DNA of 64,000 nt from Bradymonadales bacterium (GTDB lineage Bacteria; Bdellovibrionota; UBA2394): positions 77,013 to 141,012 of the forward strand of contig REDG01000024.1 in NCBI GenBank assembly GCA_007693605.1. The letters run 5' to 3'. The notes below the pieces were generated by a model, which saw only the letters and a program-made list of their open reading frames with translations, was not told the origin of the DNA and did no database searches. A program made the translations under genes and the position numbers. Positions within the stretch are counted from its first letter, which is position 1, and each line of letters begins with the position of its first letter. This document shows, in pieces, positions 1 through 64,000 of this stretch.

Positions 1-1
1 A

Positions 2-2347
2 GCAGAGACCGAAGATGAAGAGTCAAGCCGAGACGACTGGATGGCAATCGGAGATATCTACAATTCGTTTCAAAATCAGTGCTTTCAAGCGGGCTGGATT
101 GACTTTGGGGATGCCGTACTTGGAGCAACCCGACTTTTGAAAGACTACCCTGCGGTGAGAAGTCTTGTACAAAAAGAGTATGATGCGATTCTCGTTGATG
201 AGTTTCAAGATACCAATTGGTCTCAAGTTCAATTGATCAGAAATCTGGCTAACGAAAACTGTATGGTCACTGGAGTCGGCGACGACGATCAATCGATCTA
301 CCAATTTAGAGGAGCTTCTTACTCAGCATTTAAATTTTTTGAGGAGGCCTTCCCCGACTTAGAAGTCATTGAACTCAATGAAAGCTATCGCCTTCCGCCT
401 GCCGTGGTCGAAGCCTCTTCTCGCTTGATCGCCGCCAATGCTGAAGATCGATTCCGGCCTGAAAAGAAAATCGTATCTGTCAAAAGTTCGAGTGAACCCA
501 TCGTCAGTCTGCAAGCCACTCAGTTTGAACAGGAGGCCTTGTGGATCTGCGATCAGATTCAAGACTTGATCGAGAAGGGCTGTAGTCCAAACGAGATTGC
601 GGTCTTGGGGCGCTCTCACAACCATCTCAAACACTTCATTGTGGAAGCTCAATCGAGAAATATTCCGGTCGTCGCAAAGTCCACCGAGGCCCTATTCGAC
701 GATGACATCATCAAAGACTTGATTTGCCTGCTTCGGCTGATTCTGAACCCCCACCACCCAATAAGCCTCTTTCGCCTTTTGGATAGCCCGATACTGAAGC
801 TCTCAGCCGACGAGATCTACTCTCTTGCGCGTTGGGTAGATAAGTCGAAAGAACCTCTCTTCGAAAAGTTTTCGGAGATTTCAGAAAGCTTCCTCACGAC
901 AGAACATCAGCAAAGGCTCAACACTTTCTACAACGCCATTCGAAATCTTAGTACCCGCTCTTATCGAGATTCTGCGAGCCACCTTCTGATGACTTTCTTT
1001 TATGAGTTCCCCTTTCTCAAAGAGCTTCTAAAGGATTCCCCTAGCGAGATCCGAAAGATTGCCAATTTTGTAAACCAGCTCAAGGCTTGGGAGCTTGTTC
1101 AATCAGATCAAAGCCTTGCCACCACCTTCCCCCTTCTTGAAGCGATTTCTAAGCGAGAGATTCAACTTCAGGATGAGGATCAAATTGAAATGGCCTTACC
1201 AGAAGCGGTTCGAGCTCTAAGCGTTCATGCCAGTAAGGGGCTTGAGTTTGACCATGTGTTCATCGTCTCTCTCGTCGGCAGACGATTTCCGAAACAGCGT
1301 CAGGGACTCAAATGGGAGCTCCCGCAAGAACTCAGCCGAGAAAAAACGGAAAGCAAGAAAGCCCACGAACAAGAGGAGCGGCGCCTCTTGTATGTCGGGA
1401 TGACACGAGCCAAAGAGAAGCTCACTCTTTGTAGCGTATCGAAGAAGTCTACGAAGCCGAGCGTTTTCCTAACCAAGGATATTGCTGATTCTTTGAAGAA
1501 CCCGAAAGTAGCCAGATGCATTGAGTTGCCAGAGTTTGACGAATCTCAATGGCTTCAACAGCTGACTCGACCCCCGTTCTCGCGACAACGGGCGGCAGAA
1601 AAGAGACGGCCTGTAGAGGGTGGGCTAAGGCTTTCGTTCACGCAACTTGATTGCTACGAGAAGTGTCCGCAACAGTATTGGTTCAAGTTTGAAGCGAAAC
1701 TGCCAGAACCAGAGTCGTCGGCGCTTTTGGTCGGCTCTATTGTACATCAGTGCTTAGAGAAATTTTTTGACAAAGACAGGACAGAGAGCATCGACTCATG
1801 CCTTGAAGACTTTGATAAAAAGTTTGATGAGCGCCTCAAAAGAACGGCAGTTTTGACAGAGCGAGATCGACAGCTCGGAAAAACTGGAATTGAAACTTAT
1901 CTCAAATCAGAAGTGGAATTGAAACCAAAAGTGGTCGCCGTCGAGAAGCAATTTGATTTGATGGTCGGAGAGCATTTGCTTAAGGGGAAAATTGATCGCG
2001 TGGACGAAACGGAAGGCGGATATCGTGTCATCGACTATAAGACCGGAAAAGGAAAGGAAGACGGAGACAAGGCGGCAGAGAGAGCCGCTAAGTCCTCTCT
2101 TCAGTTTTCGATCTACGCTCTCGCAGCTAAAGAATGTTTCAATTGGGAAGTAAAAGATTTTGCCTTTCATTATATCTACTCAAACCAGAAGTTGCATACG
2201 GAACGCTCTGACTCTGACTTGAAAAAAACGAAAGAAAGAATTCTTCAATTGGCTGAGCAGATAAAAGCTCAAGACTTCGGTCCGCGGCCGGAGAAGATGA
2301 AGTGTGGCTACTGTCCGTTTAGGGAGCTCTGTCCGGATGCAGCCTGA
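2..2347 (+). CDS. UvrD/PcrA-family (SF1) helicase fused to a C-terminal PD-(D/E)xK nuclease with an Fe-S-type Cys set (AddA/AdnB-like); 5' partial
   Basis: Helicase motifs LVDEFQDTN, VGDDDQSIYQFRGA, SYR, VHASKGLEF, EERRLLYVGMTRAK; nuclease motifs LSFTQL..CP, GKIDRVD, IDYKTG and terminal CGYCPFRELC. Frame is open back to base 2 and Walker A is absent, so the start lies upstream of the window. Confidence 0.9.
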   Translation, partial: AETEDEESSRDDWMAIGDIYNSFQNQCFQAGWIDFGDAVLGATRLLKDYPAVRSLVQKEYDAILVDEFQDTNWSQVQLIRNLANENCMVTGVGDDDQSIYQFRGASYSAFKFFEEAFPDLEVIELNESYRLPPAVVEASSRLIAANAEDRFRPEKKIVSVKSSSEPIVSLQATQFEQEALWICDQIQDLIEKGCSPNEIAVLGRSHNHLKHFIVEAQSRNIPVVAKSTEALFDDDIIKDLICLLRLILNPHHPISLFRLLDSPILKLSADEIYSLARWVDKSKEPLFEKFSEISESFLTTEHQQRLNTFYNAIRNLSTRSYRDSASHLLMTFFYEFPFLKELLKDSPSEIRKIANFVNQLKAWELVQSDQSLATTFPLLEAISKREIQLQDEDQIEMALPEAVRALSVHASKGLEFDHVFIVSLVGRRFPKQRQGLKWELPQELSREKTESKKAHEQEERRLLYVGMTRAKEKLTLCSVSKKSTKPSVFLTKDIADSLKNPKVARCIELPEFDESQWLQQLTRPPFSRQRAAEKRRPVEGGLRLSFTQLDCYEKCPQQYWFKFEAKLPEPESSALLVGSIVHQCLEKFFDKDRTESIDSCLEDFDKKFDERLKRTAVLTERDRQLGKTGIETYLKSEVELKPKVVAVEKQFDLMVGEHLLKGKIDRVDETEGGYRVIDYKTGKGKEDGDKAAERAAKSSLQFSIYALAAKECFNWEVKDFAFHYIYSNQKLHTERSDSDLKKTKERILQLAEQIKAQDFGPRPEKMKCGYCPFRELCPDAA

Positions 2348-2780
2348 AACTGTAGAGGACTGTCTGCGGGCCGCCCGAAATCTCTTGAGTATTCGAGAAC
2401 ACTCAAAGTGGGAATTGGCTCGAAAGCTTTCTCAACGGCGTTTTTCAAAGGCCGTGATTGCAGAAAGTCTGAACGCTCTTGAAGAAGAGGGCAGTCTTTC
2501 TGAGACTCGATATCTTCGAGAGAAAGTGCGATCCTTGATTCTCAAGAACTACGGCCCAAGCTATATCGAACTGTATCTGAAAGAGAGGGGGCTTCAGCTA
2601 CCCCAAAGCCTATTAATGGAAGTCTACGATCAGCTTGATCTGAGCCCTGAACAGCAAATCAAAAACTTTCTGGAGCGAAACAGCAGTCTGGATACACAGA
2701 AAGTTGAGGCCCGTTTGTGGCGTCGGGGTTTCAAGATGGAGCACATCAGAAACAGTCTCAAAGACCTGGAAGCTTTTTGA
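2337..2780 (+). CDS. recX: Regulatory protein RecX
   Basis: A..LLSIREHSKWELARKL, YGPSYI...LKERG and RLWRRGF match the RecX pattern; ATG at 2337 overlaps the helicase 3' end (ORF track start 2304 is less likely). Confidence 0.75.
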   Translation: MQPETVEDCLRAARNLLSIREHSKWELARKLSQRRFSKAVIAESLNALEEEGSLSETRYLREKVRSLILKNYGPSYIELYLKERGLQLPQSLLMEVYDQLDLSPEQQIKNFLERNSSLDTQKVEARLWRRGFKMEHIRNSLKDLEAF

Positions 2781-3435
2781 GAATCTCGTCCTTTACTAGA
2801 ATCAGCTCGTCCGGCCGAGAAAGCATCCAATCGGGTGTAGCACTCCGAAAGTGTTCTTTCCCACCGAATCCGTAAACCGCAGCCACTGCCTTGAGACCCC
2901 CAGCACGCGCCGCTTCGATGTCGTGAACACTATCGCCGATATAAACACTTCGTTTAGGTTCTCGACTCAAAATCTCTAGCGATCTCAGCAGGATTTCAGG
3001 CGAAGGCTTGTATTGCATTCCAGGATCGGTGCCCTGAACATGATCAAAAAAATGATGAATCTTTAGTTTTTTCAGAACTCGGTTCGCCTGCGGACTGTCT
3101 TTAGTGGTGGCAACGCCGAGGCTGAAGAATCCCTTTAAAAACTCCAAGCTCTCAGGCACCCCCGGATAGAGTTCGACACAAGACTCTCCTTCTCGTTCAT
3201 GAAAATCTCTAAAGTATTCGATGAACTCCTTTGTAAGAGTTTCAGTGGGCACAATCCCGTGCTTTGCTAGGTTAGAGCGAAGAGTGGTTGCAAGATCTTG
3301 CTGGGTCGCTTTCAAAGGATCATAAGCTAAGTCGCCGTAGCCGATTTTATCGAGAGCATGGTCTAAGGAATTTAAAAGACACTGGCGAGAATCCGCCAGT
3401 GTCCCATCAAGGTCAAATAGAAAGGCCGTCCCCAT
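2758..3435 (-). CDS. HAD-superfamily hydrolase (phosphoglycolate phosphatase-like)
   Basis: FDLDGTL motif I, ATTK, KPSPE, IGDSVHDIEAA. Confidence 0.9.
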   Translation of the reverse strand: MGTAFLFDLDGTLADSRQCLLNSLDHALDKIGYGDLAYDPLKATQQDLATTLRSNLAKHGIVPTETLTKEFIEYFRDFHEREGESCVELYPGVPESLEFLKGFFSLGVATTKDSPQANRVLKKLKIHHFFDHVQGTDPGMQYKPSPEILLRSLEILSREPKRSVYIGDSVHDIEAARAGGLKAVAAVYGFGGKEHFRSATPDWMLSRPDELILVKDEILKKLPGL

Positions 3436-3798
3436 TTATTGAGCAATGAAGGAGCCCAGGTTCCAAGCCACCGAAATCAGAACAATTGTCCCGACCAGAA
3501 AGAAGACATCAGACATTCGTTCCACCCATTTCGGACTAACCCTCTGCGCCACATACGAAACCAGAGCGGAAAGACAAAACAAGATGGTGGCCAAGGCCAA
3601 CCAAGACTGCACGACCTGCAGTCTTTCCATCACAGAAGTGGATGCGAAAACGAGAGCGATCAAGGATAGGCCCCCGCCATTGATTGCACTTGTCAAAAGG
3701 GGCCTTTGACCCCGACCACCACGCGGTGAATGCCCAGATCGATTTCTTTGATACCGATTTCGATTCCGGTTTCCATAATTTCGTTGTTCATCTGCCAT
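3436..3798 (-). CDS. Small membrane protein with an Arg/Asn-rich N-terminus and about 3 TM helices
   Basis: In operon orientation, abuts the HAD gene, GAGG upstream; three hydrophobic stretches. Confidence 0.65.
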   Translation of the reverse strand: MADEQRNYGNRNRNRYQRNRSGHSPRGGRGQRPLLTSAINGGGLSLIALVFASTSVMERLQVVQSWLALATILFCLSALVSYVAQRVSPKWVERMSDVFFLVGTIVLISVAWNLGSFIAQ

Positions 3799-3838
3799 AG
3801 TATTTATTTCCTCTTACTTTCATTCAGTTTTCCTTACC

Positions 3839-4744
3839 TTAGACCTTATGATAGTAAAGATGTTTTGGGGCCGATCGGTAAAGCTTTGATTTCAAAGGAT
3901 TTTTTAAATGAGTCTCTAGCCAAGCCGCCGTCGTTAAAAGCTCTTCTAAAGAAATCCCTGTTTCAAACCCCAGGCCTTCTAAAAGCCAGATCACCTCTTC
4001 ACTTGCGACATTTCCAGAGGCCCCGGCTGCATACGGACAGCCCCCTAAGCCACCAACCGAGCCATCAAATATGCGAACTTCAGACTCCAAGGTGGCTAAG
4101 ATATTTGCAAGTGCCGCACCTCTTGTATCGTGAAAGTGAGCCGCCACATTCTTAACCGAAAGCTCGGACCTAAAGTCTTTCCAGAACTCTCGAACTTGAC
4201 GAGGGTGGGCCACCCCGATGGTATCCCCCAGCGAAACCTCATCACAGCCCATCTGAAAGAGCCTCTTCGTTAGTTCGATCGCTGATGTCACAGACTGTCT
4301 ACCCTCATAGGGACAACCAAAGACGGTGGACAAATAACCCCGAATCCTCATCTTGCGATCTTTCGCCTCTCGAGAAATCTCTTCGAAGACTCTCATAGAG
4401 TCATCAATACTCATCCTAATGTTCTTCTGAACAAAGGCTTCACTCGTGGCGGTAAACAGAGCGATCGACCGAACTCCCGCCGTCACTGCGCGATCAAAAC
4501 CCTTTCTGTTTGGGACTAAAAAACTAAGATCAACGGCCTTAGACTTCAAAGCCTCGAATACTTTCTCAGAGTCCTGCATTTGAGGAATCGCCTTTGGTGA
4601 AACAAAACTCCCGGCTTCTAAACTCTCAACCCCGCAATTGACAAGCCGTTCAATCAATTCGATTCGAAAGTCTAGACTAAATGACTCCGTTTGATTCTGG
4701 AGGCCATCTCGAGGCCCCACTTCGACGAACTTAATCTTCTCCAT
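3839..4744 (-). CDS. liuE: Hydroxymethylglutaryl-CoA lyase
   Basis: EVGPRDGLQN, HFHDTRG, GGLGGCPYA.GASGNVA; operon context. Confidence 0.95.
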   Translation of the reverse strand: MEKIKFVEVGPRDGLQNQTESFSLDFRIELIERLVNCGVESLEAGSFVSPKAIPQMQDSEKVFEALKSKAVDLSFLVPNRKGFDRAVTAGVRSIALFTATSEAFVQKNIRMSIDDSMRVFEEISREAKDRKMRIRGYLSTVFGCPYEGRQSVTSAIELTKRLFQMGCDEVSLGDTIGVAHPRQVREFWKDFRSELSVKNVAAHFHDTRGAALANILATLESEVRIFDGSVGGLGGCPYAAGASGNVASEEVIWLLEGLGFETGISLEELLTTAAWLETHLKNPLKSKLYRSAPKHLYYHKV

Positions 4745-6545
4745 CGAGATCTCCCAGTTCTAGCAAGACAGACTCCGGCAAAACTTGCTGTCCCTCGCTC
4801 ACAAATATTCGCTTCACAACACAATCGCGTTTCGCACGAATCTGATGCTCCATCTTCATTGCTTCTAGGCTTATCAGGGGCCGCCCCTTCGAAACCACTT
4901 CGCCCTCAGAGCAGCTGATTTTCAAAATCTTCGAAGGCATGGGACTACGAATCTCCGACTCCGTTTGGTCTGAAGAACTTTCTGTTTCGGCTACAGCCTT
5001 AGCGGGCCCAATCTCCTCTGACCAATCGGCAAAGCTTGGAAAGAAGTAGCGTCGTCCGTCAAAATCGGCCCACCAATCAGCCTCCTGATTGTTCTGACCG
5101 CATCCGCCCCAGGGAGAGTAAAGATCCAAATCCTCCGTCTCTGCGTCTGGGTCTGTGACATTCTGGCCGGGCCCGGTTGCACCCAATTGCCTGATCCACC
5201 GAATTGCCTCCAGATAATCAAACTGGGCGGGAAAGGCAGATAAAAACTGGGTGGAAATCTCACCCCGCTCAAAAGCATTACTCTTTAAGATCTGGATCAA
5301 ATAGGCTCGATTCGTTTTTGGCCCCACACAAACCAAGCCCTCTAAGGCTCTCAGTAAAATCTCTGTGGCTTCTTTTCTGGTCTCTCCAACAGAAATCAAT
5401 TTGCCCAACAGGGAATCAAACTCGGAACTCACTATGTTTCCCGTTCGGTAGCCAAAATCGGCGCGAACCTCCTCTGGCAGATCAAGTCGATAAATCTTCC
5501 CCCCAGACGGAAGAAATTCTTGGGCTGGATCCTCAGCGCAAAGACGAACCTCAATACTGTGATTCTTTTGTTCAGGGACCCTCTCCGGGAACTCTTGATG
5601 CAGAGCAAGCTTCAGCTGCCACTCCACCAAGTCTATTCCAAATGTCTCTTCGGTCACCGGATGCTCGACTTGCAAGCGCGTGTTCATTTCCAAGAAATAG
5701 ATCTGATCGGAGCCGTCCCACAACCACTCCAAGGTGCCTGCGGAACGATACTTCAAATGAGTCGCTAGCTTCTCTGACTCTCGCATCAGACGAAGTCTGA
5801 CTTCAGGAGAGAGAAACCGACACGGACTCTCTTCAACAAGCTTCTGATGTCGTCTCTGCAGCGAACATTCTCTCTCCCCCAAAGCAAGAATCTTACCTTC
5901 CCCATCTCCAAAAACCTGCACTTCAATATGACGGGCCGATTCGACATACTTCTCTAAGAGAACTCGATCGTCTTGAAAGCTTGCTTGCGCCACCCGTCTC
6001 GATGACTGAACCGCTTCCCAAAGATCTTCAGGTCGGTCAACGCGAATCATGCCCTTGCCACCGCCACCCGCCGCCGGCTTGATCAATACCGGATATCCGA
6101 TTTGATTTGCCGCGCGCTCAAAATCAGCTTGCTTCGCCTCAGAAAGCTCGAAGCTCTCAACCAGTGGAATCTGAAGTTGTCGAAGGAGCTCTTTTGACTT
6201 CTGCTTATCCCCCAAAGCCAAAATAGAATCCGCTCTTGGCCCGACAAAACCCAGCCCAGCATGCTCCAAACTCTCTACAAAAGCCGCGTTTTCAGAGAGA
6301 AACCCATAGCCGGGATGCAAATGCGTACAAGCCTCGTTTTTTGCAATCTGTATGAGTCGCGCCCCATCCAGATAAGCCCCGCGAGGGGGCTCTGCTTCAA
6401 GACAAATCGCCTGGTCTGCCTCTCGAACAAAAGGCAAATCTGAATCGATCGGATGGTAAACCACAAGAGTCGGAATTCTGAGCCTCTTTGCCGTCCTTAA
6501 AACTCTAGACGCAATTTCAGCTCGGTTGGCAACCAAGAGTCTCAT
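4731..6545 (-). CDS. liuD: 3-methylcrotonyl-CoA carboxylase alpha subunit (biotin carboxylase + biotin carrier)
   Basis: LVANRAEIA, HPGYGFLSEN, GGGGKGM, ECSLQRRHQK, EMNTRLQVEHPVTE, biotinylation motif EAMKME. Confidence 0.9.
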   Translation of the reverse strand: MRLLVANRAEIASRVLRTAKRLRIPTLVVYHPIDSDLPFVREADQAICLEAEPPRGAYLDGARLIQIAKNEACTHLHPGYGFLSENAAFVESLEHAGLGFVGPRADSILALGDKQKSKELLRQLQIPLVESFELSEAKQADFERAANQIGYPVLIKPAAGGGGKGMIRVDRPEDLWEAVQSSRRVAQASFQDDRVLLEKYVESARHIEVQVFGDGEGKILALGERECSLQRRHQKLVEESPCRFLSPEVRLRLMRESEKLATHLKYRSAGTLEWLWDGSDQIYFLEMNTRLQVEHPVTEETFGIDLVEWQLKLALHQEFPERVPEQKNHSIEVRLCAEDPAQEFLPSGGKIYRLDLPEEVRADFGYRTGNIVSSEFDSLLGKLISVGETRKEATEILLRALEGLVCVGPKTNRAYLIQILKSNAFERGEISTQFLSAFPAQFDYLEAIRWIRQLGATGPGQNVTDPDAETEDLDLYSPWGGCGQNNQEADWWADFDGRRYFFPSFADWSEEIGPAKAVAETESSSDQTESEIRSPMPSKILKISCSEGEVVSKGRPLISLEAMKMEHQIRAKRDCVVKRIFVSEGQQVLPESVLLELGDLDGED

Positions 6546-7333
6546 GGAAGAAGCTTATGTCTCCACTTCGCCTGTCGCTTCTCAAGAAAAGCTGAAATCC
6601 CCTCTTGAGCCTCATCCCCCACACGAACTTTCGAAAGCAGCTCTGAGGTCGACTCAGAAATATCTTCGTTCCAAAGAGAGCCTGACTGTAGCCTGAAAAT
6701 CAAAGACTTAGCCGTTCTCACTGCCTCTGGTCCTGAAGACTCAAACTCACGAAGGTATTCGTTTGTCACACTTAAGATCGACGAGGCGGGTACACTTTCG
6801 TGAACCAAGCCCATCGCTTTGGCTTCTTGAGAAGTGAACCTTAGGCCAGTCAGATAAAGTCTGCGAGCCTGAGAAATTCCAATTTTTCTCATCACGATGG
6901 GCCCGATGGTGGCCGGGATCAAACCCAACTTCACTTCTGACAAAGAGAACTTCGCTCTCTCATCTGCAATTACGATATCGCTCGCTGCCACCAAACCGAC
7001 GCCGCCCCCAAAGGCCCCTCCCTTTACAATGCTCATCACGGGAATCGGGCACTCGTTCACAAAGCGAAGCATCTTTCCTAACTTCAGGGCATCCTCTCTG
7101 TTTTCTTCCACAGATTTCTCTACCGAGCTCTTCATCCAGTTGAGGTCTCCCCCCGCACAATAAAAGTCTCCACTTCCCTTGAGGACAACAACTCTGACAG
7201 TTTGAGGCAGCTTCTTAAAACAATCCGCCAACTCTTGAATCATCACCTCATTCATGGCGTTCTTAAACTCAGGACGGTTCAGAACAATATGTCGAACAAG
7301 TTCTCGGTCTTCAATCTGGATGGTCTGATACAT
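6542..7333 (-). CDS. liuC: Enoyl-CoA hydratase (methylglutaconyl-CoA hydratase)
   Basis: LNRPE.KNA, CAGGDLNWM, GGGVGL, SEVKLGLIP; lies between the carboxylase subunits. Confidence 0.9.
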   Translation of the reverse strand: MYQTIQIEDRELVRHIVLNRPEFKNAMNEVMIQELADCFKKLPQTVRVVVLKGSGDFYCAGGDLNWMKSSVEKSVEENREDALKLGKMLRFVNECPIPVMSIVKGGAFGGGVGLVAASDIVIADERAKFSLSEVKLGLIPATIGPIVMRKIGISQARRLYLTGLRFTSQEAKAMGLVHESVPASSILSVTNEYLREFESSGPEAVRTAKSLIFRLQSGSLWNEDISESTSELLSKVRVGDEAQEGISAFLEKRQAKWRHKLLP

Positions 7334-7350
7334 ATTGACACACTCAACTT

Positions 7351-8934
7351 CTACATTCGAAATACACCAAAACGAGTCTCTGAAATTTCAGAATTTAAAC
7401 TCGCCGACAAGGCCAGCCCCAAAATTTCTCTCGTCGAGACGGGAGAAATCACTCCATCATCCCAAAGTCTGGCAGTCGAGTAGTAGGCGCTTCCCTCATG
7501 ATCATATTTCTTACGAATTTCTGACTTAAACTTCTCTTCCTCTGTTTTATCTGACTGGTTTTTTACTTCCCATAAAACATGGGCAGCCTGCTCCCCTCCC
7601 ATCACTGAAATTTTTGAGTTTGGCCACGTAAAAAGAAAGCGTGGCTGATAGGCCCTTCCACACATCCCATAGTTTCCCGCACCGAACGAGCCCCCGATCA
7701 CCACCGTGATCTTTGGCACCTGAGCTGCCGAAACAGCCGCCACGAGTTTGGCTCCATCTTTGGCAATGCCGCCCGCCTCATAGGAAGAGCCCACCATAAA
7801 GCCCGTAATGTTCTGAAAGAAGAGAAGCGGAATTTTTCTCTGGCAACAGAGTTCAATAAAATGAGCCCCCTTAAGGGCCGACTCGGAAAACAGAATTCCG
7901 TTATTCGCCAAGATCCCGACAGGATAGCCATGAAGCCGGGAAAATGCGCAGACCAAAGAACTCCCGTAGAGTTCTTTGAACTCCTCAAACTCTGATCCAT
8001 CCACCAATCGAGCCAAAATCTCTCGCACATCAAATGGCTGTCTCAGATCTTTGGGTAAGATTCCTAAAATCTCTTCAGCTGAGTAGACGGGATCTCTAGG
8101 TTTGTGCGCGACTACTGGCAACCTCTTCCGGCGGTTAAACTGGCTAACCAATCTTCGTGCTAGATCAATGGCCTCTTCATCACTGCCCGCCATATAATCC
8201 GAAACCCCACTCTTTCGACAATGCACATCTGCACCCCCAAGGCTTTCAGCGTCAATCTCTTCTCCTGTGGCGGCTTTCACAAGTGGAGGCCCCCCAAGAA
8301 AAATGGTCGACTGGTTCTTCACCATAATGACTTCATCGCTCATGGCCGGAACATAAGCCCCCCCCGCTGTACAACTTCCCAACACCACCGCGAGTTGAGG
8401 AATGCCCTTCGCCGACATCTGTGCTTGATAATAAAAGATTCGTCCGAAGTGGTCTCGATCAGGAAAGACTTCCGCCTGCAATGGCAAATAGGCTCCACCC
8501 GAATCGACCAAGGCAATGCAAGGAAGATTATTCTCTAGAGCGATTTCTTGAGCCCGAAGATGCTTTTTGACCGTCATGGGGAAGTAGGTGCCCCCCTTTA
8601 CCGTCGCATCGTTTGCAATGATCATCACTTCGATACCGGACACTCGACCAATTCCAGTGACAATTCCCCCTGCCGGAGCGGCTGATTCATAGAGTTCGTG
8701 AGCCGCCAATGGAGAAAGCTCTAGAAAGGGAGAGCCCGGATCTAACAGGCGACGAATTCGATCTCTTACAAAAAGCTTCGAGCGAGCCTCATGTTTCTTC
8801 CGCTTTTCCTCGCCCCCGCCTTGAGCCGCTCTTTCAACAAGGGACTTCAGCTCGGAAGATAAGCTTTTGTGGTGCTCCAGATTCGATTGAAATTCTGGAG
8901 AACTCGTGTCAACTTCAGAGTTCCACTCGTTCAT
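7351..8934 (-). CDS. liuB: 3-methylcrotonyl-CoA carboxylase beta subunit (carboxyltransferase)
   Basis: [57 protein letters not shown] terminus. Confidence 0.95.
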
Positions 8935-8943
8935 TCGCCTCTG

Positions 8944-8972
8944 AGGCTAAACAAATTTGAGGCGATTGACTA
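8944..8972 (-). promoter_or_regulatory. Putative sigma70 promoter of the liu operon
   Basis: TAGTCA-17 nt-TAGCCT, with the -10 box 9 nt upstream of the liuB ATG. Confidence 0.5.
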
Positions 8973-8976
8973 TCTT

Positions 8977-9690
8977 CTAAAGCTGTCGGTTTTTTTCGGA
9001 ATCTGCCGTGTTTACGGGGGCTTCGGTGTCTTGATCGGCTCGAGACTCAACATCTTGGTTCAGATCTTCGAGGAACTTGAGATGATCAATTTGGGCCGCC
9101 CTTCGCTGGGCCTTTCGGGTGTCATCTGCCACCCCCGACTCTGCCCGCGCTGAGTCAATCTTCCGACGAAGTTCTGCTATGAGGGGCTCAAAGATCCGGA
9201 TGGCATGAAGAACTTGCAGGTTTCGCATTCGAATCCTCTCGTCATCAGGCCTTGTCACATATTCAAAAACAAAGTCAGCCGTTGTATCGATCGAATCAGA
9301 AATCAAACCCAGGTCTCGGAAAACAGAACTCGCATCTCTGAGCCTTAGAAATCGCAAGCGCTCCGACTCAAGGTCTACCTGAAAGACGCTAGTCTGATTA
9401 AATCGGTTAATGGCAAACTCTTCGATGGCCCCATTAGAACCCACCACAAGCTCGACACTATAGGCGCCATCTCCGTCGCCCGATTGTTGCCGCCGCAAAG
9501 AATCGATATCCACTTCAGTGAAGAGCCGGAAAACCAAACGACGATCCCGTGAGCTGAAGAATTCGGCCCGGCTCTGAAGGGGCTCCGACAGTTGAAAGTC
9601 CGACCTGGAAGACCCGGTCTCCGCCACCAGAGGCGTGCTCCCAAAGCCCACCAAGAAACCACCAAGAATCAGTGTCATCACTCGAAACAT
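8977..9690 (-). CDS. Hypothetical secreted protein
   Basis: Signal-peptide-like MFRVMTLILGGFLVGFGSTPLVA from the ATG at 9690 with GAGAGG upstream; the ORF track TTG at 9723 falls inside the promoter. No recognised domain. Confidence 0.65.
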   Translation of the reverse strand: MFRVMTLILGGFLVGFGSTPLVAETGSSRSDFQLSEPLQSRAEFFSSRDRRLVFRLFTEVDIDSLRRQQSGDGDGAYSVELVVGSNGAIEEFAINRFNQTSVFQVDLESERLRFLRLRDASSVFRDLGLISDSIDTTADFVFEYVTRPDDERIRMRNLQVLHAIRIFEPLIAELRRKIDSARAESGVADDTRKAQRRAAQIDHLKFLEDLNQDVESRADQDTEAPVNTADSEKNRQL

Positions 9691-9719
9691 TTCTAAAATT
9701 CCTCTCAGGCCAAAATAGA

Positions 9720-9734
9720 GCAAGAGTCGTACCA
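9720..9734 (-). promoter_or_regulatory. Sigma54 (-24/-12) promoter
   Basis: Minus strand TGGTACGACTCTTGC against consensus TGGCACG-N4-TTGC, about 30 nt upstream of ATG 9690. Confidence 0.7.
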
Positions 9735-9769
9735 GAATCCCACGAGAGGCCCTCCAAAAAAAGCTGTGA

Positions 9770-9782
9770 TTTCAATGATTTA
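9770..9782. promoter_or_regulatory. IHF-like site upstream of the sigma54 promoter
   Basis: TTTCAATGATTTA against WATCAANNNNTTR (1 mismatch), next to an A-tract, at a position typical for sigma54 promoters. Confidence 0.45.
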
Positions 9783-9810
9783 TCCAATGCACGAAGTCAA
9801 AAACCACAGC

Positions 9811-10181
9811 CCCCCTCGAAGTCTGCAGTTTTTAGGGACTCGATCGAACTTTTTTCCGCCGGGGTCGGGAGACGGAAGTGCCAGACTAGTGGTCCAACCG
9901 GTAAATTGTTTAATTTTCTCAACTGCCACTCCCTCATTCCTCCCCAAAAAATCAAAAGAAGTTTTTAGGGGACTTATTTTTACTTTCTGGGGGACGGGCC
10001 CACCTATTGCATTGAGGCCTGAAACTGATTACCGCAGCGGAAGTGATTTTTTTGACAAATGAGATGTCGGTGCGGCTGTATTTCATAGAAAACAAAATGA
10101 GTTTTTAAGGGACTCATTTTGTTTTTTAGGCGGAGGTGAAACTGTTTGAACTGTAAAAAAATATCTGTGCAACCGACATCT
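9811..10181. repeat. Three hairpin units sharing the core AGTTTTTA(A/G)0-1GGGACT
   Basis: Cores start at 9827, 9960 and 10100 (spacing 133 and 140 nt). Copies 2 and 3 sit in clear inverted repeats (e.g. AAAACAAAATGAGT...ACTCATTTTGTTTT); the flanks of copy 1 are more degenerate. Confidence 0.65.
9886..9911. repeat. Dispersed REP/MITE-like arm CTAGTGGTCCAACCGGTAAA
   Basis: Near-identical to both arms of the palindrome at 19800-19863. Confidence 0.65.
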
Positions 10182-10369
10182 TGGGCAAAATTTTTGTTGA
10201 CAGGATTTTCTGAGCACTTTTTTTGATCTCGCAAATCAATTCAGAATACTAACTTTAATGGCTCTGTCTTTCGTCCTGAAAGCTCAGCCTTAGTCTGGAA
10301 TGAAAAAATTTAAATGCATGGCAATGCGTCTTATAGAGCGAACATACTCCAGTCAAGAAAGTCCATGTT

Positions 10370-11625
10370 ATGCTCAAGCCTATGAAAAGCATGAACTGCC
10401 AAGACAACCCCAATCAGATACTGACCGTGCCAGAGACATCCAATCTTCAGAAACTCCACTCCGACGACCTTCTTTCTTATACTCAAAAGCTCGCAGCCTC
10501 TGAGAGAAAAATCTATGCTGCCGTGATCGAGGCCCTTGAAGAAATCGAAAGGCGAAAGCTCTATCTCGCCAAGGGCTACTCTTCTCTTTTTCTGTTTTGC
10601 ACCGAAGTCTTGAAGTATTCCGCCGGAGCGGCACAGAGAAGAATCGAGAGCATGCGGCTGATTAAGAATTTCCCAAGGGCTCAGAAGACAGAGGTGAAAT
10701 CGAAGCTCCAAAAGGGAAGTCTTTCTCTTTCTCACTTAAGCCAAGTCTCTAAGGCCCTTCGGTCTCTCCCGCCCCAGAGCTGTCATGAAAAAATGCAGTT
10801 GCTGTCTCGCGTAGAAAACACCACCCAAAGGGACTGCCCCCAAACTCTCGATTTGGGAGTGGTGATGAAGGTCCAGATGCGAGAAGGCAAGGAGCGAGCA
10901 TCGCAGTGTGGTTATGATGCCACTCGAGAAGCGCAGCGACGCAGCCGACAAAGCAGATGGACCTTTAGCGACACTCCCATGAAGAGACTAAGGAGCTTCT
11001 AGAGAAATTCATGGGCCTAACGGCTCATCAGAACCCTTGGGCGAGTCGAGAGAAGGCCCTGAAGATTGCCCTGAAGTTAGCTCTTCAAGAAGTGGAGAAG
11101 AGGAAGCTGGGCGTGAGGGGGAAGAAGAAGGGGGCTAAGTCTAGAAATACGACAAAAGATGGGTCTCAAGCAGGGCCCGAGGGAAGGGCTTTGAGAGAAG
11201 CCGAGAGTTTACCGGGGGCAGATGCCGCAGTGGAAGTAAAAGCGAAGCCTTTGGGAGCGGAAGAGACTGGGGGCGTTGAATTTCAAGATCGGGAAAGACA
11301 TCGCAAAAGAAGGGCTACTTTGATGGAAGTTGCTACCGCTACGGAAGCTGTTTCTCCCGAGGAAAGGAAAGAAGTAAAGATTCAGCCCAAAAACAACCGA
11401 AGTCGGCACATTCCAACGGCTGTTCGAGCTGAGGTGTGGGAGAGGGATGGCGGGGCTTGTGTTTTTGTGGAGCCGGGATCGGGTAGGTCGTGTGGTTCGA
11501 CTTTTGGGCTGGAGTGGGATCATATTTTGGAGTTTTCGAGAGGGGGAGAGTCAAGCGAGGCGAATCTTCGGCTGCTTTGTCGGCAGCACAATAATGGGCG
11601 ACAACGATGGGAGAGACAAATCTGA
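10370..11625 (+). pseudogene. DUF222-like N-terminal domain + C-terminal HNH endonuclease, split by a frameshift near 10965-10980
   Basis: ORF1 (10370-11002): L.EIERRKLYLAKGYSSLF.FC...L.YS.GAAQRRI.SMRL; the -1 frame continues HEETKELLEKFMGLTAHQNPW into ORF2 (11011-11625), which ends SRHIP.AVR.EVWERDGG.C...C...LEWDHI...GG.S..NLRLLCRQHN. Confidence 0.75.
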
Positions 11626-11629
11626 ATGC

Positions 11630-11656
11630 GCTGAATGAATTTTTCGTTCGTTCGGC
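11630..11656. terminator. Hairpin between the convergent HNH and hypothetical genes
   Basis: GCTGAATGAA...TTCGTTCGGC pairs fully with G-U on the + strand; no clear U tract. Confidence 0.3.
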
Positions 11657-11717
11657 AGAAGAAGCTTCTCAACATGAGGGCTTTTACCTCAGTGGATTCT
11701 TCTGACACCTATCTGGG

Positions 11718-12314
11718 CTAAACTATTTCAACAAGTGAGAACCAGAGAAACAAGACGGGAATGCCCGCCACTCTGTAGTAGAACTTTCCAATGAGAGTTC
11801 CGTCCGGCGTTCTCCTTATCTCGTCTAAATAGGGTCTCTGTAAAACAGGAAGATTGGCCGGTACCGAATAATCTACGACCAGGCTGGCTCTATCGGAATC
11901 TTCATACATCTGAAAAGGCAGAATCTCGCCCCGTGCGGGCCAGTAGTTGATTCCTGAGTGAGAATCCGAATCAAATCGCATCTCAAAGAAGCGATTCCGT
12001 CTTGGAATCGGAAACTTCACTAAGTCGCCGAACCATCCGACATTCGCAATCAAAGCCCTAGACCCAATCACCGAAAAATTAACTTTCAGAACTTCTCCCA
12101 AGAATGTTCGGCCCACTAGATCTGCCGGCTCAATCAAACGGGCTGCGCCAAACAACCTCATGTATTCAGAGTTTTTCAGGTTCCACAGTCTTTGGGAGGG
12201 CGAATTCATCCCAGAGCCCGCAATGATGGCATCCAAACAGTAGGTCGAAGCACAAACTGAATTGGACAAGAGGGCGATCGAGCAAAATGAGAATCTTCTT
12301 AAGAAATTTTGCAC
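11718..12314 (-). CDS. Conserved hypothetical secreted protein
   Basis: Signal-peptide-like N-terminus; C-terminal D..SLVVDY...N......DEIR....G..IGK pattern recalls a widespread uncharacterised family. Confidence 0.6.
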   Translation of the reverse strand: MQNFLRRFSFCSIALLSNSVCASTYCLDAIIAGSGMNSPSQRLWNLKNSEYMRLFGAARLIEPADLVGRTFLGEVLKVNFSVIGSRALIANVGWFGDLVKFPIPRRNRFFEMRFDSDSHSGINYWPARGEILPFQMYEDSDRASLVVDYSVPANLPVLQRPYLDEIRRTPDGTLIGKFYYRVAGIPVLFLWFSLVEIV

Positions 12315-12417
12315 CGCCGCCTTTTAGCCTATCTTGGAGCCCTGTCAACCGGGCTCGGTTCACCGGAAGTTCGAAGCTGTTGAGTTTGCTAGCCGTTAAG
12401 CAGACCATGAATCCGGC

Positions 12418-15400
12418 TTAAAGCCCCAAGATATCTCTTGCTTCGTCGCCCAAGAATTCTTGGGAATCGGGATCGATCTTTATAAGCTTCTCCAACAGCG
12501 CCTTCCATCGAGCTTCCTGAGGGCCCGCAGAAAAATACTCCAATGCATATTGCTGCTCCAAAAGCGCTCCCACAGGCCCGGGGGCGTAGGACATCATTTC
12601 GATAAGAAGCTCATCAATCCCTTCAGCACGGAAAAGGCCCTTTGTCTCAAATACTTCCTGAAACCTTCGTGGCTGGGTTCGAACCAATGTTCTCAGCTCC
12701 TGCTTTTGTTGTTCGGTCAAAACAATTTGTTCTTCCGAAAAATTGTTGATTCTCTCCAATCGTTCTCTCTCTTGACGCCTAAGCTCTGCCTCTTGTTCCC
12801 TTCTCTTCGCTTCCTCGCGCCTCTTAGCAAGATCTTGGTCATAGGCCCTTTTAGCCTCCCTAACCTGAGCATCAAAGGCCTCAAACTGCGGCAGACTCTC
12901 AAGCTCGTCATTCTTATTGGACCGAATAGCTTGATAACTTGTAATCAGTGAAGCCGAACCTGGAAAGGCTGGCGGGTGGCCGTGTTTTTCAAGAGTCTCC
13001 ATATACCTTCTTATCCGCGTTACCGGATCACTCACCGTATCGGCCTCCAGTATCGACAGCTCGTAGTAAAGCTTGGCATCCGGCGAAAGAGTCGCCAGCT
13101 CCTCTCGTGAAAGTATGAAGCGCTTCTTTATGCGAGTCACCAAAAAGTAATTGTGCTTGTCCGGTAGCCTGATAAACGGAAGTCTTTCAATCGGGTGATT
13201 TTTAGCATATCGATTCCAGTCTGAGGCGAAAGCCCCAATCTGCCAAAGAGCTTCGTAGAAGCTGTCCATGAAATCCTCCCCCAAAATCTCCAAAAGTTGA
13301 TCGTAAACACCACCAGAACCAGGGTAGGCATACTTTAGGCGCAGATGTTCGACATAGCGGTACACTTCAGTATTTCGATATCTAGATGCCAGCTCAGACA
13401 TTTCAATATTCGGTTCTCGTTGAAGCGTAACTGACAGCCACAAGATAAAACCATCCACGGTCCTGTCTGAAAGCTTCTGACTATTACGGAAGGACTTTAG
13501 GGCTTGTAAGGCATTGTCGTTCAAATGGCTTTTGAATTCAACATCAGCCAACACGGCCGTGATTGAACTCCTTGAAGCTGCTGCACTCTCCCTAAAAAAC
13601 TCAGATATCGCCGAGTAAGCAATCTCTGGATTTACTCGTTGAATCAATCTATTGAAGCTTCTGGCTTCAGCAAGGGCCAAGCTGTCCATAGGTTTACCAG
13701 CCCCATCGAGATAGCCCTCTTCCTGAAGCAACAACAGCAAGTCCTCAGAAGCATTCTCTAGAAACCTCGATTCCTTGTACTTTAAAGCAATCTGATTTCT
13801 TAGCGCACTCGGCAGTCTACTGCGGGGAGGGAGAATAATCGGATCGCCTGCCTCCAAAAGCTCCTCAATATACTGATTGGCAAGGAGTGCTACCCCTACC
13901 CCTCCTCTTCCTCTATCCTGAATCAGCTTCAGGGCGGCTCTACCTGCTGCGTTTAGTTCACTAAGAAAGGCTTCTTCTTCCATATACTGCCGCACCTGGC
14001 GCCGAAGCCTGCCCTCGGAGTCTCGACCTCTTGGGGCTCTCACTCGGCCTTCCTCCAGTGAAATATTCAGTGCAAAGGTGTTTAGCTCGCGCGCCACCCC
14101 TATAGGCGAAGTCTTGGCATCTGAGCCCCAGAACAGTTGAAGCTCCTTTTCAAATTTTTCCAGCCAAGCTCGATACTCAGCCTCTGTCAAAGGAAGCTGA
14201 TCTAAGGCGCTCAAGAAGGGGTCCATCTCAGCCTCAGTTCCAGCATCATCAGCAGAGGCAGCCACGGACGGATATCCACCGGCTACAGTCTCAAACTCAT
14301 TCTCGTGTTCAAAAACTCGACGGTGGTCAGGGTTAAGAAGCTGGCTCGCCACCAAGATCATATCTCGCAACCGCCGCTCGTCAATTTCCATGAAGGACAC
14401 GACTTCGACCCCCTCTTTGCCCTCATAGAGTCGCAAAACTCGACCCAAGCGCTGTAAAAACTGACGGGGAGCAATATTACGATTGAGGTCGACATACAAA
14501 GTCATGTCCGGAATATTGACTCCCTCGTCCAACATCCCAACGACGACCAAGAAGTCAATTTTTCCCTGCCTAAAGTCTGAGAGAATGAGGTCTGCGTTCT
14601 GTAGCTGAGAATGAAGAACCTCAAATCTTCGTTCAGGCACCACCGCCCGAAGCTCCTCGGTCATGGCTTCGGCCTCGTTAATGTTAGCCGCCGCCACAAA
14701 GCCGCGGCTATGCTTGTGAAACAGGGGACGAAGACCCCGAGCTACTCTTTGTCGATAGAGAGGATTGATTTGATGTCGCCCCCTCTCAGCGCCGATTGCC
14801 GAACCTAGGGCAACAAAGAATTCAGTCTCCGATTCAGTGTTACGAAGAAAGCTCGTTGCTCTTAGAAGGTGAACGCGATCAAAAGAACTCAGATCACCCG
14901 CCTTAATAGCAGACGCAAGTTGTGAGACCACACTATCTACCGAACGAAACAATCCATCGCTTCCATCCTTGAGAAAGTCTTCAGCTCGGTCTTCGTAGGC
15001 CCAAAATGCTTGGTTTCCAAAGAGATCTGCAATGTCGGTTTCTCGATGAAGAGGAGTTGCCGTTGTGCCGTAGAAAAACATCCTGTTATTACTCTGAGAA
15101 ACGAGATCTTGAAGAACGGGAACGATTCCCTCCGCACCGGCGTGATGAGCCTCATCATACACAAGTGTCGCCAGAGCCCCCGCCATGAGACTCGTTCGTG
15201 ATTCCACTTGTTCAGGATCGCCGAGCATCGATGCTTTAAAACTCTGAGTCGTCGTCAGCAAAATGATCGGCACATCCGAAGCCTCCACGAGCTCGAGAAG
15301 CTCTTCGATGCTCTGTCGGCCGTACTCATCTCCCCAACGAAGAATCTTGAATTCTCCACCCGCCTCATTTCGGCCCTGCAAAGAGCGCTTCAGATCTTCA

Positions 15401-16230
15401 GCATCAGCCTGAAGTTGTGCGACGAGACTATTCTGATCGGCAAGCACCAAATGAAGTCTGCGATCCGCTTCTAACAAGCGTCGCATCAAAACCCGCTTCA
15501 AAACTTCTGTCTTGCCTGTCCCCGTGGGTGCTACAAACAAAAAGCGATTGAAAGACCCGCTCTCGGTTGCTGCCACTTGAGCAAAGCGATCAAGCTGACC
15601 CTGAACGGCCTTATCGGCTTCTACTTGAACGCCTTTGAGAATAAAATCCGGTTCACCCAATTGACCGCGCTCTTTAACCGCTCGACTCGAGTACAAATGA
15701 GGGTGCAGATTGTGCCCCTCAAAAAGCCTCCGAATCAGATTAGACATTCGAACATCATCATAGAGAAAGTCATAGTCTTCGTAAATTTTGAGGGTAATCT
15801 CGTGAGGGGAAGAAGAAATCTCTGGCAAAGCATACCCCGGCACAAAAAGAAATCTCACATCTTTCGACAAGTCACCAAAGTTCGTGAAAACAACACAATT
15901 CTCCTCGACGCGACATGGTCGAGGAGTTTCTAGACCACTCATGATCAGGCGCCTGCCCACGACGGGCATCACTACCTTGGTAATGAGTTCGCGTTGCCTG
16001 TCACTCAAACTGGCTAGCGAAGAATGTGGGTGCCTATCTATGAGATCCGAAAGGATTTTGTGGCAGGCTTCTGGGCTCAGCAAATGATTAGCTAAGCCGA
16101 ATTGTTTGAACTGAGATGACCCCGCACCCTCCCCCGCATCATGGGCGAAGATTTGCTGACCAACAAAAAAACAGCCCATCATCAGCAGAAGGCTTGTGAA
16201 AAAAAGCAGTCTGGCTCTATCTAGTCTCAT
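12418..16230 (-). CDS. SF2 DEAH-box helicase (type III restriction Res-like core) with an N-terminal signal peptide and a long helical C-terminus
   Basis: APTGTGKT, YDEAHH, GTTATP, MLDEGVNIP, QRLGRVLR; N-terminus MRLDRAR-LLFFTSLLLMMGCFFV-GQQIFA. Confidence 0.85.
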   Translation of the reverse strand: MRLDRARLLFFTSLLLMMGCFFVGQQIFAHDAGEGAGSSQFKQFGLANHLLSPEACHKILSDLIDRHPHSSLASLSDRQRELITKVVMPVVGRRLIMSGLETPRPCRVEENCVVFTNFGDLSKDVRFLFVPGYALPEISSSPHEITLKIYEDYDFLYDDVRMSNLIRRLFEGHNLHPHLYSSRAVKERGQLGEPDFILKGVQVEADKAVQGQLDRFAQVAATESGSFNRFLFVAPTGTGKTEVLKRVLMRRLLEADRRLHLVLADQNSLVAQLQADAEDLKRSLQGRNEAGGEFKILRWGDEYGRQSIEELLELVEASDVPIILLTTTQSFKASMLGDPEQVESRTSLMAGALATLVYDEAHHAGAEGIVPVLQDLVSQSNNRMFFYGTTATPLHRETDIADLFGNQAFWAYEDRAEDFLKDGSDGLFRSVDSVVSQLASAIKAGDLSSFDRVHLLRATSFLRNTESETEFFVALGSAIGAERGRHQINPLYRQRVARGLRPLFHKHSRGFVAAANINEAEAMTEELRAVVPERRFEVLHSQLQNADLILSDFRQGKIDFLVVVGMLDEGVNIPDMTLYVDLNRNIAPRQFLQRLGRVLRLYEGKEGVEVVSFMEIDERRLRDMILVASQLLNPDHRRVFEHENEFETVAGGYPSVAASADDAGTEAEMDPFLSALDQLPLTEAEYRAWLEKFEKELQLFWGSDAKTSPIGVARELNTFALNISLEEGRVRAPRGRDSEGRLRRQVRQYMEEEAFLSELNAAGRAALKLIQDRGRGGVGVALLANQYIEELLEAGDPIILPPRSRLPSALRNQIALKYKESRFLENASEDLLLLLQEEGYLDGAGKPMDSLALAEARSFNRLIQRVNPEIAYSAISEFFRESAAASRSSITAVLADVEFKSHLNDNALQALKSFRNSQKLSDRTVDGFILWLSVTLQREPNIEMSELASRYRNTEVYRYVEHLRLKYAYPGSGGVYDQLLEILGEDFMDSFYEALWQIGAFASDWNRYAKNHPIERLPFIRLPDKHNYFLVTRIKKRFILSREELATLSPDAKLYYELSILEADTVSDPVTRIRRYMETLEKHGHPPAFPGSASLITSYQAIRSNKNDELESLPQFEAFDAQVREAKRAYDQDLAKRREEAKRREQEAELRRQERERLERINNFSEEQIVLTEQQKQELRTLVRTQPRRFQEVFETKGLFRAEGIDELLIEMMSYAPGPVGALLEQQYALEYFSAGPQEARWKALLEKLIKIDPDSQEFLGDEARDILGL

Positions 16231-16560
16231 TCCTCTAGCGCGTCCGTCCTCAAGGTCCTCAAGTTTTGTACGAAGAGAGAGCCTTAGCTCAAACTAGCCT
16301 TCCCTACAACGGCTCAAGGCAAAGAAATTGCTGATTTGACGGCAGCGTTCTAGACAGCGAGAAACACTTCGAAAAATATGGCTTAAGTCACTGTAGTTAT
16401 TGACAATTCTGAGTTGCTCCCGTCTTCCGAAACGAGCCGAGTAAAGCTGACCTAGCGCCTCTACTCTAACTGCAAGGAAAGCGGGGTCTTGGGGCTGTCA
16501 AAGTGATCTTGGGCTCTCGGTTTTGACATTCTGAGTAAAAAGATCTAGCCATTCTGAGCA

Positions 16561-17487
16561 ATGTTTTTTTTCCCCTTCTTACTGAGCCTGAGTAGTGTTT
16601 ATTCCGTAGAGGCGGCACCTGTCGAGGAAAAAACCAGGGTCGCTGTTTCGATTCGCCCGCTTCAACTGATCTTACAAGAGATCGTAGATGAAAATTTTGA
16701 AATTCAACTCGTGGCGAGCCCTGGCAGCTCTCCCCACACTTTTGAGCCAAGCGCGAGAGACCGGCGAAGACTGGCCGATGCGGACCTCGTCCTCTTTGTC
16801 TCTCCTGATTTAGATCCTTGGATGAAACGGCTCAGTCCTAGTGCGATCGATGTCATTCAGGGGCTGAGTCGATCGGATCGACTGATGACAAGAGCCCATC
16901 ATCACCATCATGGTCATGATCATAGTCATGAAAACGAAGGCTCAGGGCATCACCATCACGGACATTCTCATCAACGAGTGGTGGACCCTCACTTTTGGAT
17001 GAACCCTCAAACTGTAAAAAGTTTGCTGCCAAAAATTGTCGAAGAGCTTTGTCGAGTGAGGGCCGCTTCTTGTGACGAGTTAAAGAAGAGAAGTTCTCAG
17101 TTCGAAGCGAAACTTGACGCTCTTCATGCCGACGCCTCAGAACGCCTCAGGGCTTTTCGAAATAGGTCTGTCATGACAGCACATGATTTTCTGGGCTACT
17201 TCTGTCGATCCTTTCGATTGCGTTGTGAGGAGTCTGTCGAAGCCATACCCGGAAAAGAGCCCAGCCCCCGAGATGTCATCCGCCTCTCTCGATTGGCAAG
17301 AGATCGAAAACTGCGATTTATCTATAGTGAGCCACAACTGTCTCAACAAGCGGTTGAGGCCATTGCGAGAGAAGCAGGCCTTCAGGTTAAAGTCTTAGAC
17401 CCCATCGGTCTGAGCCCCGAAATCCAGTCTTACGAAAATCTTTTTCAATTTAATCTAAACCAAATTGTTTTGGGCTTCTCTGAGTGA
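16561..17487 (+). CDS. znuA: Zn/metal ABC transporter substrate-binding protein
   Basis: SPHTFEP, His-rich loop HHHHHGHDHSH...HHHHGHSH, DPHFW, HDFLGYF, LDPIG; signal peptide. Confidence 0.9.
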   Translation: MFFFPFLLSLSSVYSVEAAPVEEKTRVAVSIRPLQLILQEIVDENFEIQLVASPGSSPHTFEPSARDRRRLADADLVLFVSPDLDPWMKRLSPSAIDVIQGLSRSDRLMTRAHHHHHGHDHSHENEGSGHHHHGHSHQRVVDPHFWMNPQTVKSLLPKIVEELCRVRAASCDELKKRSSQFEAKLDALHADASERLRAFRNRSVMTAHDFLGYFCRSFRLRCEESVEAIPGKEPSPRDVIRLSRLARDRKLRFIYSEPQLSQQAVEAIAREAGLQVKVLDPIGLSPEIQSYENLFQFNLNQIVLGFSE

Positions 17488-18206
17488 ACCTGATTGAAGC
17501 GAAGAACCTCAGTTTAAAGATCGGACGGAACCCAATCCTGTCAGACCTGAACTTCAGCGTGCCAGACCATAGCTTTTTCTGCATCTTGGGACCCAATGGG
17601 GCCGGAAAGTCGATGCTGATTAAATTGATCTTGGGACTTTTTGAAGCCTCGGCGGGCAGCCTAAAAGTCTTCGATCAAAGCCCCGCTCAAGTGCCGGCTG
17701 AATGGGTTGGCTATGTTCCTCAGATCAAAACTTTTGACCGAAGCTTTCCGGGGCTGTCGACCGAACTCGTGATTAGTGGTGAGCTTGGCCGATGGCCGGC
17801 CCGAATGACATCCGCACAACGAGCAAAAGCCAGAGAGGCCCTCAAGATGGTCGGCGCCGAAAGCTTAGAAGATCGCAGCCTCCATCAGTTGTCTGGGGGC
17901 GAACTTCAACGCGTCTTTTTGGCGAGAGCCTTCATTCTACCCAGACGACTTCTCATCTTAGATGAACCTGCCACAGGAATTGACACTCTCGGAGAGGCTG
18001 ACCTTTATTCCCTCTTAGAAGAATACGGCAAAAGAAACTCCTGCAATATCATCATGATCACTCATGATGTGGATGTGGCTCGCCATCATGCGAGCCATGT
18101 CCTTCTTTTAAACCATCGTCAGATTCAATTTAGTGATCGAGACTCAGGTCTCAGCGAAGAACAGCTCGAAAGAGCCTTTGGTCACTCTCAACACCATCAT
18201 GCTTGA
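17484..18206 (+). CDS. znuC: Metal ABC transporter ATP-binding protein
   Basis: GPNGAGKS, GYVPQ, LSGGELQR, LILDEP. Confidence 0.9.
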   Translation: MNLIEAKNLSLKIGRNPILSDLNFSVPDHSFFCILGPNGAGKSMLIKLILGLFEASAGSLKVFDQSPAQVPAEWVGYVPQIKTFDRSFPGLSTELVISGELGRWPARMTSAQRAKAREALKMVGAESLEDRSLHQLSGGELQRVFLARAFILPRRLLILDEPATGIDTLGEADLYSLLEEYGKRNSCNIIMITHDVDVARHHASHVLLLNHRQIQFSDRDSGLSEEQLERAFGHSQHHHA

Positions 18207-19002
18207 ACTCCTTCAATATCGATTCATTCAGTACGCCATCGTCGGCTCTGTTCTGGTGGGCTTCCTTTGCAGCTACTTTTCTGTATTCATCGTCCAGAGA
18301 CGAATGAGTTTTTTGGGAAGTGGACTCTCTCATGCCACCTTTGGAGGGGTTGCTCTGGGTCTACTCTTAGGGGTCAACCCTCTGTGGGCAGCGACCCCCT
18401 TCACTCTTCTGGTCGCCCTCGGAATCACCTGGATTCGTCAAAAGTCTCGTTTGCATGTTGATGCCGTCGTAGGCGTATTGTTCTCCGTCTCGATGGCCTT
18501 GGGCATTGTGTTTCTCTCACTTCGTAAAGAGTACTCGGCAGATGCCATGACTTATCTTTTTGGATCTATTCTTGCGATTGATGCCTCCGATATTTGGATG
18601 AGTGCCGCGCTTGTGGGTCTTTGTTTGGCTTGCTTTCCACTTTGGGGCGCTTGGGCTTACTCAAGCTTCGACCGAGAGCTCGCCCTGGCTGGCCGCCGAC
18701 CCGTCCAACGAGAGGACTATATTCTCATCTTTCTGATTGCCCTGAGCGTCGTTGTCGCAGTGAAGGTTCTGGGAATCATTCTTCTGGCCGCCTTTTTAGT
18801 GATCCCCGGGGCGAGTGCCCGACTGATCTCTCGAACTTTTTTCCAAATGACTCTCTGGAGCATTCTATTCGGGGTCAGCTCCAGTCTATCGGGCATCTTT
18901 CTTTCCTATTATCTCGATCTCCCAAGTGGGGCGAGCATCATCCTCGTCCAAACGGCCTTTTTCGGGCTCGCTTTCTTTCTCCGAAAACGGGAGTCCGCTT
19001 GA
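18199..19002 (+). CDS. znuB: Metal ABC transporter permease
   Basis: RRMSFLG.GLSH..FGG, YLFGSIL, GIILL.A.LVIP; ATG 18199 overlaps the end of znuC. Confidence 0.9.
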   Translation: MLELLQYRFIQYAIVGSVLVGFLCSYFSVFIVQRRMSFLGSGLSHATFGGVALGLLLGVNPLWAATPFTLLVALGITWIRQKSRLHVDAVVGVLFSVSMALGIVFLSLRKEYSADAMTYLFGSILAIDASDIWMSAALVGLCLACFPLWGAWAYSSFDRELALAGRRPVQREDYILIFLIALSVVVAVKVLGIILLAAFLVIPGASARLISRTFFQMTLWSILFGVSSSLSGIFLSYYLDLPSGASIILVQTAFFGLAFFLRKRESA

Positions 19003-19047
19003 GATAATTCCGAGTTAGAATATGATGACTGAGGAGTAAACAGACCC

Positions 19048-19803
19048 ATGAACCGAAAGACAGCAGGAGACATCAAAAGCATGGAGAAGGCGGGACGAAT
19101 GGCCGCTGAAACTCTTCGCTTCGTGGAGAAGTATCTAAAGGCGGGCATCACGACCAACGAGATCAACGATCTAGCCCATGACTTCATCCTGAGAAACTCC
19201 GCCATTCCTGCCTGCCTCAACTATCATGGCTTTCCTCGATCCGTTTGCACATCGGTCAACCATGTGATTTGTCATGGGGTGCCCGACGACACCGCCTTGA
19301 AGGATGGGGACTTGATCAATGTGGATGTCACATGCATCGTAAATGGCTTTCATGGTGACCACTCCAGAAGCTTTTTGATTGGCAATGTGAGTCCGGAAGT
19401 AAAAAAAATCTGTCGGGTAGCTGAAGAGGCCATGTGGAAGGGAATTGAAATTCTGAAGCCGAAAGTGACGACCGGCGACATCGGATACCGAATTGACAAG
19501 TTCACCCAAAAGGAAGGTTATTTTGTTGTTCGAGAGCTGGGAGGGCATGGGATTGGACGGAATTTTCACGAAGAGCCCTTCATCCCTTCCTTTGGAAAGA
19601 AGGGCAAGGGCTTTCCTCTCGCCCCGTGGTGCGCCATCACCATTGAGCCCATGATCAATCAGACCGAAGCCCCGATCAAAGAAATTGATATTCCTGGCTC
19701 CAGCATCAAAGTTTATGAGACCGGAGACGGAAGCCTCTCAGCTCAGTTCGAACACACCGTGCTGATCACAGACACCGGCTACGAGGTTTTGACGCAGGTC
19801 TAG
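19048..19803 (+). CDS. map: Type I methionine aminopeptidase
   Basis: CTSVN.VICHGVP, DVT, GDHSR, GHGIG..FHEEP, IEPM, SAQFEHT; GAGGAG RBS. Confidence 0.95.
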   Translation: MNRKTAGDIKSMEKAGRMAAETLRFVEKYLKAGITTNEINDLAHDFILRNSAIPACLNYHGFPRSVCTSVNHVICHGVPDDTALKDGDLINVDVTCIVNGFHGDHSRSFLIGNVSPEVKKICRVAEEAMWKGIEILKPKVTTGDIGYRIDKFTQKEGYFVVRELGGHGIGRNFHEEPFIPSFGKKGKGFPLAPWCAITIEPMINQTEAPIKEIDIPGSSIKVYETGDGSLSAQFEHTVLITDTGYEVLTQV

Positions 19804-19863
19804 TGTCCAACCGGTAAACTGTTTCCGTGTTGTGCTGAAAAAATTTACCGTTTGGACCACTAG
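19800..19863. repeat. CTAG-bounded palindromic element (REP/MITE-like)
   Basis: CTAGTGTCCAACCGGTAAA (19800-19818) ... TTTACCGTTTGGACCACTAG (19844-19863); the left CTAG contains the map stop codon. Confidence 0.7.
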
Positions 19864-19915
19864 CTTAGACCAGTTTTCTGTTCTGCTCAGAAAGTCTTTT
19901 TGCTAACATAGCGAG

Positions 19916-21097
19916 ATGCGTATTCGATTTCAGTTGCTGTTGGTTTCTATTTCTATCGGTGGGGCCTTTCTCTTCTATGCTTCTTTTGCTTCAGATCAAG
20001 CTGAAATCAGAAAAGAAGAAGTGACGCCTATCATGTATCAGTTTCTGGGCAATGTGATGGCCCTGCAACCGATGATGGTAAATCTTGAGGCCTTCTCGCG
20101 ACCAGAGAGCCAAGACAATATTATTCGTCATCTCAATGAGCTTTACCGCTTAAGTCAGGACTTGAATAAGTACCACCAACTGGATCGCACAAGCTTTGAG
20201 GTTTCAATGGATTATTTGCAACAGAGCATTCGAGAGGCTCGCAATTCTTTTCAGTCGGGCAGTAAAAACTACTCTCGAAGAATGCTCTTATCGAGCCTTA
20301 ACGCCTGCAGCTCGTGCCATGTTCAGGTCAGCGGTGAGGGGCGTGACTGGCAAGTCGATCATGAAAGATTGGCGGGCTCAGCATTTGAGAAAGCTGAGTT
20401 CCTCTACGCCTTACGACACTATCGAGAATCCGAAGTTCTGTATCGACAGATTGTGATGAGTTTCGATTCTAGCGCAAGCCCTCGCTTTGAGCTTGATCGC
20501 GCTCTTGAAAGGATACTCAGCATCAACCTGAGAAGTCAGGTCAACCTAAAGCAAACTCGAGAGATCATTCAGAGTTTTTCGAAGAATCAAAAGCTGCCTA
20601 CATCTGTTCAGGCCTTGTTTAAAAAGTGGCTTCAAGAGCTTCAAGCGCTTGAAAGAAGGAGCCGTCCGAATACCGCAAATATGTCGACAGCCGAATTTGA
20701 AAGCTTTTTGCGGCAACTGCTTCCAGTGGAGAACGCCCGTCAGCTCAGCTCTGAGGAACATATGATCTCAGCACTCTATGCTTCCGGATTGATTTACGAG
20801 TTTGTGAACTCCGGACCTTCAGAACGCATTAGCCCCTTGATCCTCTACTGGCTTGCCACCATTGAAGAGGGCCTTCAAGAAGACTATATTTATTCCATTG
20901 GAGACTTTTACCTTAAAGAGTGTATCACTCGATTTCCGAAATCCGATGTTGCCTCTCTCTGCTATCTCCACCTCGAAGAGAAGCTGATGGCGAGCTTTAC
21001 TGGCTCCCGAGGTGTCCAGGCAGTTCCCCAGGAGCTTCAAGAGGAGCTAAACCAGCTTCGGCAAAGGATACAAGCGGCTCAATCTGATAAAGAATAG
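19916..21097 (+). CDS. Exported monoheme c-type cytochrome with helical/TPR-like repeats
   Basis: Signal peptide, single CSSCH heme-binding motif, helical C-terminal region. Confidence 0.7.
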   Translation: MRIRFQLLLVSISIGGAFLFYASFASDQAEIRKEEVTPIMYQFLGNVMALQPMMVNLEAFSRPESQDNIIRHLNELYRLSQDLNKYHQLDRTSFEVSMDYLQQSIREARNSFQSGSKNYSRRMLLSSLNACSSCHVQVSGEGRDWQVDHERLAGSAFEKAEFLYALRHYRESEVLYRQIVMSFDSSASPRFELDRALERILSINLRSQVNLKQTREIIQSFSKNQKLPTSVQALFKKWLQELQALERRSRPNTANMSTAEFESFLRQLLPVENARQLSSEEHMISALYASGLIYEFVNSGPSERISPLILYWLATIEEGLQEDYIYSIGDFYLKECITRFPKSDVASLCYLHLEEKLMASFTGSRGVQAVPQELQEELNQLRQRIQAAQSDKE

Positions 21098-21152
21098 TAA
21101 ATTCAAATATTTACAAAGCATAATCGCCTTCTAGCCCTATTGACAGACTCGT

Positions 21153-21170
21153 GTTTAAATGTATTTGAAC
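21153..21170. promoter_or_regulatory. Palindromic operator candidate GTTTA-N8-TGAAC (copy 1)
   Basis: GTTTAAATGTATTTGAAC between TTGACA (21140-21145) and ATG 21171; the same pattern occurs at 32921. Confidence 0.5.
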
Positions 21171-21632
21171 ATGAGATACGAGAAGCGATTCCGCAGCGAA
21201 ACTTGGATTCCAAAGCCCGTTGAAGAGGTGTTCAGTTTTTTTTCCGATGCAAAAAATCTTGAGAAAATCACGCCCCCCTTCTTAAATTTCAAAGTGCTAT
21301 CTCAGTCCACCGAAAAAATTCAAGAGGGAACGATCTTTGACTATCAACTAAAAGTAAGAGGAATTCCCCTGAAGTGGCGGTCTCGCATTCAAGACTGGGC
21401 GCGAAATCAGCACTTTGTCGACACTCAACTCAAAGGGCCCTATGCAAAGTGGGTACACCTTCATAAATTCATTTCTGAAGACGGGGGCACCCGAATGATC
21501 GATCAAGTCGACTACGCCTTGCCGCTTGGGCTGCTTGGGCGAATTGCGGCGGGTTGGTATGTCGATCGAGATGTAAAAAAAATTTTTGAGTATCGTGAAA
21601 AGGTCATTCATGACTATTTTGGGAAAGCATGA
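21171..21632 (+). CDS. SRPBCC family protein
   Basis: P.EEVF.FFSD..NL..ITPP, F.D.Q..GPY..W.H.H.F; start at 21159 or 21171. Confidence 0.85.
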   Translation: MRYEKRFRSETWIPKPVEEVFSFFSDAKNLEKITPPFLNFKVLSQSTEKIQEGTIFDYQLKVRGIPLKWRSRIQDWARNQHFVDTQLKGPYAKWVHLHKFISEDGGTRMIDQVDYALPLGLLGRIAAGWYVDRDVKKIFEYREKVIHDYFGKA

Positions 21633-23023
21633 GCCTTTGCGTTGTTTGGCTGAGAAGAGATTTGAGACTAGATGATCATCCGGCCCTCAACGCTGCAAGC
21701 AAGACCAAGCTTCCCGTCATCTGTCTTTATGTCTTAGAAGAAGGGCCAAACGCAGACTGGGCCCCAGGCTCGGCCACCAAGGTCTGGCTAGATCACTCGC
21801 TCAAATCCTTTTCGAAAGAACTTGAAGCCTTGAATCAAAAATTAATCATTCGAAAAGGTGAGGCAAAGCGAGTACTAAAGGAGTTTTGCCAAGAGCTAAA
21901 GGTTGAGAAAGTATTTTGGAACGAACGCTATGAGCCAAATGACAGAAAAATTGATGATCAGGTCTTCGAGGAGCTCTCTGACTTGGGGGTCCATTGTCGG
22001 CGATTGCAAGGGGATGTCATTCTATCACCAGAGCTTTTGAAGACTTCTCAAGAGAAACCCTATCAGGTCTTCACTCCATTTTTCAGAGCCTTTCTGCAGA
22101 ATCCGCATCGACAAGATCCCTGCCCGAGAGTGAGTGAATTGCCACGGCCACGCCTGTTTCCTTCGAGCCTAGCCTTAGAGAGCCTAGACTTGCTACCCGC
22201 TCACCCTTGGGCAGAGAGGCTCATTGAGAACTGGAGGCCAGGAATTGACGGAGCTCGAAGCCAGCTCAAAGATTTTCAGAAGTCCGCAATAGGCAACTAT
22301 TCAAGAGATAGAGACTTTCCCGCAGTCCGCGGAACTGCTCGACTGTCGCCCTATCTCCACTTCGGAGAGATCAGCCCCCGAAGGCTTTGGAGTCATATAC
22401 AAAAGACAATGGGAAAGAGAAAGGGTCCGGAGCTTTTTCTAAGAGAACTTGGTTGGCGAGAGTTTGCTCACTACCTCTTGTTTCACTTTCCCAGCCTTCC
22501 GAACGAGAACCTGAAAGGAGAGTTTGATCATTTTCCTTGGAGATCCCCACAAGAGTCTGCCTCTGACTTGAGCGCCTGGCAGAAGGGAGAAACAGGCTAC
22601 CCGATCATCGATGCCGGAATGAGAGAGTTGTGGCAGACGGGGTGGATGCACAATCGTGTGAGAATGATTGTGGCCTCCTTCTTAGTGAAGCATCTGAGAA
22701 TTCACTGGCTGGAGGGAGCCAAGTGGTTTTGGGATACGCTTGTCGATGCAAACTTAGGAAATAACACTTTAGGTTGGCAATGGGCTGCTGGAACGGGCCC
22801 AGATGCCGCCCCCTACTTCAGAATATTCAATCCGATTCTTCAAAGTAAAAAGTTTGATCCGAAGGGAGAGTACATTAAAAAGTGGTTGCCAGAGTATACG
22901 GACTGGGAGCCCTCGAAAATTCATGAGCCGTGGCTTTACGGCAATGCCGATCCGATCATTGACCACCAAGAAGCCAGAAAACAAGCGCTTGACGCTTACG
23001 AAAAGATTAAGAAGGCTGGCTAG
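21629..23023 (+). CDS. phr: Deoxyribodipyrimidine (CPD) photolyase
   Basis: WLRRDLRLDDHPAL, LSPYLHFGEISPR, WREF, TGYPIIDAGMRELWQTGWMHNRVRM, DAAPYFRIFNP. Confidence 0.95.
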   Translation: MSLCVVWLRRDLRLDDHPALNAASKTKLPVICLYVLEEGPNADWAPGSATKVWLDHSLKSFSKELEALNQKLIIRKGEAKRVLKEFCQELKVEKVFWNERYEPNDRKIDDQVFEELSDLGVHCRRLQGDVILSPELLKTSQEKPYQVFTPFFRAFLQNPHRQDPCPRVSELPRPRLFPSSLALESLDLLPAHPWAERLIENWRPGIDGARSQLKDFQKSAIGNYSRDRDFPAVRGTARLSPYLHFGEISPRRLWSHIQKTMGKRKGPELFLRELGWREFAHYLLFHFPSLPNENLKGEFDHFPWRSPQESASDLSAWQKGETGYPIIDAGMRELWQTGWMHNRVRMIVASFLVKHLRIHWLEGAKWFWDTLVDANLGNNTLGWQWAAGTGPDAAPYFRIFNPILQSKKFDPKGEYIKKWLPEYTDWEPSKIHEPWLYGNADPIIDHQEARKQALDAYEKIKKAG

Positions 23024-23437
23024 TTGATTTTACTCCTACACTTCGCAAGCTGCTGGACGATGGTCGGATTGATCTGGTTCGTGCAGATGGTCCACTACCC
23101 CAGCTTCTTGCAAATCAGCCGAGAGCAAGCGACTTCGTTTCATAAACTTCATATGCGAAGAACAAGCATGGTGGTGGCCCCTATCATGCTCTGCGAGCTT
23201 GTCACTGGACTGCTGTTGGTTTGGCTGCAGATTGGCCCCGTGAGTACTATGAACTTGATTGGGCTTGTGGGCATTTGGCTCTCGACAGCACTCATTCAAG
23301 TTCCACTTCATCGTCAGATTGAGCTCGGCTGGTCTTCAAGTGACATAAAAAAGCTCATTCTGAGCAACTGGATTCGCACCAGCCTTTGGTCGGCAAGAGG
23401 AATTTTGCTTCTGAGCGCTTTGATTTTTGGGCTCTGA
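23024..23437 (+). CDS. Small 4-TM membrane protein often found near photolyase genes
   Basis: GLIWFVQ.VHYP.F, QVPLH, NWIRT.LW pattern; abuts the phr stop. Confidence 0.7.
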   Translation: MILLLHFASCWTMVGLIWFVQMVHYPSFLQISREQATSFHKLHMRRTSMVVAPIMLCELVTGLLLVWLQIGPVSTMNLIGLVGIWLSTALIQVPLHRQIELGWSSSDIKKLILSNWIRTSLWSARGILLLSALIFGL

Positions 23438-23507
23438 GGGCCTTAGCAGAAAAACCAAGCCTGAATTCTTAGACATTCGAGTTCGATGGGCTAGGCTAGG
23501 GGGCGAG

Positions 23508-25286
23508 ATGTGTGGAATCGCCGGAGAAATACGCTTTGATGGCCGAAATCCTTCGCTCCAGTCTTTATCTCGAGCTCTTGAAAGAATGCGGTCTCGAGGT
23601 CCAGACTCAGAGGGAGTCGTCGAGCGGGCATCTGTCGCTCTTGGGCATCGCCGCCTGAAAATCATTGATTTCTCTGAAAACGCGCACCAACCCATGGTCG
23701 ACAACGAACTTGGGCTAAGCATCGTCTTTAACGGCTGCATCTATAACTACAAAGAACTTCGCAAGGAGCTTCAAGGCCAGGGCTATCGATTTTTTTCTTC
23801 AGGAGATACCGAGGTCATTTTGAAGGCCTTTCATGCCTGGGGCAAAGACTGCGTTCAGCGCTTTCATGGAATGTTTGCTTTCGGAATACTTCAGCATGAG
23901 TCCGGAAAGCTGGCTTTGTTTCGTGATCGCCTTGGCATTAAGCCCCTCTATTATGCGGAGTTAAGTGGGGGGCTCGTCTTTGGATCTCAGCTTACCGCTC
24001 TTTTGGAGTATGAGGGAATCGATCGGTCAGTGGATCCAGAAGCCCTTCAGTTTTATATGACTCTCCATTCGATCGTCCCTCCACCCTGGACGATACTACA
24101 AGGCATTCGAAAGCTCCCGCCCGCAAGCTGGATGGAAATCGATCGAAAGGGAAGCGTTCGAATCCAAAATTACTGGGAACTCCGGTCAGAGACTTCAACA
24201 GAGAAAAAGAATTGGAGCTTTGACGATTGGAAGTTTGGCCTAGAAGACAAACTAACTCGGGCGGTAGAGCGAAGAACTGTCGCCGATGTGCCTGTCGGGG
24301 TGCTACTGTCTGGAGGCCTAGACTCCAGCCTGGTCGTCGGCTTGCTTTCAAAGATTGGGCAAAGCAGCATCAACACCTTCTCTATCGGATTTGAAGCGAC
24401 ACAAGAGGAAGAAGGAAATGAGTTTCGATACTCTGATGTGATTGCGAAGGCCTTTTCAACTCAACATCACAAAATTCAAATTGATGGCGAAAAACTTCTT
24501 TCTCAACTTCCTGGCTGCATCGAAGCCATGTCAGAACCTATGGTGAGTCATGACAATATCGGCTTCTATCTTCTTTCTAGAGAAGTCTCAAAACATGTCA
24601 AAGTCGTGCAGAGCGGGCAAGGAGCAGACGAGGTCTTTGCGGGTTACCACTGGTATCCGCCAATGATGGAACCCGGCGCTCAGTTCAAGAGGTATCAAGA
24701 ACTTTTCTTTGATCGTGATCGGTCCGAGCTGCAAGACTGTCTTCAGGCTGAGGGTGCTGCCACCGGAATCGTGGACGACTTTGTTAGGGCTCACTATGAG
24801 AAACCCGGTGCTAAAAGCCCCATTGATCGGGTGCTTCGCATTGACACCACCCTCATGCTGATCGATGACCCAGTAAAGCGAGTAGACAATATGACCATGG
24901 CCTCGGGCCTGGAGGCTCGGGTCCCCTTTTTGGATCATGAACTTGTGGAATTCGCCAGTGAAATGCCGGCAGAGTATAAAGTCAAGGAGGGTGGAAAGTT
25001 CATTTTGAAGGAAGTCGCAAGAAAATTCATTCCTAATGAAGTGATTGATCGTCCGAAGGGCTACTTTCCAGTGCCTCAATTGAAGTATTTAAGGGGCGCA
25101 TCTTTGGAGTTCGTCAAAGAGATCCTCAATGATCCCTCAACACAGAACCGAGCGCTCTTTAAGGATTCCTATATTCAGAAACTTTTACAGAACCCAGAGA
25201 GTCATATTACTCCACTTCGCGGATCAAAGCTCTGGCAGATCGCCCTGCTGGAACTTTGGCTGAACACCCATCTGAAAGGTCTATGA
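23508..25286 (+). CDS. asnO: N-acetylglutaminylglutamine amidotransferase (asparagine synthase-like; NAGGN synthesis)
   Basis: Ntn start MCGIAG at 23508, GHRRL, FNGCIYNY, LSGGLDSS, SGQGADE.FAGYHWY, DDPVKRVDNMTMA; followed by the GNAT/ATP-grasp and M42 genes. Confidence 0.9.
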   Translation: MCGIAGEIRFDGRNPSLQSLSRALERMRSRGPDSEGVVERASVALGHRRLKIIDFSENAHQPMVDNELGLSIVFNGCIYNYKELRKELQGQGYRFFSSGDTEVILKAFHAWGKDCVQRFHGMFAFGILQHESGKLALFRDRLGIKPLYYAELSGGLVFGSQLTALLEYEGIDRSVDPEALQFYMTLHSIVPPPWTILQGIRKLPPASWMEIDRKGSVRIQNYWELRSETSTEKKNWSFDDWKFGLEDKLTRAVERRTVADVPVGVLLSGGLDSSLVVGLLSKIGQSSINTFSIGFEATQEEEGNEFRYSDVIAKAFSTQHHKIQIDGEKLLSQLPGCIEAMSEPMVSHDNIGFYLLSREVSKHVKVVQSGQGADEVFAGYHWYPPMMEPGAQFKRYQELFFDRDRSELQDCLQAEGAATGIVDDFVRAHYEKPGAKSPIDRVLRIDTTLMLIDDPVKRVDNMTMASGLEARVPFLDHELVEFASEMPAEYKVKEGGKFILKEVARKFIPNEVIDRPKGYFPVPQLKYLRGASLEFVKEILNDPSTQNRALFKDSYIQKLLQNPESHITPLRGSKLWQIALLELWLNTHLKGL

Positions 25287-25296
25287 GGAGAAGCCA

Positions 25297-27036
25297 TTGA
25301 GAAAGCCAAGCCCTCGAAAACACAAGCAACCCGATCTTTACACAAGCTCTCAGAGCTGGAAAAAACCTCGGGCGAGCTATACCTCAAAGCTTCTTAAGAA
25401 TGCCGTGATCGACTGTGGCTGGGGACAACTTCTGTTCGGGCAGACCTTTGAATCTCAACAACAGCTTGCCGAAAGTCTTTGTAAAGAGTCGAAGGGTCGT
25501 CGAAACATTGCGCTCTATCTTAGAGACCCTCATGTCATTTTAAATCTTGCGCCCTTAGAACTCTTTTTGGACCCTTCTCACAGCTTTCGGATGCGCTTTG
25601 AAAATTATCGACCAAGCAAGAACAGACCTAAAGGCTTTAGTATCCGCCGAGTCAAGAATGCAGCGGATTTCAAGGCCATCAATAAGATCTACAAAAAGCG
25701 CCAGATGGTTCCGATAAACCTTCAGGCTGTGAAAGAGGATTTTCGTTCACGGGTCAAGACCTGGCTCGTCGTCCAAGAGAATCATTCTAAGAAGATCATT
25801 GGTAGCGTTCTCGGAGTCGATCATGTCAGAGCTTTTAAAGATCCAGAGGGAGGCTCAAGCCTGTGGAGTCTAGCTGTTGATCCAGACACGCATTGCTTAG
25901 GAATCGGTGAAGCCTTAGTGAGATATCTTATAGAGCATTACCAAGCAAGGGGCCGGTCTTATATGGACCTGTCCGTTATGCACAATAACAGTCAAGCGAT
26001 CGCTCTTTATGAAAAGCTTGGCTTTGAACGAGTGCCCGTATTCTGCGTAAAACACAAGAATGCTATCAATGAACCCCTCTTCACAGCGCCGATGGAAGAA
26101 GAGGAGAAAAAGTTGAACGCCTACGCAAAGATCATTGTGCAGGAAGCACGACGACGAGGGGTCGTGGTAAAAGTCTCCAGTGCAGAGCGCTCCTTGTTTC
26201 AGCTCAGCTTCGGCGGTAGACACATCCACTGCCAGGAGTCGTTGACAGAAATGACTTCGGCCATCTCTTACCTTTATTGTGCCGACAAGAGCTTAACGAA
26301 TAGAATTTTGCAAGAACACGGACTTCAAGTCCCCGATCAAATCGAAGTCCAGACCGATCAGCAGGTTCGTGACTTTGTGAAGAAGTTTTCTCGTGTCGTG
26401 GTGAAGCCCGTAGACTCTGAACAGGGCAGGGGCGTCAGTGTAGACCTGAGAAGCTTCACACAAGTCAAAGAGGCGATTCAGAAAGCCAGAAAGTTTTCAC
26501 AAAGAGTTTTGGTTGAGGAGTTTAGAGAGGGTCAGGACCTTCGAGTGGTGGTGATTGATTACAAGACGGTCGCTGCATCTTTAAGAGTCCCCCCCCGCAT
26601 TCTAGGGACCGGATCGCACAGCATACGGCAGCTCATTGAAAAGAGAAATCGGCGAACCATTGCGGCCACGGGCGGAGAAAGCAAAGTCCCTCTCGATGAA
26701 GAAACTGAGAGATGCCTGCGACAGGCCGGTTGGAGCTATACTGACATTCTGCCCGAGGCTGAAGAGCTGGAAGTTCGAAAAACAGCGAACCTCCACACTG
26801 GCGGAAGTATGATCGATGTCACAGACCAGATTTCGAAGGACTTGAAGCTGGCTGCAGAGAAAGCGGCTAAGGCCCTGTTTGTTCCCGTCGTGGGGCTAGA
26901 TTTTTTGATTGAGAGCGTTGACTCTTCGGACTATGTCATCGTGGAAGCAAACGAAAGGCCCGGATTGGCGAATCATGAACCCCAACCCACGGCAGAACGA
27001 TTTATTGACCTTCTCTTTCCGCAGACAAAAGTCTAA
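25297..27036 (+). CDS. ngg: N-acetylglutaminylglutamine synthetase (GNAT + ATP-grasp)
   Basis: DCGWGQLLFGQTF, GSSLWSLAVDP, DLSVMHNN, VVKP..SEQGRGV, ANLHTGG, EANERPGLANHEPQPTAERF. Confidence 0.9.
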   Translation: MRKPSPRKHKQPDLYTSSQSWKKPRASYTSKLLKNAVIDCGWGQLLFGQTFESQQQLAESLCKESKGRRNIALYLRDPHVILNLAPLELFLDPSHSFRMRFENYRPSKNRPKGFSIRRVKNAADFKAINKIYKKRQMVPINLQAVKEDFRSRVKTWLVVQENHSKKIIGSVLGVDHVRAFKDPEGGSSLWSLAVDPDTHCLGIGEALVRYLIEHYQARGRSYMDLSVMHNNSQAIALYEKLGFERVPVFCVKHKNAINEPLFTAPMEEEEKKLNAYAKIIVQEARRRGVVVKVSSAERSLFQLSFGGRHIHCQESLTEMTSAISYLYCADKSLTNRILQEHGLQVPDQIEVQTDQQVRDFVKKFSRVVVKPVDSEQGRGVSVDLRSFTQVKEAIQKARKFSQRVLVEEFREGQDLRVVVIDYKTVAASLRVPPRILGTGSHSIRQLIEKRNRRTIAATGGESKVPLDEETERCLRQAGWSYTDILPEAEELEVRKTANLHTGGSMIDVTDQISKDLKLAAEKAAKALFVPVVGLDFLIESVDSSDYVIVEANERPGLANHEPQPTAERFIDLLFPQTKV

Positions 27037-27056
27037 AAATTTGTTCAAATGTTGGC

Positions 27057-28184
27057 ATGAATAAGATCAAAGTTGACGAACCCTATTTGGTAGAACTTTT
27101 GAAGAATCTTTTGAAGATTCCAAGTCCGGCTGGCTATACAGATTCAATTGTCCATTTTGTGGGGGAAGAACTTAGAAATCTGAAGATTCCTTTTGATGTC
27201 ACTCGGCGAGGGGCCATTCGAGCGGACATTATGGGAAAGCAGACCAGCCCCGACCGAGCGATTGTGGCGCATCTCGACACTCTAGGGGCGATGGTGCGAA
27301 GCCTAAAGGAAAATGGGCGAATGAGTATTGCACCTATTGGTCATTGGTCTGCCCGATTTGCGGAAGGAGCGAAAGCCACCATTTTCAAAGACGGCAATGA
27401 AAATAGTCGCGGGACGATCTTGCCTCTGAAGGCCTCGGGTCATGTATTCAATGAAGAAATCGACACTCAGCCCGTCGGCTGGGATCATATCGAGCTTCGG
27501 CCCGATCAAGAGGCTAGCAGTCGAGAAGATCTTGAAAGACTGGGTTATCATATCGGAGATTTCGTGGCGATTGACCCAGATAGTGAGTTCAATCCCAATG
27601 GTTATATTAACTCGAGACATCTCGACAATAAGGCGGGGGTCGCACTTCTGTTGGCTGCCGCAAAATCGATCATTGAATCAAAAATTGAGCTGCCCGTAGA
27701 TTGTCATCTGCTTTTCACGATCTCAGAAGAGGTCGGCTCTGGAGCTTCAGCCGTACTCCATCAAGATGTGGCGGAGATGGTGAGTATTGACAACTCAACG
27801 CCGGCTCCGGGTCAAAACTCAATTGAAGAAGGCGTGACCATCGCCATGATGGATTCAACCGGGCCCTTTGATTATCACTTAACCCACAAGCTGATTAAGA
27901 TTTGTGAGGCAAATGAGATTCCTCATGCCCGAGATGTTTTTCGATACTACCGTTGCGATGCGGCCTCAGCCGTCGAAGCTGGAAACGATTTAAGAACCGC
28001 CCTTGTGTGTTTTGGATGTGACGCCTCTCATGGCTATGAGAGAACTCACATCAAAAGCTTAAGTGCACTGGCTCAGCTTTTGGCGCTATATATGCAAAGC
28101 CAACCGACCTTTCAGAGAGATCGTGATCCTTTGGCGCCTCTGCCTGGATTCTCGACTCAACCAGTTGAAAAGTTTAAACTTTGA
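27057..28184 (+). CDS. M42 family peptidase of the NAGGN cluster
   Basis: AHLDTLG, SRHLDNKAG, SEEVG, DASHGYERTH; canonical third gene of the cluster. Confidence 0.9.
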   Translation: MNKIKVDEPYLVELLKNLLKIPSPAGYTDSIVHFVGEELRNLKIPFDVTRRGAIRADIMGKQTSPDRAIVAHLDTLGAMVRSLKENGRMSIAPIGHWSARFAEGAKATIFKDGNENSRGTILPLKASGHVFNEEIDTQPVGWDHIELRPDQEASSREDLERLGYHIGDFVAIDPDSEFNPNGYINSRHLDNKAGVALLLAAAKSIIESKIELPVDCHLLFTISEEVGSGASAVLHQDVAEMVSIDNSTPAPGQNSIEEGVTIAMMDSTGPFDYHLTHKLIKICEANEIPHARDVFRYYRCDAASAVEAGNDLRTALVCFGCDASHGYERTHIKSLSALAQLLALYMQSQPTFQRDRDPLAPLPGFSTQPVEKFKL

Positions 28185-28930
28185 ACAGAGTCGAAAGTCT
28201 TATTTTAGGAGCGGGATACACAGGAAGTCGTCTCGAGATGGCTTTAGAGTCTTCGAAAGCGACCCGAAGGCAAGCTCGGCCTCAATGCCTTGAATTTGAT
28301 TATGACCGCAAGGAAAGCTGGAAAAATCTTCCCCCCTCTGAAACCTGCTTCTGGACATTTCCGGCTCAGACTCAGAACTTGAAAGACTTTAGCGAACTCA
28401 TTTTCTCTAGAGCAAAGACTATCGTGATTGTGAGTAGTACAGGATTCTTTCTAACGACCGAAAAAGATGAAGTGGTGAATGAAGAGTCTAAGCTGGACAC
28501 CTCCCAAGATAGAGTTCAAGCAGAGGAGTTTCTTCGAGAGAGGGGAGCCATTGTCGTGCATGCGGCAGGAATTTACGGCCCCAATAGAAGCCCCCTTGAT
28601 TGGCTTGTCACGGGTCGCGTGGGTTGGAGCGAGAATTTTTTGAATCTCATTCATGTCGATGACTTGGTAAGCGTTCTAATTCAAGCCTCGAGATTGTCAG
28701 GAAAATCAGAGAGATGGATTGCCAGTGACGGCCAGCCAAAACGATGGTCTGAACTCATTTTAGAATGGCAAAAGAAATACGGCATTGGAGAAATCAAAGA
28801 AAAAACAGGACGACGCCCATCCAAACGGGTTGATCCCAGTAGAACGCTCTCGACTCTTCAAATCAAGCTCAAATACCCCAGCGTCTATGAAGGGGTCGAT
28901 GCGATGCGCGGATCTTCCCTCTCAAATTGA
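28181..28930 (+). CDS. Atypical SDR / NAD-dependent epimerase-like protein
   Basis: ILGAGYTG, AGIYGP, NLIHVDDL. Confidence 0.8.
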   Translation: MNRVESLILGAGYTGSRLEMALESSKATRRQARPQCLEFDYDRKESWKNLPPSETCFWTFPAQTQNLKDFSELIFSRAKTIVIVSSTGFFLTTEKDEVVNEESKLDTSQDRVQAEEFLRERGAIVVHAAGIYGPNRSPLDWLVTGRVGWSENFLNLIHVDDLVSVLIQASRLSGKSERWIASDGQPKRWSELILEWQKKYGIGEIKEKTGRRPSKRVDPSRTLSTLQIKLKYPSVYEGVDAMRGSSLSN

Positions 28931-29970
28931 GACTCCATCTCCAATCTTCTTCGAAACCGATAGTGAGACACCATCCACTCCCGACCGGAATTGAACGCAA
29001 ACAACTCTTCACAAGCCATAAAGAAAATTCTCCATCTCTGAAGCCAAAGGCGTTCTTGTTTCAAGTAGCAGCCCTCAAATATCTCACGCACTTTCTCTCG
29101 ATTCGAGTCAAGTCGCTTCAGCCAAGCTCTACAGGTTTTAGCATAATGATTACCTGAGACGATCCAAGATCTTTCAACGCTTAGAGGGGACTCTAAGAAA
29201 AACGGTAACTGGTATGAGGGCATCATGCCTCCAGTAAAGAACTCACGGCCCATCCAATCGTCGTCATCTTCTGTCTCGAAGAAGTAGGGCGATTCGCGAT
29301 GAGAGAAAACATGGATAAATACACTTCCATTTGGTTTCAAATGAGACTCTAAAACCCCCAAAAGAAGGCCCCAATTTCTCATATGCTCAAACATTTCGAT
29401 GCTGACAACGCGATCGAATTCCTCGGTCAGAGACAGATTCTTCACATCTTGAGTTTCAACAACAAGATTCTTTAGTCCGATTTCTCTCGCCCCTTCTCGA
29501 ATGACCTTCGCTTGCTCCTTTGAGTTAGAGACGGCTATGAACTCCGATTCAGGATACCTCTTGGCCGCCCACAAACTAAAAGACCCCCATCCACAACCCA
29601 GGTCCAAAACTCTCAGTCCATTCTCGATCTGAGCCCGCTCGGCGACAAGCTTTAGCATTTCGTCTTCTGCCTCTTCAAGGCTCCTAGTCTCTTGATTCCA
29701 GAGAGCAGAGCTGTATTTCATTCGGCCCCCGAGCACCAAACGAAAGAAGTCTGCTGGAACTTCGTAGTGCTGCGAATTGGCGTCATCCGTGTGAATAGCA
29801 ATCGGCTGACCCCTCATTTTCTCCACAAACTTCCAAACAGAATCCTCTCCGTCTTCTTCACGAGTAAGTCGAAGTGATTTCAATCTCTTTCTTAACAAGA
29901 GGCGAATGCCGAACCTGATCACAGCGTCCGGAATCCGCCCCTTCTCTGCCAGTTCAATTAACGCTTTCAA
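28885..29970 (-). CDS. SAM-dependent methyltransferase (cyclopropane-fatty-acid synthase / coclaurine N-methyltransferase-like)
   Basis: ANSQHYEVP, MKYSS, LDLGCGWGS, VSIEMFEHMRN, FFTGG.MPS. Confidence 0.9.
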   Translation of the reverse strand: MKALIELAEKGRIPDAVIRFGIRLLLRKRLKSLRLTREEDGEDSVWKFVEKMRGQPIAIHTDDANSQHYEVPADFFRLVLGGRMKYSSALWNQETRSLEEAEDEMLKLVAERAQIENGLRVLDLGCGWGSFSLWAAKRYPESEFIAVSNSKEQAKVIREGAREIGLKNLVVETQDVKNLSLTEEFDRVVSIEMFEHMRNWGLLLGVLESHLKPNGSVFIHVFSHRESPYFFETEDDDDWMGREFFTGGMMPSYQLPFFLESPLSVERSWIVSGNHYAKTCRAWLKRLDSNREKVREIFEGCYLKQERLWLQRWRIFFMACEELFAFNSGREWMVSHYRFRRRLEMESQFEREDPRIASTPS

Positions 29971-30764
29971 GTGAGATCCTTTCTAGGCCTCCAAGGAAAA
30001 AAAGAGGAGGTCTCTCGTTGATATGCTCGATAGGCCTCGGCCCTCGATCGAAGCGATTGCCCTTCGGAGGGGGGAATGCCAGTGACTCGTGTGAGAAGAA
30101 TCCACATCAGCAGAGGCACTATGAAACTCAACCAAAAGCCCTCAGAACCATAGGCAAAAAAAGGATAGGAACACCAGAGCACCCACTCAAAAAAATAGTT
30201 GGGATGTCGAGAATATCTCCAAAGTCCCTGATCCATTACTCGCTGTTTACTTCCAGGCTGTTTCTTAAAATCAGAAAATTGTTTGTCAGACAGCCAAACT
30301 CCAAAAAGCCCGATACAAAAAACGAGAAGGCCAACAGAATCCGTCCAATAGAACTCTAGACGCTCAAAGCTGAATGCCATCCCCCAGGCCAGAATGACCG
30401 CGCTCAAGAAGTTAAAGCAATAGAGAAGCGCGAAGTAATAGTCCGCCTTGTTTCCCCAACGCTCCCGATAAAATCGGTATCTGGAGTCTTCTCCTTTGTA
30501 TCGTATCAAGCGAAGAAGAATCAGACTCCCCAGGCGAAGACTCCAGAAGCAAACCAGCGAGACCATCAGAAGGGGTCTCCAATACAAGCCTAAACCCTCG
30601 CCACTGGGGAGCCATCCCCCCAACCGTTGATAAAGGTGTCCGACTGTCAAAAGGAGAATGGAAGCGCACCACAGCAGATCGACAGAGGTTGCATTTCTAT
30701 ACTTCCTCTGAAAAAAGAAGCCCGCGAGAAACATCAAAGCAACAAGGCTTATAAAAAAATCCAT
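29967..30764 (-). CDS. DUF1295 family membrane protein (steroid 5-alpha-reductase-like)
   Basis: EDSRY, GLWRYSRHPNYFFEW, TGIP.SE, YQRETS.FFPW. Confidence 0.9.
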   Translation of the reverse strand: MDFFISLVALMFLAGFFFQRKYRNATSVDLLWCASILLLTVGHLYQRLGGWLPSGEGLGLYWRPLLMVSLVCFWSLRLGSLILLRLIRYKGEDSRYRFYRERWGNKADYYFALLYCFNFLSAVILAWGMAFSFERLEFYWTDSVGLLVFCIGLFGVWLSDKQFSDFKKQPGSKQRVMDQGLWRYSRHPNYFFEWVLWCSYPFFAYGSEGFWLSFIVPLLMWILLTRVTGIPPSEGQSLRSRAEAYRAYQRETSSFFPWRPRKDLT

Positions 30765-30768
30765 TTTC

Positions 30769-32262
30769 TTAGTCTCTTGAGAGCCCCGCTATAAATTCTT
30801 CAGACATCTTCTTCAATCGGTCTTTTCTCTTGGATTCAATCCTCATCCACATCTTTGCCATCATGCTCATTCGGTACTGACTCTGAAAGTAGTTCAAATT
30901 ATCTCCCACAAAAGACCAGTAGAGGGCATCCCATAAATCACACCAATCAGCCCTTTTGTAATCACTCATTTTTAAGATGTAATTCGATCCAGAGATATAA
31001 GGCTTCGTCGCAAAGATTCCTCCATCACTAAACTGACCCATGCCATAGACATTCGGCCCCATCACCCAATCACTCGAATCAATATACATTTCCATAAACC
31101 AACGATGCACCTCTTTGGGATGGATGCGACACAGCAGCATGAGGTTTGAAATGATCATCAAGCGTTCAATGTGGTGATTGTAAGAAAACTTCAAGGCCTT
31201 TCTAATCGCGTCATCCACTGGCAAAAGCCCAGTCCTTGCCTCATACCACTTTCCGTTCAAGCTTCCATGATGATTCCAAAAGTTTTTTTTCTCTTGCCCC
31301 TCTGAAAAGCATTGATAGATTCCCCTGACAAATTCCCTCCAGCCAAGAACTTGACGAACAAATCCCTCTACCGAGTTTAAGGGCAGTTTTTGATCTGACT
31401 TTGACACTGCCGCCAGCAGATCCTCGGGAAGCAAAAGACCGCAGTTCAAATAGGGGCTCAACGCTGAATGGAAAACAAAATCTGACCGACTAGTAATCGA
31501 GTCTTGAAAGTCTCCAAATCGAATCAGACGATGCCGAACAAACTCATCCAGCAAAAACAGTGCAGACTCTCGAGAATGCACCCAAACATAGTCATCCGTC
31601 TCTCCCGGGTGATCAGAGAACTGGCTCCGCACTTTTTTCAGTAGGTCCATTTCATTTGCTGTTAGCTGAGCCTCCGGTCGCTCTGGAATCTTTACGGTCT
31701 TGGGCAACTTCTTGCGATTCTCTTGATCATAGCTAAACTTCCCCCCTTTTGGCTTCCCACCCTTCGTCATCAGAATGCCCGTCTCTCTTCTCGCCGCCTC
31801 ATAAAAGCTCTTCATCAGTGGTCTTTTGGCGGCTGATAGATAGTCCTTAAAAAAGGCTCGAGAGAAAATGAACTGGGGGCTTTGAATCCACTCGACCTTT
31901 ATCTCGTTTTTTCGACAGAAGGAGATTAAAAATCTCTCAAAAAACTTATCCTCAACTTCGAAAGCATAAAGCTTATCAATCTTTTTCTCTCTACAAACCT
32001 TGAGGAGTTTCTCTTCATAAGGTCGGCTGAAAAGGGGATGATCGAGATCAAAATAGATCAGCTTATTTTTTTCTTTCGGAGGGAATTCTCTAGCATACTG
32101 ACGCATGGCCGCCAGAAAAAAGAAAATCTTCTGCTTGTGAAAACGGTACCTTCTGCAAAGCTCTTCATCTTCTGCCATAAAGATGAAGTCGGGCTTCTTG
32201 TGCGCCCACTTGGAACGAGGAAAGAGCTGGCTACCTAAAATAAGCAGCAGACTTCGACTCAT
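30769..32262 (-). CDS. Cryptochrome/photolyase-related protein (bacterial (6-4) photolyase type, apparently without the Fe-S cluster)
   Basis: ILGSQLF, HKQK, FHS.LSPYLN.GLL, EGFVRQVLGWREFVRG, HHIERLM, TKPYISGSNYI.KMSDY. Confidence 0.9.
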   Translation of the reverse strand: MSRSLLLILGSQLFPRSKWAHKKPDFIFMAEDEELCRRYRFHKQKIFFFLAAMRQYAREFPPKEKNKLIYFDLDHPLFSRPYEEKLLKVCREKKIDKLYAFEVEDKFFERFLISFCRKNEIKVEWIQSPQFIFSRAFFKDYLSAAKRPLMKSFYEAARRETGILMTKGGKPKGGKFSYDQENRKKLPKTVKIPERPEAQLTANEMDLLKKVRSQFSDHPGETDDYVWVHSRESALFLLDEFVRHRLIRFGDFQDSITSRSDFVFHSALSPYLNCGLLLPEDLLAAVSKSDQKLPLNSVEGFVRQVLGWREFVRGIYQCFSEGQEKKNFWNHHGSLNGKWYEARTGLLPVDDAIRKALKFSYNHHIERLMIISNLMLLCRIHPKEVHRWFMEMYIDSSDWVMGPNVYGMGQFSDGGIFATKPYISGSNYILKMSDYKRADWCDLWDALYWSFVGDNLNYFQSQYRMSMMAKMWMRIESKRKDRLKKMSEEFIAGLSRD

Positions 32263-32795
32263 TTTATGTCTTTGTTAAGCTTCGCTTGCTCCCCGAAAAC
32301 AGTCCAAGGCTTTGACTCATCTTTTTCAGAGGTCAGTAGAAGCGCCTCAAGCAGAGCCTCACCCTTGTCGATCAGGCTTCCCATGCGACTGACACCCGCC
32401 TCTGATATGTTCAGCCTGACTTTTTCCGCATCTCTCAAACTCTTACACACTCGATGAGCTGATGCGATGCGACTCAACATCAACCTTTCTCGCCTTCTTA
32501 ACACATTCAGAATGACACTTTCCTGATCGTAGTTCGGTCCATAGAGAGTCGTACCCCTCTCACTTTTGCCGGCCTCTTCAATCACATCGTATTCCAACAT
32601 CTCTTTAATTGAGATGCTCACCAAGGCCTTTGAAATCTCAAGCCTCTTCATCAGCTCGGCAGCATCTAGGGCTTCGTCACTCAGAAACAGATGGGCCCAG
32701 ATTCTCCCTTGTACATTCTTAAATCCCCAAAACTCGATAAAATCTCCAATTTGGTCCACAAGGTCTTTGACTTCCGGGGGCACATAATGACGCAT
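32259..32795 (-). CDS. GbsR/MarR-family winged-helix transcriptional regulator
   Basis: G.F.EFWGF....GRIWA.L.L...L.A.EL...L.ISK..VS..IKE. Confidence 0.8.
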   Translation of the reverse strand: MRHYVPPEVKDLVDQIGDFIEFWGFKNVQGRIWAHLFLSDEALDAAELMKRLEISKALVSISIKEMLEYDVIEEAGKSERGTTLYGPNYDQESVILNVLRRRERLMLSRIASAHRVCKSLRDAEKVRLNISEAGVSRMGSLIDKGEALLEALLLTSEKDESKPWTVFGEQAKLNKDIK

Positions 32796-32800
32796 GCCAA

Positions 32801-32829
32801 AGCCTAGCTCGCGAGTTTAGGATTGTCAA
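32801..32829 (-). promoter_or_regulatory. Sigma70 promoter for a probably leaderless regulator mRNA
   Basis: TTGACA-17 nt-TAGGCT, 5 nt before ATG 32795; no room for an SD. Confidence 0.65.
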
Positions 32830-32920
32830 AACTCTAAAAGCAGCTCTGAGCAAGGGCCGAAGCTAGGCCCCTTCCCACTGTTTTTTGCAAGATGAAGCTA
32901 AAGACAAAGCCTCATCTTTA

Positions 32921-32938
32921 GTTTAGTTCTTATTGAAC
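32921..32938. promoter_or_regulatory. Palindromic operator candidate GTTTA-N8-TGAAC (copy 2)
   Basis: GTTTAGTTCTTATTGAAC immediately before the AAGGAG RBS of the SDR gene; a second inverted repeat AAGATGAAGCT-N8-AGCCTCATCTT lies at 32889-32918. Confidence 0.5.
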
Positions 32939-32950
32939 AAAGGAGTTGTT

Positions 32951-33676
32951 GTGAAGAAAGCCATCATCTTTGGAGCTTCCGGCGGTATTGGATCAGAGCT
33001 GTCTCGCTTACTGAAGAAGGCGGGCTGGTCTCTTTGCTTGGCCGGAAGGAATGCGGAAAGGCTCGAACAACTAAGTTTTGAACTTGAAGAACGCTATTCC
33101 ATATGTGACCTCAAAGATCCTGAAAGCGTCGAGAGGTTTTTTCAGTCTGAGCCTTGGGACAAGACAGAATGTGGAGCGGTGGTCGTGGCCGTCGGAAGCA
33201 TTCTTCTGAAACCAGTCCACCTGACGAGCATCGAAGAGTGGCGAGATTGTATATCAACCAACCTGGATTCAGCCTTCTTCGTTTTAAGGGCAGCCCTGAA
33301 GGCGAAACGGCCGAAAGATCTTCAGTTCCTTTTCTTTTCATCCGTAGCTGGCTCGATCGGCTTAAAAAACCATGAAGCCATTGCGTCTGCAAAGGCAGGC
33401 TTGGAAGGTCTCGTTCGCTCAGCAGCCGCTTCTTACGCTAAACAATCCGTTCGAATAAATGCGATTGCTCCTGGTTTAGTGAAAACGCCACTCTCAGCAC
33501 GGCTCACCAAGAGTGCCCAAAGCCTAGAAGCCTCAGAGGCTATGCACCCCTTGGGACGGATTGGCGAAGCATCTGAAGTTGCTCATCTAGCCGCATATAT
33601 GCTTTCGCCTGACAACTCATGGATGACAGGGCAGATCATTCATTTGGATGGTGGAATGTCAACTTTAAGAGCATAA
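32951..33676 (+). CDS. Short-chain dehydrogenase/reductase
   Basis: GASGGIG, IASAKAGLEGL, INAIAPGLV.T, HPLGRIG, TGQ...DGG; GTG 32951 follows AAGGAG. Confidence 0.9.
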   Translation: MKKAIIFGASGGIGSELSRLLKKAGWSLCLAGRNAERLEQLSFELEERYSICDLKDPESVERFFQSEPWDKTECGAVVVAVGSILLKPVHLTSIEEWRDCISTNLDSAFFVLRAALKAKRPKDLQFLFFSSVAGSIGLKNHEAIASAKAGLEGLVRSAAASYAKQSVRINAIAPGLVKTPLSARLTKSAQSLEASEAMHPLGRIGEASEVAHLAAYMLSPDNSWMTGQIIHLDGGMSTLRA

Positions 33677-33686
33677 GAAAAAAGGA

Positions 33687-34949
33687 TTGTCGTTGAATTC
33701 AGGCTCAAAGGTTGCAGTCATCGGTGCGGGGATCGCGGGAATCATGGCCTCCTACCTTCTCCAAAAAAAATTTCAAGTAGAACTGTTTGAGTCAGAATCT
33801 AAACTGGGCGGGCACACCAACACTCAAAGTCTTTACATTGAAGGCAGAAAGTTTGCCGTCGACACAGGCTTCATTGTTTTCAATGAAAGAAATTATCCCC
33901 TTTTTACAAGGTTCCTCTCTGAGCTGAAAGTACCAACTCGGAACTCCGAGATGTCTTTTTCCTATGAAGATCGGGCTAGCGGCTTCTGCTACGCAGGCAC
34001 CAGCCTGAATGGCTTGTTTGCTAATCGAAAGTCGCTCGTTTCTCTCAGATTCTGGAGGCTCCTCTTTGAGACTCTCCGCTTCGGAAGGCTTGGAAGTCAC
34101 TTCTTGCAGAAAGAACGAAACGCTTCGACAAGCCTGGACGAATTCTTGCGACTGAACCGACTTTCCGAAGACTTTCAGAGAAGCTACCTGCTTCCGATAT
34201 CAGCAGCAATTTGGTCTACGCCAACTGAGAAAATGTTAGCTTATCCGGCATATTCCTTTTTGTCATTCATGGAGAACCATGGCCTCGTCCGTCTAGTGAA
34301 TCGTCCCCAATGGAAGACAGTTCTGGGTGGAAGTCACGAATACATCAAAAAGTTTGAAAAAGTCTTTAAAGGCCGCATTATCTTGGAGTCCCCCGTCCGC
34401 TCAATCAAGCGATTGCCAAATCAAGTTGAGATAAAGACTGACCACTCAAGCAGACATTTTGACTTCGTCGTTCTCGCGGTTCACGCCGATCAAGTCCTTC
34501 CACTGCTTCTAGACCCCTCGCCAGAGGAGCAATCCGCATTTTCTTCCTGGGCCTATTCTAAAAACAAAACACTTCTGCATGACGATGTAAGATGCATGCC
34601 GCTTAACAGGAGAGCTTGGGCTTCTTGGAACTATCTTCAGAACGATGCGGGTCAGCTCTGTGCCTCCTATCATATGAACCGCCTACAAGGGATCGCCAGT
34701 CAAAAGCAGTTTTTCGTGACCCTCAACCCTCAATCACGCATTCCAAATGAGCGAGTCTTTTATGAAAAGACCTACGAACACCCCACCTACACTCAATCCG
34801 CCCTAGAAACTCAAGATCTCATTCGAAAGTTTCCCAAAAATCGTCGAACCTTTTTTGTCGGAAGCTATCTAGGAAACGGATTTCATGAAGACGCCGTAAG
34901 AAGCTCGGTCCAACTCGCCGACCAGATGGGGATCCCATGGCCTCTATAG
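33687..34949 (+). CDS. FAD-dependent oxidoreductase (UfaD/RSP1091-like)
   Basis: IGAGIAG, LGGHTNT, VDTGFIVFNERNYP, AWASWNY, GFHEDAV. Confidence 0.9.
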   Translation: MSLNSGSKVAVIGAGIAGIMASYLLQKKFQVELFESESKLGGHTNTQSLYIEGRKFAVDTGFIVFNERNYPLFTRFLSELKVPTRNSEMSFSYEDRASGFCYAGTSLNGLFANRKSLVSLRFWRLLFETLRFGRLGSHFLQKERNASTSLDEFLRLNRLSEDFQRSYLLPISAAIWSTPTEKMLAYPAYSFLSFMENHGLVRLVNRPQWKTVLGGSHEYIKKFEKVFKGRIILESPVRSIKRLPNQVEIKTDHSSRHFDFVVLAVHADQVLPLLLDPSPEEQSAFSSWAYSKNKTLLHDDVRCMPLNRRAWASWNYLQNDAGQLCASYHMNRLQGIASQKQFFVTLNPQSRIPNERVFYEKTYEHPTYTQSALETQDLIRKFPKNRRTFFVGSYLGNGFHEDAVRSSVQLADQMGIPWPL

Positions 34950-36904
34950 AGCAATTTGACTGCAAGGTGAGACACATTCGGCTTCTGCCACGCCGGCATG
35001 AGTTCAGTTATCCCGCTCACTACGGGCTGTTCTCTGTTGGGGATCAACATCGGAAGATTAGAGAAAGCCAATTCGGAGTAAGCATCGATCGATTCAATGT
35101 CTTTTCAATTCACCGAAAGGATTATCTAGATAGAGGAGACAAGAGCCTTAAAGATAAGGTTCGGCAGCAACTCGAGAAAAGGGGCTTTTTGGAGAGGATA
35201 TCAAGAATTGAATTGCTAACCTCCCCTAGATATTTTGGATACTCCTTTAACCCGGTCAGTTTCTTTTTTTGCTACTCTGACGAAAGGTCTAGAAATCCGC
35301 GTTACATCATCGTGGAAATCAACAATACCTTCTCTGAGAAGCATCTTTACTTTCTGGATGGAAAAGAGAGCGGCTTGGAGAGAAAGAAAACATTTCATGT
35401 GTCTCCTTTTTTTGACCTAAATCTGGTCTACAAGTTTCATTTTCAGCTAAGGGATAATCAGTTTTCCGTTCAGATTAATCTCATGAGAGACGGTCAACTT
35501 GTCTTTCACTCTAGTTTGGTGGGCCAAAGGACAGAGTCATCCACTATAAAGAGAATGATCTTTACACCCCTTCTCCCCTGGTTAACGATGCCGAGAATTC
35601 TTTGGCAGGCTGCTAAGTTGTACTATCAGAAAGGACTTCCAGTGCAAACGAAACCCGTCCCCTCTAGCCCCGACACAATCCGAAGTGATCCAGATCAATG
35701 GATTGACAGGGTTGCCCTAAGAATTGTCAGAAACTTGTTTAGAAAGTTTGATCGCGGCGAACTTCAAGTCATTTATCCTGATCGTTCAATGGAAGTTTAT
35801 CGAGGAAGGAGTGCGGGGATTTCAGCAATTCTAGAGGTCAGAGATTATCGATTCTTTAGAAAGCTAGTGTTGGCGGCAGATATCGGCTTCGGCGAAGCTT
35901 TCACGAAGGGCGATTGGCACAGCCCTGACCCTGTGCAAGTCCTTCGATTTTTTATTCAGAATCGGTCGGTGATGAGCTCTCAACCCCTCTGGATCTCAAA
36001 ACTCGATCAAATCAAAACCATGGCTCTCCATTTATGGAGAAGCAACCGAAGAGCAATGTCTCGAAAAAATATTGAAGAGCATTATGATCTTAGCAACCAG
36101 TTCTTCGAATCCTTTCTTGATTCAAAAATGCAGTACTCTTGTGGAGTTTACCCCACCACCATTTCCTCGCTTGAGGAGGCCCAATCAGAGAAAATCAGAA
36201 GGCTGACGGAGTCTTTGCAGCTCACAAACTCTGATCATGTCTTAGAGATTGGCTGTGGGTGGGGGGGGCTCGCAATTTCGACTGTGAGAAAGTTTCAGTG
36301 TCGATGGACGGGCATCACCCTCTCTTCGAAACAGAAGGAGTGGGCTGAAAGAAAGGTCAGAGAAGCTGGCCTATCAGATCTGATCGAGATCAAACTTTTG
36401 GATTACCGTGACTTGAAAGGTTCGTACACTAAAGCGATCTCAGTCGAGATGCTTGAGGCTGTTGGTCATGAGAATCTGAACACCTACTTCAAGGTCCTCG
36501 ATCAGTCACTCGCTGAAAATGCTCGAGTAGCGATTCAGGTGATCAGCATGCCGGAAAGCCGATATTCTGCCTATCGGCGAAGGCCGGACTGGATACAAAA
36601 GCACATCTTTCCTGGGGGATTGTGCCCCTCGCTTCAGGCCGTCTTGAATGCAGCTCAGTCGACCTCTAGCTTCCGAGTGGACGCCGTGGAGAACATCGGG
36701 CCTCATTATGCCACCACTCTCAGTGACTGGACAAAGAGATTTGAACAACAAAAGTCGACGTGGCAAAAAATCGGCTTTGATGAAGAATTTTATAGAAAAT
36801 GGAGATACTATTTTGCTTACTGTGAGGCAGCCTTCCGAGAAAACTTTGTACACAACTACCAAATCTTCCTCCAAAAGGAGGCGGCAAGACACATGCCGAA
36901 ATGA
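34937..36904 (+). CDS. Fusion of DUF1365 (UfaO-like) with a cyclopropane-fatty-acid synthase-type methyltransferase (UfaM/Cfa-like)
   Basis: N-half H.R..P..H.F.Y, GYSFNPVSF, EINNTF, KTFHVSPF; C-half NIEEHYDLSN, MQYSC, LEIGCGWG, SVEMLEAVG, IFPGG. Confidence 0.9.
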   Translation: MASIEQFDCKVRHIRLLPRRHEFSYPAHYGLFSVGDQHRKIRESQFGVSIDRFNVFSIHRKDYLDRGDKSLKDKVRQQLEKRGFLERISRIELLTSPRYFGYSFNPVSFFFCYSDERSRNPRYIIVEINNTFSEKHLYFLDGKESGLERKKTFHVSPFFDLNLVYKFHFQLRDNQFSVQINLMRDGQLVFHSSLVGQRTESSTIKRMIFTPLLPWLTMPRILWQAAKLYYQKGLPVQTKPVPSSPDTIRSDPDQWIDRVALRIVRNLFRKFDRGELQVIYPDRSMEVYRGRSAGISAILEVRDYRFFRKLVLAADIGFGEAFTKGDWHSPDPVQVLRFFIQNRSVMSSQPLWISKLDQIKTMALHLWRSNRRAMSRKNIEEHYDLSNQFFESFLDSKMQYSCGVYPTTISSLEEAQSEKIRRLTESLQLTNSDHVLEIGCGWGGLAISTVRKFQCRWTGITLSSKQKEWAERKVREAGLSDLIEIKLLDYRDLKGSYTKAISVEMLEAVGHENLNTYFKVLDQSLAENARVAIQVISMPESRYSAYRRRPDWIQKHIFPGGLCPSLQAVLNAAQSTSSFRVDAVENIGPHYATTLSDWTKRFEQQKSTWQKIGFDEEFYRKWRYYFAYCEAAFRENFVHNYQIFLQKEAARHMPK

Positions 36905-36953
36905 CTCCATTGCAGGGGACTCACCTGTAAGGCCTGGTCGAAGATTTTCTCCA

Positions 36954-37799
36954 ATGTCATGCCTCGGGTTTATAGGAACTCATGCGGGGGTGGCTCTGAT
37001 ATTTATCACAGGCTTTAGCTGGGTCGCGCTATTCAGCTTGTTCTGCGTATACGCTTTGAATATGTTCGGAATCTCTGCAGGTTTTCATCGCTACTTTTCA
37101 CACCGAAGTTATAAGACGAATCGATTTTTTCAATTCGTGCTGGCTTGGTTGGGCACATCTGCCGCACAAAGAGGCCCATTGTGGTGGGCGGCCCATCATC
37201 GAGATCATCACCGCCACTCTGACCAGAAGGAAGACATTCACTCTCCTATTCGAGAAGCCTTCTGGTATTCACATTTCGGATGGATTCTATGCCCAGAAAA
37301 CTTCGCGACTAAACACTCTAGAGTAAGAGACTTGACGAAATACCCAGAGCTTCGATTTCTGGATCGCTTCTACCTTGTCCCTCCCTTTGTTCGAGCCTCG
37401 ATCTTGTTTGGGTTAGGCAGCTTTCTTGCCTCAAACTACCCCCAACTACAGACCAGTGGCCCTCAACTCTTGGCTTGGGGTTTCTTTGCAGGCACGATGA
37501 TTTCGTATCACATCACTTTCTCGATCAACTCGTTTGCTCATCTCTTCGGAAGTCGCTCCTATGAGACTTCTGATTCTAGCAAAAATAACTGGCTACTCGC
37601 TCTTCTTACCTTCGGAGAAGGATGGCACAACAACCATCATCAATATCCAGGATTAGAGAGACACGGCCATCGCTGGTGGGAATTTGATCTCACACACAGC
37701 TTGTTGAAAATTTTATCGAGCCTCGGAGTGGTTTATGATATGCGAGTGCAACCCCCAATAGACAAGTTGAAGTATGAGTCCACCAGAAACACAGCCTAG
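36954..37799 (+). CDS. Delta-9-type acyl-CoA/acyl-lipid desaturase
   Basis: His boxes HRYFSH, HRDHH, GEGWHNNHH; start uncertain (first in-frame ATG after the upstream gene is 36954). Confidence 0.9.
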   Translation: MSCLGFIGTHAGVALIFITGFSWVALFSLFCVYALNMFGISAGFHRYFSHRSYKTNRFFQFVLAWLGTSAAQRGPLWWAAHHRDHHRHSDQKEDIHSPIREAFWYSHFGWILCPENFATKHSRVRDLTKYPELRFLDRFYLVPPFVRASILFGLGSFLASNYPQLQTSGPQLLAWGFFAGTMISYHITFSINSFAHLFGSRSYETSDSSKNNWLLALLTFGEGWHNNHHQYPGLERHGHRWWEFDLTHSLLKILSSLGVVYDMRVQPPIDKLKYESTRNTA

Positions 37800-39804
37800 C
37801 CTTCCCCGCTTCTTTCATAGAGATCTGAGTTGGATGCAGTTCAATGACCGAGTTCTTGACGAGGCAAACTCAAAAGGCGTGCCCCTTTTGGAGAGGCTCA
37901 AATTCTTGGGCATTTCAGCTTCCAACCTAGATGAGTTTTTCATGATTCGATTTCCTTCTGTGCTCAGAGAGGAAAGTTCAGATCCTCAGATCAGAGATCA
38001 GATTCTGGAGGCCGTTCTCAGTTTTCATAGCCGTCAAGAACGATGCCACCGCTCTTTAAAGAAGCAGCTCCAAGAAGAAGGCATCGAGATCGTCACAGAT
38101 AAAAAACAAATCGAAACTCTCGGAGCAGAGATTTTCGAGTCTGAGATCGCGGCTCATTTAGATGTTGCAGGAGAAAGCCTTGATCACTTTCTCTCCAAAT
38201 TTGAGAACCATCGAGTGGGCTTTATCTTTTCTAACGGCCTCTCCTATAAACTCCCCCCAAATCTCGATTCCTTTTATCTGCGAAGGATCGAAAAGAATTT
38301 CTATATTTTCATTTTGGATGATCTTGTGGAAGTTTTTCTTCAGAAGCTTCATCCTCATTTAGGTAAACCCATTCGATTTAGAATGACCCGAGATGCGGAT
38401 GTGCGGGTTGATATCGACTCGGAAGATCCCGAGGCAATCCCGGATATTGTGAAGAAAAGAGTCCGAAGTAGAGATGAAGGAAAGTGGACTCGCTGTTTGA
38501 TCCGAGCGGATCCACAAGTGAATCCAGACACCCTCCTTCAAAAAATCAAAGTGCCACCATCTCAGTGCTTCTTTCTGAATCACAGCCTGCTTTTGAAGGC
38601 CTGCTTTGAAGCGGCCTGCAAGGTCTCTGGCGAGCTTTCTTCAGAGTCCCCGCTGGTGTATCCTCCCGTTCGATCCTACCTTCCCAAAGAGCTCTCAAAG
38701 CCAAGTCAAATTTTTTCCTCCCTACTGAAAAGAGACTACCTGCTCCATCATCCTTATGATTCTTTCGAGGCTGTCGTGAACTTCGTCAGGGCAGCGGTAG
38801 ATGATCCGAATGTATTGTCGATACAACAGACAGTCTATCGGGTGGATGCGCTCTCTGAGGTGACAAATCTACTAAAGAAGGCTGCGAGTCAAAAAAAAGT
38901 CAGTGTTTATATCGAGCCCCGAGCCCGCTTCGATGAGCTGAACAATATTCAGCTGGCAGAGGATCTCAGAAGGGCTGGGGTCAAGGTCGTCTTTCCCTTC
39001 GGAGAATGGAAGATTCACGCCAAGCTGATTCTGGTTGAAAGGAAAGACCCCGGCGGAAAGCGAGAGAGATTCACCCACCTATCAACGGGAAATTACAACT
39101 CGAAAACCGCTCGGCTTTACACCGATTTTGGGGTTCTGACGGCGAGACCTCAGGTCGGGGAGGACGCCGCACTTTTCTTTGACAGCATTCGAAAGGGAGA
39201 GGTCCCCACACAGCTCTCGCACCTCTTGGTTGCGCCCACCCAACTTCATAAGAGATTACAACTATTGATCGCCCAAGAGACGCGAGAGGCAAGAAGCGGA
39301 AAAGATGCCAGAATTGTTGTCAAAGTGAACGCACTCGTTGACAGAAAGATCATCCAATCGCTTTACGCCGCTTCTCAGGCTGGAGTGAAACTGGACTTGA
39401 TTGTAAGAGGGGCCTGCTCATTGGTTCCTGGTATCCCAGAACTGAGTGAAAACATTCGTGTGATTAGTATCGTCGATCGGTATTTGGAACACAGTCGAAT
39501 CTATTACTTTCAAAGCTCAAATCAACTCTACCTCTCAAGTGCAGATTGGATGCCGCGCAATTTTTTCTCTCGACTTGAAATTGCGTACCCAATTCTTGAT
39601 GAAAGAATTTTTCGATATATCACGCAAGATGTGATTCCATGCTATCTTGCAGACAATCAAAAGGCGAGGCGGCTTCATGAGGACGGCAAATGGCGGCCAG
39701 TAAAGGACTCAAAATCTCAAGACCACCGGGCTCAGTTTGTGTTCGAGAAGTTTTCCCAAAGTGAGTACCGAAACACTCAACTCGCCAACTCAATTTCATT
39801 TTGA
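37774..39804 (+). CDS. ppk1: Polyphosphate kinase 1
   Basis: RDLSW.QFN.RVL, NLDEFFMIR, HHPYDSF, ARFDE.NNI, KIHAK, STGNYN, RYLEHSR, SADWMPRN. Confidence 0.95.
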   Translation: MSPPETQPSLPRFFHRDLSWMQFNDRVLDEANSKGVPLLERLKFLGISASNLDEFFMIRFPSVLREESSDPQIRDQILEAVLSFHSRQERCHRSLKKQLQEEGIEIVTDKKQIETLGAEIFESEIAAHLDVAGESLDHFLSKFENHRVGFIFSNGLSYKLPPNLDSFYLRRIEKNFYIFILDDLVEVFLQKLHPHLGKPIRFRMTRDADVRVDIDSEDPEAIPDIVKKRVRSRDEGKWTRCLIRADPQVNPDTLLQKIKVPPSQCFFLNHSLLLKACFEAACKVSGELSSESPLVYPPVRSYLPKELSKPSQIFSSLLKRDYLLHHPYDSFEAVVNFVRAAVDDPNVLSIQQTVYRVDALSEVTNLLKKAASQKKVSVYIEPRARFDELNNIQLAEDLRRAGVKVVFPFGEWKIHAKLILVERKDPGGKRERFTHLSTGNYNSKTARLYTDFGVLTARPQVGEDAALFFDSIRKGEVPTQLSHLLVAPTQLHKRLQLLIAQETREARSGKDARIVVKVNALVDRKIIQSLYAASQAGVKLDLIVRGACSLVPGIPELSENIRVISIVDRYLEHSRIYYFQSSNQLYLSSADWMPRNFFSRLEIAYPILDERIFRYITQDVIPCYLADNQKARRLHEDGKWRPVKDSKSQDHRAQFVFEKFSQSEYRNTQLANSISF

Positions 39805-40715
39805 CCCGAAGAGAGACTCAGCCTTTCTAGTTCTCTCTGAAGAATTCCTTCTCTCAATGCAAATCGTGTACGAATCACAAACTTCGCACCAAAGAAATGG
39901 AGAAGTTCTTCTAACAGAATGGCCCCCGACAGAATGATGTCGAGACGCTTGGGCTCCATTCCTGGAATCAGCAAGAGATCGTGTTGAGACAATCGACTCA
40001 TTTCAGAAACTAGCTCTGCCAAGGCCTTTCTGTGAATGTCTTCTCCGAGACCTGTCGCCTTCATAATTCGACTAATCGCCTTGATCGTCCCGCTCGCGCC
40101 AAACACCTGCGAAAGCTTCGGCCAGTCTTTATAGCCTGCGACCGAGCCCAACTCTCTTCGAATGGCCGATCGCATACTGAGAATTTCTCCACTGAGAGGT
40201 TTTTCGGAAAGAAACTTTTGCCGCAGCCTCGCAGCTCCAAGCTTTAAACTCTGAAGAAAGGCTGCCTTTCCATCGACAGAGGCGCCCACTTCTGTGCTCC
40301 CTCCTCCGATATCACAAAAACCAAAGGCCTGAGACGCCCTCGACTCGAAGGCCTGAATTCCTTTCAGAATCAACTCCGCCTCCACCTGGCCAGAAATGAT
40401 CTTGATGGGAAACTGCAACTCCTTTTTGATCTTATGAATGAACGCTCTTCCATTCCTTGCCTCTCGACAAGCACTTGTCGCAACTCCGGTCACAACATCC
40501 GCCTGAAAGTCTTCAACAACAGTCTTGAACCCTCTCAAGGCCTGCTCTGTTCGATTCATTGCCTCTCGCTTCAGTTGTTTTGTTCGAAACAAATCCTCCC
40601 CCAGACGAACCATCACCTTTTCTCTATAGAAGGAGCGAACGAACCCAGGACGAGGGACTTCGTAAACATCAAACCGAACGGAATTTGTCCCGAGGTCAAT
40701 GACAGCAATTCTCAC
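39777..40715 (-). CDS. ppx: Ppx/GppA exopolyphosphatase (short form, no HD domain)
   Basis: IDLGTNS, ATSACREA.N, DIGGGSTE, ALREG. Confidence 0.9.
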   Translation of the reverse strand: MRIAVIDLGTNSVRFDVYEVPRPGFVRSFYREKVMVRLGEDLFRTKQLKREAMNRTEQALRGFKTVVEDFQADVVTGVATSACREARNGRAFIHKIKKELQFPIKIISGQVEAELILKGIQAFESRASQAFGFCDIGGGSTEVGASVDGKAAFLQSLKLGAARLRQKFLSEKPLSGEILSMRSAIRRELGSVAGYKDWPKLSQVFGASGTIKAISRIMKATGLGEDIHRKALAELVSEMSRLSQHDLLLIPGMEPKRLDIILSGAILLEELLHFFGAKFVIRTRFALREGILQRELERLSLSSGQNEIELAS

Positions 40716-40762
40716 AAGATTAGACTCTCACTTCAAAGAGAATGCTTCAATGCTCGAGTTGA

Positions 40763-41245
40763 TCAAAATCCACGAGACCGATAAGCCTCAACGGAAGCTT
40801 CTTCTATTAGAAAGTATGAACCACCGAACACACTCTCGGATTCAAGCAGGCGAAACCGCCCAGTCACCCATTGGGGACGGATGAGTTGCATGGTTGGCAT
40901 TCTGGACCTTAGTCGAACGAGCACAATCTGATTGGGCGGTGGTGGGGGGACATGAATGCAAGCCATGGCGGAAGGGACCAGAATGAACTCCTCGACGAAC
41001 TGCAGGTCATCTTCGAGAGGCACGACAAATCCCGGAATCCTCACGAACTGGCCGTCTAGCTCCTTCAGAAAGCTTGGGGGATCAAACTCCGCTGACACCT
41101 GGAATTGCCTCAACTCTCTCCACTGAAGGGCTGAAGTCTCCGACGCTAGTGGAGGCTCATCGCCGGAGTCCCCGACAAACCGAAGCAAAAAGGGGACGGA
41201 GCCCACCAAAAGAAGTATTCCCAACCACAACAGAGTTTCCTTCAT
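40763..41245 (-). CDS. DUF3299 family protein
   Basis: LDG..VRIPGFVVPL, EF.LVP...ACIHVPPPPPNQ.V. Confidence 0.9.
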   Translation of the reverse strand: MKETLLWLGILLLVGSVPFLLRFVGDSGDEPPLASETSALQWRELRQFQVSAEFDPPSFLKELDGQFVRIPGFVVPLEDDLQFVEEFILVPSAMACIHVPPPPPNQIVLVRLRSRMPTMQLIRPQWVTGRFRLLESESVFGGSYFLIEEASVEAYRSRGF

Positions 41246-42513
41246 GCATCTCCCAAATCAAGATTTGAGTTTAATGATCGATAATAGGCTCTAGCCGCTG
41301 GAAACACTCCCCCCAACCCACTGGCCACAAGAATGACCAGACTCAACCGCAGATCAGCAAGGCCTCCGAACTCGAAATTCAGCATTAGGCCGTATTGTCC
41401 CTCGGCCAAATGAACCCAGACAGGCCAAAGAAAAAGTAACAAGGCGTTGGCGACCAACAAACCCCCGACGCCAATCATGAGAGCCTCTGAAAGCACTAGG
41501 CCAAAAATGAAGCCTGGAGGCGCTCCCAACAGTCTCAAAACTGCAAACTCTCTCAATCGAAAGTCCAAAGACACCCACAAGAGAGTCAATGGGCTGACAA
41601 AGCAAAGCACCAGAACCAGCGCCAACACAAATGAAAATATTTGTTCAACCCACTCCATGACTTGCCACAGCTCTCGAAACACTTGGCCCGGCAGAATCGC
41701 GGTCAAAGCCTCCGCTTCGTAGTCATAGAACTCTCGCTGAAGAGACAGAATTCTTGCTCGATGCGTCTCCCTTAAGCCCACAAAAACAGCAGTGATGTAG
41801 TCTGGAGTCAATCGGTCCGGCACCGAAACCTCGGCCTCAAAAGGGGGGGCGCCGTCTTCCCAACCCAAATGGATCAGCTCCATAGCCTCAAGACTAATGA
41901 ATAAGGCTTGGTCCCACGGACTTCGAGTCTCTTCCAGAATCCCCACCACCTGAAACTGATGGTCGTCGTGCTCAAAAAATGAGTCCCCGCCTACTCCGTG
42001 TTGCAATATCACAGCGTCTCCAAGCTTGTAGCCCAATCGCTCTGCAACTCTGGCCCCCAAAACAACTCCGGTCTCATCTTGAAAAGTTTGACCCTCGCGA
42101 AAAGCAAAAGTCTGAGCTCTCCCGAAGCGAACGAACTCAAAAAACTCCCTCTTTGTCGCAACAGCTCTGTAGCCAAGATGTGAATCCCCAAGAGATATCG
42201 GGACTGCCCAGTTCACACTCGAATGAGAGGCGATTGCCTCGAAAGTTTTGTAACTCATCAGCGCAGTTGGGCTTCCCAGCCCAAAAACAGTATAAAGTAA
42301 AAGTTGAAGTGGACCCGACCGCCCCCCCACAATCAAGTCGGTGCCAGAGATGCTCCGCTGAAAACTCTCCTCTGCAGACTTTTGTGTGCGATCAAGTACG
42401 AGATAGCTGAAAGCGCTCAGTCCTAGGCAAAGGACGATCAGCAGAACGAGCGACCTACGGCTCCACAAGCTTCTAAATCCGAGCTGCCAAGCCTTCAAGT
42501 TCCAACCTTCCAA
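41242..42513 (-). CDS. ABC transporter permease (FtsX/MacB type)
   Basis: DLIVGGRSGPLQLLLY.VF, PISLGDSH.GYR, REFA.LR.LGA. Confidence 0.9.
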   Translation of the reverse strand: MEGWNLKAWQLGFRSLWSRRSLVLLIVLCLGLSAFSYLVLDRTQKSAEESFQRSISGTDLIVGGRSGPLQLLLYTVFGLGSPTALMSYKTFEAIASHSSVNWAVPISLGDSHLGYRAVATKREFFEFVRFGRAQTFAFREGQTFQDETGVVLGARVAERLGYKLGDAVILQHGVGGDSFFEHDDHQFQVVGILEETRSPWDQALFISLEAMELIHLGWEDGAPPFEAEVSVPDRLTPDYITAVFVGLRETHRARILSLQREFYDYEAEALTAILPGQVFRELWQVMEWVEQIFSFVLALVLVLCFVSPLTLLWVSLDFRLREFAVLRLLGAPPGFIFGLVLSEALMIGVGGLLVANALLLFLWPVWVHLAEGQYGLMLNFEFGGLADLRLSLVILVASGLGGVFPAARAYYRSLNSNLDLGDA

Positions 42514-43163
42514 TCTGATATCTCAATCTCTCGATCAAAATTGAATTCGAGATTCTGATGGCTCACCCAAATCAACGAGCGCCCGTCTTCACGCAGAAAC
42601 TCCTCTAAGACTCGGGTGAAAATCCCAGCATTCTCTTCGTCGAGTGAAGATGTGGGTTCATCCGCCAAAATCAAGGGGGCGCCCGAAGCCAGAGCGCGAA
42701 TCGCCGCCACTCTTTGCTGCTCCCCCTTGCTCAATTCGAATGGAAATCGTTTTGAAATCTCTTGGCTAAGCTGAAAGCTTTCAAAAAGCCTCAGCAGATC
42801 CTTGTCCTCTGTTCTCTGAGTCGACCAGTTTCTCACAAGTCTTATGTTCTGCAAAACCGATAGATAATTGATTAAGTTAAAGGATTGAAAGATGAAACTC
42901 ACGGATTTCGCTCGGAACTGATCTCTCTGAGAGCCTGAAAGCTTCTTCAAGTTCTCTCCGAACAACAGGAGGTCTCCCTCACTTGGCAACAGAACCCCAC
43001 TGATGAGTTTCAAAAAACTAGTCTTTCCGGCCCCACTCTTGCCGCGAAGCAGAATTTTCTCTCCCGCCCGCATCTCAAAGTGCGGAATATGAAGAAGGCA
43101 GGTCTTAGAATCCCAAAGGAACCTAAGGTCTCTACAGCTCAAGATAATCTCTGAGGACGACAC
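42495..43163 (-). CDS. ABC transporter ATP-binding protein
   Basis: GKSGAGKT, FQSFNL, LSKGEQQR, LADEPTS.LD. Confidence 0.9.
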   Translation of the reverse strand: MSSSEIILSCRDLRFLWDSKTCLLHIPHFEMRAGEKILLRGKSGAGKTSFLKLISGVLLPSEGDLLLFGENLKKLSGSQRDQFRAKSVSFIFQSFNLINYLSVLQNIRLVRNWSTQRTEDKDLLRLFESFQLSQEISKRFPFELSKGEQQRVAAIRALASGAPLILADEPTSSLDEENAGIFTRVLEEFLREDGRSLIWVSHQNLEFNFDREIEISDWKVGT

Positions 43164-43169
43164 CCATAA

Positions 43170-43198
43170 AAATTAACCGGCTTGTTCTGATATGACAA
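43170..43198 (-). promoter_or_regulatory. Sigma70 promoter, probably leaderless
   Basis: TTGTCA-17 nt-TAATTT, 6 nt before GTG 43163. Confidence 0.5.
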
Positions 43199-43232
43199 GT
43201 TGTGTGCTGAAAGTGATGGGGCTAGAGATCGG

Positions 43233-44237
43233 TCATTTGCCCGCAAGCATTCGGATGAAGCTTGTGAGCAAATTCTGATCGTACTCGTCGGAGAGCTTGC
43301 CCTGCATCAATTTAAGAGCCTCAACGGGACTGTGAGCAGACTGATACGGACGATGGGAAGTCATGCTGTCAAAGCAGTCGCAAATGGCCACAACCTTCGC
43401 CAGGGCTAGATAGTCTCCACTAAGCCTATAGGGATAGCCCGTTCCATTGGGCCTTTCATGGTGCATCAGAATAATCTTTTCCGCAAGTTCTGGCAGGGTG
43501 CTTGCCTTTCGGACAAGTTCATAGCCATACATCGGATGCTTCTCGACCTCTCGCCTCTCATCGTCGGTGAGTGCCCCTCGCTTATTTAAAATCTTCCGAT
43601 CAATCTTGGCTTTTCCGATGTCATGCAGAATCGAACCGATCCCAATGGATGAGAGTTCGTCATATGTCTTTAACCCAATCTCCCTCGCGAGAGTAATGGA
43701 GTAAGCCGAAGTGTGAATGGCGTGGGTGTACTCAGAAAAATCGGCAGTTGCCATTTTCATCAGCTCAAAGAAATTCTCTTTCTTGGTTAGGTAATCAATG
43801 GATGTCTCTACAATCTTAACCGAACGCTTCACACTCACGGAAGACTCCGGATTCTTGTAGATCGCCTCTAGAATGGTGGCCGAGGCTTCGTAAAGAATCT
43901 TCGACTTCTCTTTATTGCTGATTCTCGGCTCATTGATGATTCGAGTAAGATTGGACTCCAGAAATTGATGATGTTCCTGCTCGTTCTTGCACTGGATGAA
44001 GAGATGCTTGACACCAAAACCCTCAAGCTTCGTGACATCTTCTTTTTTCCAATAAAAGTTCTTGGGCCGAAATAAGAGGTACTGGCCTTGATAATACAGA
44101 AAGAGGTCGGCATCGATTTTTTCGCCGGGTTGATAGAGGTTGGAAGGGACTTGGTAGTACTCTAAGCCCAACTCTCCAACCGAATTGGATCTGACCTTCG
44201 CAGACGGCTCCACAGTTAAAATACTACCATCGTTCAA
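43233..44237 (-). CDS. HD-GYP domain protein (cyclic dinucleotide phosphodiesterase)
   Basis: LHDIGK, HHERPNGTGYP, D.FDSMTS.RPY; start codon uncertain. Confidence 0.9.
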   Translation of the reverse strand: MNDGSILTVEPSAKVRSNSVGELGLEYYQVPSNLYQPGEKIDADLFLYYQGQYLLFRPKNFYWKKEDVTKLEGFGVKHLFIQCKNEQEHHQFLESNLTRIINEPRISNKEKSKILYEASATILEAIYKNPESSVSVKRSVKIVETSIDYLTKKENFFELMKMATADFSEYTHAIHTSAYSITLAREIGLKTYDELSSIGIGSILHDIGKAKIDRKILNKRGALTDDERREVEKHPMYGYELVRKASTLPELAEKIILMHHERPNGTGYPYRLSGDYLALAKVVAICDCFDSMTSHRPYQSAHSPVEALKLMQGKLSDEYDQNLLTSFIRMLAGK

Positions 44238-44303
44238 TAAGGTCGGTGCAGGGCCCCGATTATTTCTTTAAATCTTGAATAAAAGCTGGAACTAAAGTTA
44301 CCC

Positions 44304-44331
44304 ACAGGGAGGGGATCTCTCCCCTCCCTGT
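44304..44331. terminator. Perfect 12-bp GC-rich hairpin
   Basis: ACAGGGAGGGGA-TCTC-TCCCCTCCCTGT; only a weak U tract. Confidence 0.55.
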
Positions 44332-44451
44332 TTCAAATGGGCGGCAGCTCCCGAGTGCTTGAGCCCCAGACTTTTCTAGGATCTGGAGCGCCCTATCACA
44401 CTCGAAGGCTGCCTGTGACTATAACTATTCATCACGGGCATCACCTCCTTT
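44304..44451 (-). ncRNA. Candidate structured small RNA / mini-ORF unit with an extended Shine-Dalgarno
   Basis: AAAGGAGGTGAT (44440-44451), 19-codon ORF 44376-44435, long hairpin 44343-44413, then the 12-bp hairpin. Confidence 0.4.
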
Positions 44452-44521
44452 CAGGCCTTAAAAGGCAGACTTCATCATAAAGGGAGTCCTAAAAAAGGTC
44501 AAAGCCGGCTTAACTTCAGCT

Positions 44522-47500
44522 CTACTTTTGCTCTTTTCCGTAGAGCCGACGCAAGCCATGCACCAGAGATTCATGAGCTTGGCTCAATTCAACAAAACCA
44601 ATCTTCTCAGAATGCCGCTCACTGAGCTCTTTGAAAGCTTCTGAAAGTTGGGTCATTCCTCCTGAGAGCCCCGCCCCCTGGGGATCGATATGAGCATAGC
44701 CGTAATGCTCCACCCGTTCGGCCAGGGCGCTGATCCACTGGAGGAAGTCTGGGTTCACCCCCTCACCGCCGTCTGAAAAGTGAAGAATGAAGCGATTCCA
44801 TTGTTTTCGAGGATGTTTCTCAAAAGACTGCTCAACAAGCTCCAAGGCGGCACGAGAACTCGTCCCACCGCCCAGGCTCCTTGTGAAAAATTCCTTTCTG
44901 TCTACTTCTTGAGCGTCGGTATCGTAGATATAGAATCTTTCTTCTAGATAGGGGTACAAAGTCCTTAGAACGGCAGAAACATAGGCAACCATTTGTCGTT
45001 CAATCGCTCGATGTTCTGCAGACATACTTCCAGAGGTGTCTGCCACATAAAAGATGACGGCATCAAAGTCGGGCTTCTGCTCCATTCGGCGATTAGAAAC
45101 AACGAAATCTTCGGGCTCTGCATACATCATCCCAATCTCCAAAAGCTCGTCATCCGTTTTTTCTGTGTGGTCTTTACCTTGGGCCTGAAGCGTCATCATT
45201 CCTCGAATCACAAGAGCTTCTGCGGTCTCCATATCTTTCCGCGTCCCATCCATTTGACGGAGCCTTCCCCGTCTTCTCTTGACCTCCGTCGGATTTCGAC
45301 CGTCCACCTTTCTCTGGAGATTTCGAAGCTGAATACCCTCAGCAATGATCTTACCAAAAAGCTCAATGGGTATATCAACGGCTCCTTCGCCTGACGCTGT
45401 TCCCCCTGGGGCAGTTTGGTCGGGATCTCCAGAATCGGATTCTCCCTCTTTTTCCTCCCCTTCAGAACCCTGTTCAGTCCCCTCCCCTTCTCCCTCAGAG
45501 CCCTGGCCAGAACCCTCATTTTCCGGAATGGGAAATAGATCTCCGGGTCGATAATGCCCGCTTCCAATATTGAGATCGAGATCTAGCAAATCAGATGGCA
45601 CTAGGCCCTCCACTGGCCGACCCAATGCTGGAAGCACTCCTTCTTGCATCGTCTCAACAGGAGTTCTCTTCATGGTCTGCAATCGAAAGCGCCGAATCTT
45701 TTGATCCAAGCGAAACTGAGGAAGCTCCGGAGTCACTTGAACTCTGACTTTCTTTCCTCCCGCCAAGGTTTTTACCGGCCACTTTCCTTCTGCCACCAAT
45801 CTAAAAATCTCAGCAGAGCGATTTCTGACAAAGTCTTGATATCGCATAACGCTCGAGGCCGCTGTGGTCGCTGCCCGTGAACTCTCGAAAACCTCAACCG
45901 CTGGGGGATGATTCAGCTCCATAGCCTGTGACACCAACTGATTAAAGCGTTCAGAGTTCTCTGACTTCGAATTGCCAATGGATAGATCAAACAGATAGCT
46001 GTTTAGACTCTCCTGTCCCCATGCCTCCAATCGCTCTCTAAAGGCTTCTTCCTCAGTTTCAATTCGAACTTCTCCTGTGGGATCAACAATCACAGCCATT
46101 TCAAACAAATCTCGAGTGCCCTTAATCGGATTTTTTACATCGACCGAGCCAAACCACATGCTCGACCCAAAACCTTCGAATCGAACAGGCCTTCCAAAGT
46201 ATTCTTTAGATAGCAGATAGGCCATTTTCACGATCGACTCTAGGGTAAGTGGAGTGAGCTGTGTCATTTCATGTCGAAGAACAACGAGGCCTGTCTTTTT
46301 GTCTTTAAAGTCTTTCAGATAGACCTGTGGAAAATGATGATCTAGATCGGCCACCGCCTTCGCGATTCGTCTGACGATTCTTTTCGGGTCTCTACTAATC
46401 GCAATATTGGCTTTTTCTCCGTAACCAATCGGATCGACACCATGCTTTGCCTCTCGGTAGAGAAAAAGGTTGTGTTTTTCAACCCAGGCAGCGTCTAAAG
46501 CCATCTGAACAAAGCTGTAGTCATTGAACCTGGAAATGATGTTTTCCGTCGCCCACTCGATGAATTGTAGGTCTTGCTCTATCTGAGACAATCCGGACAG
46601 ATCATTCGCCTCAAAGAATCGATCTCTCACACGAAGCCAAGCCTGAAGCCCTAGCCAATAGGGATTGGATAAATCTTGACGAGTGACGGTCGCATTGAGT
46701 GCCGCGAAGTCCATGATGTTCTGGTCGGTAAAATAGGGCGTATGTGAAAGAACCACAAACTGCATCAAGACGGCGAAACCTTCGTTCATGATTTTCGTAT
46801 TCACAATGCCAGGCCCTACCCGATGAACTCTCTCAAAATGTCGAATGATCTCCCTTCGATAAGACTCTGTCTCCTCCGGAAGGTTCTGCGCCAGAAACTG
46901 CAGAATGGCTTTGGTCTCTGTTCTCGGGAATCGATGACTCGGCCTCGAAGGAGCCTCTTCTTGAAAGCCGAGTGGGCCCTCTGTTGCTTTTGCACGAGGT
47001 CGTTCATCTCTTTCGACCATCTTGAAGGACTCTGGAGGCTCAAAGCTAGCTCGGGCATAGTCTTGAAGCCCTGTCAGACTGTAGAGAGTTTGGTAGAACC
47101 ATGAAACGGCCTCGAAACCATAGTTTTCATAGGCTCGAGAGACGGCGGTAGAGAGGGCCTCAGAGTCTCGAATCCGATCTCCATCCCTTGAAAGTAAGTA
47201 GGGGCTAGAATTCGAAAAATGCAGATGCCCTGCCACATGCGCGTAGACGAGAAGGGTTTCAGAAAACCGATTGGTGTCTCTGACAATCTGTACATCACTG
47301 TCTTGCCCCTTTTCAACGAACTCCAGTATTCCCCCAGCCCTTGCCGCATTGCTTTCAACATCTCTTCCCCCAATCCAATGAACAACCGGCTGACCAAAAC
47401 TGGAAGTCAGAGCGGCCATATCGCTTCCATTGACGGACTGAATCACCATATCAGGAATTCTTAAGCCCAACTTTAGGGCGATATCTTGATAGATCAATTT

Positions 47501-47677
47501 GGCAGCTTTCTCGTATTCTGAAGCAAGACTTGAATCTCTATCGGATGTCCAGACTCGGATCTTTGGAATGGTAAGCTTGCCAACAGCATCGGCACACTTC
47601 CAATGTGCTTCTGCTCTTCCTGCGCACAAAGCAAAACAAAGGATCGCTACTGTGAACGCCCAAGTTCGTTGATCCAT
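44522..47677 (-). CDS. Signal-peptide SpoVR/YcgB-YeaH (DUF444, vWA) fusion protein
   Basis: SpoVR motifs YAHVAGHLHF, TKIMNEGFA, NPYWLG; YeaH motifs Gly/Glu-rich linker, AVIFYVADTSGSM (MIDAS), FF....GGGT, HFSDG; N-terminus MDQRT-WAFTVAILCFALC-AGRAEA. Confidence 0.85.
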   Translation of the reverse strand: MDQRTWAFTVAILCFALCAGRAEAHWKCADAVGKLTIPKIRVWTSDRDSSLASEYEKAAKLIYQDIALKLGLRIPDMVIQSVNGSDMAALTSSFGQPVVHWIGGRDVESNAARAGGILEFVEKGQDSDVQIVRDTNRFSETLLVYAHVAGHLHFSNSSPYLLSRDGDRIRDSEALSTAVSRAYENYGFEAVSWFYQTLYSLTGLQDYARASFEPPESFKMVERDERPRAKATEGPLGFQEEAPSRPSHRFPRTETKAILQFLAQNLPEETESYRREIIRHFERVHRVGPGIVNTKIMNEGFAVLMQFVVLSHTPYFTDQNIMDFAALNATVTRQDLSNPYWLGLQAWLRVRDRFFEANDLSGLSQIEQDLQFIEWATENIISRFNDYSFVQMALDAAWVEKHNLFLYREAKHGVDPIGYGEKANIAISRDPKRIVRRIAKAVADLDHHFPQVYLKDFKDKKTGLVVLRHEMTQLTPLTLESIVKMAYLLSKEYFGRPVRFEGFGSSMWFGSVDVKNPIKGTRDLFEMAVIVDPTGEVRIETEEEAFRERLEAWGQESLNSYLFDLSIGNSKSENSERFNQLVSQAMELNHPPAVEVFESSRAATTAASSVMRYQDFVRNRSAEIFRLVAEGKWPVKTLAGGKKVRVQVTPELPQFRLDQKIRRFRLQTMKRTPVETMQEGVLPALGRPVEGLVPSDLLDLDLNIGSGHYRPGDLFPIPENEGSGQGSEGEGEGTEQGSEGEEKEGESDSGDPDQTAPGGTASGEGAVDIPIELFGKIIAEGIQLRNLQRKVDGRNPTEVKRRRGRLRQMDGTRKDMETAEALVIRGMMTLQAQGKDHTEKTDDELLEIGMMYAEPEDFVVSNRRMEQKPDFDAVIFYVADTSGSMSAEHRAIERQMVAYVSAVLRTLYPYLEERFYIYDTDAQEVDRKEFFTRSLGGGTSSRAALELVEQSFEKHPRKQWNRFILHFSDGGEGVNPDFLQWISALAERVEHYGYAHIDPQGAGLSGGMTQLSEAFKELSERHSEKIGFVELSQAHESLVHGLRRLYGKEQK

Positions 47678-50600
47678 CGATCACACTTCCCTTCAAAGCC
47701 TTTGATTCTCTCTTCTGAACTCGCGGGGGCATCAGCCCTAAGTATCGAGATCATTCCTAAAATCAGACTCAAGTCGACCGAGCTTAAAATCGAATCTTTC
47801 GCATCAAACACAAAGCTCTGAACGAGAGGCGATTGGGCCACCGACATATCTCTCGTGATACTATCCAAAATTTTGATACTAAATCCCGTGATGCGCGACC
47901 AATTGAGCCGAGAAACTGAACGGTCGAGCGCGATGAAAAATACTCGAAACAAATCATAGTAGTTGAAATCAGAAACCGCTCCCGCCTCCCGGCTTCGCAC
48001 ACTTAAGAAGGTATCAAGAAAGTTCTTGAGGCTGGCCAAGACGGCCTGCCCGACTTCCTTTGGTAAATTTGTCTGCTCCTTTTGGTTCTGTAGCCAGTCT
48101 TCAATCGAGGGTCTCGTCTGTAAATCCTTAAGCCGCAGATAAAAAGCTGCCAAGCCTTCGAGAAGGGCCTCCAGTTCCGCAACCTTGTCCCCAAGTACAA
48201 TCGACACCTCACTCGGTTGATTCTCGGAATCTCCCCCTCCGAAGAGGTCTAGGTCGACACTCGATCCGTAGTGCAATTCTGGCAGTGAATGATAGTTCTC
48301 TCGACTTCTCTGCCTCGTCACAACGGCATCATATGCCCGTTTAAACTCCTGAACTGAAAACTCATCAGTCACTCCAAACTCGCTAGGCTGAAATCTGATC
48401 TCCTCTAGACTCAGTTCCTGATAGAGATTCAGATGGTCCTCTAAAGCATTGGCGAGGGCTCCAACGATTTGAAGGTTTTTTGCCTTTTGCGACATGAGGT
48501 CGATGTCCGATCGAACGGCGTCTAGAAAGACCTCAAACAACTTGAGCCTCAGATTGTTCATGAGATAGAGACTAAACTCGATTTGACCCGCACTGTTGGT
48601 GCCAACGGGGAGTGCTTGAAAGTGCTCTTGGACAAAGCGCGTGATCACTGAGCCCTCGTCGCCGCCTGAAACCGCATGAGAGCCCGTAGTGGATCGATTT
48701 GAAATCCGCTCAGAACTGAAACGCGGTCGAATCAAAAAGAGCTTCGTCTCATTCCCTCTCGAGAGTCCCATCAAGGAACTTGCTGCGGAAGACAGAAAGG
48801 TTCGTGCATCAACCTCTGGCGTATTCTTAATAATGGAGGACAATACACTGGGGTGCACAAACACGAGTTGATGGTGGTTGTTGAAATGCGTCTGTCGACT
48901 GGGCAAAAGAGCGGCGTTGAGTGCAGGCCCTTTCGATGCAAAAGGAAAGCGATTCAAACTGATCAAATCGCCAAAGCGTCTTAAAAAGGACTCTTCAAGT
49001 GTAAGATCAGGAGTCGAGAGTGAGGCTAAAATCAATTCTGTATCTGTTGGGTGGTGCGGATTCTTGGCAAACTGCCGAAGCTTCTCAGGGTTCGACTTGG
49101 GGTTGAGCGCAATCAGAACACTGAGATTTCTCGTTGGCCGCTCTCGACCTTCAAGATCAACGAAGGTCTTCTCATCTTGTAGAGCTCTAATTCTCTGAAT
49201 GAAATACTCTCGCGCTTCAGGGGGGGCTAAATGAAAGTCATCAAGAAAGATAAGCCCCCTCTCGCCCCCCTCTGCCGTGAGAAAGCTTTCAAAGGCTTTC
49301 TTGGCTTGCTCAAAATTCAACATTCGCTCTGAAGAATTGTTTTCCTTAGAATTCGAAGTCTGCCCAAGGACTTGCGCCATATTCAAAACAAAGGCCAACT
49401 TTGTAGACTGGGGAGGCTCGCCAGTCATTGAAAATATTTCAAACTCAAGAGCGGATATCAGGGTGCGAATCGCCGTGGTCTTGCTCGTACCCGTCCCCCC
49501 ATAGATGATCGCGGACGACTTGAGATTCCTAACCTGATCGGTAGAGAGTTGAGCTAAAAGCACTTGAATGAGTCTTTGCTTAAACTCAATTGGGCCGGTG
49601 TAACCGTGAGTCTGCCACAGGTGAATAATATCCTTTCTTGAAAGAATTTTGAGATGATCCTCATCGTCTAGAAGATCCAGGTTGACGGGCATAGGAAAGA
49701 CTCTTGCCAGAGACTGTTCAACCAGTCTGAGATCGAGCACTCGTCTCTTGCGAATCCTCTCACTGGTGGTCATCTGAAACAAAAGCTCACTTAGAACCTT
49801 CAAGAAACTCTCAAAAACAGGCATTCCATTGTCGAGAGCCAACTTCTCTGACCGATTAATCAGATAGGTGAGAATTTTATCTTCTAGCTCTTCCACACTA
49901 TAGGATTTCTTCTCAAAGTCCGCCACCAGGCCTTCGAGACTGACCTGAAACTGACTCATGCGGACACCGGGGTGAAGCAGTAGATTCTTTCTCGCGAATT
50001 CCAACCTGAGCTCTGAGGTGGGGGGACTGAGTTTGACGACTTCAAAGAGATCAAAGACACCCATCTCATTCTCGATCGGGTGCGCTTCACGAAGCTTTTC
50101 CCAACTCTCTTCTGTTCCAATCAAGAGGGTTGATATGGGAGAGTTCGAGTCTGCAACAAAGTCAGCGGCGTCGACCCGCTGCCCCCCTGTTGCTAAGAAA
50201 TACAAAATTGAGGGCGCCTGACTGAGCCTCTCTGGTTGGCGTTCTAGATCTTCACCGTCTAGCGAAACACTATTGCCAATTGCTCGACTAAGAATGAGGT
50301 CTGATGTTTCGTTCTGAGTCTTTTCCTGACGGGTCGATACGCGAGCAATCTTATCGATCGATTCGAGCAAGACCGGCGCTTTCTGATGGGTCCGAGACTC
50401 AGAAATCATATGTCTGATATTCTCGAGAACCTCCCTTTGAGAGATCGGCTCCTCGATCTTGGGCAGCGCATAGAGCTGATACCTCCCGCTACTTTTGTGC
50501 CAAGGGCCTCCGTGAGCAGCATCTCGATGTCGATAAGCAAATGGATATTGTCCCGCATATCGAAGCAGATCTGGCGAAACAATGAGAACCACCTTTCTTG

Positions 50601-53037
50601 CCTTTGTGCGAATATCTGCCAAATCATTCAGCAAATCTGGATACTCCGGAAAGACATCAGTCTGATATTCAGCGGCATTTCTGGCTCTGCGGCGCTCAGG
50701 ATCAGACTCTACCCAATCGCGAACAAGCCAATTGGAGTAAAAGCGCCCTTGAGACTCAGACAACGCCCCATCGCCCAAAGCAGCGGGTCGCAATCGAAGC
50801 TTTGGGGCGTTCCTTGTTAAGATTTGCTGACCATCGGACAGACGAATCACCCGGAAGTTAGGGTCTATGAGATCTCTTCCCGGATCCTGTGAGAAGTAGA
50901 TCCCCGCATCGGGAGAGACAAAAATTCTGGAAAGAAATTCCTCTTTGGTTAGGGCCCCCTCAATATTGATCAAAGCCTTTGTGCCGTGGATCTCGAAGCG
51001 CGACTGCTCGACATTTCCAGAATTTGACTTAATCCTTATCTCCGACAGTATAAGATATCGAATGCTTGTCTCGATGGCCTCTCCCTCCGACTGGCTAATC
51101 GACAACGCAAGTTTGAGTCCGTCAGAAGCGCTCATTCCCACCGAGGGAAACAGATGAATATCTCGAATATCTTCAAAACTCGAGTCGAGATCAATCTCAA
51201 TTGGGGAGTCAATCATCTTGGCCTCTGAATCAACGAGCAGCAATACAAGACGAGCTTTTGAAGCCGCATCTGGAAGATCGGTCAGATAGAATCCAACGAT
51301 CTGAATCTCTGTTAGGGAGTTCCAACCCGTCTTCACCTTGAGATCAATGGCCAGATTCATTTCGTTTCGAATAAGGCTGGGTAGATATCCAAGCGCGGAG
51401 TCAACAGAGTCATCACTCTTCGTAAAGTAGACTCCTGTTGGGTTGGGGCCCTCCGGTGGTCGTTCAAATTCAAAAAAACTGACTCCATCTGAAAGTGAAA
51501 CTTCTCTAAGGGGTTCCAAGAAGTGATAGCTCAATCGGCCAGTCTCAAAAGTTGTCAAGACATCAACAGTCGCTGCGGTCTTCCGAAATTTTCTTTGAAA
51601 GTCTTCTGAAGAGAGGCCGACCGGCGTTTCAATATCAAAGAGCAATCGCTCTCCCGCAGCGATGATCATTCTCCTGGCCAAATCTTCTTGGGGAAAGAAT
51701 TTGGGGCTTAGGTGTTGGACTCGGTGAATCTGAGATCGCCCCTCTAGATCTGAGATTTCATAAGCAACGGTCTCTGCATCTCCGGATTCAAACTGCCAAG
51801 AAACCACCAGAACTTTGGCTTCAGCAGAGTAAGCAGCACTAAGGTCTACTAGATCGGTCGCTGCTGGTCGAATCGGCTCAATCTCAATGCTCTGCTGGCG
51901 AGACCTCTGTACATAGGTGAACAAAACCCTCTCATCCCTCAAAACAACCAGACCTAAGCCGCTGCGAGCAGAACTGGCTACACGGCGAAAGGCCAGTTGA
52001 GGATGAGGCGCCGAAGTGGAGATCACATAGGGACTCGTCTCATCCAAAACATTTTCTTTACCTGCAAGCCACTGCACTCCTCGGGCAGCATCGTAGTAGG
52101 CATAGATGGGAGGACCATCTGAGCCGAGACCCACCCTCAAGGGGTGTCTCACCTCGATACGATCATGGGGAATGGATATGAGAGGCAAATAGGGATAGAT
52201 CCTCCAAAACTCTTGTAGATCTGAAAGTTGATCTCCCGATTTCAGCGCCAATCGAAAAAACTCGCTCGGACTCAATCGCTCCATTAAGTCACGAAGGCTC
52301 TGCTTCCACTCAACCACAAAATCTGCCTCGTTACCTCTCTCTTGAACAGCCATCTGTAAGAGATTTCTGGAAACAAGAGCCGAGTAATTATCATGAAAAA
52401 ACATGCGGCCGAATAGCTCTGAATGATCTGAAAACTCATAGTCTAAAAGCACTGGATCTCGGATGGGCCTGATTTTTCCAGACTCGAAACTCTCTTTGTT
52501 AAAAATAACGGCAAATGTAAGACCAGAACCATGAATTGAGTTTTTGGTCTTCATGGAAACGAGAACAACATAATGAGGCTCAGCTCCCATCTTAATATCA
52601 GTCCCCTCAATTGAGACATCTTCAATGTCCTCAATCATCGGTAGGGGGATCTTCTGGCCAAGTATCGGGTCTCGTATTTGATCGATCTCAAAAATACTTT
52701 GAGGATCCTCGTCTCTCGATCGGGTGGAGAAAAAGGTGAGTCGTCCATCCAAGATACAAAGACTTTGGAAGTCATTCGCAACCCTGGGGAACTCGATGAC
52801 ATGCGAAAGTCCTCCGGTCACAGATTCTAAAAGAACCTCCCCCTCTAGAGCTAGGCGCCACGACCTTCCGTCTCGAATATAAATTCCTGGACTTCGACTA
52901 GATGTTCCCATTTCATCCGGCACAGCGATCAGGTAGGGAGTCCCTGCCTGAAAGGGCGGCTCCTCTTCTCTGGTCTGAGCTGTTGACTCAAACCCGATCA
53001 GGCCAAAGAGAAGAGCTGCAAGATGCGCTCTTATCAT
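47647..53037 (-). CDS. Giant signal-peptide protein with a beta-rich N-half and Clp-like AAA+ module(s)
   Basis: IIYGGTGTSKTT (variant Walker A), LIFLDDFH (Walker B), IALN sensor, SFLRRF Arg finger; an upstream degenerate NBD-like segment (LLIGTEESW...FEVVKLSPPT); N-terminus MIRAH-LAALLFGLIGF-ESTA. Confidence 0.7.
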   Translation of the reverse strand: MIRAHLAALLFGLIGFESTAQTREEEPPFQAGTPYLIAVPDEMGTSSRSPGIYIRDGRSWRLALEGEVLLESVTGGLSHVIEFPRVANDFQSLCILDGRLTFFSTRSRDEDPQSIFEIDQIRDPILGQKIPLPMIEDIEDVSIEGTDIKMGAEPHYVVLVSMKTKNSIHGSGLTFAVIFNKESFESGKIRPIRDPVLLDYEFSDHSELFGRMFFHDNYSALVSRNLLQMAVQERGNEADFVVEWKQSLRDLMERLSPSEFFRLALKSGDQLSDLQEFWRIYPYLPLISIPHDRIEVRHPLRVGLGSDGPPIYAYYDAARGVQWLAGKENVLDETSPYVISTSAPHPQLAFRRVASSARSGLGLVVLRDERVLFTYVQRSRQQSIEIEPIRPAATDLVDLSAAYSAEAKVLVVSWQFESGDAETVAYEISDLEGRSQIHRVQHLSPKFFPQEDLARRMIIAAGERLLFDIETPVGLSSEDFQRKFRKTAATVDVLTTFETGRLSYHFLEPLREVSLSDGVSFFEFERPPEGPNPTGVYFTKSDDSVDSALGYLPSLIRNEMNLAIDLKVKTGWNSLTEIQIVGFYLTDLPDAASKARLVLLLVDSEAKMIDSPIEIDLDSSFEDIRDIHLFPSVGMSASDGLKLALSISQSEGEAIETSIRYLILSEIRIKSNSGNVEQSRFEIHGTKALINIEGALTKEEFLSRIFVSPDAGIYFSQDPGRDLIDPNFRVIRLSDGQQILTRNAPKLRLRPAALGDGALSESQGRFYSNWLVRDWVESDPERRRARNAAEYQTDVFPEYPDLLNDLADIRTKARKVVLIVSPDLLRYAGQYPFAYRHRDAAHGGPWHKSSGRYQLYALPKIEEPISQREVLENIRHMISESRTHQKAPVLLESIDKIARVSTRQEKTQNETSDLILSRAIGNSVSLDGEDLERQPERLSQAPSILYFLATGGQRVDAADFVADSNSPISTLLIGTEESWEKLREAHPIENEMGVFDLFEVVKLSPPTSELRLEFARKNLLLHPGVRMSQFQVSLEGLVADFEKKSYSVEELEDKILTYLINRSEKLALDNGMPVFESFLKVLSELLFQMTTSERIRKRRVLDLRLVEQSLARVFPMPVNLDLLDDEDHLKILSRKDIIHLWQTHGYTGPIEFKQRLIQVLLAQLSTDQVRNLKSSAIIYGGTGTSKTTAIRTLISALEFEIFSMTGEPPQSTKLAFVLNMAQVLGQTSNSKENNSSERMLNFEQAKKAFESFLTAEGGERGLIFLDDFHLAPPEAREYFIQRIRALQDEKTFVDLEGRERPTRNLSVLIALNPKSNPEKLRQFAKNPHHPTDTELILASLSTPDLTLEESFLRRFGDLISLNRFPFASKGPALNAALLPSRQTHFNNHHQLVFVHPSVLSSIIKNTPEVDARTFLSSAASSLMGLSRGNETKLFLIRPRFSSERISNRSTTGSHAVSGGDEGSVITRFVQEHFQALPVGTNSAGQIEFSLYLMNNLRLKLFEVFLDAVRSDIDLMSQKAKNLQIVGALANALEDHLNLYQELSLEEIRFQPSEFGVTDEFSVQEFKRAYDAVVTRQRSRENYHSLPELHYGSSVDLDLFGGGDSENQPSEVSIVLGDKVAELEALLEGLAAFYLRLKDLQTRPSIEDWLQNQKEQTNLPKEVGQAVLASLKNFLDTFLSVRSREAGAVSDFNYYDLFRVFFIALDRSVSRLNWSRITGFSIKILDSITRDMSVAQSPLVQSFVFDAKDSILSSVDLSLILGMISILRADAPASSEERIKGFEGKCDRWINELGRSQ

Positions 53038-53040
53038 TCT

Positions 53041-55491
53041 TTATCTCCCCGGCTGCTTTTGACTTCGTAGCGCCATTGATCTCTGAATCGCCTCAATGGC
53101 GATTCTTGCGGACTGAGGATTGTATCCGAAGTCTTGACTCAAGGTGTTTAACAGACCGTCTGCCCGCATCTGAAGATCTGGATCTTTGACCCTGCCAGTT
53201 CCCGTCGCCGCCGAAAGCAAAGAGCTCAAACTCGCATTCTCTCGAGCCAACTGTAAGTGAACATAATACTGTGTGATCGCAGCAAGAAATTCCGGATGAA
53301 TTGCAGAATCATCGGTAGAGGAATTAACACTCCATGTAAACCAAGTTCCAACCTCCTGAAAATCAAACGCACGGCCTGTAAGCTCTTGCCAAGCCCTCTT
53401 GACTCCGTCCAGTCTTTCAAAATTAATCGGAGTCTCTGCGCCCGTCGAAGGATGAAGATAATGAGTCGCCTTGGCATCACCCGATAAGGCCGTCATCTCG
53501 GCGATCATTTCATCGTAAACGAGCGAAACAAATTCCTCACCCATCTGCCTCATATAGGCCTCACTCAGATCCCTCTCGTACTTTGGAATAATCCATCGTT
53601 GATGAATCTCTTCAGCAAGAAGAATGAGATGTCTTTGATCTTCTGGCTTAAGCCCTCGATATCGATCATCGTAAACCAAGTCCCGAATCACTTGAATGAT
53701 GAGTTCCGGAGTAAGAGTGTTGTGATAGGTCGAACTGGCTGCCAACGAGAGGGCTGCCGTCCACATTCGAGCGGCAACCCGATGGTCTAAACCAAAAGTC
53801 CCCTCATCCCCTAGTCGCGACAAAGCCATCAAGTTGTGCATTCTAGCTCTTTCAATCTGAGTCTCTCCGAAATAGACTTTCAGACGGCTGATTCGATCCA
53901 CCAAGTGGATATCAGAGTCCTTCACCATCGGAAATTGCTGAGCGAGACGAATATCATTCAGATTGAACTGCATTCGAGACAGAGACATGATTGCAGCCAT
54001 GAACTCCAAACTATGCGGCCCGATCTCAATAGGAGAGTGCTCAGGGTTTCCATAAGCCAACGCGAATCTTCGGTGTGTTGTAGCAGGCCTCTTTCCAAAT
54101 TCTCTGCTTGGAACGAGCCGGAAAACAGACTTGCCCCTCACTTCGACCCAGTCTGCCCCAGACTCTCCCAATGGCCGCATCCAAAGCGGATTCGTTTCCA
54201 TCGCCAGAAGCTGCATATTAGAAATCGGATCGATCAGAGAATTCATAGGGATAGGCAGAATTCTGCTGAGCAGAGGAGAGTTGGGATCTCTTTCCTCTAG
54301 CTCTTTTAGCTCCCTCGTATTCGTGGCTCCAAGGAATAGAATGTCAATCGGTACCGTGACCCCCGCCGCAATATCAACTCGATGACTAGAGACCAAATTC
54401 AATAGTTTTGCAAAGAAAGCCGGATGATTCTTTAAGAGCTCATCGAAGTAGATCACGCCGCCATTGGCAAGCGGAATGATTCCATAGTCCCAGGCAAAGG
54501 GATCATTGATGCCCGCCCTCATCGCATGAATCGCATTGGGTCGGCCAAAGATTTCCGAATCTCTTGGCTCGTCGCCTTGTTGTGCAATCAGGGGAAGCGT
54601 GGTGGAATCACCTAGAATCAGCCTCTTGATCCGAATATGTTTTGAAAGAACGCTTACAATTTCTTCATCACTAAGAGTCTCGCCCTTTTCCGCTTCGTAG
54701 TGGGCAATGATTTCTGCTCGAATTGCAGCTGACTTTGGATTCGGCTGCCGTTTGGGGTTAGGATCTTGATGAAGTTCAATATAAACTCTTGATCGATGTT
54801 CTGCAAGAATGGCCTCCTGATACGAGTCCGGAAGAAGACTAAATGGAGAGTCGTTGATTGGATCTGCAAATGCTCTTGGGCTTTCCGCCTTCACAAACTC
54901 TGACGGAAGTCGATTTTTTAAACTGGGAATTTTGGACAGATCGACCCACTCAAAAGTGTAGGCAAAGTGCTTTGGAACTCTCATCGTCGCGTTCGACATA
55001 GATGTTCTCAGATGCTCAAGAATAAAGGACTTTCCACTGCCGGGTACGCCGACCAACATGGGCATATCTCTGCCGGAAGCGCCTCCCGAGGCTGCGGCCT
55101 TGATTGCTTCGACTAGCTGAGCGGCCGCCTGCTCTTGACCCACTAAAAATTTACCATCCGCTAGATCGTGAGCAGTGGAGAGTAGATTGTAGACCTTATG
55201 CTTCCGGCTACCCGTAAAGGGATCGACTTTCTCTTCGACGCCAGCGGAAAGAAACAAATGGAGTAGCGTTTGTGGGCTCGACATGATGGTCCATGGGTGA
55301 TTGGCAATGAAGCTCTCGGGACCAGCCTCAAGAAGAACCTCAAGGTCATGTCGCTCCTTATCAGCGACTCGACGATAATCGATGGAGTCCCCCCGGATGA
55401 CGATGTTTTCAACACTGACCCGACACTTATCCGATGCATCAACTCCTGCGATCAAACCGGCTAATACAAAAAAATAGGCAAAATTTTTCAC
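53041..55491 (-). CDS. Signal-peptide PrkA/YeaG-family AAA+ ATPase
   Basis: LVGVPGSGKS, DPFAWDYG...ANGG..YFDELLK, GATN, L.SRI, IGPHSLE.MA....LSR, EG.FG, GYN..SA; probable start GTG 55491 after a purine-rich RBS (ORF track 55518); MKN-FAYFFVLAGLIAG-VDA. Confidence 0.85.
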   Translation of the reverse strand: MKNFAYFFVLAGLIAGVDASDKCRVSVENIVIRGDSIDYRRVADKERHDLEVLLEAGPESFIANHPWTIMSSPQTLLHLFLSAGVEEKVDPFTGSRKHKVYNLLSTAHDLADGKFLVGQEQAAAQLVEAIKAAASGGASGRDMPMLVGVPGSGKSFILEHLRTSMSNATMRVPKHFAYTFEWVDLSKIPSLKNRLPSEFVKAESPRAFADPINDSPFSLLPDSYQEAILAEHRSRVYIELHQDPNPKRQPNPKSAAIRAEIIAHYEAEKGETLSDEEIVSVLSKHIRIKRLILGDSTTLPLIAQQGDEPRDSEIFGRPNAIHAMRAGINDPFAWDYGIIPLANGGVIYFDELLKNHPAFFAKLLNLVSSHRVDIAAGVTVPIDILFLGATNTRELKELEERDPNSPLLSRILPIPMNSLIDPISNMQLLAMETNPLWMRPLGESGADWVEVRGKSVFRLVPSREFGKRPATTHRRFALAYGNPEHSPIEIGPHSLEFMAAIMSLSRMQFNLNDIRLAQQFPMVKDSDIHLVDRISRLKVYFGETQIERARMHNLMALSRLGDEGTFGLDHRVAARMWTAALSLAASSTYHNTLTPELIIQVIRDLVYDDRYRGLKPEDQRHLILLAEEIHQRWIIPKYERDLSEAYMRQMGEEFVSLVYDEMIAEMTALSGDAKATHYLHPSTGAETPINFERLDGVKRAWQELTGRAFDFQEVGTWFTWSVNSSTDDSAIHPEFLAAITQYYVHLQLARENASLSSLLSAATGTGRVKDPDLQMRADGLLNTLSQDFGYNPQSARIAIEAIQRSMALRSQKQPGR

Positions 55492-55788
55492 CAATCCCTC
55501 TCCCCTCACTAGTTGCACCTATAAGATTTAGTGAAGCTCGCTGTAATGCGTCAAGAAGACTTATGCGACGCGATGCGCTAATAAGCTCGTGGTACTGAAA
55601 AAAATGCAGACTAGATTAAATTGCAGGCCTCCCCTCAGAATCAGAACCAAGCTCTCAAATCTGAATCTCTAATTTCAGAGGCAACTTTTTTTACTCGAAC
55701 TATCTCGACCATTTGAGACTCTTTACGACTGCCCAGCGAAGATCGAACGAAGGATAATGACATCATGCGTTACGATACTCTGCGGCCT

Positions 55789-57831
55789 ATGCACAAAACA
55801 TCCCAAAGAGGCTTTGCTCTAGGGATTGTCATCATGACGATCGTCTTGAGTCTCTCTCTGGCTCTCGTTTACTTGAATCGTTCTCACCTTCAACTTTCTA
55901 TCTCTGGCATCCACTCTGACAGTGTGATTGCAAACTTTCAAATGGAAGCCGCCTATGAAGAGGCAAGAAACTTTCTAGAGATCGCCGTTGAAGACATCCG
56001 AATGGATGGGGCCTTCCAGCTACACCCCTCCACTCCTAGTACCGACTCAATTTCAAACCTGAATGCTGTTTACGGAGGATCTCCAGCCGCCGCATTGAAC
56101 TTTCTTCGACATGCGGTCGAATCCCAGTCGATTGATACATCTGGAGTCATGGATCCAACTCACCCCCATTTTGATTTTGATACGGCCTTCAGTTCAGATT
56201 GGACCCCTTTCAATACTCAAGATGCCATCATGGAGAGGCGCTACTCCTTTGAAGCCAGAGCGCCTATTGTTGAAACTTTTGGTGGAAATCCAAGCATCTT
56301 TTTTCAATATGATTACACCCTAGAAGTTCGTGCTTACGGAACAAGCCATTTCTCTCAAGCCGCTTCTCAAGAAAAGGGGGTGATCTCCATTCTTCTCTCA
56401 CGAGCACCCTTCTCTCGGTTTGCTCTGTTTCGATCACAGAACCGAAACCAAGACGGCAATATTTTGGTCTTTGCGGGGGGAGACACCTCGGCCCAAATTC
56501 AGGAGGTCTTCTCGGGCCCTGTTCACCTGAATCAATCGCCTATCTTTTACGGGGCGCCTGTCTTTTTGGATGTCTTCACCTCTGGTGCTGCTCAATCGAG
56601 CTGGCAACAGATGTCCGTCTCTGGATACTCAGGAACCGCCGTCTTTCACAATCAAGCGCTGGGAGATCAAGAGACCATGGAGCTCCCAACGGAGGTGAAC
56701 AATGTGATTCGACTTGCGGTCGGAGATTCCTCACCAAATGCCGCCTTTGACAACACTCCTCTGAGCAGCGGAGAACTGGTCAACTTTCTTAGAGAGACTC
56801 CCGGCTACACTCTGCCAGGAAGCGCAATAAGCATCCCGCCAGGTGTTCACATTCCAGTGAGTGACCAAACTAACCTGGTGCCGAAGGGGGGCGTCTATAT
56901 TGAAGGGGACAGCAATGTAAGACTGAATGTCGTTCAGGGTGAAAGTGACTTTGCTCCTGAGCGCTGGGCTCAGATTTCTTCGAGCGACCAAGCCTGCAAG
57001 TTTCAGAAGATGCTGATTGAACACCATGATGATGTGAGTCTCAGTCGCGAAATTTACATTGCGGATGAACCCTGTAACTCAACTTATGTTTTCACTCCCG
57101 ACCCCACCGCATTGCCCCATGTGTTGGCGGGACGAATCAACGGCAATGTTCACGCCAATGGAAAAATCGATCAGCTCGGGGGCGAGTCTCGGACCAGACC
57201 CGCGATCGCCACAGACTTTGGCTTTACGGTCTCCGCAAAAAAAGAAGTTCGAATTGTGAATGACATACAGTACGAAGACTCCTTTTATCACTCGATGGAT
57301 TCTGATGGAAATGTCAGCTACGCTCCCGTCGCAACTCCTTGGGGTGACATCGACGGATCGGGCATCCATCCAACCGATCAAAATGTACTCCCAAAGATTA
57401 ACTCTGAATCTAAGACGGTCTTGGGGATCCTCTCGACTCACAAAAATGTACTTTTGCATATCGATGCCCCCGCGAACTTAAATCTTCATGCCGCCATCTT
57501 TGCAGGAAATCCGAATCACTACGACTCAAGCACTGACCTTGGCTGTGGAGCAAACCACGCCAATCAGAGGGGCTGCGGCTTTGGAAACGAAGGTTGGAAC
57601 ACCAATACCGGCATGGGAAGCTTCAAGTTCTTGGGCAGCATTTCTGAATATCGCTCGCAATCGATGGGTAGAACTTCAAACCCTCCAACGGGCTATCAGC
57701 GCCGCCTCGCTTACGATCAACGCTTTCTAGAGGATCTTGTGCCGCCCGCCTATCCCCTCTCAGAGAGCCTTCAAGCTTTTTCTCGTGTGGAAAGATTTCG
57801 AGCCTGGCGGCTGGTTCAGGCAGAAGATTGA
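55789..57831 (+). CDS. PilX-like N-terminal prepilin protein with a large beta-rich (DUF4900-like) domain
   Basis: MHKTSQRG|FALGIVIMTIVLSLSLAL type III signal without Glu5; FSRFALF, F.GPVH.N, YDQRF....PPAYP. Confidence 0.7.
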   Translation: MHKTSQRGFALGIVIMTIVLSLSLALVYLNRSHLQLSISGIHSDSVIANFQMEAAYEEARNFLEIAVEDIRMDGAFQLHPSTPSTDSISNLNAVYGGSPAAALNFLRHAVESQSIDTSGVMDPTHPHFDFDTAFSSDWTPFNTQDAIMERRYSFEARAPIVETFGGNPSIFFQYDYTLEVRAYGTSHFSQAASQEKGVISILLSRAPFSRFALFRSQNRNQDGNILVFAGGDTSAQIQEVFSGPVHLNQSPIFYGAPVFLDVFTSGAAQSSWQQMSVSGYSGTAVFHNQALGDQETMELPTEVNNVIRLAVGDSSPNAAFDNTPLSSGELVNFLRETPGYTLPGSAISIPPGVHIPVSDQTNLVPKGGVYIEGDSNVRLNVVQGESDFAPERWAQISSSDQACKFQKMLIEHHDDVSLSREIYIADEPCNSTYVFTPDPTALPHVLAGRINGNVHANGKIDQLGGESRTRPAIATDFGFTVSAKKEVRIVNDIQYEDSFYHSMDSDGNVSYAPVATPWGDIDGSGIHPTDQNVLPKINSESKTVLGILSTHKNVLLHIDAPANLNLHAAIFAGNPNHYDSSTDLGCGANHANQRGCGFGNEGWNTNTGMGSFKFLGSISEYRSQSMGRTSNPPTGYQRRLAYDQRFLEDLVPPAYPLSESLQAFSRVERFRAWRLVQAED

Positions 57832-58607
57832 ATGCTGTGAAAGCGAAGATGCTTTACCGACTCTCCGGAATCTCTCAACTCCGCTAGAGAGTCCACTCCA
57901 ATTCTCAGGTGGAGGTCTACGAACTTCCGATTTACCTGGTTGTCCGTCTCTGCCGTCTTCACGCCCTCTGGAATCATGGGATTATCAGAAACCAACAAAA
58001 GGGCGCCTCGGGGAATCTTGTTGATAAAGCCAACGGTAAAAACAGTGGCCGTCTCCATATCGATGGCCATCGCTCGAATCTTCTTTAAGTAATCCTTAAA
58101 ACTCTTATCGTGCTCCCAAACTCGTCGGTTCGTCGTGTACACCACCCCGGTTCGATAGTCTCTCTCGTGTTTTCGAATCGTCGCTGACACCGCCATCTGA
58201 AGCCGAAAGCTTGGCAGAGCAGGAACTTCTGCTGGCAGATACCACTCGCCCGTTCCCTCTCCTCGAATCGCAGCGATTGGCAAAACCAAGTCCCCCAGTT
58301 TCGTCTCCTTCTTAAGGCCCCCACACTTTCCAAGAAACAGCACTGCTTTGGGCTGAATTGCGGAAAGCAAATCCATCACAGTGGCCGCCATGGCACTCCC
58401 CATCCCAAAGTTAATGATCGAAATGTCATTTGCTGTCGCCACCTGCATGGGCTTTGATTGGCCCCTCACTTTCACCCGATGCAGTTTTGCAAACAAGTCC
58501 ACATATCGAGAGAAATTCGTAAGCAAGATATGCCGACCGAAGTCCTTAAGGGGAGTGTCGGTGTATCGCGGAAGCCAGTTTCTTACAATCTCGTCTTTCG
58601 ATTTCAA
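57816..58607 (-). CDS. amn: AMP nucleosidase (short form)
   Basis: NWLPRYT, ILLTNF, FLGKCGGLK, AAIRGEGT, YTTNRRVWE, DMETAT, LLLVSD; TTG at 58607 overlaps the upstream TGA. Confidence 0.9.
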   Translation of the reverse strand: MKSKDEIVRNWLPRYTDTPLKDFGRHILLTNFSRYVDLFAKLHRVKVRGQSKPMQVATANDISIINFGMGSAMAATVMDLLSAIQPKAVLFLGKCGGLKKETKLGDLVLPIAAIRGEGTGEWYLPAEVPALPSFRLQMAVSATIRKHERDYRTGVVYTTNRRVWEHDKSFKDYLKKIRAMAIDMETATVFTVGFINKIPRGALLLVSDNPMIPEGVKTAETDNQVNRKFVDLHLRIGVDSLAELRDSGESVKHLRFHSIQSSA

Positions 58608-59410
58608 GAGCCACCCCCCCAATGAGTGCTTTCAAAAATTTTGTCTGCCGACTTCTCAACAAAGCCTTGATACAGCTTTCCATCCGGCATCGGATAGCGC
58701 TTTGCAAACTCATAATAGCAGGAGGGAATCTCAAATCGCCCCTCTTCAAACTCCAGCTCAATCCGAGCGGCATTGGTTGAGGACTGCTCCAAATAATCAG
58801 ATTCTCCCCCCTTAATTTCCCCCCCACTGGAGTTCAGAGAAAAGCCTTGATCTTTCAAGAACTGATTCAGCCCCTCAAGGCTTGAAAAGCTCTCAAGCGC
58901 ATTTACATTGACGGTAAAATGGTTCACCCGAAATCCAAAGGCTGACATCCACGCAGCGTATTCGCTCTCTTTCATTAGTTCTTGATACTCTGAGTACTTG
59001 ACCTTCCATGGCCTTCCAGACACACAAAAATCTTTAGTTTCCGTCAGGCCCGGGGGAATCTCCGAAACAAGTCGTCGAATGATCGTCTGAGTCTTTTCAG
59101 AAAGTTGATCAACCAGGAGTTCACTAATGAAGATCTTGGGTTGACCCCTTTCTTGATGTTCATAGTGCTTCGCAAACAATTTCTTCTGCTTAAACTGATA
59201 TTCGCCCTTAGACTGATAGCCTAAATCCACGAAGATTTTCTCGAAAGCCGTAATCCCCACCTGGCTCACCCCAAAGGTTCTAAAGGCAATATGGTCGTTT
59301 ACAATCTTCTCGGACCGAGACTCTAAAAGTTGATGAATTTTCACCGCTTGTGGATTAAGGCGCGCAAAATCCTCCCAAAGTTTCAACAACAAGCTCTCCA
59401 GTTCTTTCAT
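58604..59410 (-). CDS. DUF1338 family protein (2-oxoadipate dioxygenase/decarboxylase, HglS-like)
   Basis: NDHIAFRT, P.IFISEL, ESEYAAW, NHFT, LEQSST.A, YYEFAKR, GF...ADKIFEST. Confidence 0.85.
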   Translation of the reverse strand: MKELESLLLKLWEDFARLNPQAVKIHQLLESRSEKIVNDHIAFRTFGVSQVGITAFEKIFVDLGYQSKGEYQFKQKKLFAKHYEHQERGQPKIFISELLVDQLSEKTQTIIRRLVSEIPPGLTETKDFCVSGRPWKVKYSEYQELMKESEYAAWMSAFGFRVNHFTVNVNALESFSSLEGLNQFLKDQGFSLNSSGGEIKGGESDYLEQSSTNAARIELEFEEGRFEIPSCYYEFAKRYPMPDGKLYQGFVEKSADKIFESTHWGGGS

Positions 59411-59464
59411 GGAATTCTTCTCCTTCTTGTCTTAAGCTATAGGATAGGTTGAGGTGTTGAACAA

Positions 59465-60856
59465 GTGAGTTCCCAAGACAAAGTCGAGAAGGCTCTTCTG
59501 CAGGTTTTTGATACAAGCGACATTCGGCTCGACCCAGCGAGCCTACAGATTTACGCAAAGGACTGGACGACCTATTACCAGCCAAAAGCCTCCGCCGTGG
59601 TTTTTCCAAGAGAGAGCGCTCAAATCGAAGATCTTGTTCGACTCTGCCAGAAGAACCGTTGGAAGCTCGTCCCATCGGGGGGCAGAACCGGATTGAGCGG
59701 AGGAGCGGTCGCCAAAGACGCTGAGATCGTCTTGAGCTTCGAAAAAATGAATAAGATTTTAGATTTTTACGAAGGGGATGCTCAGATTCGATGCCAGGCT
59801 GGAGTTGTCACTCAAGTCATACAAGACTTCGCATCAGAGAAAGGTCTCTTCTATCCCGTTGATTTTTCAAGCTCGGGCTCTAGCATGATTGGAGGCAATA
59901 TCGCCACCAACGCTGGGGGAATCCGTGTCCTGAAATACGGAAACACCAGAAACTGGGTGACAGGCTTAGAGGTGGTTACCGGTCAACCCAAAAGACTTCA
60001 ACTCAACAACGGGCTTTTAAAAAATGCGACAGGCTACGATTTTCGGCATCTTTTTATCGGAAGCGAAGGAAGTTTAGGCGCGATCACAGAAGCCCAGCTC
60101 CAACTCACCAGGAGACCTCTCAGCCAAACTGTGGCGCTTCTTGCGGTGGCTTCTTGGGAAGACATCTTAGAGATTTTCAAGCTAGCTAAAAAATCAATCG
60201 ACTTGAGCGCATTTGAGGTGATCTCAGAGCTTGCCATTGAAAAACTTTGCTCCGCCTCAAAAATCCCAAAGCCCTTGCAAACAAATCCTAAGCTTTATCT
60301 TTTGATGGAGACCGAGTCGTATCAAAGTGAATCGACGCCCGCACTTGAGAGTTTCTTAGACGAAATTCTGACCCACGAGCTCGCATCAGACGGTAGCCTT
60401 TCGCAAAATTCTCAACAGGCTGCAGAGCTTTGGAGTTATCGAGAGAATATTTCTGAGAGTCTCGCGCCCTACAAACCCTATAAGAACGATGTCGCCGTAA
60501 GGCCCTCTCAAATTCCAAGCTTTGTCAGGGACCTTGAGCAGCTCGTGAAAGAACGATACGGAGGGCTTGAAGTGGTGTGGTTTGGTCATGTGGGGGACGG
60601 AAACCTCCATGTGAATATTCTAAAGCCAGATTCGTACTCAATCGAAGAATTTGTGGAGCTTTGTCGAAAGCTTGACTCAGAACACTTCAAGATCATCTCA
60701 AAATACCGAGGCTCGATTTCTGCCGAGCATGGCGTCGGCCTAAGCAAGAGGGACTTCTTGCACTTTTCCAGGTCTTCGGAAGAGATTCAGTATATGCGAG
60801 AGATTAAGAAAATTTTCGATCCTTTTGAGATATTTAATCCTGGAAAGATATTCTGA
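59465..60856 (+). CDS. FAD-linked oxidase, D-2-hydroxyglutarate dehydrogenase-like
   Basis: PSGGRTGLSGGA, IGGNIATNAGG, KNATGYD, GSEGSLG, GHVGDGNLH, SAEHGVG, NPGKIF. Confidence 0.85.
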   Translation: MSSQDKVEKALLQVFDTSDIRLDPASLQIYAKDWTTYYQPKASAVVFPRESAQIEDLVRLCQKNRWKLVPSGGRTGLSGGAVAKDAEIVLSFEKMNKILDFYEGDAQIRCQAGVVTQVIQDFASEKGLFYPVDFSSSGSSMIGGNIATNAGGIRVLKYGNTRNWVTGLEVVTGQPKRLQLNNGLLKNATGYDFRHLFIGSEGSLGAITEAQLQLTRRPLSQTVALLAVASWEDILEIFKLAKKSIDLSAFEVISELAIEKLCSASKIPKPLQTNPKLYLLMETESYQSESTPALESFLDEILTHELASDGSLSQNSQQAAELWSYRENISESLAPYKPYKNDVAVRPSQIPSFVRDLEQLVKERYGGLEVVWFGHVGDGNLHVNILKPDSYSIEEFVELCRKLDSEHFKIISKYRGSISAEHGVGLSKRDFLHFSRSSEEIQYMREIKKIFDPFEIFNPGKIF

Positions 60857-60878
60857 ACAATCGTCTCTGTAGATTCAC

Positions 60879-62090
60879 TTAAAACAGAATTCTTGTTTTA
60901 ATGCTCGCCGGAAGCGCTGAGACTCGATTCTTCACCTCAGCAGATACCGCCTTATCAAGATCAACAATCAAATAGCCAATGGCCGGATCGGTCGCAAGGT
61001 ACTGACTTTCAATGTTTGCCCCGACTTCTGAGATAATCCCCGTGATTTCAGCGAGAACCCCCGGCACATTCTTATGCACATTCAAAACCCTATGACAATC
61101 CGACTGGATCGGAAGATCCACCTTTGGAAAATTCACAGCCATCGAGCTGCTGCCGTTTGCGACAAACTGCAGCAAACTTGTGGCCACTTCAACTCCGATA
61201 TTCTTCTGCGCCTCCTCGGTACTCCCTCCTATGTGGGGAGTGAGAATGACATTGGGAATGTTTTGAAGCGGATTCTTGAACTCACTCACACTTCCCTCAG
61301 GCTCCTCCGGAAAAACATCAATGGCTGCTCCCTCTAAATGCCTACTCTTCAAAGCGTTGGCCAAAGCTTCAAGGTCGACAACGCTGCCTCGACTCGCATT
61401 CAGAAGATAGGAACCCTTCTTCATCAACTTTAATCGGTCATGAGAAATCATGTTCTTGGTAGACTCTGTCTCTGGCACATGAAAGCTCACAAAGTCGCTC
61501 AACTTCAACAGCTCTTCGAGAGTTTCAGTAGGGCGGCAGTTTCCAATGGGCATCTTAGCGGCGATGTCATAATAGAAAACACGCATACCTAAGTCTTCAG
61601 CTAGAATGCCAAGCTGAGAGCCGATGTGGCCGTAACCCACAATTCCCAATGTTTTTCCTCTCACCTCAAAACAGGCGCTTGCCGACTTTTCCCAGCGACC
61701 TTGATGTAACAGAGCGCTTCGATGAGCCACTTTTCGAGACAACATCACGATTTCAGCAACCACCAGCTCGGCGACCGACCGAGTGTTCGCATAGGGCGCA
61801 TTGAAAACAGGACAGCCCTTTAGTCTCGCGGCACTAATGTCCACCTGATTTGTGCCGATACAAAAACAACCCACTACCAAAAGCTCTGGAGCTAAATCTA
61901 AAACTTCTTTTGTAATCTGAGTTTTTGAGCGAATTCCTAAAACATGAACCCCCTTCAATTCCTCCTTCAAGCTTTCTTTGGAGCCCGCTTTTGACAGGCA
62001 CTTCACATCGATGGACTGCGCCCTAAGAATCTCTTCTGCAACTGGATGAATATTCTCTAGAAGCAGGGCTTTGATTGGAAATTCAGGCAC
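60879..62090 (-). CDS. serA: D-3-phosphoglycerate dehydrogenase (E. coli type with ACT domain)
   Basis: GIRSKT, CFCIGTNQVD, NTRSVAEL, GYGHIG, DVFP.EP, TPHIGGST.EAQ, H.NVPGVL. Confidence 0.95.
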   Translation of the reverse strand: MPEFPIKALLLENIHPVAEEILRAQSIDVKCLSKAGSKESLKEELKGVHVLGIRSKTQITKEVLDLAPELLVVGCFCIGTNQVDISAARLKGCPVFNAPYANTRSVAELVVAEIVMLSRKVAHRSALLHQGRWEKSASACFEVRGKTLGIVGYGHIGSQLGILAEDLGMRVFYYDIAAKMPIGNCRPTETLEELLKLSDFVSFHVPETESTKNMISHDRLKLMKKGSYLLNASRGSVVDLEALANALKSRHLEGAAIDVFPEEPEGSVSEFKNPLQNIPNVILTPHIGGSTEEAQKNIGVEVATSLLQFVANGSSSMAVNFPKVDLPIQSDCHRVLNVHKNVPGVLAEITGIISEVGANIESQYLATDPAIGYLIVDLDKAVSAEVKNRVSALPASIKTRILF

Positions 62091-62174
62091 GCCTCATTAT
62101 CTCGAAGTTTCACTGAAAATCGAGAAGAAGTTTCCATCAAATCGAAAAACACTGGGCCATAGTTGACTACGAAC

Positions 62175-63551
62175 TCAGTTCGAATGAATCGACAAAAGCT
62201 TAACATTTGAAAATTCTGCAAAAGCCTCCTGGCCCAATTCCCGACCAAACCCGCTCTCTTTGACTCCCCCAAACGGTAGTCCTGGCTGAGACCGCAGAAA
62301 ATCATTAATCGCCACCATTCCCACCTCGAGTTCGTCTCGGGCTAAGTTCTTTGCTCTCTCGATATCTCGACTGAAAATGGCACTCCCCAAACCAAACTTC
62401 GACTGATTCGCCAATTCGATCACTTCAGAGTCGGAACGAGCTTTGATCAGAGAAGCAACGGGCCCAAAGACTTCATCATCAAATGCGGGCATTCCTGGCC
62501 TCACATTCTCGATGACTTTCGAGGGATAAAAGAATCCACGATCAAAGCGATCGTCAGACGCCCAAACGAGCTTCGCTCCCAAGCCCATACTCTTTTCGAT
62601 CTGCACTTGAATTTGTTCCCTCAAATCCGATCGAGCCAAAGGCCCCAAATTTACCGATTCATCGAGAGGGTCCCCCATCTTATAGTTCTGAAACTCTTCA
62701 ATTAGATGGCTTTTGAACTCTTCATACACAGACTCGTGAATGATGAATCGCTTGGCCGAGACGCAGGATTGGCCGGTGTTTGTTAGTCGACTCATGGCAC
62801 AGGCTTTTGCGGCAGCTTTGAGTTCAGCGTCTTCAAGAATCAAGTAAGGATCACTTCCGCCAAGCTCGAGTAAGGTCTTTTTCAGATGCTCGCCGGCAAG
62901 TTTTGCGACGGCACTTCCGGCCCGTCCACTTCCGGTCAGGCTCACCGCGCGAATTCGAGAGTCCCCAATCAATTCAGGTATTCTCTCTCGGCCCAGAATT
63001 AGACTCTGGTACAGTCCTGGGCCAAAGGATTTCAAAAAAATGGATTCTAACAAAAGAGCTGTTCCACAAACAGACTCTGCGTGCTTAACAAGAATGCTGT
63101 TGCCCAAGACAAGATTGGGAATGCTAAATCGAAGCACCTGCCAAACTGGAAAGTTCCAGGGCATAATCCCCAAGAGCGGCCCCAGGGGTCTTAGATGAAT
63201 CTCTGCCTTGTGAGAAGAAAAGTCTAAGAGCCTAGGCGCCAAGGCGTCCTCTGAAATCTTCAGATAGTACTCACACAGACGCCTCGACTTCTCTAGTTCT
63301 GCCTGACTCTGCTTGATGGGCTTACCCATTTCTAGGCTTAGCTTTCGGGCGAGACTCTGCTCAGCTCGACCCAACTCTTGCCCAAAGTTTTTAAGACACT
63401 CTAGTCGCCCCTCTAAGGATTGCCGAGCCCAATCTTTCTGAGCTTTAAGACTTTTGCAGAGCCTTGCTTCCACTTCAACCGTCGAGTGTTCGCTAAAGCT
63501 CTCTAAAACTTCCTCGGTGGCCGGGTTTATGCTTTCAAATTTGCCTGACAT
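62175..63551 (-). CDS. NAD(P)-dependent succinate-semialdehyde dehydrogenase-like aldehyde dehydrogenase
   Basis: IMPWNFP.WQV.RF, LTGS..AG, LELGGSDP, GQSCVSAKR, EVFGPV, PFGGVKESGFGREL. Confidence 0.9.
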   Translation of the reverse strand: MSGKFESINPATEEVLESFSEHSTVEVEARLCKSLKAQKDWARQSLEGRLECLKNFGQELGRAEQSLARKLSLEMGKPIKQSQAELEKSRRLCEYYLKISEDALAPRLLDFSSHKAEIHLRPLGPLLGIMPWNFPVWQVLRFSIPNLVLGNSILVKHAESVCGTALLLESIFLKSFGPGLYQSLILGRERIPELIGDSRIRAVSLTGSGRAGSAVAKLAGEHLKKTLLELGGSDPYLILEDAELKAAAKACAMSRLTNTGQSCVSAKRFIIHESVYEEFKSHLIEEFQNYKMGDPLDESVNLGPLARSDLREQIQVQIEKSMGLGAKLVWASDDRFDRGFFYPSKVIENVRPGMPAFDDEVFGPVASLIKARSDSEVIELANQSKFGLGSAIFSRDIERAKNLARDELEVGMVAINDFLRSQPGLPFGGVKESGFGRELGQEAFAEFSNVKLLSIHSN

Positions 63552-63557
63552 GCCCCG

Positions 63558-63586
63558 GCGCTAACCCTCTAGTCGGTCAGTGTCAA
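63558..63586 (-). promoter_or_regulatory. Sigma70 promoter, probably leaderless
   Basis: TTGACA-17 nt-TAGCGC, 6 nt before ATG 63551. Confidence 0.5.
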
Positions 63587-63634
63587 GATTCCTCTTTGGA
63601 CAAGGCCTCTTTCAAGATATTCTGATGGTCTGGC

Positions 63635-64000
63635 ATGGGGAAAAGAAAAAAAATTCGTTCTGACAGCTTGCGAGAAATTGGTTGGCGTGAGTGGATTCAG
63701 CTTCCCGATCTTACAAAACACCCGATAAAGGTAAAGGTGGATACTGGGGCCCAGACCTCTGCCCTCCATGCCACTCAAATTAAGATCCTAAAGAAGGGAA
63801 CTAAGCGATTTGTCTCTTTTGTCATTCAGCCAGGGCACAAAAGACCCCTTCCGGCCATTCGGGTCAAGGCTGAGCTGGTGGAGAAGCGGCATGTTCGAAG
63901 CTCCACCGGAGATCGCACGCACCGACCTGTCATCAAGACCAGAATCGGATTGAATGGGGGCTTTCGTGAGATTGAACTCACCCTCGTCAATCGAGATATG
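63635..64000 (+). CDS. RimK-associated retropepsin-like protease ('putative ATP-dependent zinc protease' family); 3' partial, not in the ORF track
   Basis: Manual translation MGKRKKIRSDSLREIGWREWIQLPDLTKHPIKVKVDTGAQTSALHA...VRSSTG....RPVI.T...IELTLVNRDM; open to the window end. Confidence 0.85.
   Translation, partial: MGKRKKIRSDSLREIGWREWIQLPDLTKHPIKVKVDTGAQTSALHATQIKILKKGTKRFVSFVIQPGHKRPLPAIRVKAELVEKRHVRSSTGDRTHRPVIKTRIGLNGGFREIELTLVNRDM

Follow-up and report, generated by a model that had tools for sequence, protein, structure and literature searches.

The 64,000-nucleotide stretch analysed here, referred to below as the window, carries on its minus strand an operon that runs from 55491 to 44522 and encodes a PrkA/YeaG-type ATPase, a giant ATPase and a SpoVR-YeaH fusion protein. 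A helicase-like protein and a 198-aa protein are encoded farther along the same strand. The initial annotation had singled out four octamers, CRVSVENI, CADAVGKL, CHKILSDL and CDRWINEL, as copies of a motif C-x3-[VIL]-x2-[IL] on four unrelated enzymes with signal peptides. All four are present on the minus strand where it had placed them:

53041..55491, minus strand: exported AAA+ ATPase of the PrkA/YeaG type, encoded by the first operon gene (Pfam AAA_PrkA and PrkA)
55435..55491, minus strand: predicted Sec/SPase I signal peptide of PrkA (from sequence, heuristic; hydrophobic core in 115 of the 130 homologues with a readable N-terminal part)
55402..55425, minus strand: N-terminal Cys tag of PrkA, CRVSVENI, at mature +4, the only Cys of PrkA
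47647..53037, minus strand: exported giant ATPase, 1796 aa, AAA+ module and helical C-terminal domain (Pfam AAA match)
52978..53037, minus strand: predicted signal peptide of the giant ATPase (from sequence; in 9/9 fully read orthologues)
47662..47685, minus strand: Cys tag CDRWINEL near the C-terminus of the giant ATPase, 12 residues before its end
44522..47677, minus strand: exported SpoVR(YcgB)-YeaH(DUF444) fusion (Pfam SpoVR and DUF444; NCBIfam)
47606..47677, minus strand: predicted signal peptide of SpoVR-YeaH (from sequence, heuristic)
47573..47596, minus strand: N-terminal Cys tag of SpoVR-YeaH, CADAVGKL, at mature +4, the only mature Cys
12418..16230, minus strand: exported helicase-like protein of superfamily 2 (Pfam; has motifs I, II, III and VI)
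16144..16230, minus strand: predicted signal peptide of the helicase (from sequence, heuristic)
16042..16065, minus strand: N-terminal Cys tag of the helicase, CHKILSDL, at mature +27
11718..12314, minus strand: exported 198-aa protein (no Pfam or NCBIfam match)
12216..12239, minus strand: Cys tag of the 198-aa protein, CLDAIIAG, fitting the core C-x3-hydrophobic without the +7 residue

PrkA most likely starts at the GTG at 55491, and the database record P0001 has 816 aa. The protein belongs to the PrkA/YeaG AAA+ family by its AAA_PrkA and PrkA C-terminal domains and its Walker motifs; it is a divergent member, with an AAA_PrkA score just over the cut-off although no single stretch passes. The canonical cytoplasmic PrkA/YeaG-YeaH-YcgB(SpoVR) system has the same domain families in one operon, from which the window operon differs by its signals, its tags, the SpoVR-YeaH fusion and the added 1800-aa ATPase. 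The genome of the window (G000) also has a canonical signal-less prkA-yeaH elsewhere. The Cys is indeed alone in PrkA and in mature SpoVR-YeaH, as had been claimed. The giant ATPase does carry its copy near the C-terminus, but has a second Cys at residue 94, and the helicase copy is present near the mature N-terminus, but its Cys lies about 27 residues past the predicted cleavage site and the mature chain has three Cys. The four enzymes come from different families; three of their genes share one operon, so they do not amount to four independent loci. The partial match noted in the 198-aa protein (CLDAI) proved to fit the true core of the motif.

Elsewhere in the window, a desaturase-ppk-ppx-ABC-HD-GYP block (36648-44237) adjoins the operon and has the same order in a second genome, G005. 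Its HD-GYP protein gave a near full-length match to Bd1817 (E 8e-13), the sixth of six matches. Two adjacent ORFs at 10370-11625, the second with an HNH domain at its end, resemble a split mobile HNH element. Rfam gave no match anywhere in the window.

The motif was counted across the proteome of G000 (2.19 Mb, 79 contigs, 90% complete). Among 1923 genes, our own heuristic scripts for genes and signals (not SignalP) gave 365 signal-peptide proteins without further membrane segments, from which 64 lipoproteins were removed to leave 301 predicted SPase-I proteins; the heuristic made false calls, e.g. Lon and an amino oxidase. The annotated pattern occurs within mature residues 2-30 of 16/301 exported proteins, three of them the discovery proteins, compared with 9/2174 interior windows (p 1e-9), 13/1207 non-exported proteins (p 2e-5) and, in 500 shuffles, a mean of 2.6 and a maximum of 8. 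Downstream of the first Cys of the mature N-end, hydrophobic residues are in excess only at +4 (39/77) and +7 (37/77), against about 30%. The enrichment expected by the initial annotation is thus borne out at the N-terminus and much less so at the C-terminus, where 5/291 exported proteins fit the pattern against 7/1946 interior windows (p 0.013), as many are seen in 5 of 500 shuffles, and exported proteins do not exceed non-exported ones (11/1152, p 0.34). The C-terminal excess being weak across the proteome, support for the C-terminal tag comes from orthologues.

Lone cysteines cluster at the ends of exported proteins. A single mature Cys occurs in 68 of these proteins; it falls within the first 30 residues in 36 of them and within the last 30 in 14, with 6.9 expected per end; non-exported proteins showed no terminal skew of single Cys. 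By a rule set after seeing the data, about 51/332 exported proteins are tagged (37 N, 14 C), with a chance level of about 1% per interior window. Each tagged protein has a single tag, on a free end of its mature chain, and among 59 loosely tagged proteins no case with tags at both ends was seen. According to PMC2823432, exported proteins normally lean towards even Cys numbers; here tagged proteins are odd in 42 cases and even in 17, and untagged ones odd in 57 and even in 75 (p 5e-4). In 25 of the 33 single-Cys tagged proteins the Cys lies 2-17 residues downstream of the predicted SPase I cleavage, and in the other 8 it is 5-17 residues from the C-terminus. Their signals look like Sec/SPase I signals, with a positive n-region in 29/33, Ala at -1 in 30/33 and Tat features in 0/33, counts that are partly circular under our own heuristic.

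Conservation in homologues defined the tag more closely. A PrkA profile search listed 150 representatives; of 151 proteins examined, the N-terminal part could be read in 130, and 115 of these show a hydrophobic core. A Cys follows the core in 110/115, with none after the signal in the other 5/115. C-x3-[LIVMF] follows the signal in 100/115, within otherwise unconserved linkers, the +4 residue being Leu in 70; of interior 45-residue windows only 14/1890 fit. The Walker A pattern is found in 122/125 full-length homologues. Among exported PrkA orthologues the Cys is invariant in 9/9 while the flanks do not align, and the canonical signal-less paralogues have no tag. The giant ATPase is found in 31/301 genomes of the phylum, where the operon of three tagged genes is kept. 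All 30 fetched loci (30/30) have the C-terminal Cys tag, 7-20 residues from the stop. In an alignment of 29 sequences at 18-31% identity just two columns are invariant, one of them this Cys, which is accompanied by a conserved Phe at -4; no second Cys is position-conserved among nine full orthologues. SpoVR-YeaH shows C-x3-hydrophobic in 27/28 locus rows, the remaining row having no N-terminus; picking of the Cys required the +4 residue, and rows were then checked by eye. The Cys is invariant in 7/7 aligned SpoVR-YeaH sequences. The tag is also kept in 2/2 helicase orthologues and in both closest orthologues of a tagged M3 peptidase.

Read from these alignments, the conserved core of the tag is C-x-x-(h)-[LIVMF], and the +7 residue of the annotated pattern is a family-specific variant. 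The exact C-x3-[VIL]-x2-[IL] is enriched as proposed, but fits only 9/115 PrkA homologues; the Cys and the +4 hydrophobic residue are kept in orthologues, while the +7 spacing is confined to the family of the window. The idea of a portable lone-Cys tag usable at either terminus was upheld by both positional enrichment and conservation in orthologues, the two points on which the initial annotation had said it could fail. That of an amphipathic helix was not, the helical hydrophobic moment of tags not exceeding that of other C-x3-h sites (p 0.26).

Several minor observations concern the same proteins. The operon can be described as an exported second PrkA-YeaH-SpoVR copy plus an ATPase of 1800-2300 aa, kept together as an operon across 11 or more families within the phylum. 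Several SpoVR-YeaH orthologues (L123, L130, L132, L141, L144) have a His-rich stretch between the signal and the tag Cys. We found no case of the tag moving between termini among M3 peptidases (3 tagged, all C-terminal), and a search for sigma homologues with terminus switching in mind gave mostly RpoD. Word-based homologue searches returned almost no matches, and scans of named loci no relatives.

The +7 residue changes in step on unrelated proteins. In the giant ATPase, tagged at its C-terminus, +7 is hydrophobic in 7/8 tags of the window's family and in 1/18 elsewhere; in SpoVR-YeaH, tagged at its N-terminus, the figures are 6/6 and 2/19. These counts omit three short giant tails, one duplicate locus, and one truncated and one mis-picked SpoVR row. 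In the proteome samples, +7 is hydrophobic in 7/12 tags of G003 and 1/12 of G028, and in 78% in G000. That unrelated proteins with tags at opposite ends change +7 together points to one shared partner, and we regard it as very probable that the tag is bound by such a partner; the change is a single lineage split, so that its p values overstate the case.

Relatives were surveyed as samples of 120-400 kb from each genome. N-terminal C-x3-h is enriched in the samples of G003 (11/34) and G028 (11/58), and C-x-x-h-h in that of G015 (4/31). No tag enrichment was seen in the samples of G035 (79 exported proteins), G022 (86), G018 (22) and G077 (40). Single-Cys terminal tags number 33/291 in G000, 12/32 in G003, 3/54 in G028 and 2/31 in G015, all tag-positive, and 0/19 in G018, 1/70 in G035, 0/81 in G022 and 0/37 in G077. 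The small sample of G004 (26 exported proteins), with 1/24, places that genome on neither side. The tag is patchy within the phylum. Even Cys counts occur in 8/14 tagged proteins of G028 and 4/6 of G015.

To see which proteins carry the tag, 54 tagged candidates of G000 were picked by motif before annotation. Pfam matched 15 and left 39 without a match. Cytoplasmic-type domains were found in 9/54: sigma-70 regions (two proteins), DnaJ (two), NUDIX, GNAT, ATP-grasp, Pol-beta NTase and SLOG. The other matches were M3, HEAT, DUF5715, SBP_bac_5, S8 and a weak coiled coil, of which SBP_bac_5 and S8 are envelope types. Untagged exported controls matched in 18/31 cases, mostly to envelope families, and three of these are likely false signal calls or anchors. 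Further tagged proteins from relatives had no match in 29/35 cases. By their domain matches, then, the tagged proteins with known domains are mostly of cytoplasmic types. Sigma-70-like proteins with both signal and Cys tag were located in three genomes of the family:

G000 C59:2834-3898: sigma-70-like protein, signal and Cys tag
G000 C19:49859-51409: sigma-70-like protein, signal and Cys tag
G000 C71:11999-14347: sigma-70-like protein, signal and Cys tag
L163:8404-9873: sigma-70-like protein, signal and Cys tag
L178:2137-3756: sigma-70-like protein, signal and Cys tag

NCBIfam recognised sigma-70-like regions in the three tagged G000 proteins (E 5.5e-15, E 7.2e-8 and one weak). The exported tagged sigma-70 proteins of G003 and G004 have regions 2 and 4, and that of G003 has regions 2, 3 and 4. 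Helicase motifs are intact in the tagged helicase. Exported G000 proteins with clear signal-less paralogues (PrkA, SpoVR-YeaH, M3, DnaJ and GNAT) are tagged in 5/5 cases by our own reading, the other 20 matches of this comparison being membrane kinases, envelope proteins or proteins wrongly called as having a signal. The sigma factors and the YeaG/YeaH/YcgB set suggest that the cargo acts in the cytoplasm of a bacterium. Tagged M3 peptidases do not add to the case for cytoplasmic action, since many relatives export M3 peptidases that have no tag. In a quick tree the tagged M3 proteins (L203, L204, L205) group on long branches, separate from the usual exported and cytoplasmic M3; the long branches may be joined falsely. 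A locus of G004 (L177:1700-3681) encodes two flagellin-like proteins with Sec-type signal peptides.

Structure models placed the tag in two different settings. In the AlphaFold model of PrkA (mean pLDDT 80), the core matches AAA+ domains, and residues 1-37 lie below 50, the tag within them being modelled as a low-confidence helix. In the C-terminal model of the giant ATPase (mean 85), the tag ends a confident helix (residues 381-390, pLDDT about 91); together with the conserved Phe at -4, this suggests that the tag may be part of the fold there. The giant C-terminal domain had no clear fold match (best Z 4.2). In Atlas searches AAA leads, with a score below 0.9.

The tag was compared with known Cys-containing signals. 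Lipoproteins, too, are exported with a conserved Cys close to the N-terminus, as part of the lipobox read by Lgt, LspA and Lnt. The tag Cys differs in that it lies either close to the C-terminus or 2-28 residues past the SPase I site, and in that the residues conserved with it follow the Cys and do not precede it; tags do not have [LVI][ASTVI][GAS] before a Cys that directly ends the h-region, and the 64 true lipoproteins of G000 form a separate class. The typhoid toxin CdtB-PltA is a two-step secreted AB toxin in which the enzyme chain is held on its carrier by one disulfide. Such toxins resemble the arrangement considered here in that Sec export is followed by a single intermolecular disulfide reducible in the target cytoplasm; they differ in that each enzyme has its own partner, and here one motif occurs on dozens of unrelated cargoes. 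The closest geometry is that of the mitochondrial MISS/ITS signal read by Mia40, described by Sideris et al. 2009 (PMC2806287) as a short portable peptide with a docking Cys and hydrophobic residues on one helix face, which in human COX17 stand at +3, +4 and +7 downstream of the docking Cys. Tags have the +4 residue throughout, +3 in 28/29 giant ATPase tags and 57% of PrkA tags, and +7 only in the window's family. In contrast to that signal, the tag is bacterial, stands after a Sec signal, has one unpaired Cys and shows no aromatic requirement. The twin Cx3C/Cx9C arrangement is absent, most tagged proteins having a single mature Cys or some other odd count, and no Mia40-like receptor was found in the families searched, thioredoxin_4 and VKOR. 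The resemblance to Mia40 substrates is one of geometry and not of homology.

We found no description of such a tag in the literature on the tag or on predator secretion, with supplements and subscription papers outside the scope; the word cysteine occurs 0 times in the main text of PMC11656739 and PMC12622784. As far as searched, the tag is undescribed.

The match to Bd1817 and the gene content suggest that this uncultured bacterium belongs to Bdellovibrionota and, by extension, that it is likely predatory. The following route would account for the tag. Cargo proteins are predicted from sequence to be exported by Sec, with cleavage of the signal. The +3 and +4 residues, and +7 in the window's family, would sit in a hydrophobic cleft on a single partner, leaving the Cys positioned to form a disulfide between the two, a step suggested by the odd Cys counts, the conservation amid unconserved linkers and the in-step change on unrelated proteins. 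The loaded cargo may then pass a second machine, for which a T2SS or a pilus system are those present. Finally, the type of cargo suggests that the reducing cytoplasm of the prey could free it where ATP, acetyl-CoA, DNA and RNA polymerase are available. We lean, if narrowly, towards this whole chain, in which a sorting tag takes some fifty Sec-exported proteins through a mixed disulfide with a periplasmic carrier to the prey cytoplasm. A wider version is somewhat more tentative, with a chance just short of even: that many uncultured Bdellovibrio-type bacteria deliver effectors in two steps, dozens of proteins exported by Sec (sigma factors, ATPase machines and helicases among them) being passed by a Mia40-like disulfide tag to a carrier that releases them in living prey for takeover of transcription and metabolism.

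G000 encodes a VKOR-thioredoxin fusion, a DsbA-like lipoprotein, a T2SS, and type IV and Tad pilus genes. The T2SS genes include gspC, gspD and pseudopilins; GspG is also found in 4/5 comparison genomes, including G022 and G018 with tag-negative samples, and genomes with no tag in their samples have Dsb/VKOR genes too. No receptor or carrier emerged from paralogue families, CxxC lists or envelope proteins exclusive to tag-positive samples, a weak search since the samples span 5-15% of each genome. The lone Cys of the GspI pseudopilin was considered as a disulfide partner and rejected, being present in G000, G003 and G007 and absent in G028, G032 and G015. The VKOR-thioredoxin was likewise rejected as a dedicated loader by the T2SS operon, with which it is adjacent in G000 only, of 5 genomes; there its gene (L279:760-2933; G000 C61:29051-31230) is divergent from gspC.

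Some of these observations could be explained otherwise. A periplasmic enzyme reading C-x-x-h-h might acylate or otherwise modify the Cys, so that the tag anchors proteins to a membrane or vesicle and not to a carrier. Such an enzyme would also be one shared partner and would explain the lone Cys, the use of either end and the in-step change, and S-acylation usually falls on a Cys beside hydrophobic residues. We nevertheless consider this unlikely: the tag does not form a lipobox, the Cys is set apart from the signal by charged residues and a linker of 1-27 residues, C-terminal copies cannot be Lgt substrates, no candidate enzyme was found, and anchoring alone would bring neither ATP nor RNA polymerase to the cargo. 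The dedicated translocon missing from our searches, the cargo mostly without known domains, and the ATP and nucleic acids that prey lysis would release all suit a sorting or holding tag whose cargo acts within the bacterium's periplasm, inside vesicles or in a medium that holds the contents of lysed prey. DnaJ domains, intact ATPase motifs and the sigma-70-like proteins that have regions 2, 3 and 4 need working bacterial partners, however, and action outside intact prey cytoplasm is in our judgement quite improbable.

Nor is sorting the only use of a terminal Cys. The three tagged genes form one operon kept in 31/301 genomes, tagged genes are often clustered and the tag helix of the giant ATPase is well modelled, all of which would suit tags that cross-link one cargo protein with another, in homo- or heterodimers such as the three operon products might form, or that complete a folded helix. 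Yet the same tag occurs on stand-alone small enzymes of unrelated folds, the PrkA tag is of low confidence and sits in a linker free in length and sequence, and separate pairs would not shift +7 together proteome-wide; cross-linking or structure without sorting is decidedly unlikely. The motif is short and some heuristic signal calls are false, which would favour a pattern due to chance, or hydrophobic N-termini acting as membrane anchors with the enzymes left in the cytoplasm. Enrichment and conservation far above controls already refute chance; as to anchors, the n-region is positive in 29/33 and charge more positive before than after the hydrophobic core in 30/33 single-Cys tagged proteins, a result the heuristic partly favours. 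Both taken together are highly improbable.

Delivery by a tag and carrier would bear on how bacterial predators move proteins into prey, an open question on which a 2025 review describes the experimental evidence, for secretion systems and enzymes, as limited (PMC12428579). With a five-residue tag, candidate effectors can be listed from sequence, about 50 in a 2.2-Mb genome and most of no known family, among which exported sigma-70-like proteins would be surprising interbacterial effectors. The tag could also serve as bait for fishing out its receptor and, if it suffices for routing, as a handle for protein delivery between laboratory bacteria. One 20-kb stretch of G028 (L154; G028:C1:710001-730000) consists nearly entirely of genes for exported proteins, at least 7 of them tagged.

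Follow-up and report, generated by a model that had tools for sequence, protein, structure and literature searches.

A divergent PrkA–SpoVR–YeaH cassette with a giant Clp-like AAA+ protein and predicted export signals in the Bdellovibrionota

A compact cassette of three genes from a Bradymonadales bacterium of the Bdellovibrionota probably encodes, on the balance of the comparisons made here, a second and divergent PrkA–YeaH–SpoVR module in which two components are fused and a giant Clp-like AAA+ protein is added, and whose products, predicted to be exported, likely form an extracytoplasmic, ATP-dependent remodelling or degradation machine. Export is predicted because all three proteins have Sec-type signal-like N-termini. 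In what follows, the window is the whole stretch of DNA that was analysed (64,000 nucleotides), and the coordinates of the cassette and its features within it are given in Table 1.

Table 1. Features of the three-gene cassette, in window coordinates.
Feature	Position	Strand	Basis
Three-gene cassette (11 kb, compact)	44522-55518	minus	
PrkA/YeaG-like AAA+ gene, 825 aa from first GTG	53041..55518	minus	ORF, Pfam
Signal-peptide-like N-terminus of PrkA-like protein, residues 1-28, ...FFVLAGLIAGVDA/SDKC, then invariant Cys32	55435..55518	minus	Sequence, alignment
AAA+ ATPase core of PrkA-like protein, ~residues 124-430; GVPGSGKS, IYFDE, ATNT, LLSR	54229..55149	minus	Pfam, alignment
PrkA C-terminal domain, residues 544-808	53095..53889	minus	PF06798
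Giant-protein gene, 1796 aa	47647..53037	minus	ORF
Signal-peptide-like N-terminus of giant, MIRAHLAALLFGLIGFESTA/QTREE; mature start xREE...PYL conserved	52978..53037	minus	Sequence, alignment
Beta-rich N-terminal region of giant, ~residues 21-770	50728..52977	minus	Structure model, Foldseek
Clp/Hsp100-D2-like AAA+ module of giant, ~residues 1161-1440; GGTGTSKT, IFLDD	48718..49557	minus	Pfam, alignment, structure searches
Helical C-terminal region of giant, ~residues 1480-1796, invariant Cys1785	47650..48600	minus	Alignment, model
SpoVR–YeaH (DUF444/vWA) fusion gene, 1051 aa	44522..47677	minus	ORF, Pfam, NCBIfam, alignment
Signal-peptide-like N-terminus of fusion, MDQRTWAFTVAILCFALCAGRAEA/HWKC, then invariant Cys28	47606..47677	minus	Sequence, alignment
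SpoVR/YcgB-like domain, residues 64-478	46244..47488	minus	Pfam, NCBIfam, alignment
YeaH/YhbH-like part, residues 722-1048: Gly/Glu-rich tract, then vWA domain	44534..45514	minus	Pfam, NCBIfam, alignment

Organization of the Cassette

A preliminary description of this DNA had pointed to three tightly coupled genes with a 3-bp gap and a 31-bp overlap, and both the ORFs and the DNA confirm this arrangement. Genes 1 and 2, encoding the PrkA-like and giant proteins, are separated by the 3 bp (TAA-aga-ATG in the DNA), and genes 2 and 3, the latter encoding the fusion, share the 31 bp (47647..47677). The giant and fusion genes have ATG starts, with GGGGAGA and GGGAAG upstream, respectively. In the PrkA-like gene, a GA-rich, RBS-like stretch lies immediately 5′ of an in-frame TTG-GTG that is 9–10 codons inside the listed ORF, and the real start is likely at this position; the product of this inner start, MKNFAYFFVLAGLIAGVDA, still has a signal-like N-terminus.

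Domain Composition of the Three Proteins

The same description had recognized a PrkA/SpoVR/YeaH set with signal-like N-termini and an extra giant AAA+ protein, and the Pfam results and N-terminal sequences agree with it. In Pfam, the PrkA-like protein matches AAA_PrkA (PF08298) at 29.6 bits against a cut-off of 25, over a short aligned stretch (residues 124–179), and the PrkA C-domain (PF06798) at 25.4 bits against a cut-off of 25, with residues 544–808 corresponding to profile positions 2–253 of 255. When the whole genome was searched with the PF08298 profile, the locus scored 18.3 bits, which is under the cut-off, and no NCBIfam family was matched at E 0.01 or better. A profile of nine homologues, by comparison, matched the solved structure 9xip, a “Serine protein kinase”, at E 6.3e-32. 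Residues G573, G576 and R580 of the C-terminal domain are common to the canonical PrkA of the same genome. No variation occurs in the Walker A Lys, the sensor-1 Asn or the Arg finger among 21 aligned sequences, and conservation of the Walker B D-E is 90% or higher; Walker A, Walker B, N400 and R419 count among the conserved features. In the aligned PrkA-like set, GTAKT, E-E and D-D each occur in one member. In a metagenome-wide set, Walker A was found in 118 of 124 full-length representatives.

The giant protein is less readily classified. Pfam returned weak generic AAA matches alone (residues 1161–1288, under their cut-offs), no Pfam Clp family was matched, and a PDB sequence search gave no match. 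Structure searches with the modelled AAA+ module were more informative: Foldseek recovered ClpA, ClpC, ClpB and ClpX at E 9e-8 to 3e-6 with a target TM of up to 0.58, and the top VIA-align match was ClpA (Z 14.9, rmsd 5.5, 285 aligned), with CLPB/Skd3 and ClpB NBD2 each at Z 13.4. Within the module, G80, K86, T87, D166, D167, N204, N212, R254 and R312 show no variation among the 18 sequences aligned. The preliminary description had called the Walker motifs of the cassette intact, which holds for the GVPGSGKS and IYFDE of the PrkA-like protein and is slightly generous for the giant, where the window’s Walker A (GGTGTSKT) has Ser in place of the usual Gly before Lys and Walker B (IFLDD) is D-D instead of D-E. 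Moreover, between Walker A and Walker B the 18-sequence consensus lacks any conserved pore-loop motif of the aromatic type, and this loop was modelled with low confidence; substrate threading by the giant is therefore unsupported. For the beta-rich N-terminal region (model pLDDT 73, pTM 0.39), the top Foldseek matches were DDB1/Utp propellers with a probability of at least 0.9 but a TM of at most 0.13, and the region may be called propeller-like by local structural similarity only. Nothing matched the helical C-terminal region in the structure searches, no internal repeat was detected, and there is one recognizable AAA+ module.

In the third protein, SpoVR and YeaH occupy a single 1051-aa ORF with SpoVR first, and this fusion is present in 10 of 10 aligned homologues. 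SpoVR (PF04293; residues 64–412) scores 86.2 bits and DUF444 (PF04285; residues 829–1047) 88.9 bits, each against a cut-off of 27, while the NCBIfam equivalog scores for YeaH/YhbH fall far short of the cut-offs (98 against 388). H147, G150, H151 and N298-E299-G300 of the SpoVR domain are invariant in 10 sequences, and the vWA MIDAS is conserved (D880-x-S882-G883-S884, G937-G938-T939 and D969). Neither Pfam nor NCBIfam recognized a peptidase domain in any of the three proteins.

Evidence for Export

The N-termini had been described as ending in ...GVDA, ...ESTA and ...AEA, and the sequences indeed read ...LIAGVDA/SDKC, ...GFESTA/QTREE and ...CAGRAEA/HWKC. They were scored by a home-made, strict n-h-c rule (positive n-region, hydrophobic h-region, small residues at −3/−1), a crude test and not a trained predictor, which also passes some plainly cytoplasmic proteins. 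The rule was passed by 19/21, 16/20 and 19/25 complete N-termini of the three proteins (54/66 in total), against a background of 399 of 1633 ORFs of the genome (24%) and 68 of 1938 internal segments (3.5%). The twelve failures include the window’s own fusion, whose n-region has a net charge of 0. A hydrophobic N-terminal segment is present in 65 of the 66. The one without it (L042) is accounted for by a frameshift, the signal and the PY motif being encoded in the frame upstream; homologues lacking the extension, which the preliminary description had considered, were thus not encountered. Of the 124 full-length PrkA-like representatives, which form an independent, metagenome-wide set, 83 satisfy the strict rule, and a hydrophobic 12-mer lies within the first 110 residues of 108.

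The signal sequences themselves diverge, but conservation sets in right behind them, with xREE..PYL in the giant and an invariant Cys in both the PrkA-like and fusion proteins, and most members have AxA-like sites directly before the conserved mature N-terminus. The signal pattern is far beyond chance, being found again in each of the three proteins at all related loci. Flanking charges favour an N-in/C-out topology: in 55 of 66 N-termini the N-flank has the more positive charge, in 6 the two flanks are equal and in 5 the order is reversed, and no further hydrophobic segment resembling a membrane span was found in the cassette proteins. By eye, the three window N-termini contain no RR motif of the Tat twin-arginine type. 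A lipoprotein signal was also rejected, the invariant Cys being preceded by charged residues (SDKC, HWKC) and not by a lipobox.

Cysteine content provides a further line of evidence. Among soluble ORFs of the genome, the median is 0.29% for signal-like proteins vs 1.04% for the others (n = 165 and 560; Mann-Whitney p 5e-26), and Cys depletion of mature proteins is a mark of signal-bearing proteins in this genome. The three cassette proteins have 0, 2 and 0 Cys past residue 45, and 79 of the 124 PrkA-like representatives have none past residue 110. The predicted export of the cassette proteins is well supported by comparison because hydrophobic N-termini, charge bias, Cys depletion and conserved ATPase motifs occur together. 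The preliminary description knew of no exported PrkA–SpoVR–YeaH version, and none was found described in the literature searched.

Distribution in the Bdellovibrionota

Whether the operon and its signals recur across the Bdellovibrionota had been raised at the outset, and they do: of 401 genomes sampled from the whole phylum, 34 have the giant, the window’s own included (29 of 204 genera), and the signals are kept in related loci. The fused SpoVR–YeaH form was found in 10 of 60 related genomes and the giant in the same 10, and 23 cassette loci were recovered from named Bdellovibrionota MAGs; every homologue is from an uncultured genome, and relatives do not count as independent of one another. 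The order PrkA-like, giant, fusion is seen in 11 of 12 fetched loci, the twelfth being cut by a contig end, and in most of a second batch. In related loci, homologues of the giant are 1764–2292 aa long and lie between the other two genes.

Relationship to Known Systems

A normal, signal-less set, whose presence elsewhere in the genome the preliminary description had suggested looking for, was found as a prkA-yhbH-spoVR operon on a separate contig (C30). The N-termini of its PrkA, YhbH and SpoVR are not hydrophobic (best 12-residue hydropathy 0.41–1.04), and 0 of 3 pass the n-h-c rule. With this canonical PrkA/YeaG–YeaH/YhbH–YcgB/SpoVR operon, the cassette shares the three domain families and co-operonic genes, the SpoVR H..GH and NEG motifs, the YeaH MIDAS, and the AAA+ and C-domain motifs of the genome’s own PrkA. 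It differs in the signal-like N-termini on all three proteins, in the additional inserted gene of 1796 aa, and in the fusion of genes that are separate in the canonical operon, where yeaH precedes spoVR whereas the cassette has the reverse order. The cassette proteins have very little similarity to the canonical families (they reach no NCBIfam equivalog, and their scores for Pfam PrkA are at the cut-off), and between the same genome pairs the canonical PrkA is 68–86% identical whereas the PrkA-like protein is 25–37% identical, indicating that the cassette evolves much faster. As for the function of canonical modules, bd0228-bd0231, the canonical operon of B. bacteriovorus, has been listed among attack-phase core genes (PMC5430801), ATP-dependent casein degradation has been reported for B. 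subtilis PrkA (PMC9512850), and starvation-induced bulk proteolysis of cytoplasmic proteins in E. coli reportedly requires YeaG (PMC13684143).

The best structural matches of the giant’s AAA+ module are Class I Clp/Hsp100 and ClpX/HslU unfoldase modules (ClpA D2, ClpB NBD2, ClpC, ClpX). The giant differs from Clp/Hsp100 proteins by its D-D Walker B and signal-like N-terminus, by ~1100 residues of beta-rich and alpha/beta sequence ahead of the module and a 300-residue helical domain behind it, and by a consensus in which no loop of the GYVG type, as the Clp/Hsp100 pore-loop motif is named, was seen. Another useful comparison is with MoxR-type AAA+ proteins and their vWA partners (RavA–ViaA, CbbQ–CbbO, NorQ–NorD, BchI–BchD), where, as in the cassette, an AAA+ ATPase is encoded beside a vWA/MIDAS protein. 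By analogy, this pairing suggests that a target is bound via the MIDAS site and remodelled with the energy of ATP. The cassette nevertheless belongs to another family (PrkA-type AAA+ plus DUF444), with extra SpoVR and Clp-like components and predicted export. Finally, eukaryotic AAA+ ATPases with signal sequences are found in non-cytosolic compartments, namely Torsin in the ER lumen and HSP101 of PTEX in the Plasmodium vacuole. VIA-align matched the giant’s module to the PTEX core complex at Z 12.5 and to TorsinA at Z 12.0, within the general AAA+ background of the list. These are eukaryotic proteins of compartments with a known or assumed ATP supply, whereas the cassette is bacterial, and beyond the AAA+ fold they have no sequence-level relationship to the giant.

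Proposed Function and Alternative Explanations

In the explanation preferred here, the three proteins would be exported by Sec with cleavage of their signals, would assemble into one complex outside the cytoplasm, be it in the periplasm, at the surface or in the prey, and would have an activity like the proteolysis-linked role reported for canonical PrkA/YeaG. The periplasm is generally held to be without ATP, and a conserved hydrolytic site outside the cytoplasm therefore needs an unproven source of it. ATP could conceivably be supplied from beyond the producer’s cytoplasm, for instance by a permeabilised prey cell, such bacteria living inside their prey or around it, and might enter the producer’s periplasm via porins. 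A predatory lifestyle of this organism is assumed here from taxonomy labels only. Prey-derived ATP might be used, prey proteins might be acted on and, as the preliminary description proposed, the proteins might be delivered to the prey cytoplasm. A bolder and doubtful proposal is that Bdellovibrio-type bacteria export a complete unfolding and degradation machine. In it, a PrkA-type ATPase would be joined by a Clp-like giant that binds substrate through propeller-like domains and by a SpoVR–vWA adaptor, and the whole would run beyond the producer’s own cytoplasm on ATP leaking from the attacked cell and bulk-dismantle folded prey proteins.

The ATP problem would disappear if the N-terminal segments were reverse (N-out, C-in) anchors or went unused, leaving an ordinary cytoplasmic, perhaps membrane-associated paralogue that draws on cytoplasmic ATP, and 11 of the 66 N-termini have flanking charges that are equal or reversed. 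This is decidedly unlikely, however: the bias in the other 55 argues against the cytoplasm-facing anchor that the preliminary description had envisaged, Cys depletion fits the genome’s signal-bearing class and not its cytoplasmic class, the canonical cytoplasmic paralogues lack such a segment, and the pattern is retained in three different proteins across large sequence distances. Uncleaved signal anchors would instead keep the proteins attached to the inner membrane, most of each protein lying in the periplasm, and the machine would be envelope-bound and not released. Some h-regions are indeed long, with uncharged runs of up to 24 residues, and several members fail the small-residue −3/−1 part of the rule, but the median run of 18–19 residues, c-region included, is short for a membrane span, and the AxA-like sites noted above add to the reasons for considering such anchors unlikely. 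That mistaken start codons or faulty gene calling produced the signal-like N-termini is scarcely credible, and is refuted as far as sequence analysis goes. The first listed start of the PrkA-like gene is probably too far upstream and several metagenome gene calls have odd N-termini, yet RBS-like motifs precede the starts, and the pattern is found in all N-termini except the one explained by a frameshift. Nor can a downstream start, as had been contemplated, yield the conserved protein, because the conserved sequence can be aligned from directly behind the hydrophobic segment onwards.

It is also conceivable, if rather improbable, that the proteins are exported with AAA+ folds that no longer serve as ATP-driven motors. 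They might be scaffolds, or might bind a nucleotide or other phosphate ligand in the role of cofactor or signal, as in sensing ATP leaked by prey. ATP is scarce outside the cell, the giant has its D-D Walker B, an atypical Walker A in the window and no clear pore loop, and single PrkA-like members deviate as listed above. There is also a precedent in Pseudomonas, where a periplasmic domain sensing external ATP has been reported (PMC12625894). In both ATPases, however, there is little or no variation in the full catalytic set, made up of the Walker A Lys, the acidic pair of Walker B, the sensor-1 Asn and the Arg finger. Binding-only proteins usually lose residues of this kind.

Biological Significance

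AAA+ and other ATP-driven machines of bacteria are taken to work in the cytoplasm alone, since neither the periplasm nor the exterior is supplied with ATP, and no bacterial ATP-driven machine of such a kind is known elsewhere. Two different AAA+ ATPases with catalytic residues, export signals and a Cys-poor composition would challenge this cytoplasm-only rule or point to an unrecognized source of ATP, the obvious candidate being a permeabilised prey cell. Moreover, the “Rosetta-stone” fusion of SpoVR and YeaH argues that these two poorly understood partners of PrkA/YeaG work as one unit. The cytoplasmic paralogue in the same cell allows comparison, and the cassette is amenable to standard localisation and ATPase assays. 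The cassette also connects with the recent finding that bulk proteolysis in starving E. coli is driven by YeaG; if the bolder proposal were true, the exported machine would be an extracellular counterpart of that starvation proteolysis, and no bacterial AAA+ machine before it would have been shown to act outside the cytoplasmic membrane.

Genes and Domains of the Cassette

The cassette consists of three coupled genes, which encode a PrkA-like AAA+ protein, a giant protein with a Clp-like AAA+ module, and a fusion of SpoVR and YeaH (DUF444/vWA) domains. The preliminary description was correct with respect to the ORFs, their spacing, and their N-termini; inspection of the DNA places 3 bp between genes 1 and 2 (TAA-aga-ATG), and the giant and fusion genes overlap by 31 bp. 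A GA-rich stretch precedes a TTG-GTG pair found 9–10 codons inside the listed ORF of gene 1, and this is probably the gene's true start. The internal start would yield MKNFAYFFVLAGLIAGVDA|SDKC, which is signal-like as well.

Features of the cassette and its surroundings in the window
Feature	Window position	Strand	Remarks
PrkA-like protein, 825 aa	53041-55518	(-)	ORF
Giant, 1796 aa	47647-53037	(-)	ORF
SpoVR–YeaH fusion, 1051 aa	44522-47677	(-)	ORF
HD/HD_5-domain protein, ABC ATPase, MacB/FtsX-type permease, DUF3299, Ppx, Ppk1	37774-44237		downstream neighbors
688-aa protein	55765-57831	(+)	DUF4900 match, E 4e-8; divergent from PrkA-like gene

In Pfam searches, the PrkA-like protein matched the PrkA AAA domain at 29.6 bits and the PrkA C-terminal domain at 25.4 bits (cut-off of 25 for both), and the fusion matched SpoVR at 86.2 bits (residues 64–412) and DUF444/YeaH at 88.9 bits (residues 829–1047). 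The giant gave only weak, generic AAA matches (residues 1161–1288), and it likewise fell into generic AAA clusters in the ESM Atlas (0.86–0.87). NCBIfam recognized the YhbH/YeaH and SpoVR parts of the fusion, far under the equivalog cut-offs, and returned no match for the other two proteins. Searches against PDB sequences produced no match for the giant and chance-level matches for the fusion (E above 0.002). Judged by sequence, the parts of the cassette are members of known families, of which the PrkA-like protein is a marginal member; the giant lies outside the Clp sequence families.

Both ATPases look functional from their motifs. In the PrkA-like proteins, the Walker A pattern GxxGxGK[ST] is present in 8 of 9 sequences, and Walker B reads D-E in seven, E-E in one, and D-D in one. 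Across 21 sequences, including canonical PrkA, residues G160, K163, N400, and R419 never vary, and D359-E360 reach at least 90% conservation; the Walker A pattern also occurs in 118 of 124 full-length PrkA-like representatives from metagenomes. All 18 giants compared share the Walker A Lys/Thr, a Walker B of the D-D type, and a pair each of Asn and Arg residues, and a Ser replaces the Gly ahead of the Lys in the window's own giant.

Structural Modeling of the Giant

The C-terminal half of the giant (residues 1101–1796) was modeled from 18 sequences with a pLDDT of 82.5 and a pTM of 0.79, and the first 380 residues of that model match Clp/Hsp100 D2-type modules. Foldseek retrieved ClpA, ClpC, ClpB NBD2, and ClpX at E-values of 9e-8 to 3e-6, with target TM values that reach 0.58, and VIA-align placed ClpA at the top (Z 14.9, rmsd 5.5, 285 residues aligned), with CLPB and ClpB NBD2 at 13.4 and general AAA+ proteins from Z 12.5 downward. 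Torsin and PTEX HSP101, two eukaryotic AAA+ proteins that reside beyond the cytosol, are both within the structural matches of this module. A conserved aromatic pore-loop motif was not found in the giant, where the corresponding loop is modeled at low confidence, and the helical stretch that makes up the final 300 residues lacks a structural match.

The N-terminal half modeled less well (pLDDT 73, pTM 0.39), being beta-rich to about residue 720 and alpha/beta thereafter. Foldseek matched it to multi-propeller proteins (DDB1, Utp) with a probability of at least 0.9, at a TM of 0.13 or lower; because of these low TM values, a propeller-like fold is a lead only. A degenerate second AAA module was considered at about residues 790–1000 on the basis of the model's beta-alpha-beta pattern alone; profile-profile comparison of the two halves gave no sign of it or of any other repetition of the AAA module within the giant (probability 0.35%). 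Complex prediction with PrkA-like residues 120–825 and the YeaH part (residues 760–1051), run without controls, gave a score of 0.00, which speaks neither for nor against a complex.

Signal-Like N-Termini

The N-termini were assessed with a home-made, strict rule for n-, h-, and c-regions that calls for a net positive charge ahead of the hydrophobic stretch, at least 10 consecutive uncharged residues that include a 9-residue core with a hydropathy of at least 1.9, small residues at -3 and -1, and a total length of 14–42 residues, with any start codon in the first 40 codons accepted. As calibrated on the window's genome, the rule passes 399 of 1633 non-overlapping ORFs of at least 150 aa and 68 of 1938 internal protein segments. 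Complete N-termini of the cassette family passed in 54 of 66 cases (19/21 PrkA-like proteins, 16/20 giants, and 19/25 fusions). This count leaves out ORFs cut at contig ends, downstream halves of split genes, the near-identical sister copies L029 and L033, and the same-genome duplicates L022–L025, which were replaced by L034, L035, L037, and L038; the near-identical L052 and L053 were both kept.

Most of the misses were near-misses. For example, the window's fusion fails solely through its n-region, MDQR. A hydrophobic segment is present at 65 of the 66 N-termini, the exception being the L042 giant (L042:3671-4282 and 4264-9918), which is split by a frameshift and whose upstream frame reads MAKSKLISYQICIQIFFTVYSIVNSKVFA and then continues into the conserved PY motif. 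In an independent set, the 124 full-length metagenome representatives of the PrkA-like protein, 83 pass the rule, and a hydrophobic 12-mer occurs within the first 110 residues of 108; several of those lacking the 12-mer look as if gene calling had truncated them at the N-terminus.

True starts downstream of the hydrophobic segments had been named in the preliminary description as a way for its reading to fail. The signal segments do vary in sequence among homologs. Alignable, conserved sequence begins directly after them: the giants share xREE...PYL, the PrkA-like and fusion proteins have an invariant Cys no more than about 10 residues on, and a downstream start is excluded for this reason. 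The flanking charges favor an N-in/C-out orientation at 55 of 66 N-termini, are equal at 6, and are reversed at 5, and the median length of the uncharged run is 18–19 residues. The internal hydropathy windows contained no later segment resembling a membrane span; the two highest, each of which includes Asp, correspond to a beta-strand in the AAA module and a helix in the C-terminal domain. Export of the three proteins is well supported on comparative grounds, but unproven.

Cysteine content serves as an orthogonal marker. In the window's genome, the median Cys content beyond residue 60 is 0.29% for soluble ORFs of at least 300 aa that begin with a signal-like sequence (n=165), compared with 1.04% for the remaining soluble ORFs of that size (n=560; Mann-Whitney p 5e-26). 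Beyond residue 45, the PrkA-like protein has no Cys in 780 residues, the giant has 2 in 1751, and the fusion has none in 1006; 79 of 124 PrkA-like proteins of the family have no Cys beyond residue 110. Each cassette protein retains a single invariant Cys, located just past the signal in the PrkA-like protein (C32) and the fusion (C28) and close to the C-terminus in the giant (C1785), and putative intermolecular disulfides are an obvious idea. In several fusion homologs, a His-rich stretch lies between the predicted cleavage site and the invariant Cys (window 47520-47605 and homologs), with examples including SHRHIHSHDHSS, GDHKHTDTDHVH, and HAHDECHKH. Such mature N-termini hint at metal binding.

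Distribution and the Canonical Copy

Among 60 related genomes, the fused SpoVR–YeaH form occurs in ten (open frames of 1032–1197 aa), and these are exactly the genomes that bear the giant; separate canonical genes are present in nearly all of the 60. The gene order of PrkA-like (800–871 aa), giant (1783–2292 aa), and fusion (1030–1193 aa) was found in 11 of 12 fetched loci, one of which has its PrkA-like gene cut by a contig end, and the twelfth is a short contig ending within the giant. Looking for the cassette and its signals across Bdellovibrionota, as had been proposed, showed that both recur. Scanning named genome contigs with a five-sequence fusion alignment identified 23 loci, nearly all with labels from Bdellovibrionota (Bacteriovoracaceae, Oligoflexia, Bdellovibrionales, Pseudobdellovibrionaceae, and Bdellovibrionaceae), with a few under looser labels such as Deltaproteobacteria or "uncultured bacterium" and one fragment labeled Myxococcales. 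Genomes labeled as MAGs account for 22 of these loci, the remaining one being an "uncultured bacterium" assembly. The giant's C-terminal half has a patchy occurrence in an even sample of the phylum (34 of 401 genomes, the window's own among the 34; 29 of 204 genera). Searched against 1.84 billion proteins, a PrkA-like profile retrieved 214 representatives (50% clusters) with E-values no higher than 1e-30, and a word-indexed search returned only 11 close relatives of the fusion; the annotations of those with names go no further than "SpoVR family protein" or a YeaH/YhbH–SpoVR description. From these comparisons, the cassette is a real, conserved feature.

Variants also occur. At L040, L043, and L049, the PrkA-like gene is followed directly by the fusion, without a giant, and both proteins nonetheless have signal-like N-termini. 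Two divergent copies of the full cassette are found in each of the genomes G032 (L028/L029) and G053 (L032/L033), with giants of 2131 and 2292 aa, and the giant or fusion is split into two frames or ORFs at L042, L041, L049, and L056, through frameshift or assembly error.

The window's genome (2.19 Mb in 79 contigs, 90% complete) also carries the normal, signal-less set whose presence was to be checked: a prkA–yhbH–spoVR operon, located on contig C30, that scores strongly in Pfam (291, 208, and 456 bits). Its products have hydrophilic N-termini (best 12-residue hydropathy of 0.41–1.04), and none of the three passes the strict rule. A weak PrkA match on contig C5 proved to be an ordinary Lon protease rather than a further copy. 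In the same genome pairs, identity is 25–37% for the exported PrkA-like proteins versus 68–86% for canonical PrkA; the exported proteins diverge far faster, which fits outside-facing proteins but is no proof.

Neighborhood and Expression

Long flanking ORFs, compared as ORFs and not by family, vary between related loci, and the neighboring genes are not counted as part of the cassette system. Those downstream include an exopolyphosphatase (Ppx) and a polyphosphate kinase (Ppk1). A simple scan of the 246-bp intergenic region 5' of the PrkA-like gene revealed no sigma-70-like promoter, and a promoter and terminator scan of window 44100-56000 gave fewer sites than shuffled sequences. The only public run listed with cassette DNA (window 45600-55550) is labeled a soda lake metagenome and may be the source. 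From that study, two metatranscriptomes had no reads on window 43000-58000; since the organism itself is not evidenced in them, they do not bear on expression.

Elsewhere in the window's genome, C8:13603-16077 (L057:604-3078) encodes an 824-aa protein whose N-terminus resembles a signal or an anchor. This protein has a classic AAA domain at residues 490–630 (PF00004, E 2e-21), lacks Cys beyond residue 60, and may be a second extracytoplasmic AAA protein of the genome. The product of the adjoining gene (C8:16128-27209) is 3693 aa long, and its signal, LLA|CSS, is like that of a lipoprotein.

A Possible Role for the Cassette

No account of a signal-bearing PrkA/SpoVR/YeaH set, and no use of the terms periplasmic, secreted, exported, or extracytoplasmic AAA+, was found in the main texts of the literature searched, in which "periplasmic ATPase" refers in several cases to mycobacterial ESX/EccB components. 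With regard to the cytoplasmic relatives, PrkA of B. subtilis has been reported to bind and hydrolyze ATP and to degrade casein in an ATP- and Walker-A-dependent manner (PMC9512850). In E. coli, starvation-induced, largely non-specific degradation of cytoplasmic proteins requires YeaG, and that account does not mention YeaH or YcgB (PMC13684143). The canonical operon of B. bacteriovorus, bd0228-bd0231, is reported to belong to the conserved attack-phase genes (PMC5430801).

The cassette probably encodes an exported assembly in which ATP-driven remodeling would be the task of the PrkA-type ATPase and the Clp-like giant, and a partner or substrate would be bound at the fusion's vWA/MIDAS end. 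A further activity, possibly metal-dependent, may come from the SpoVR domain, in which a His-x3-His and a Glu are invariant. That YeaH and SpoVR act together is argued by their fusion in the cassette. Of course, ATP supply outside of the cytoplasm is a real problem for such a system. One review includes among its references work on an ATP transport system of intraperiplasmic Bdellovibrio (PMC13689555), and a periplasmic sensor for external ATP has been described in Pseudomonas (PMC12625894). The least strained answer would be that the ATP comes from another cell, permeabilized by these bacteria.
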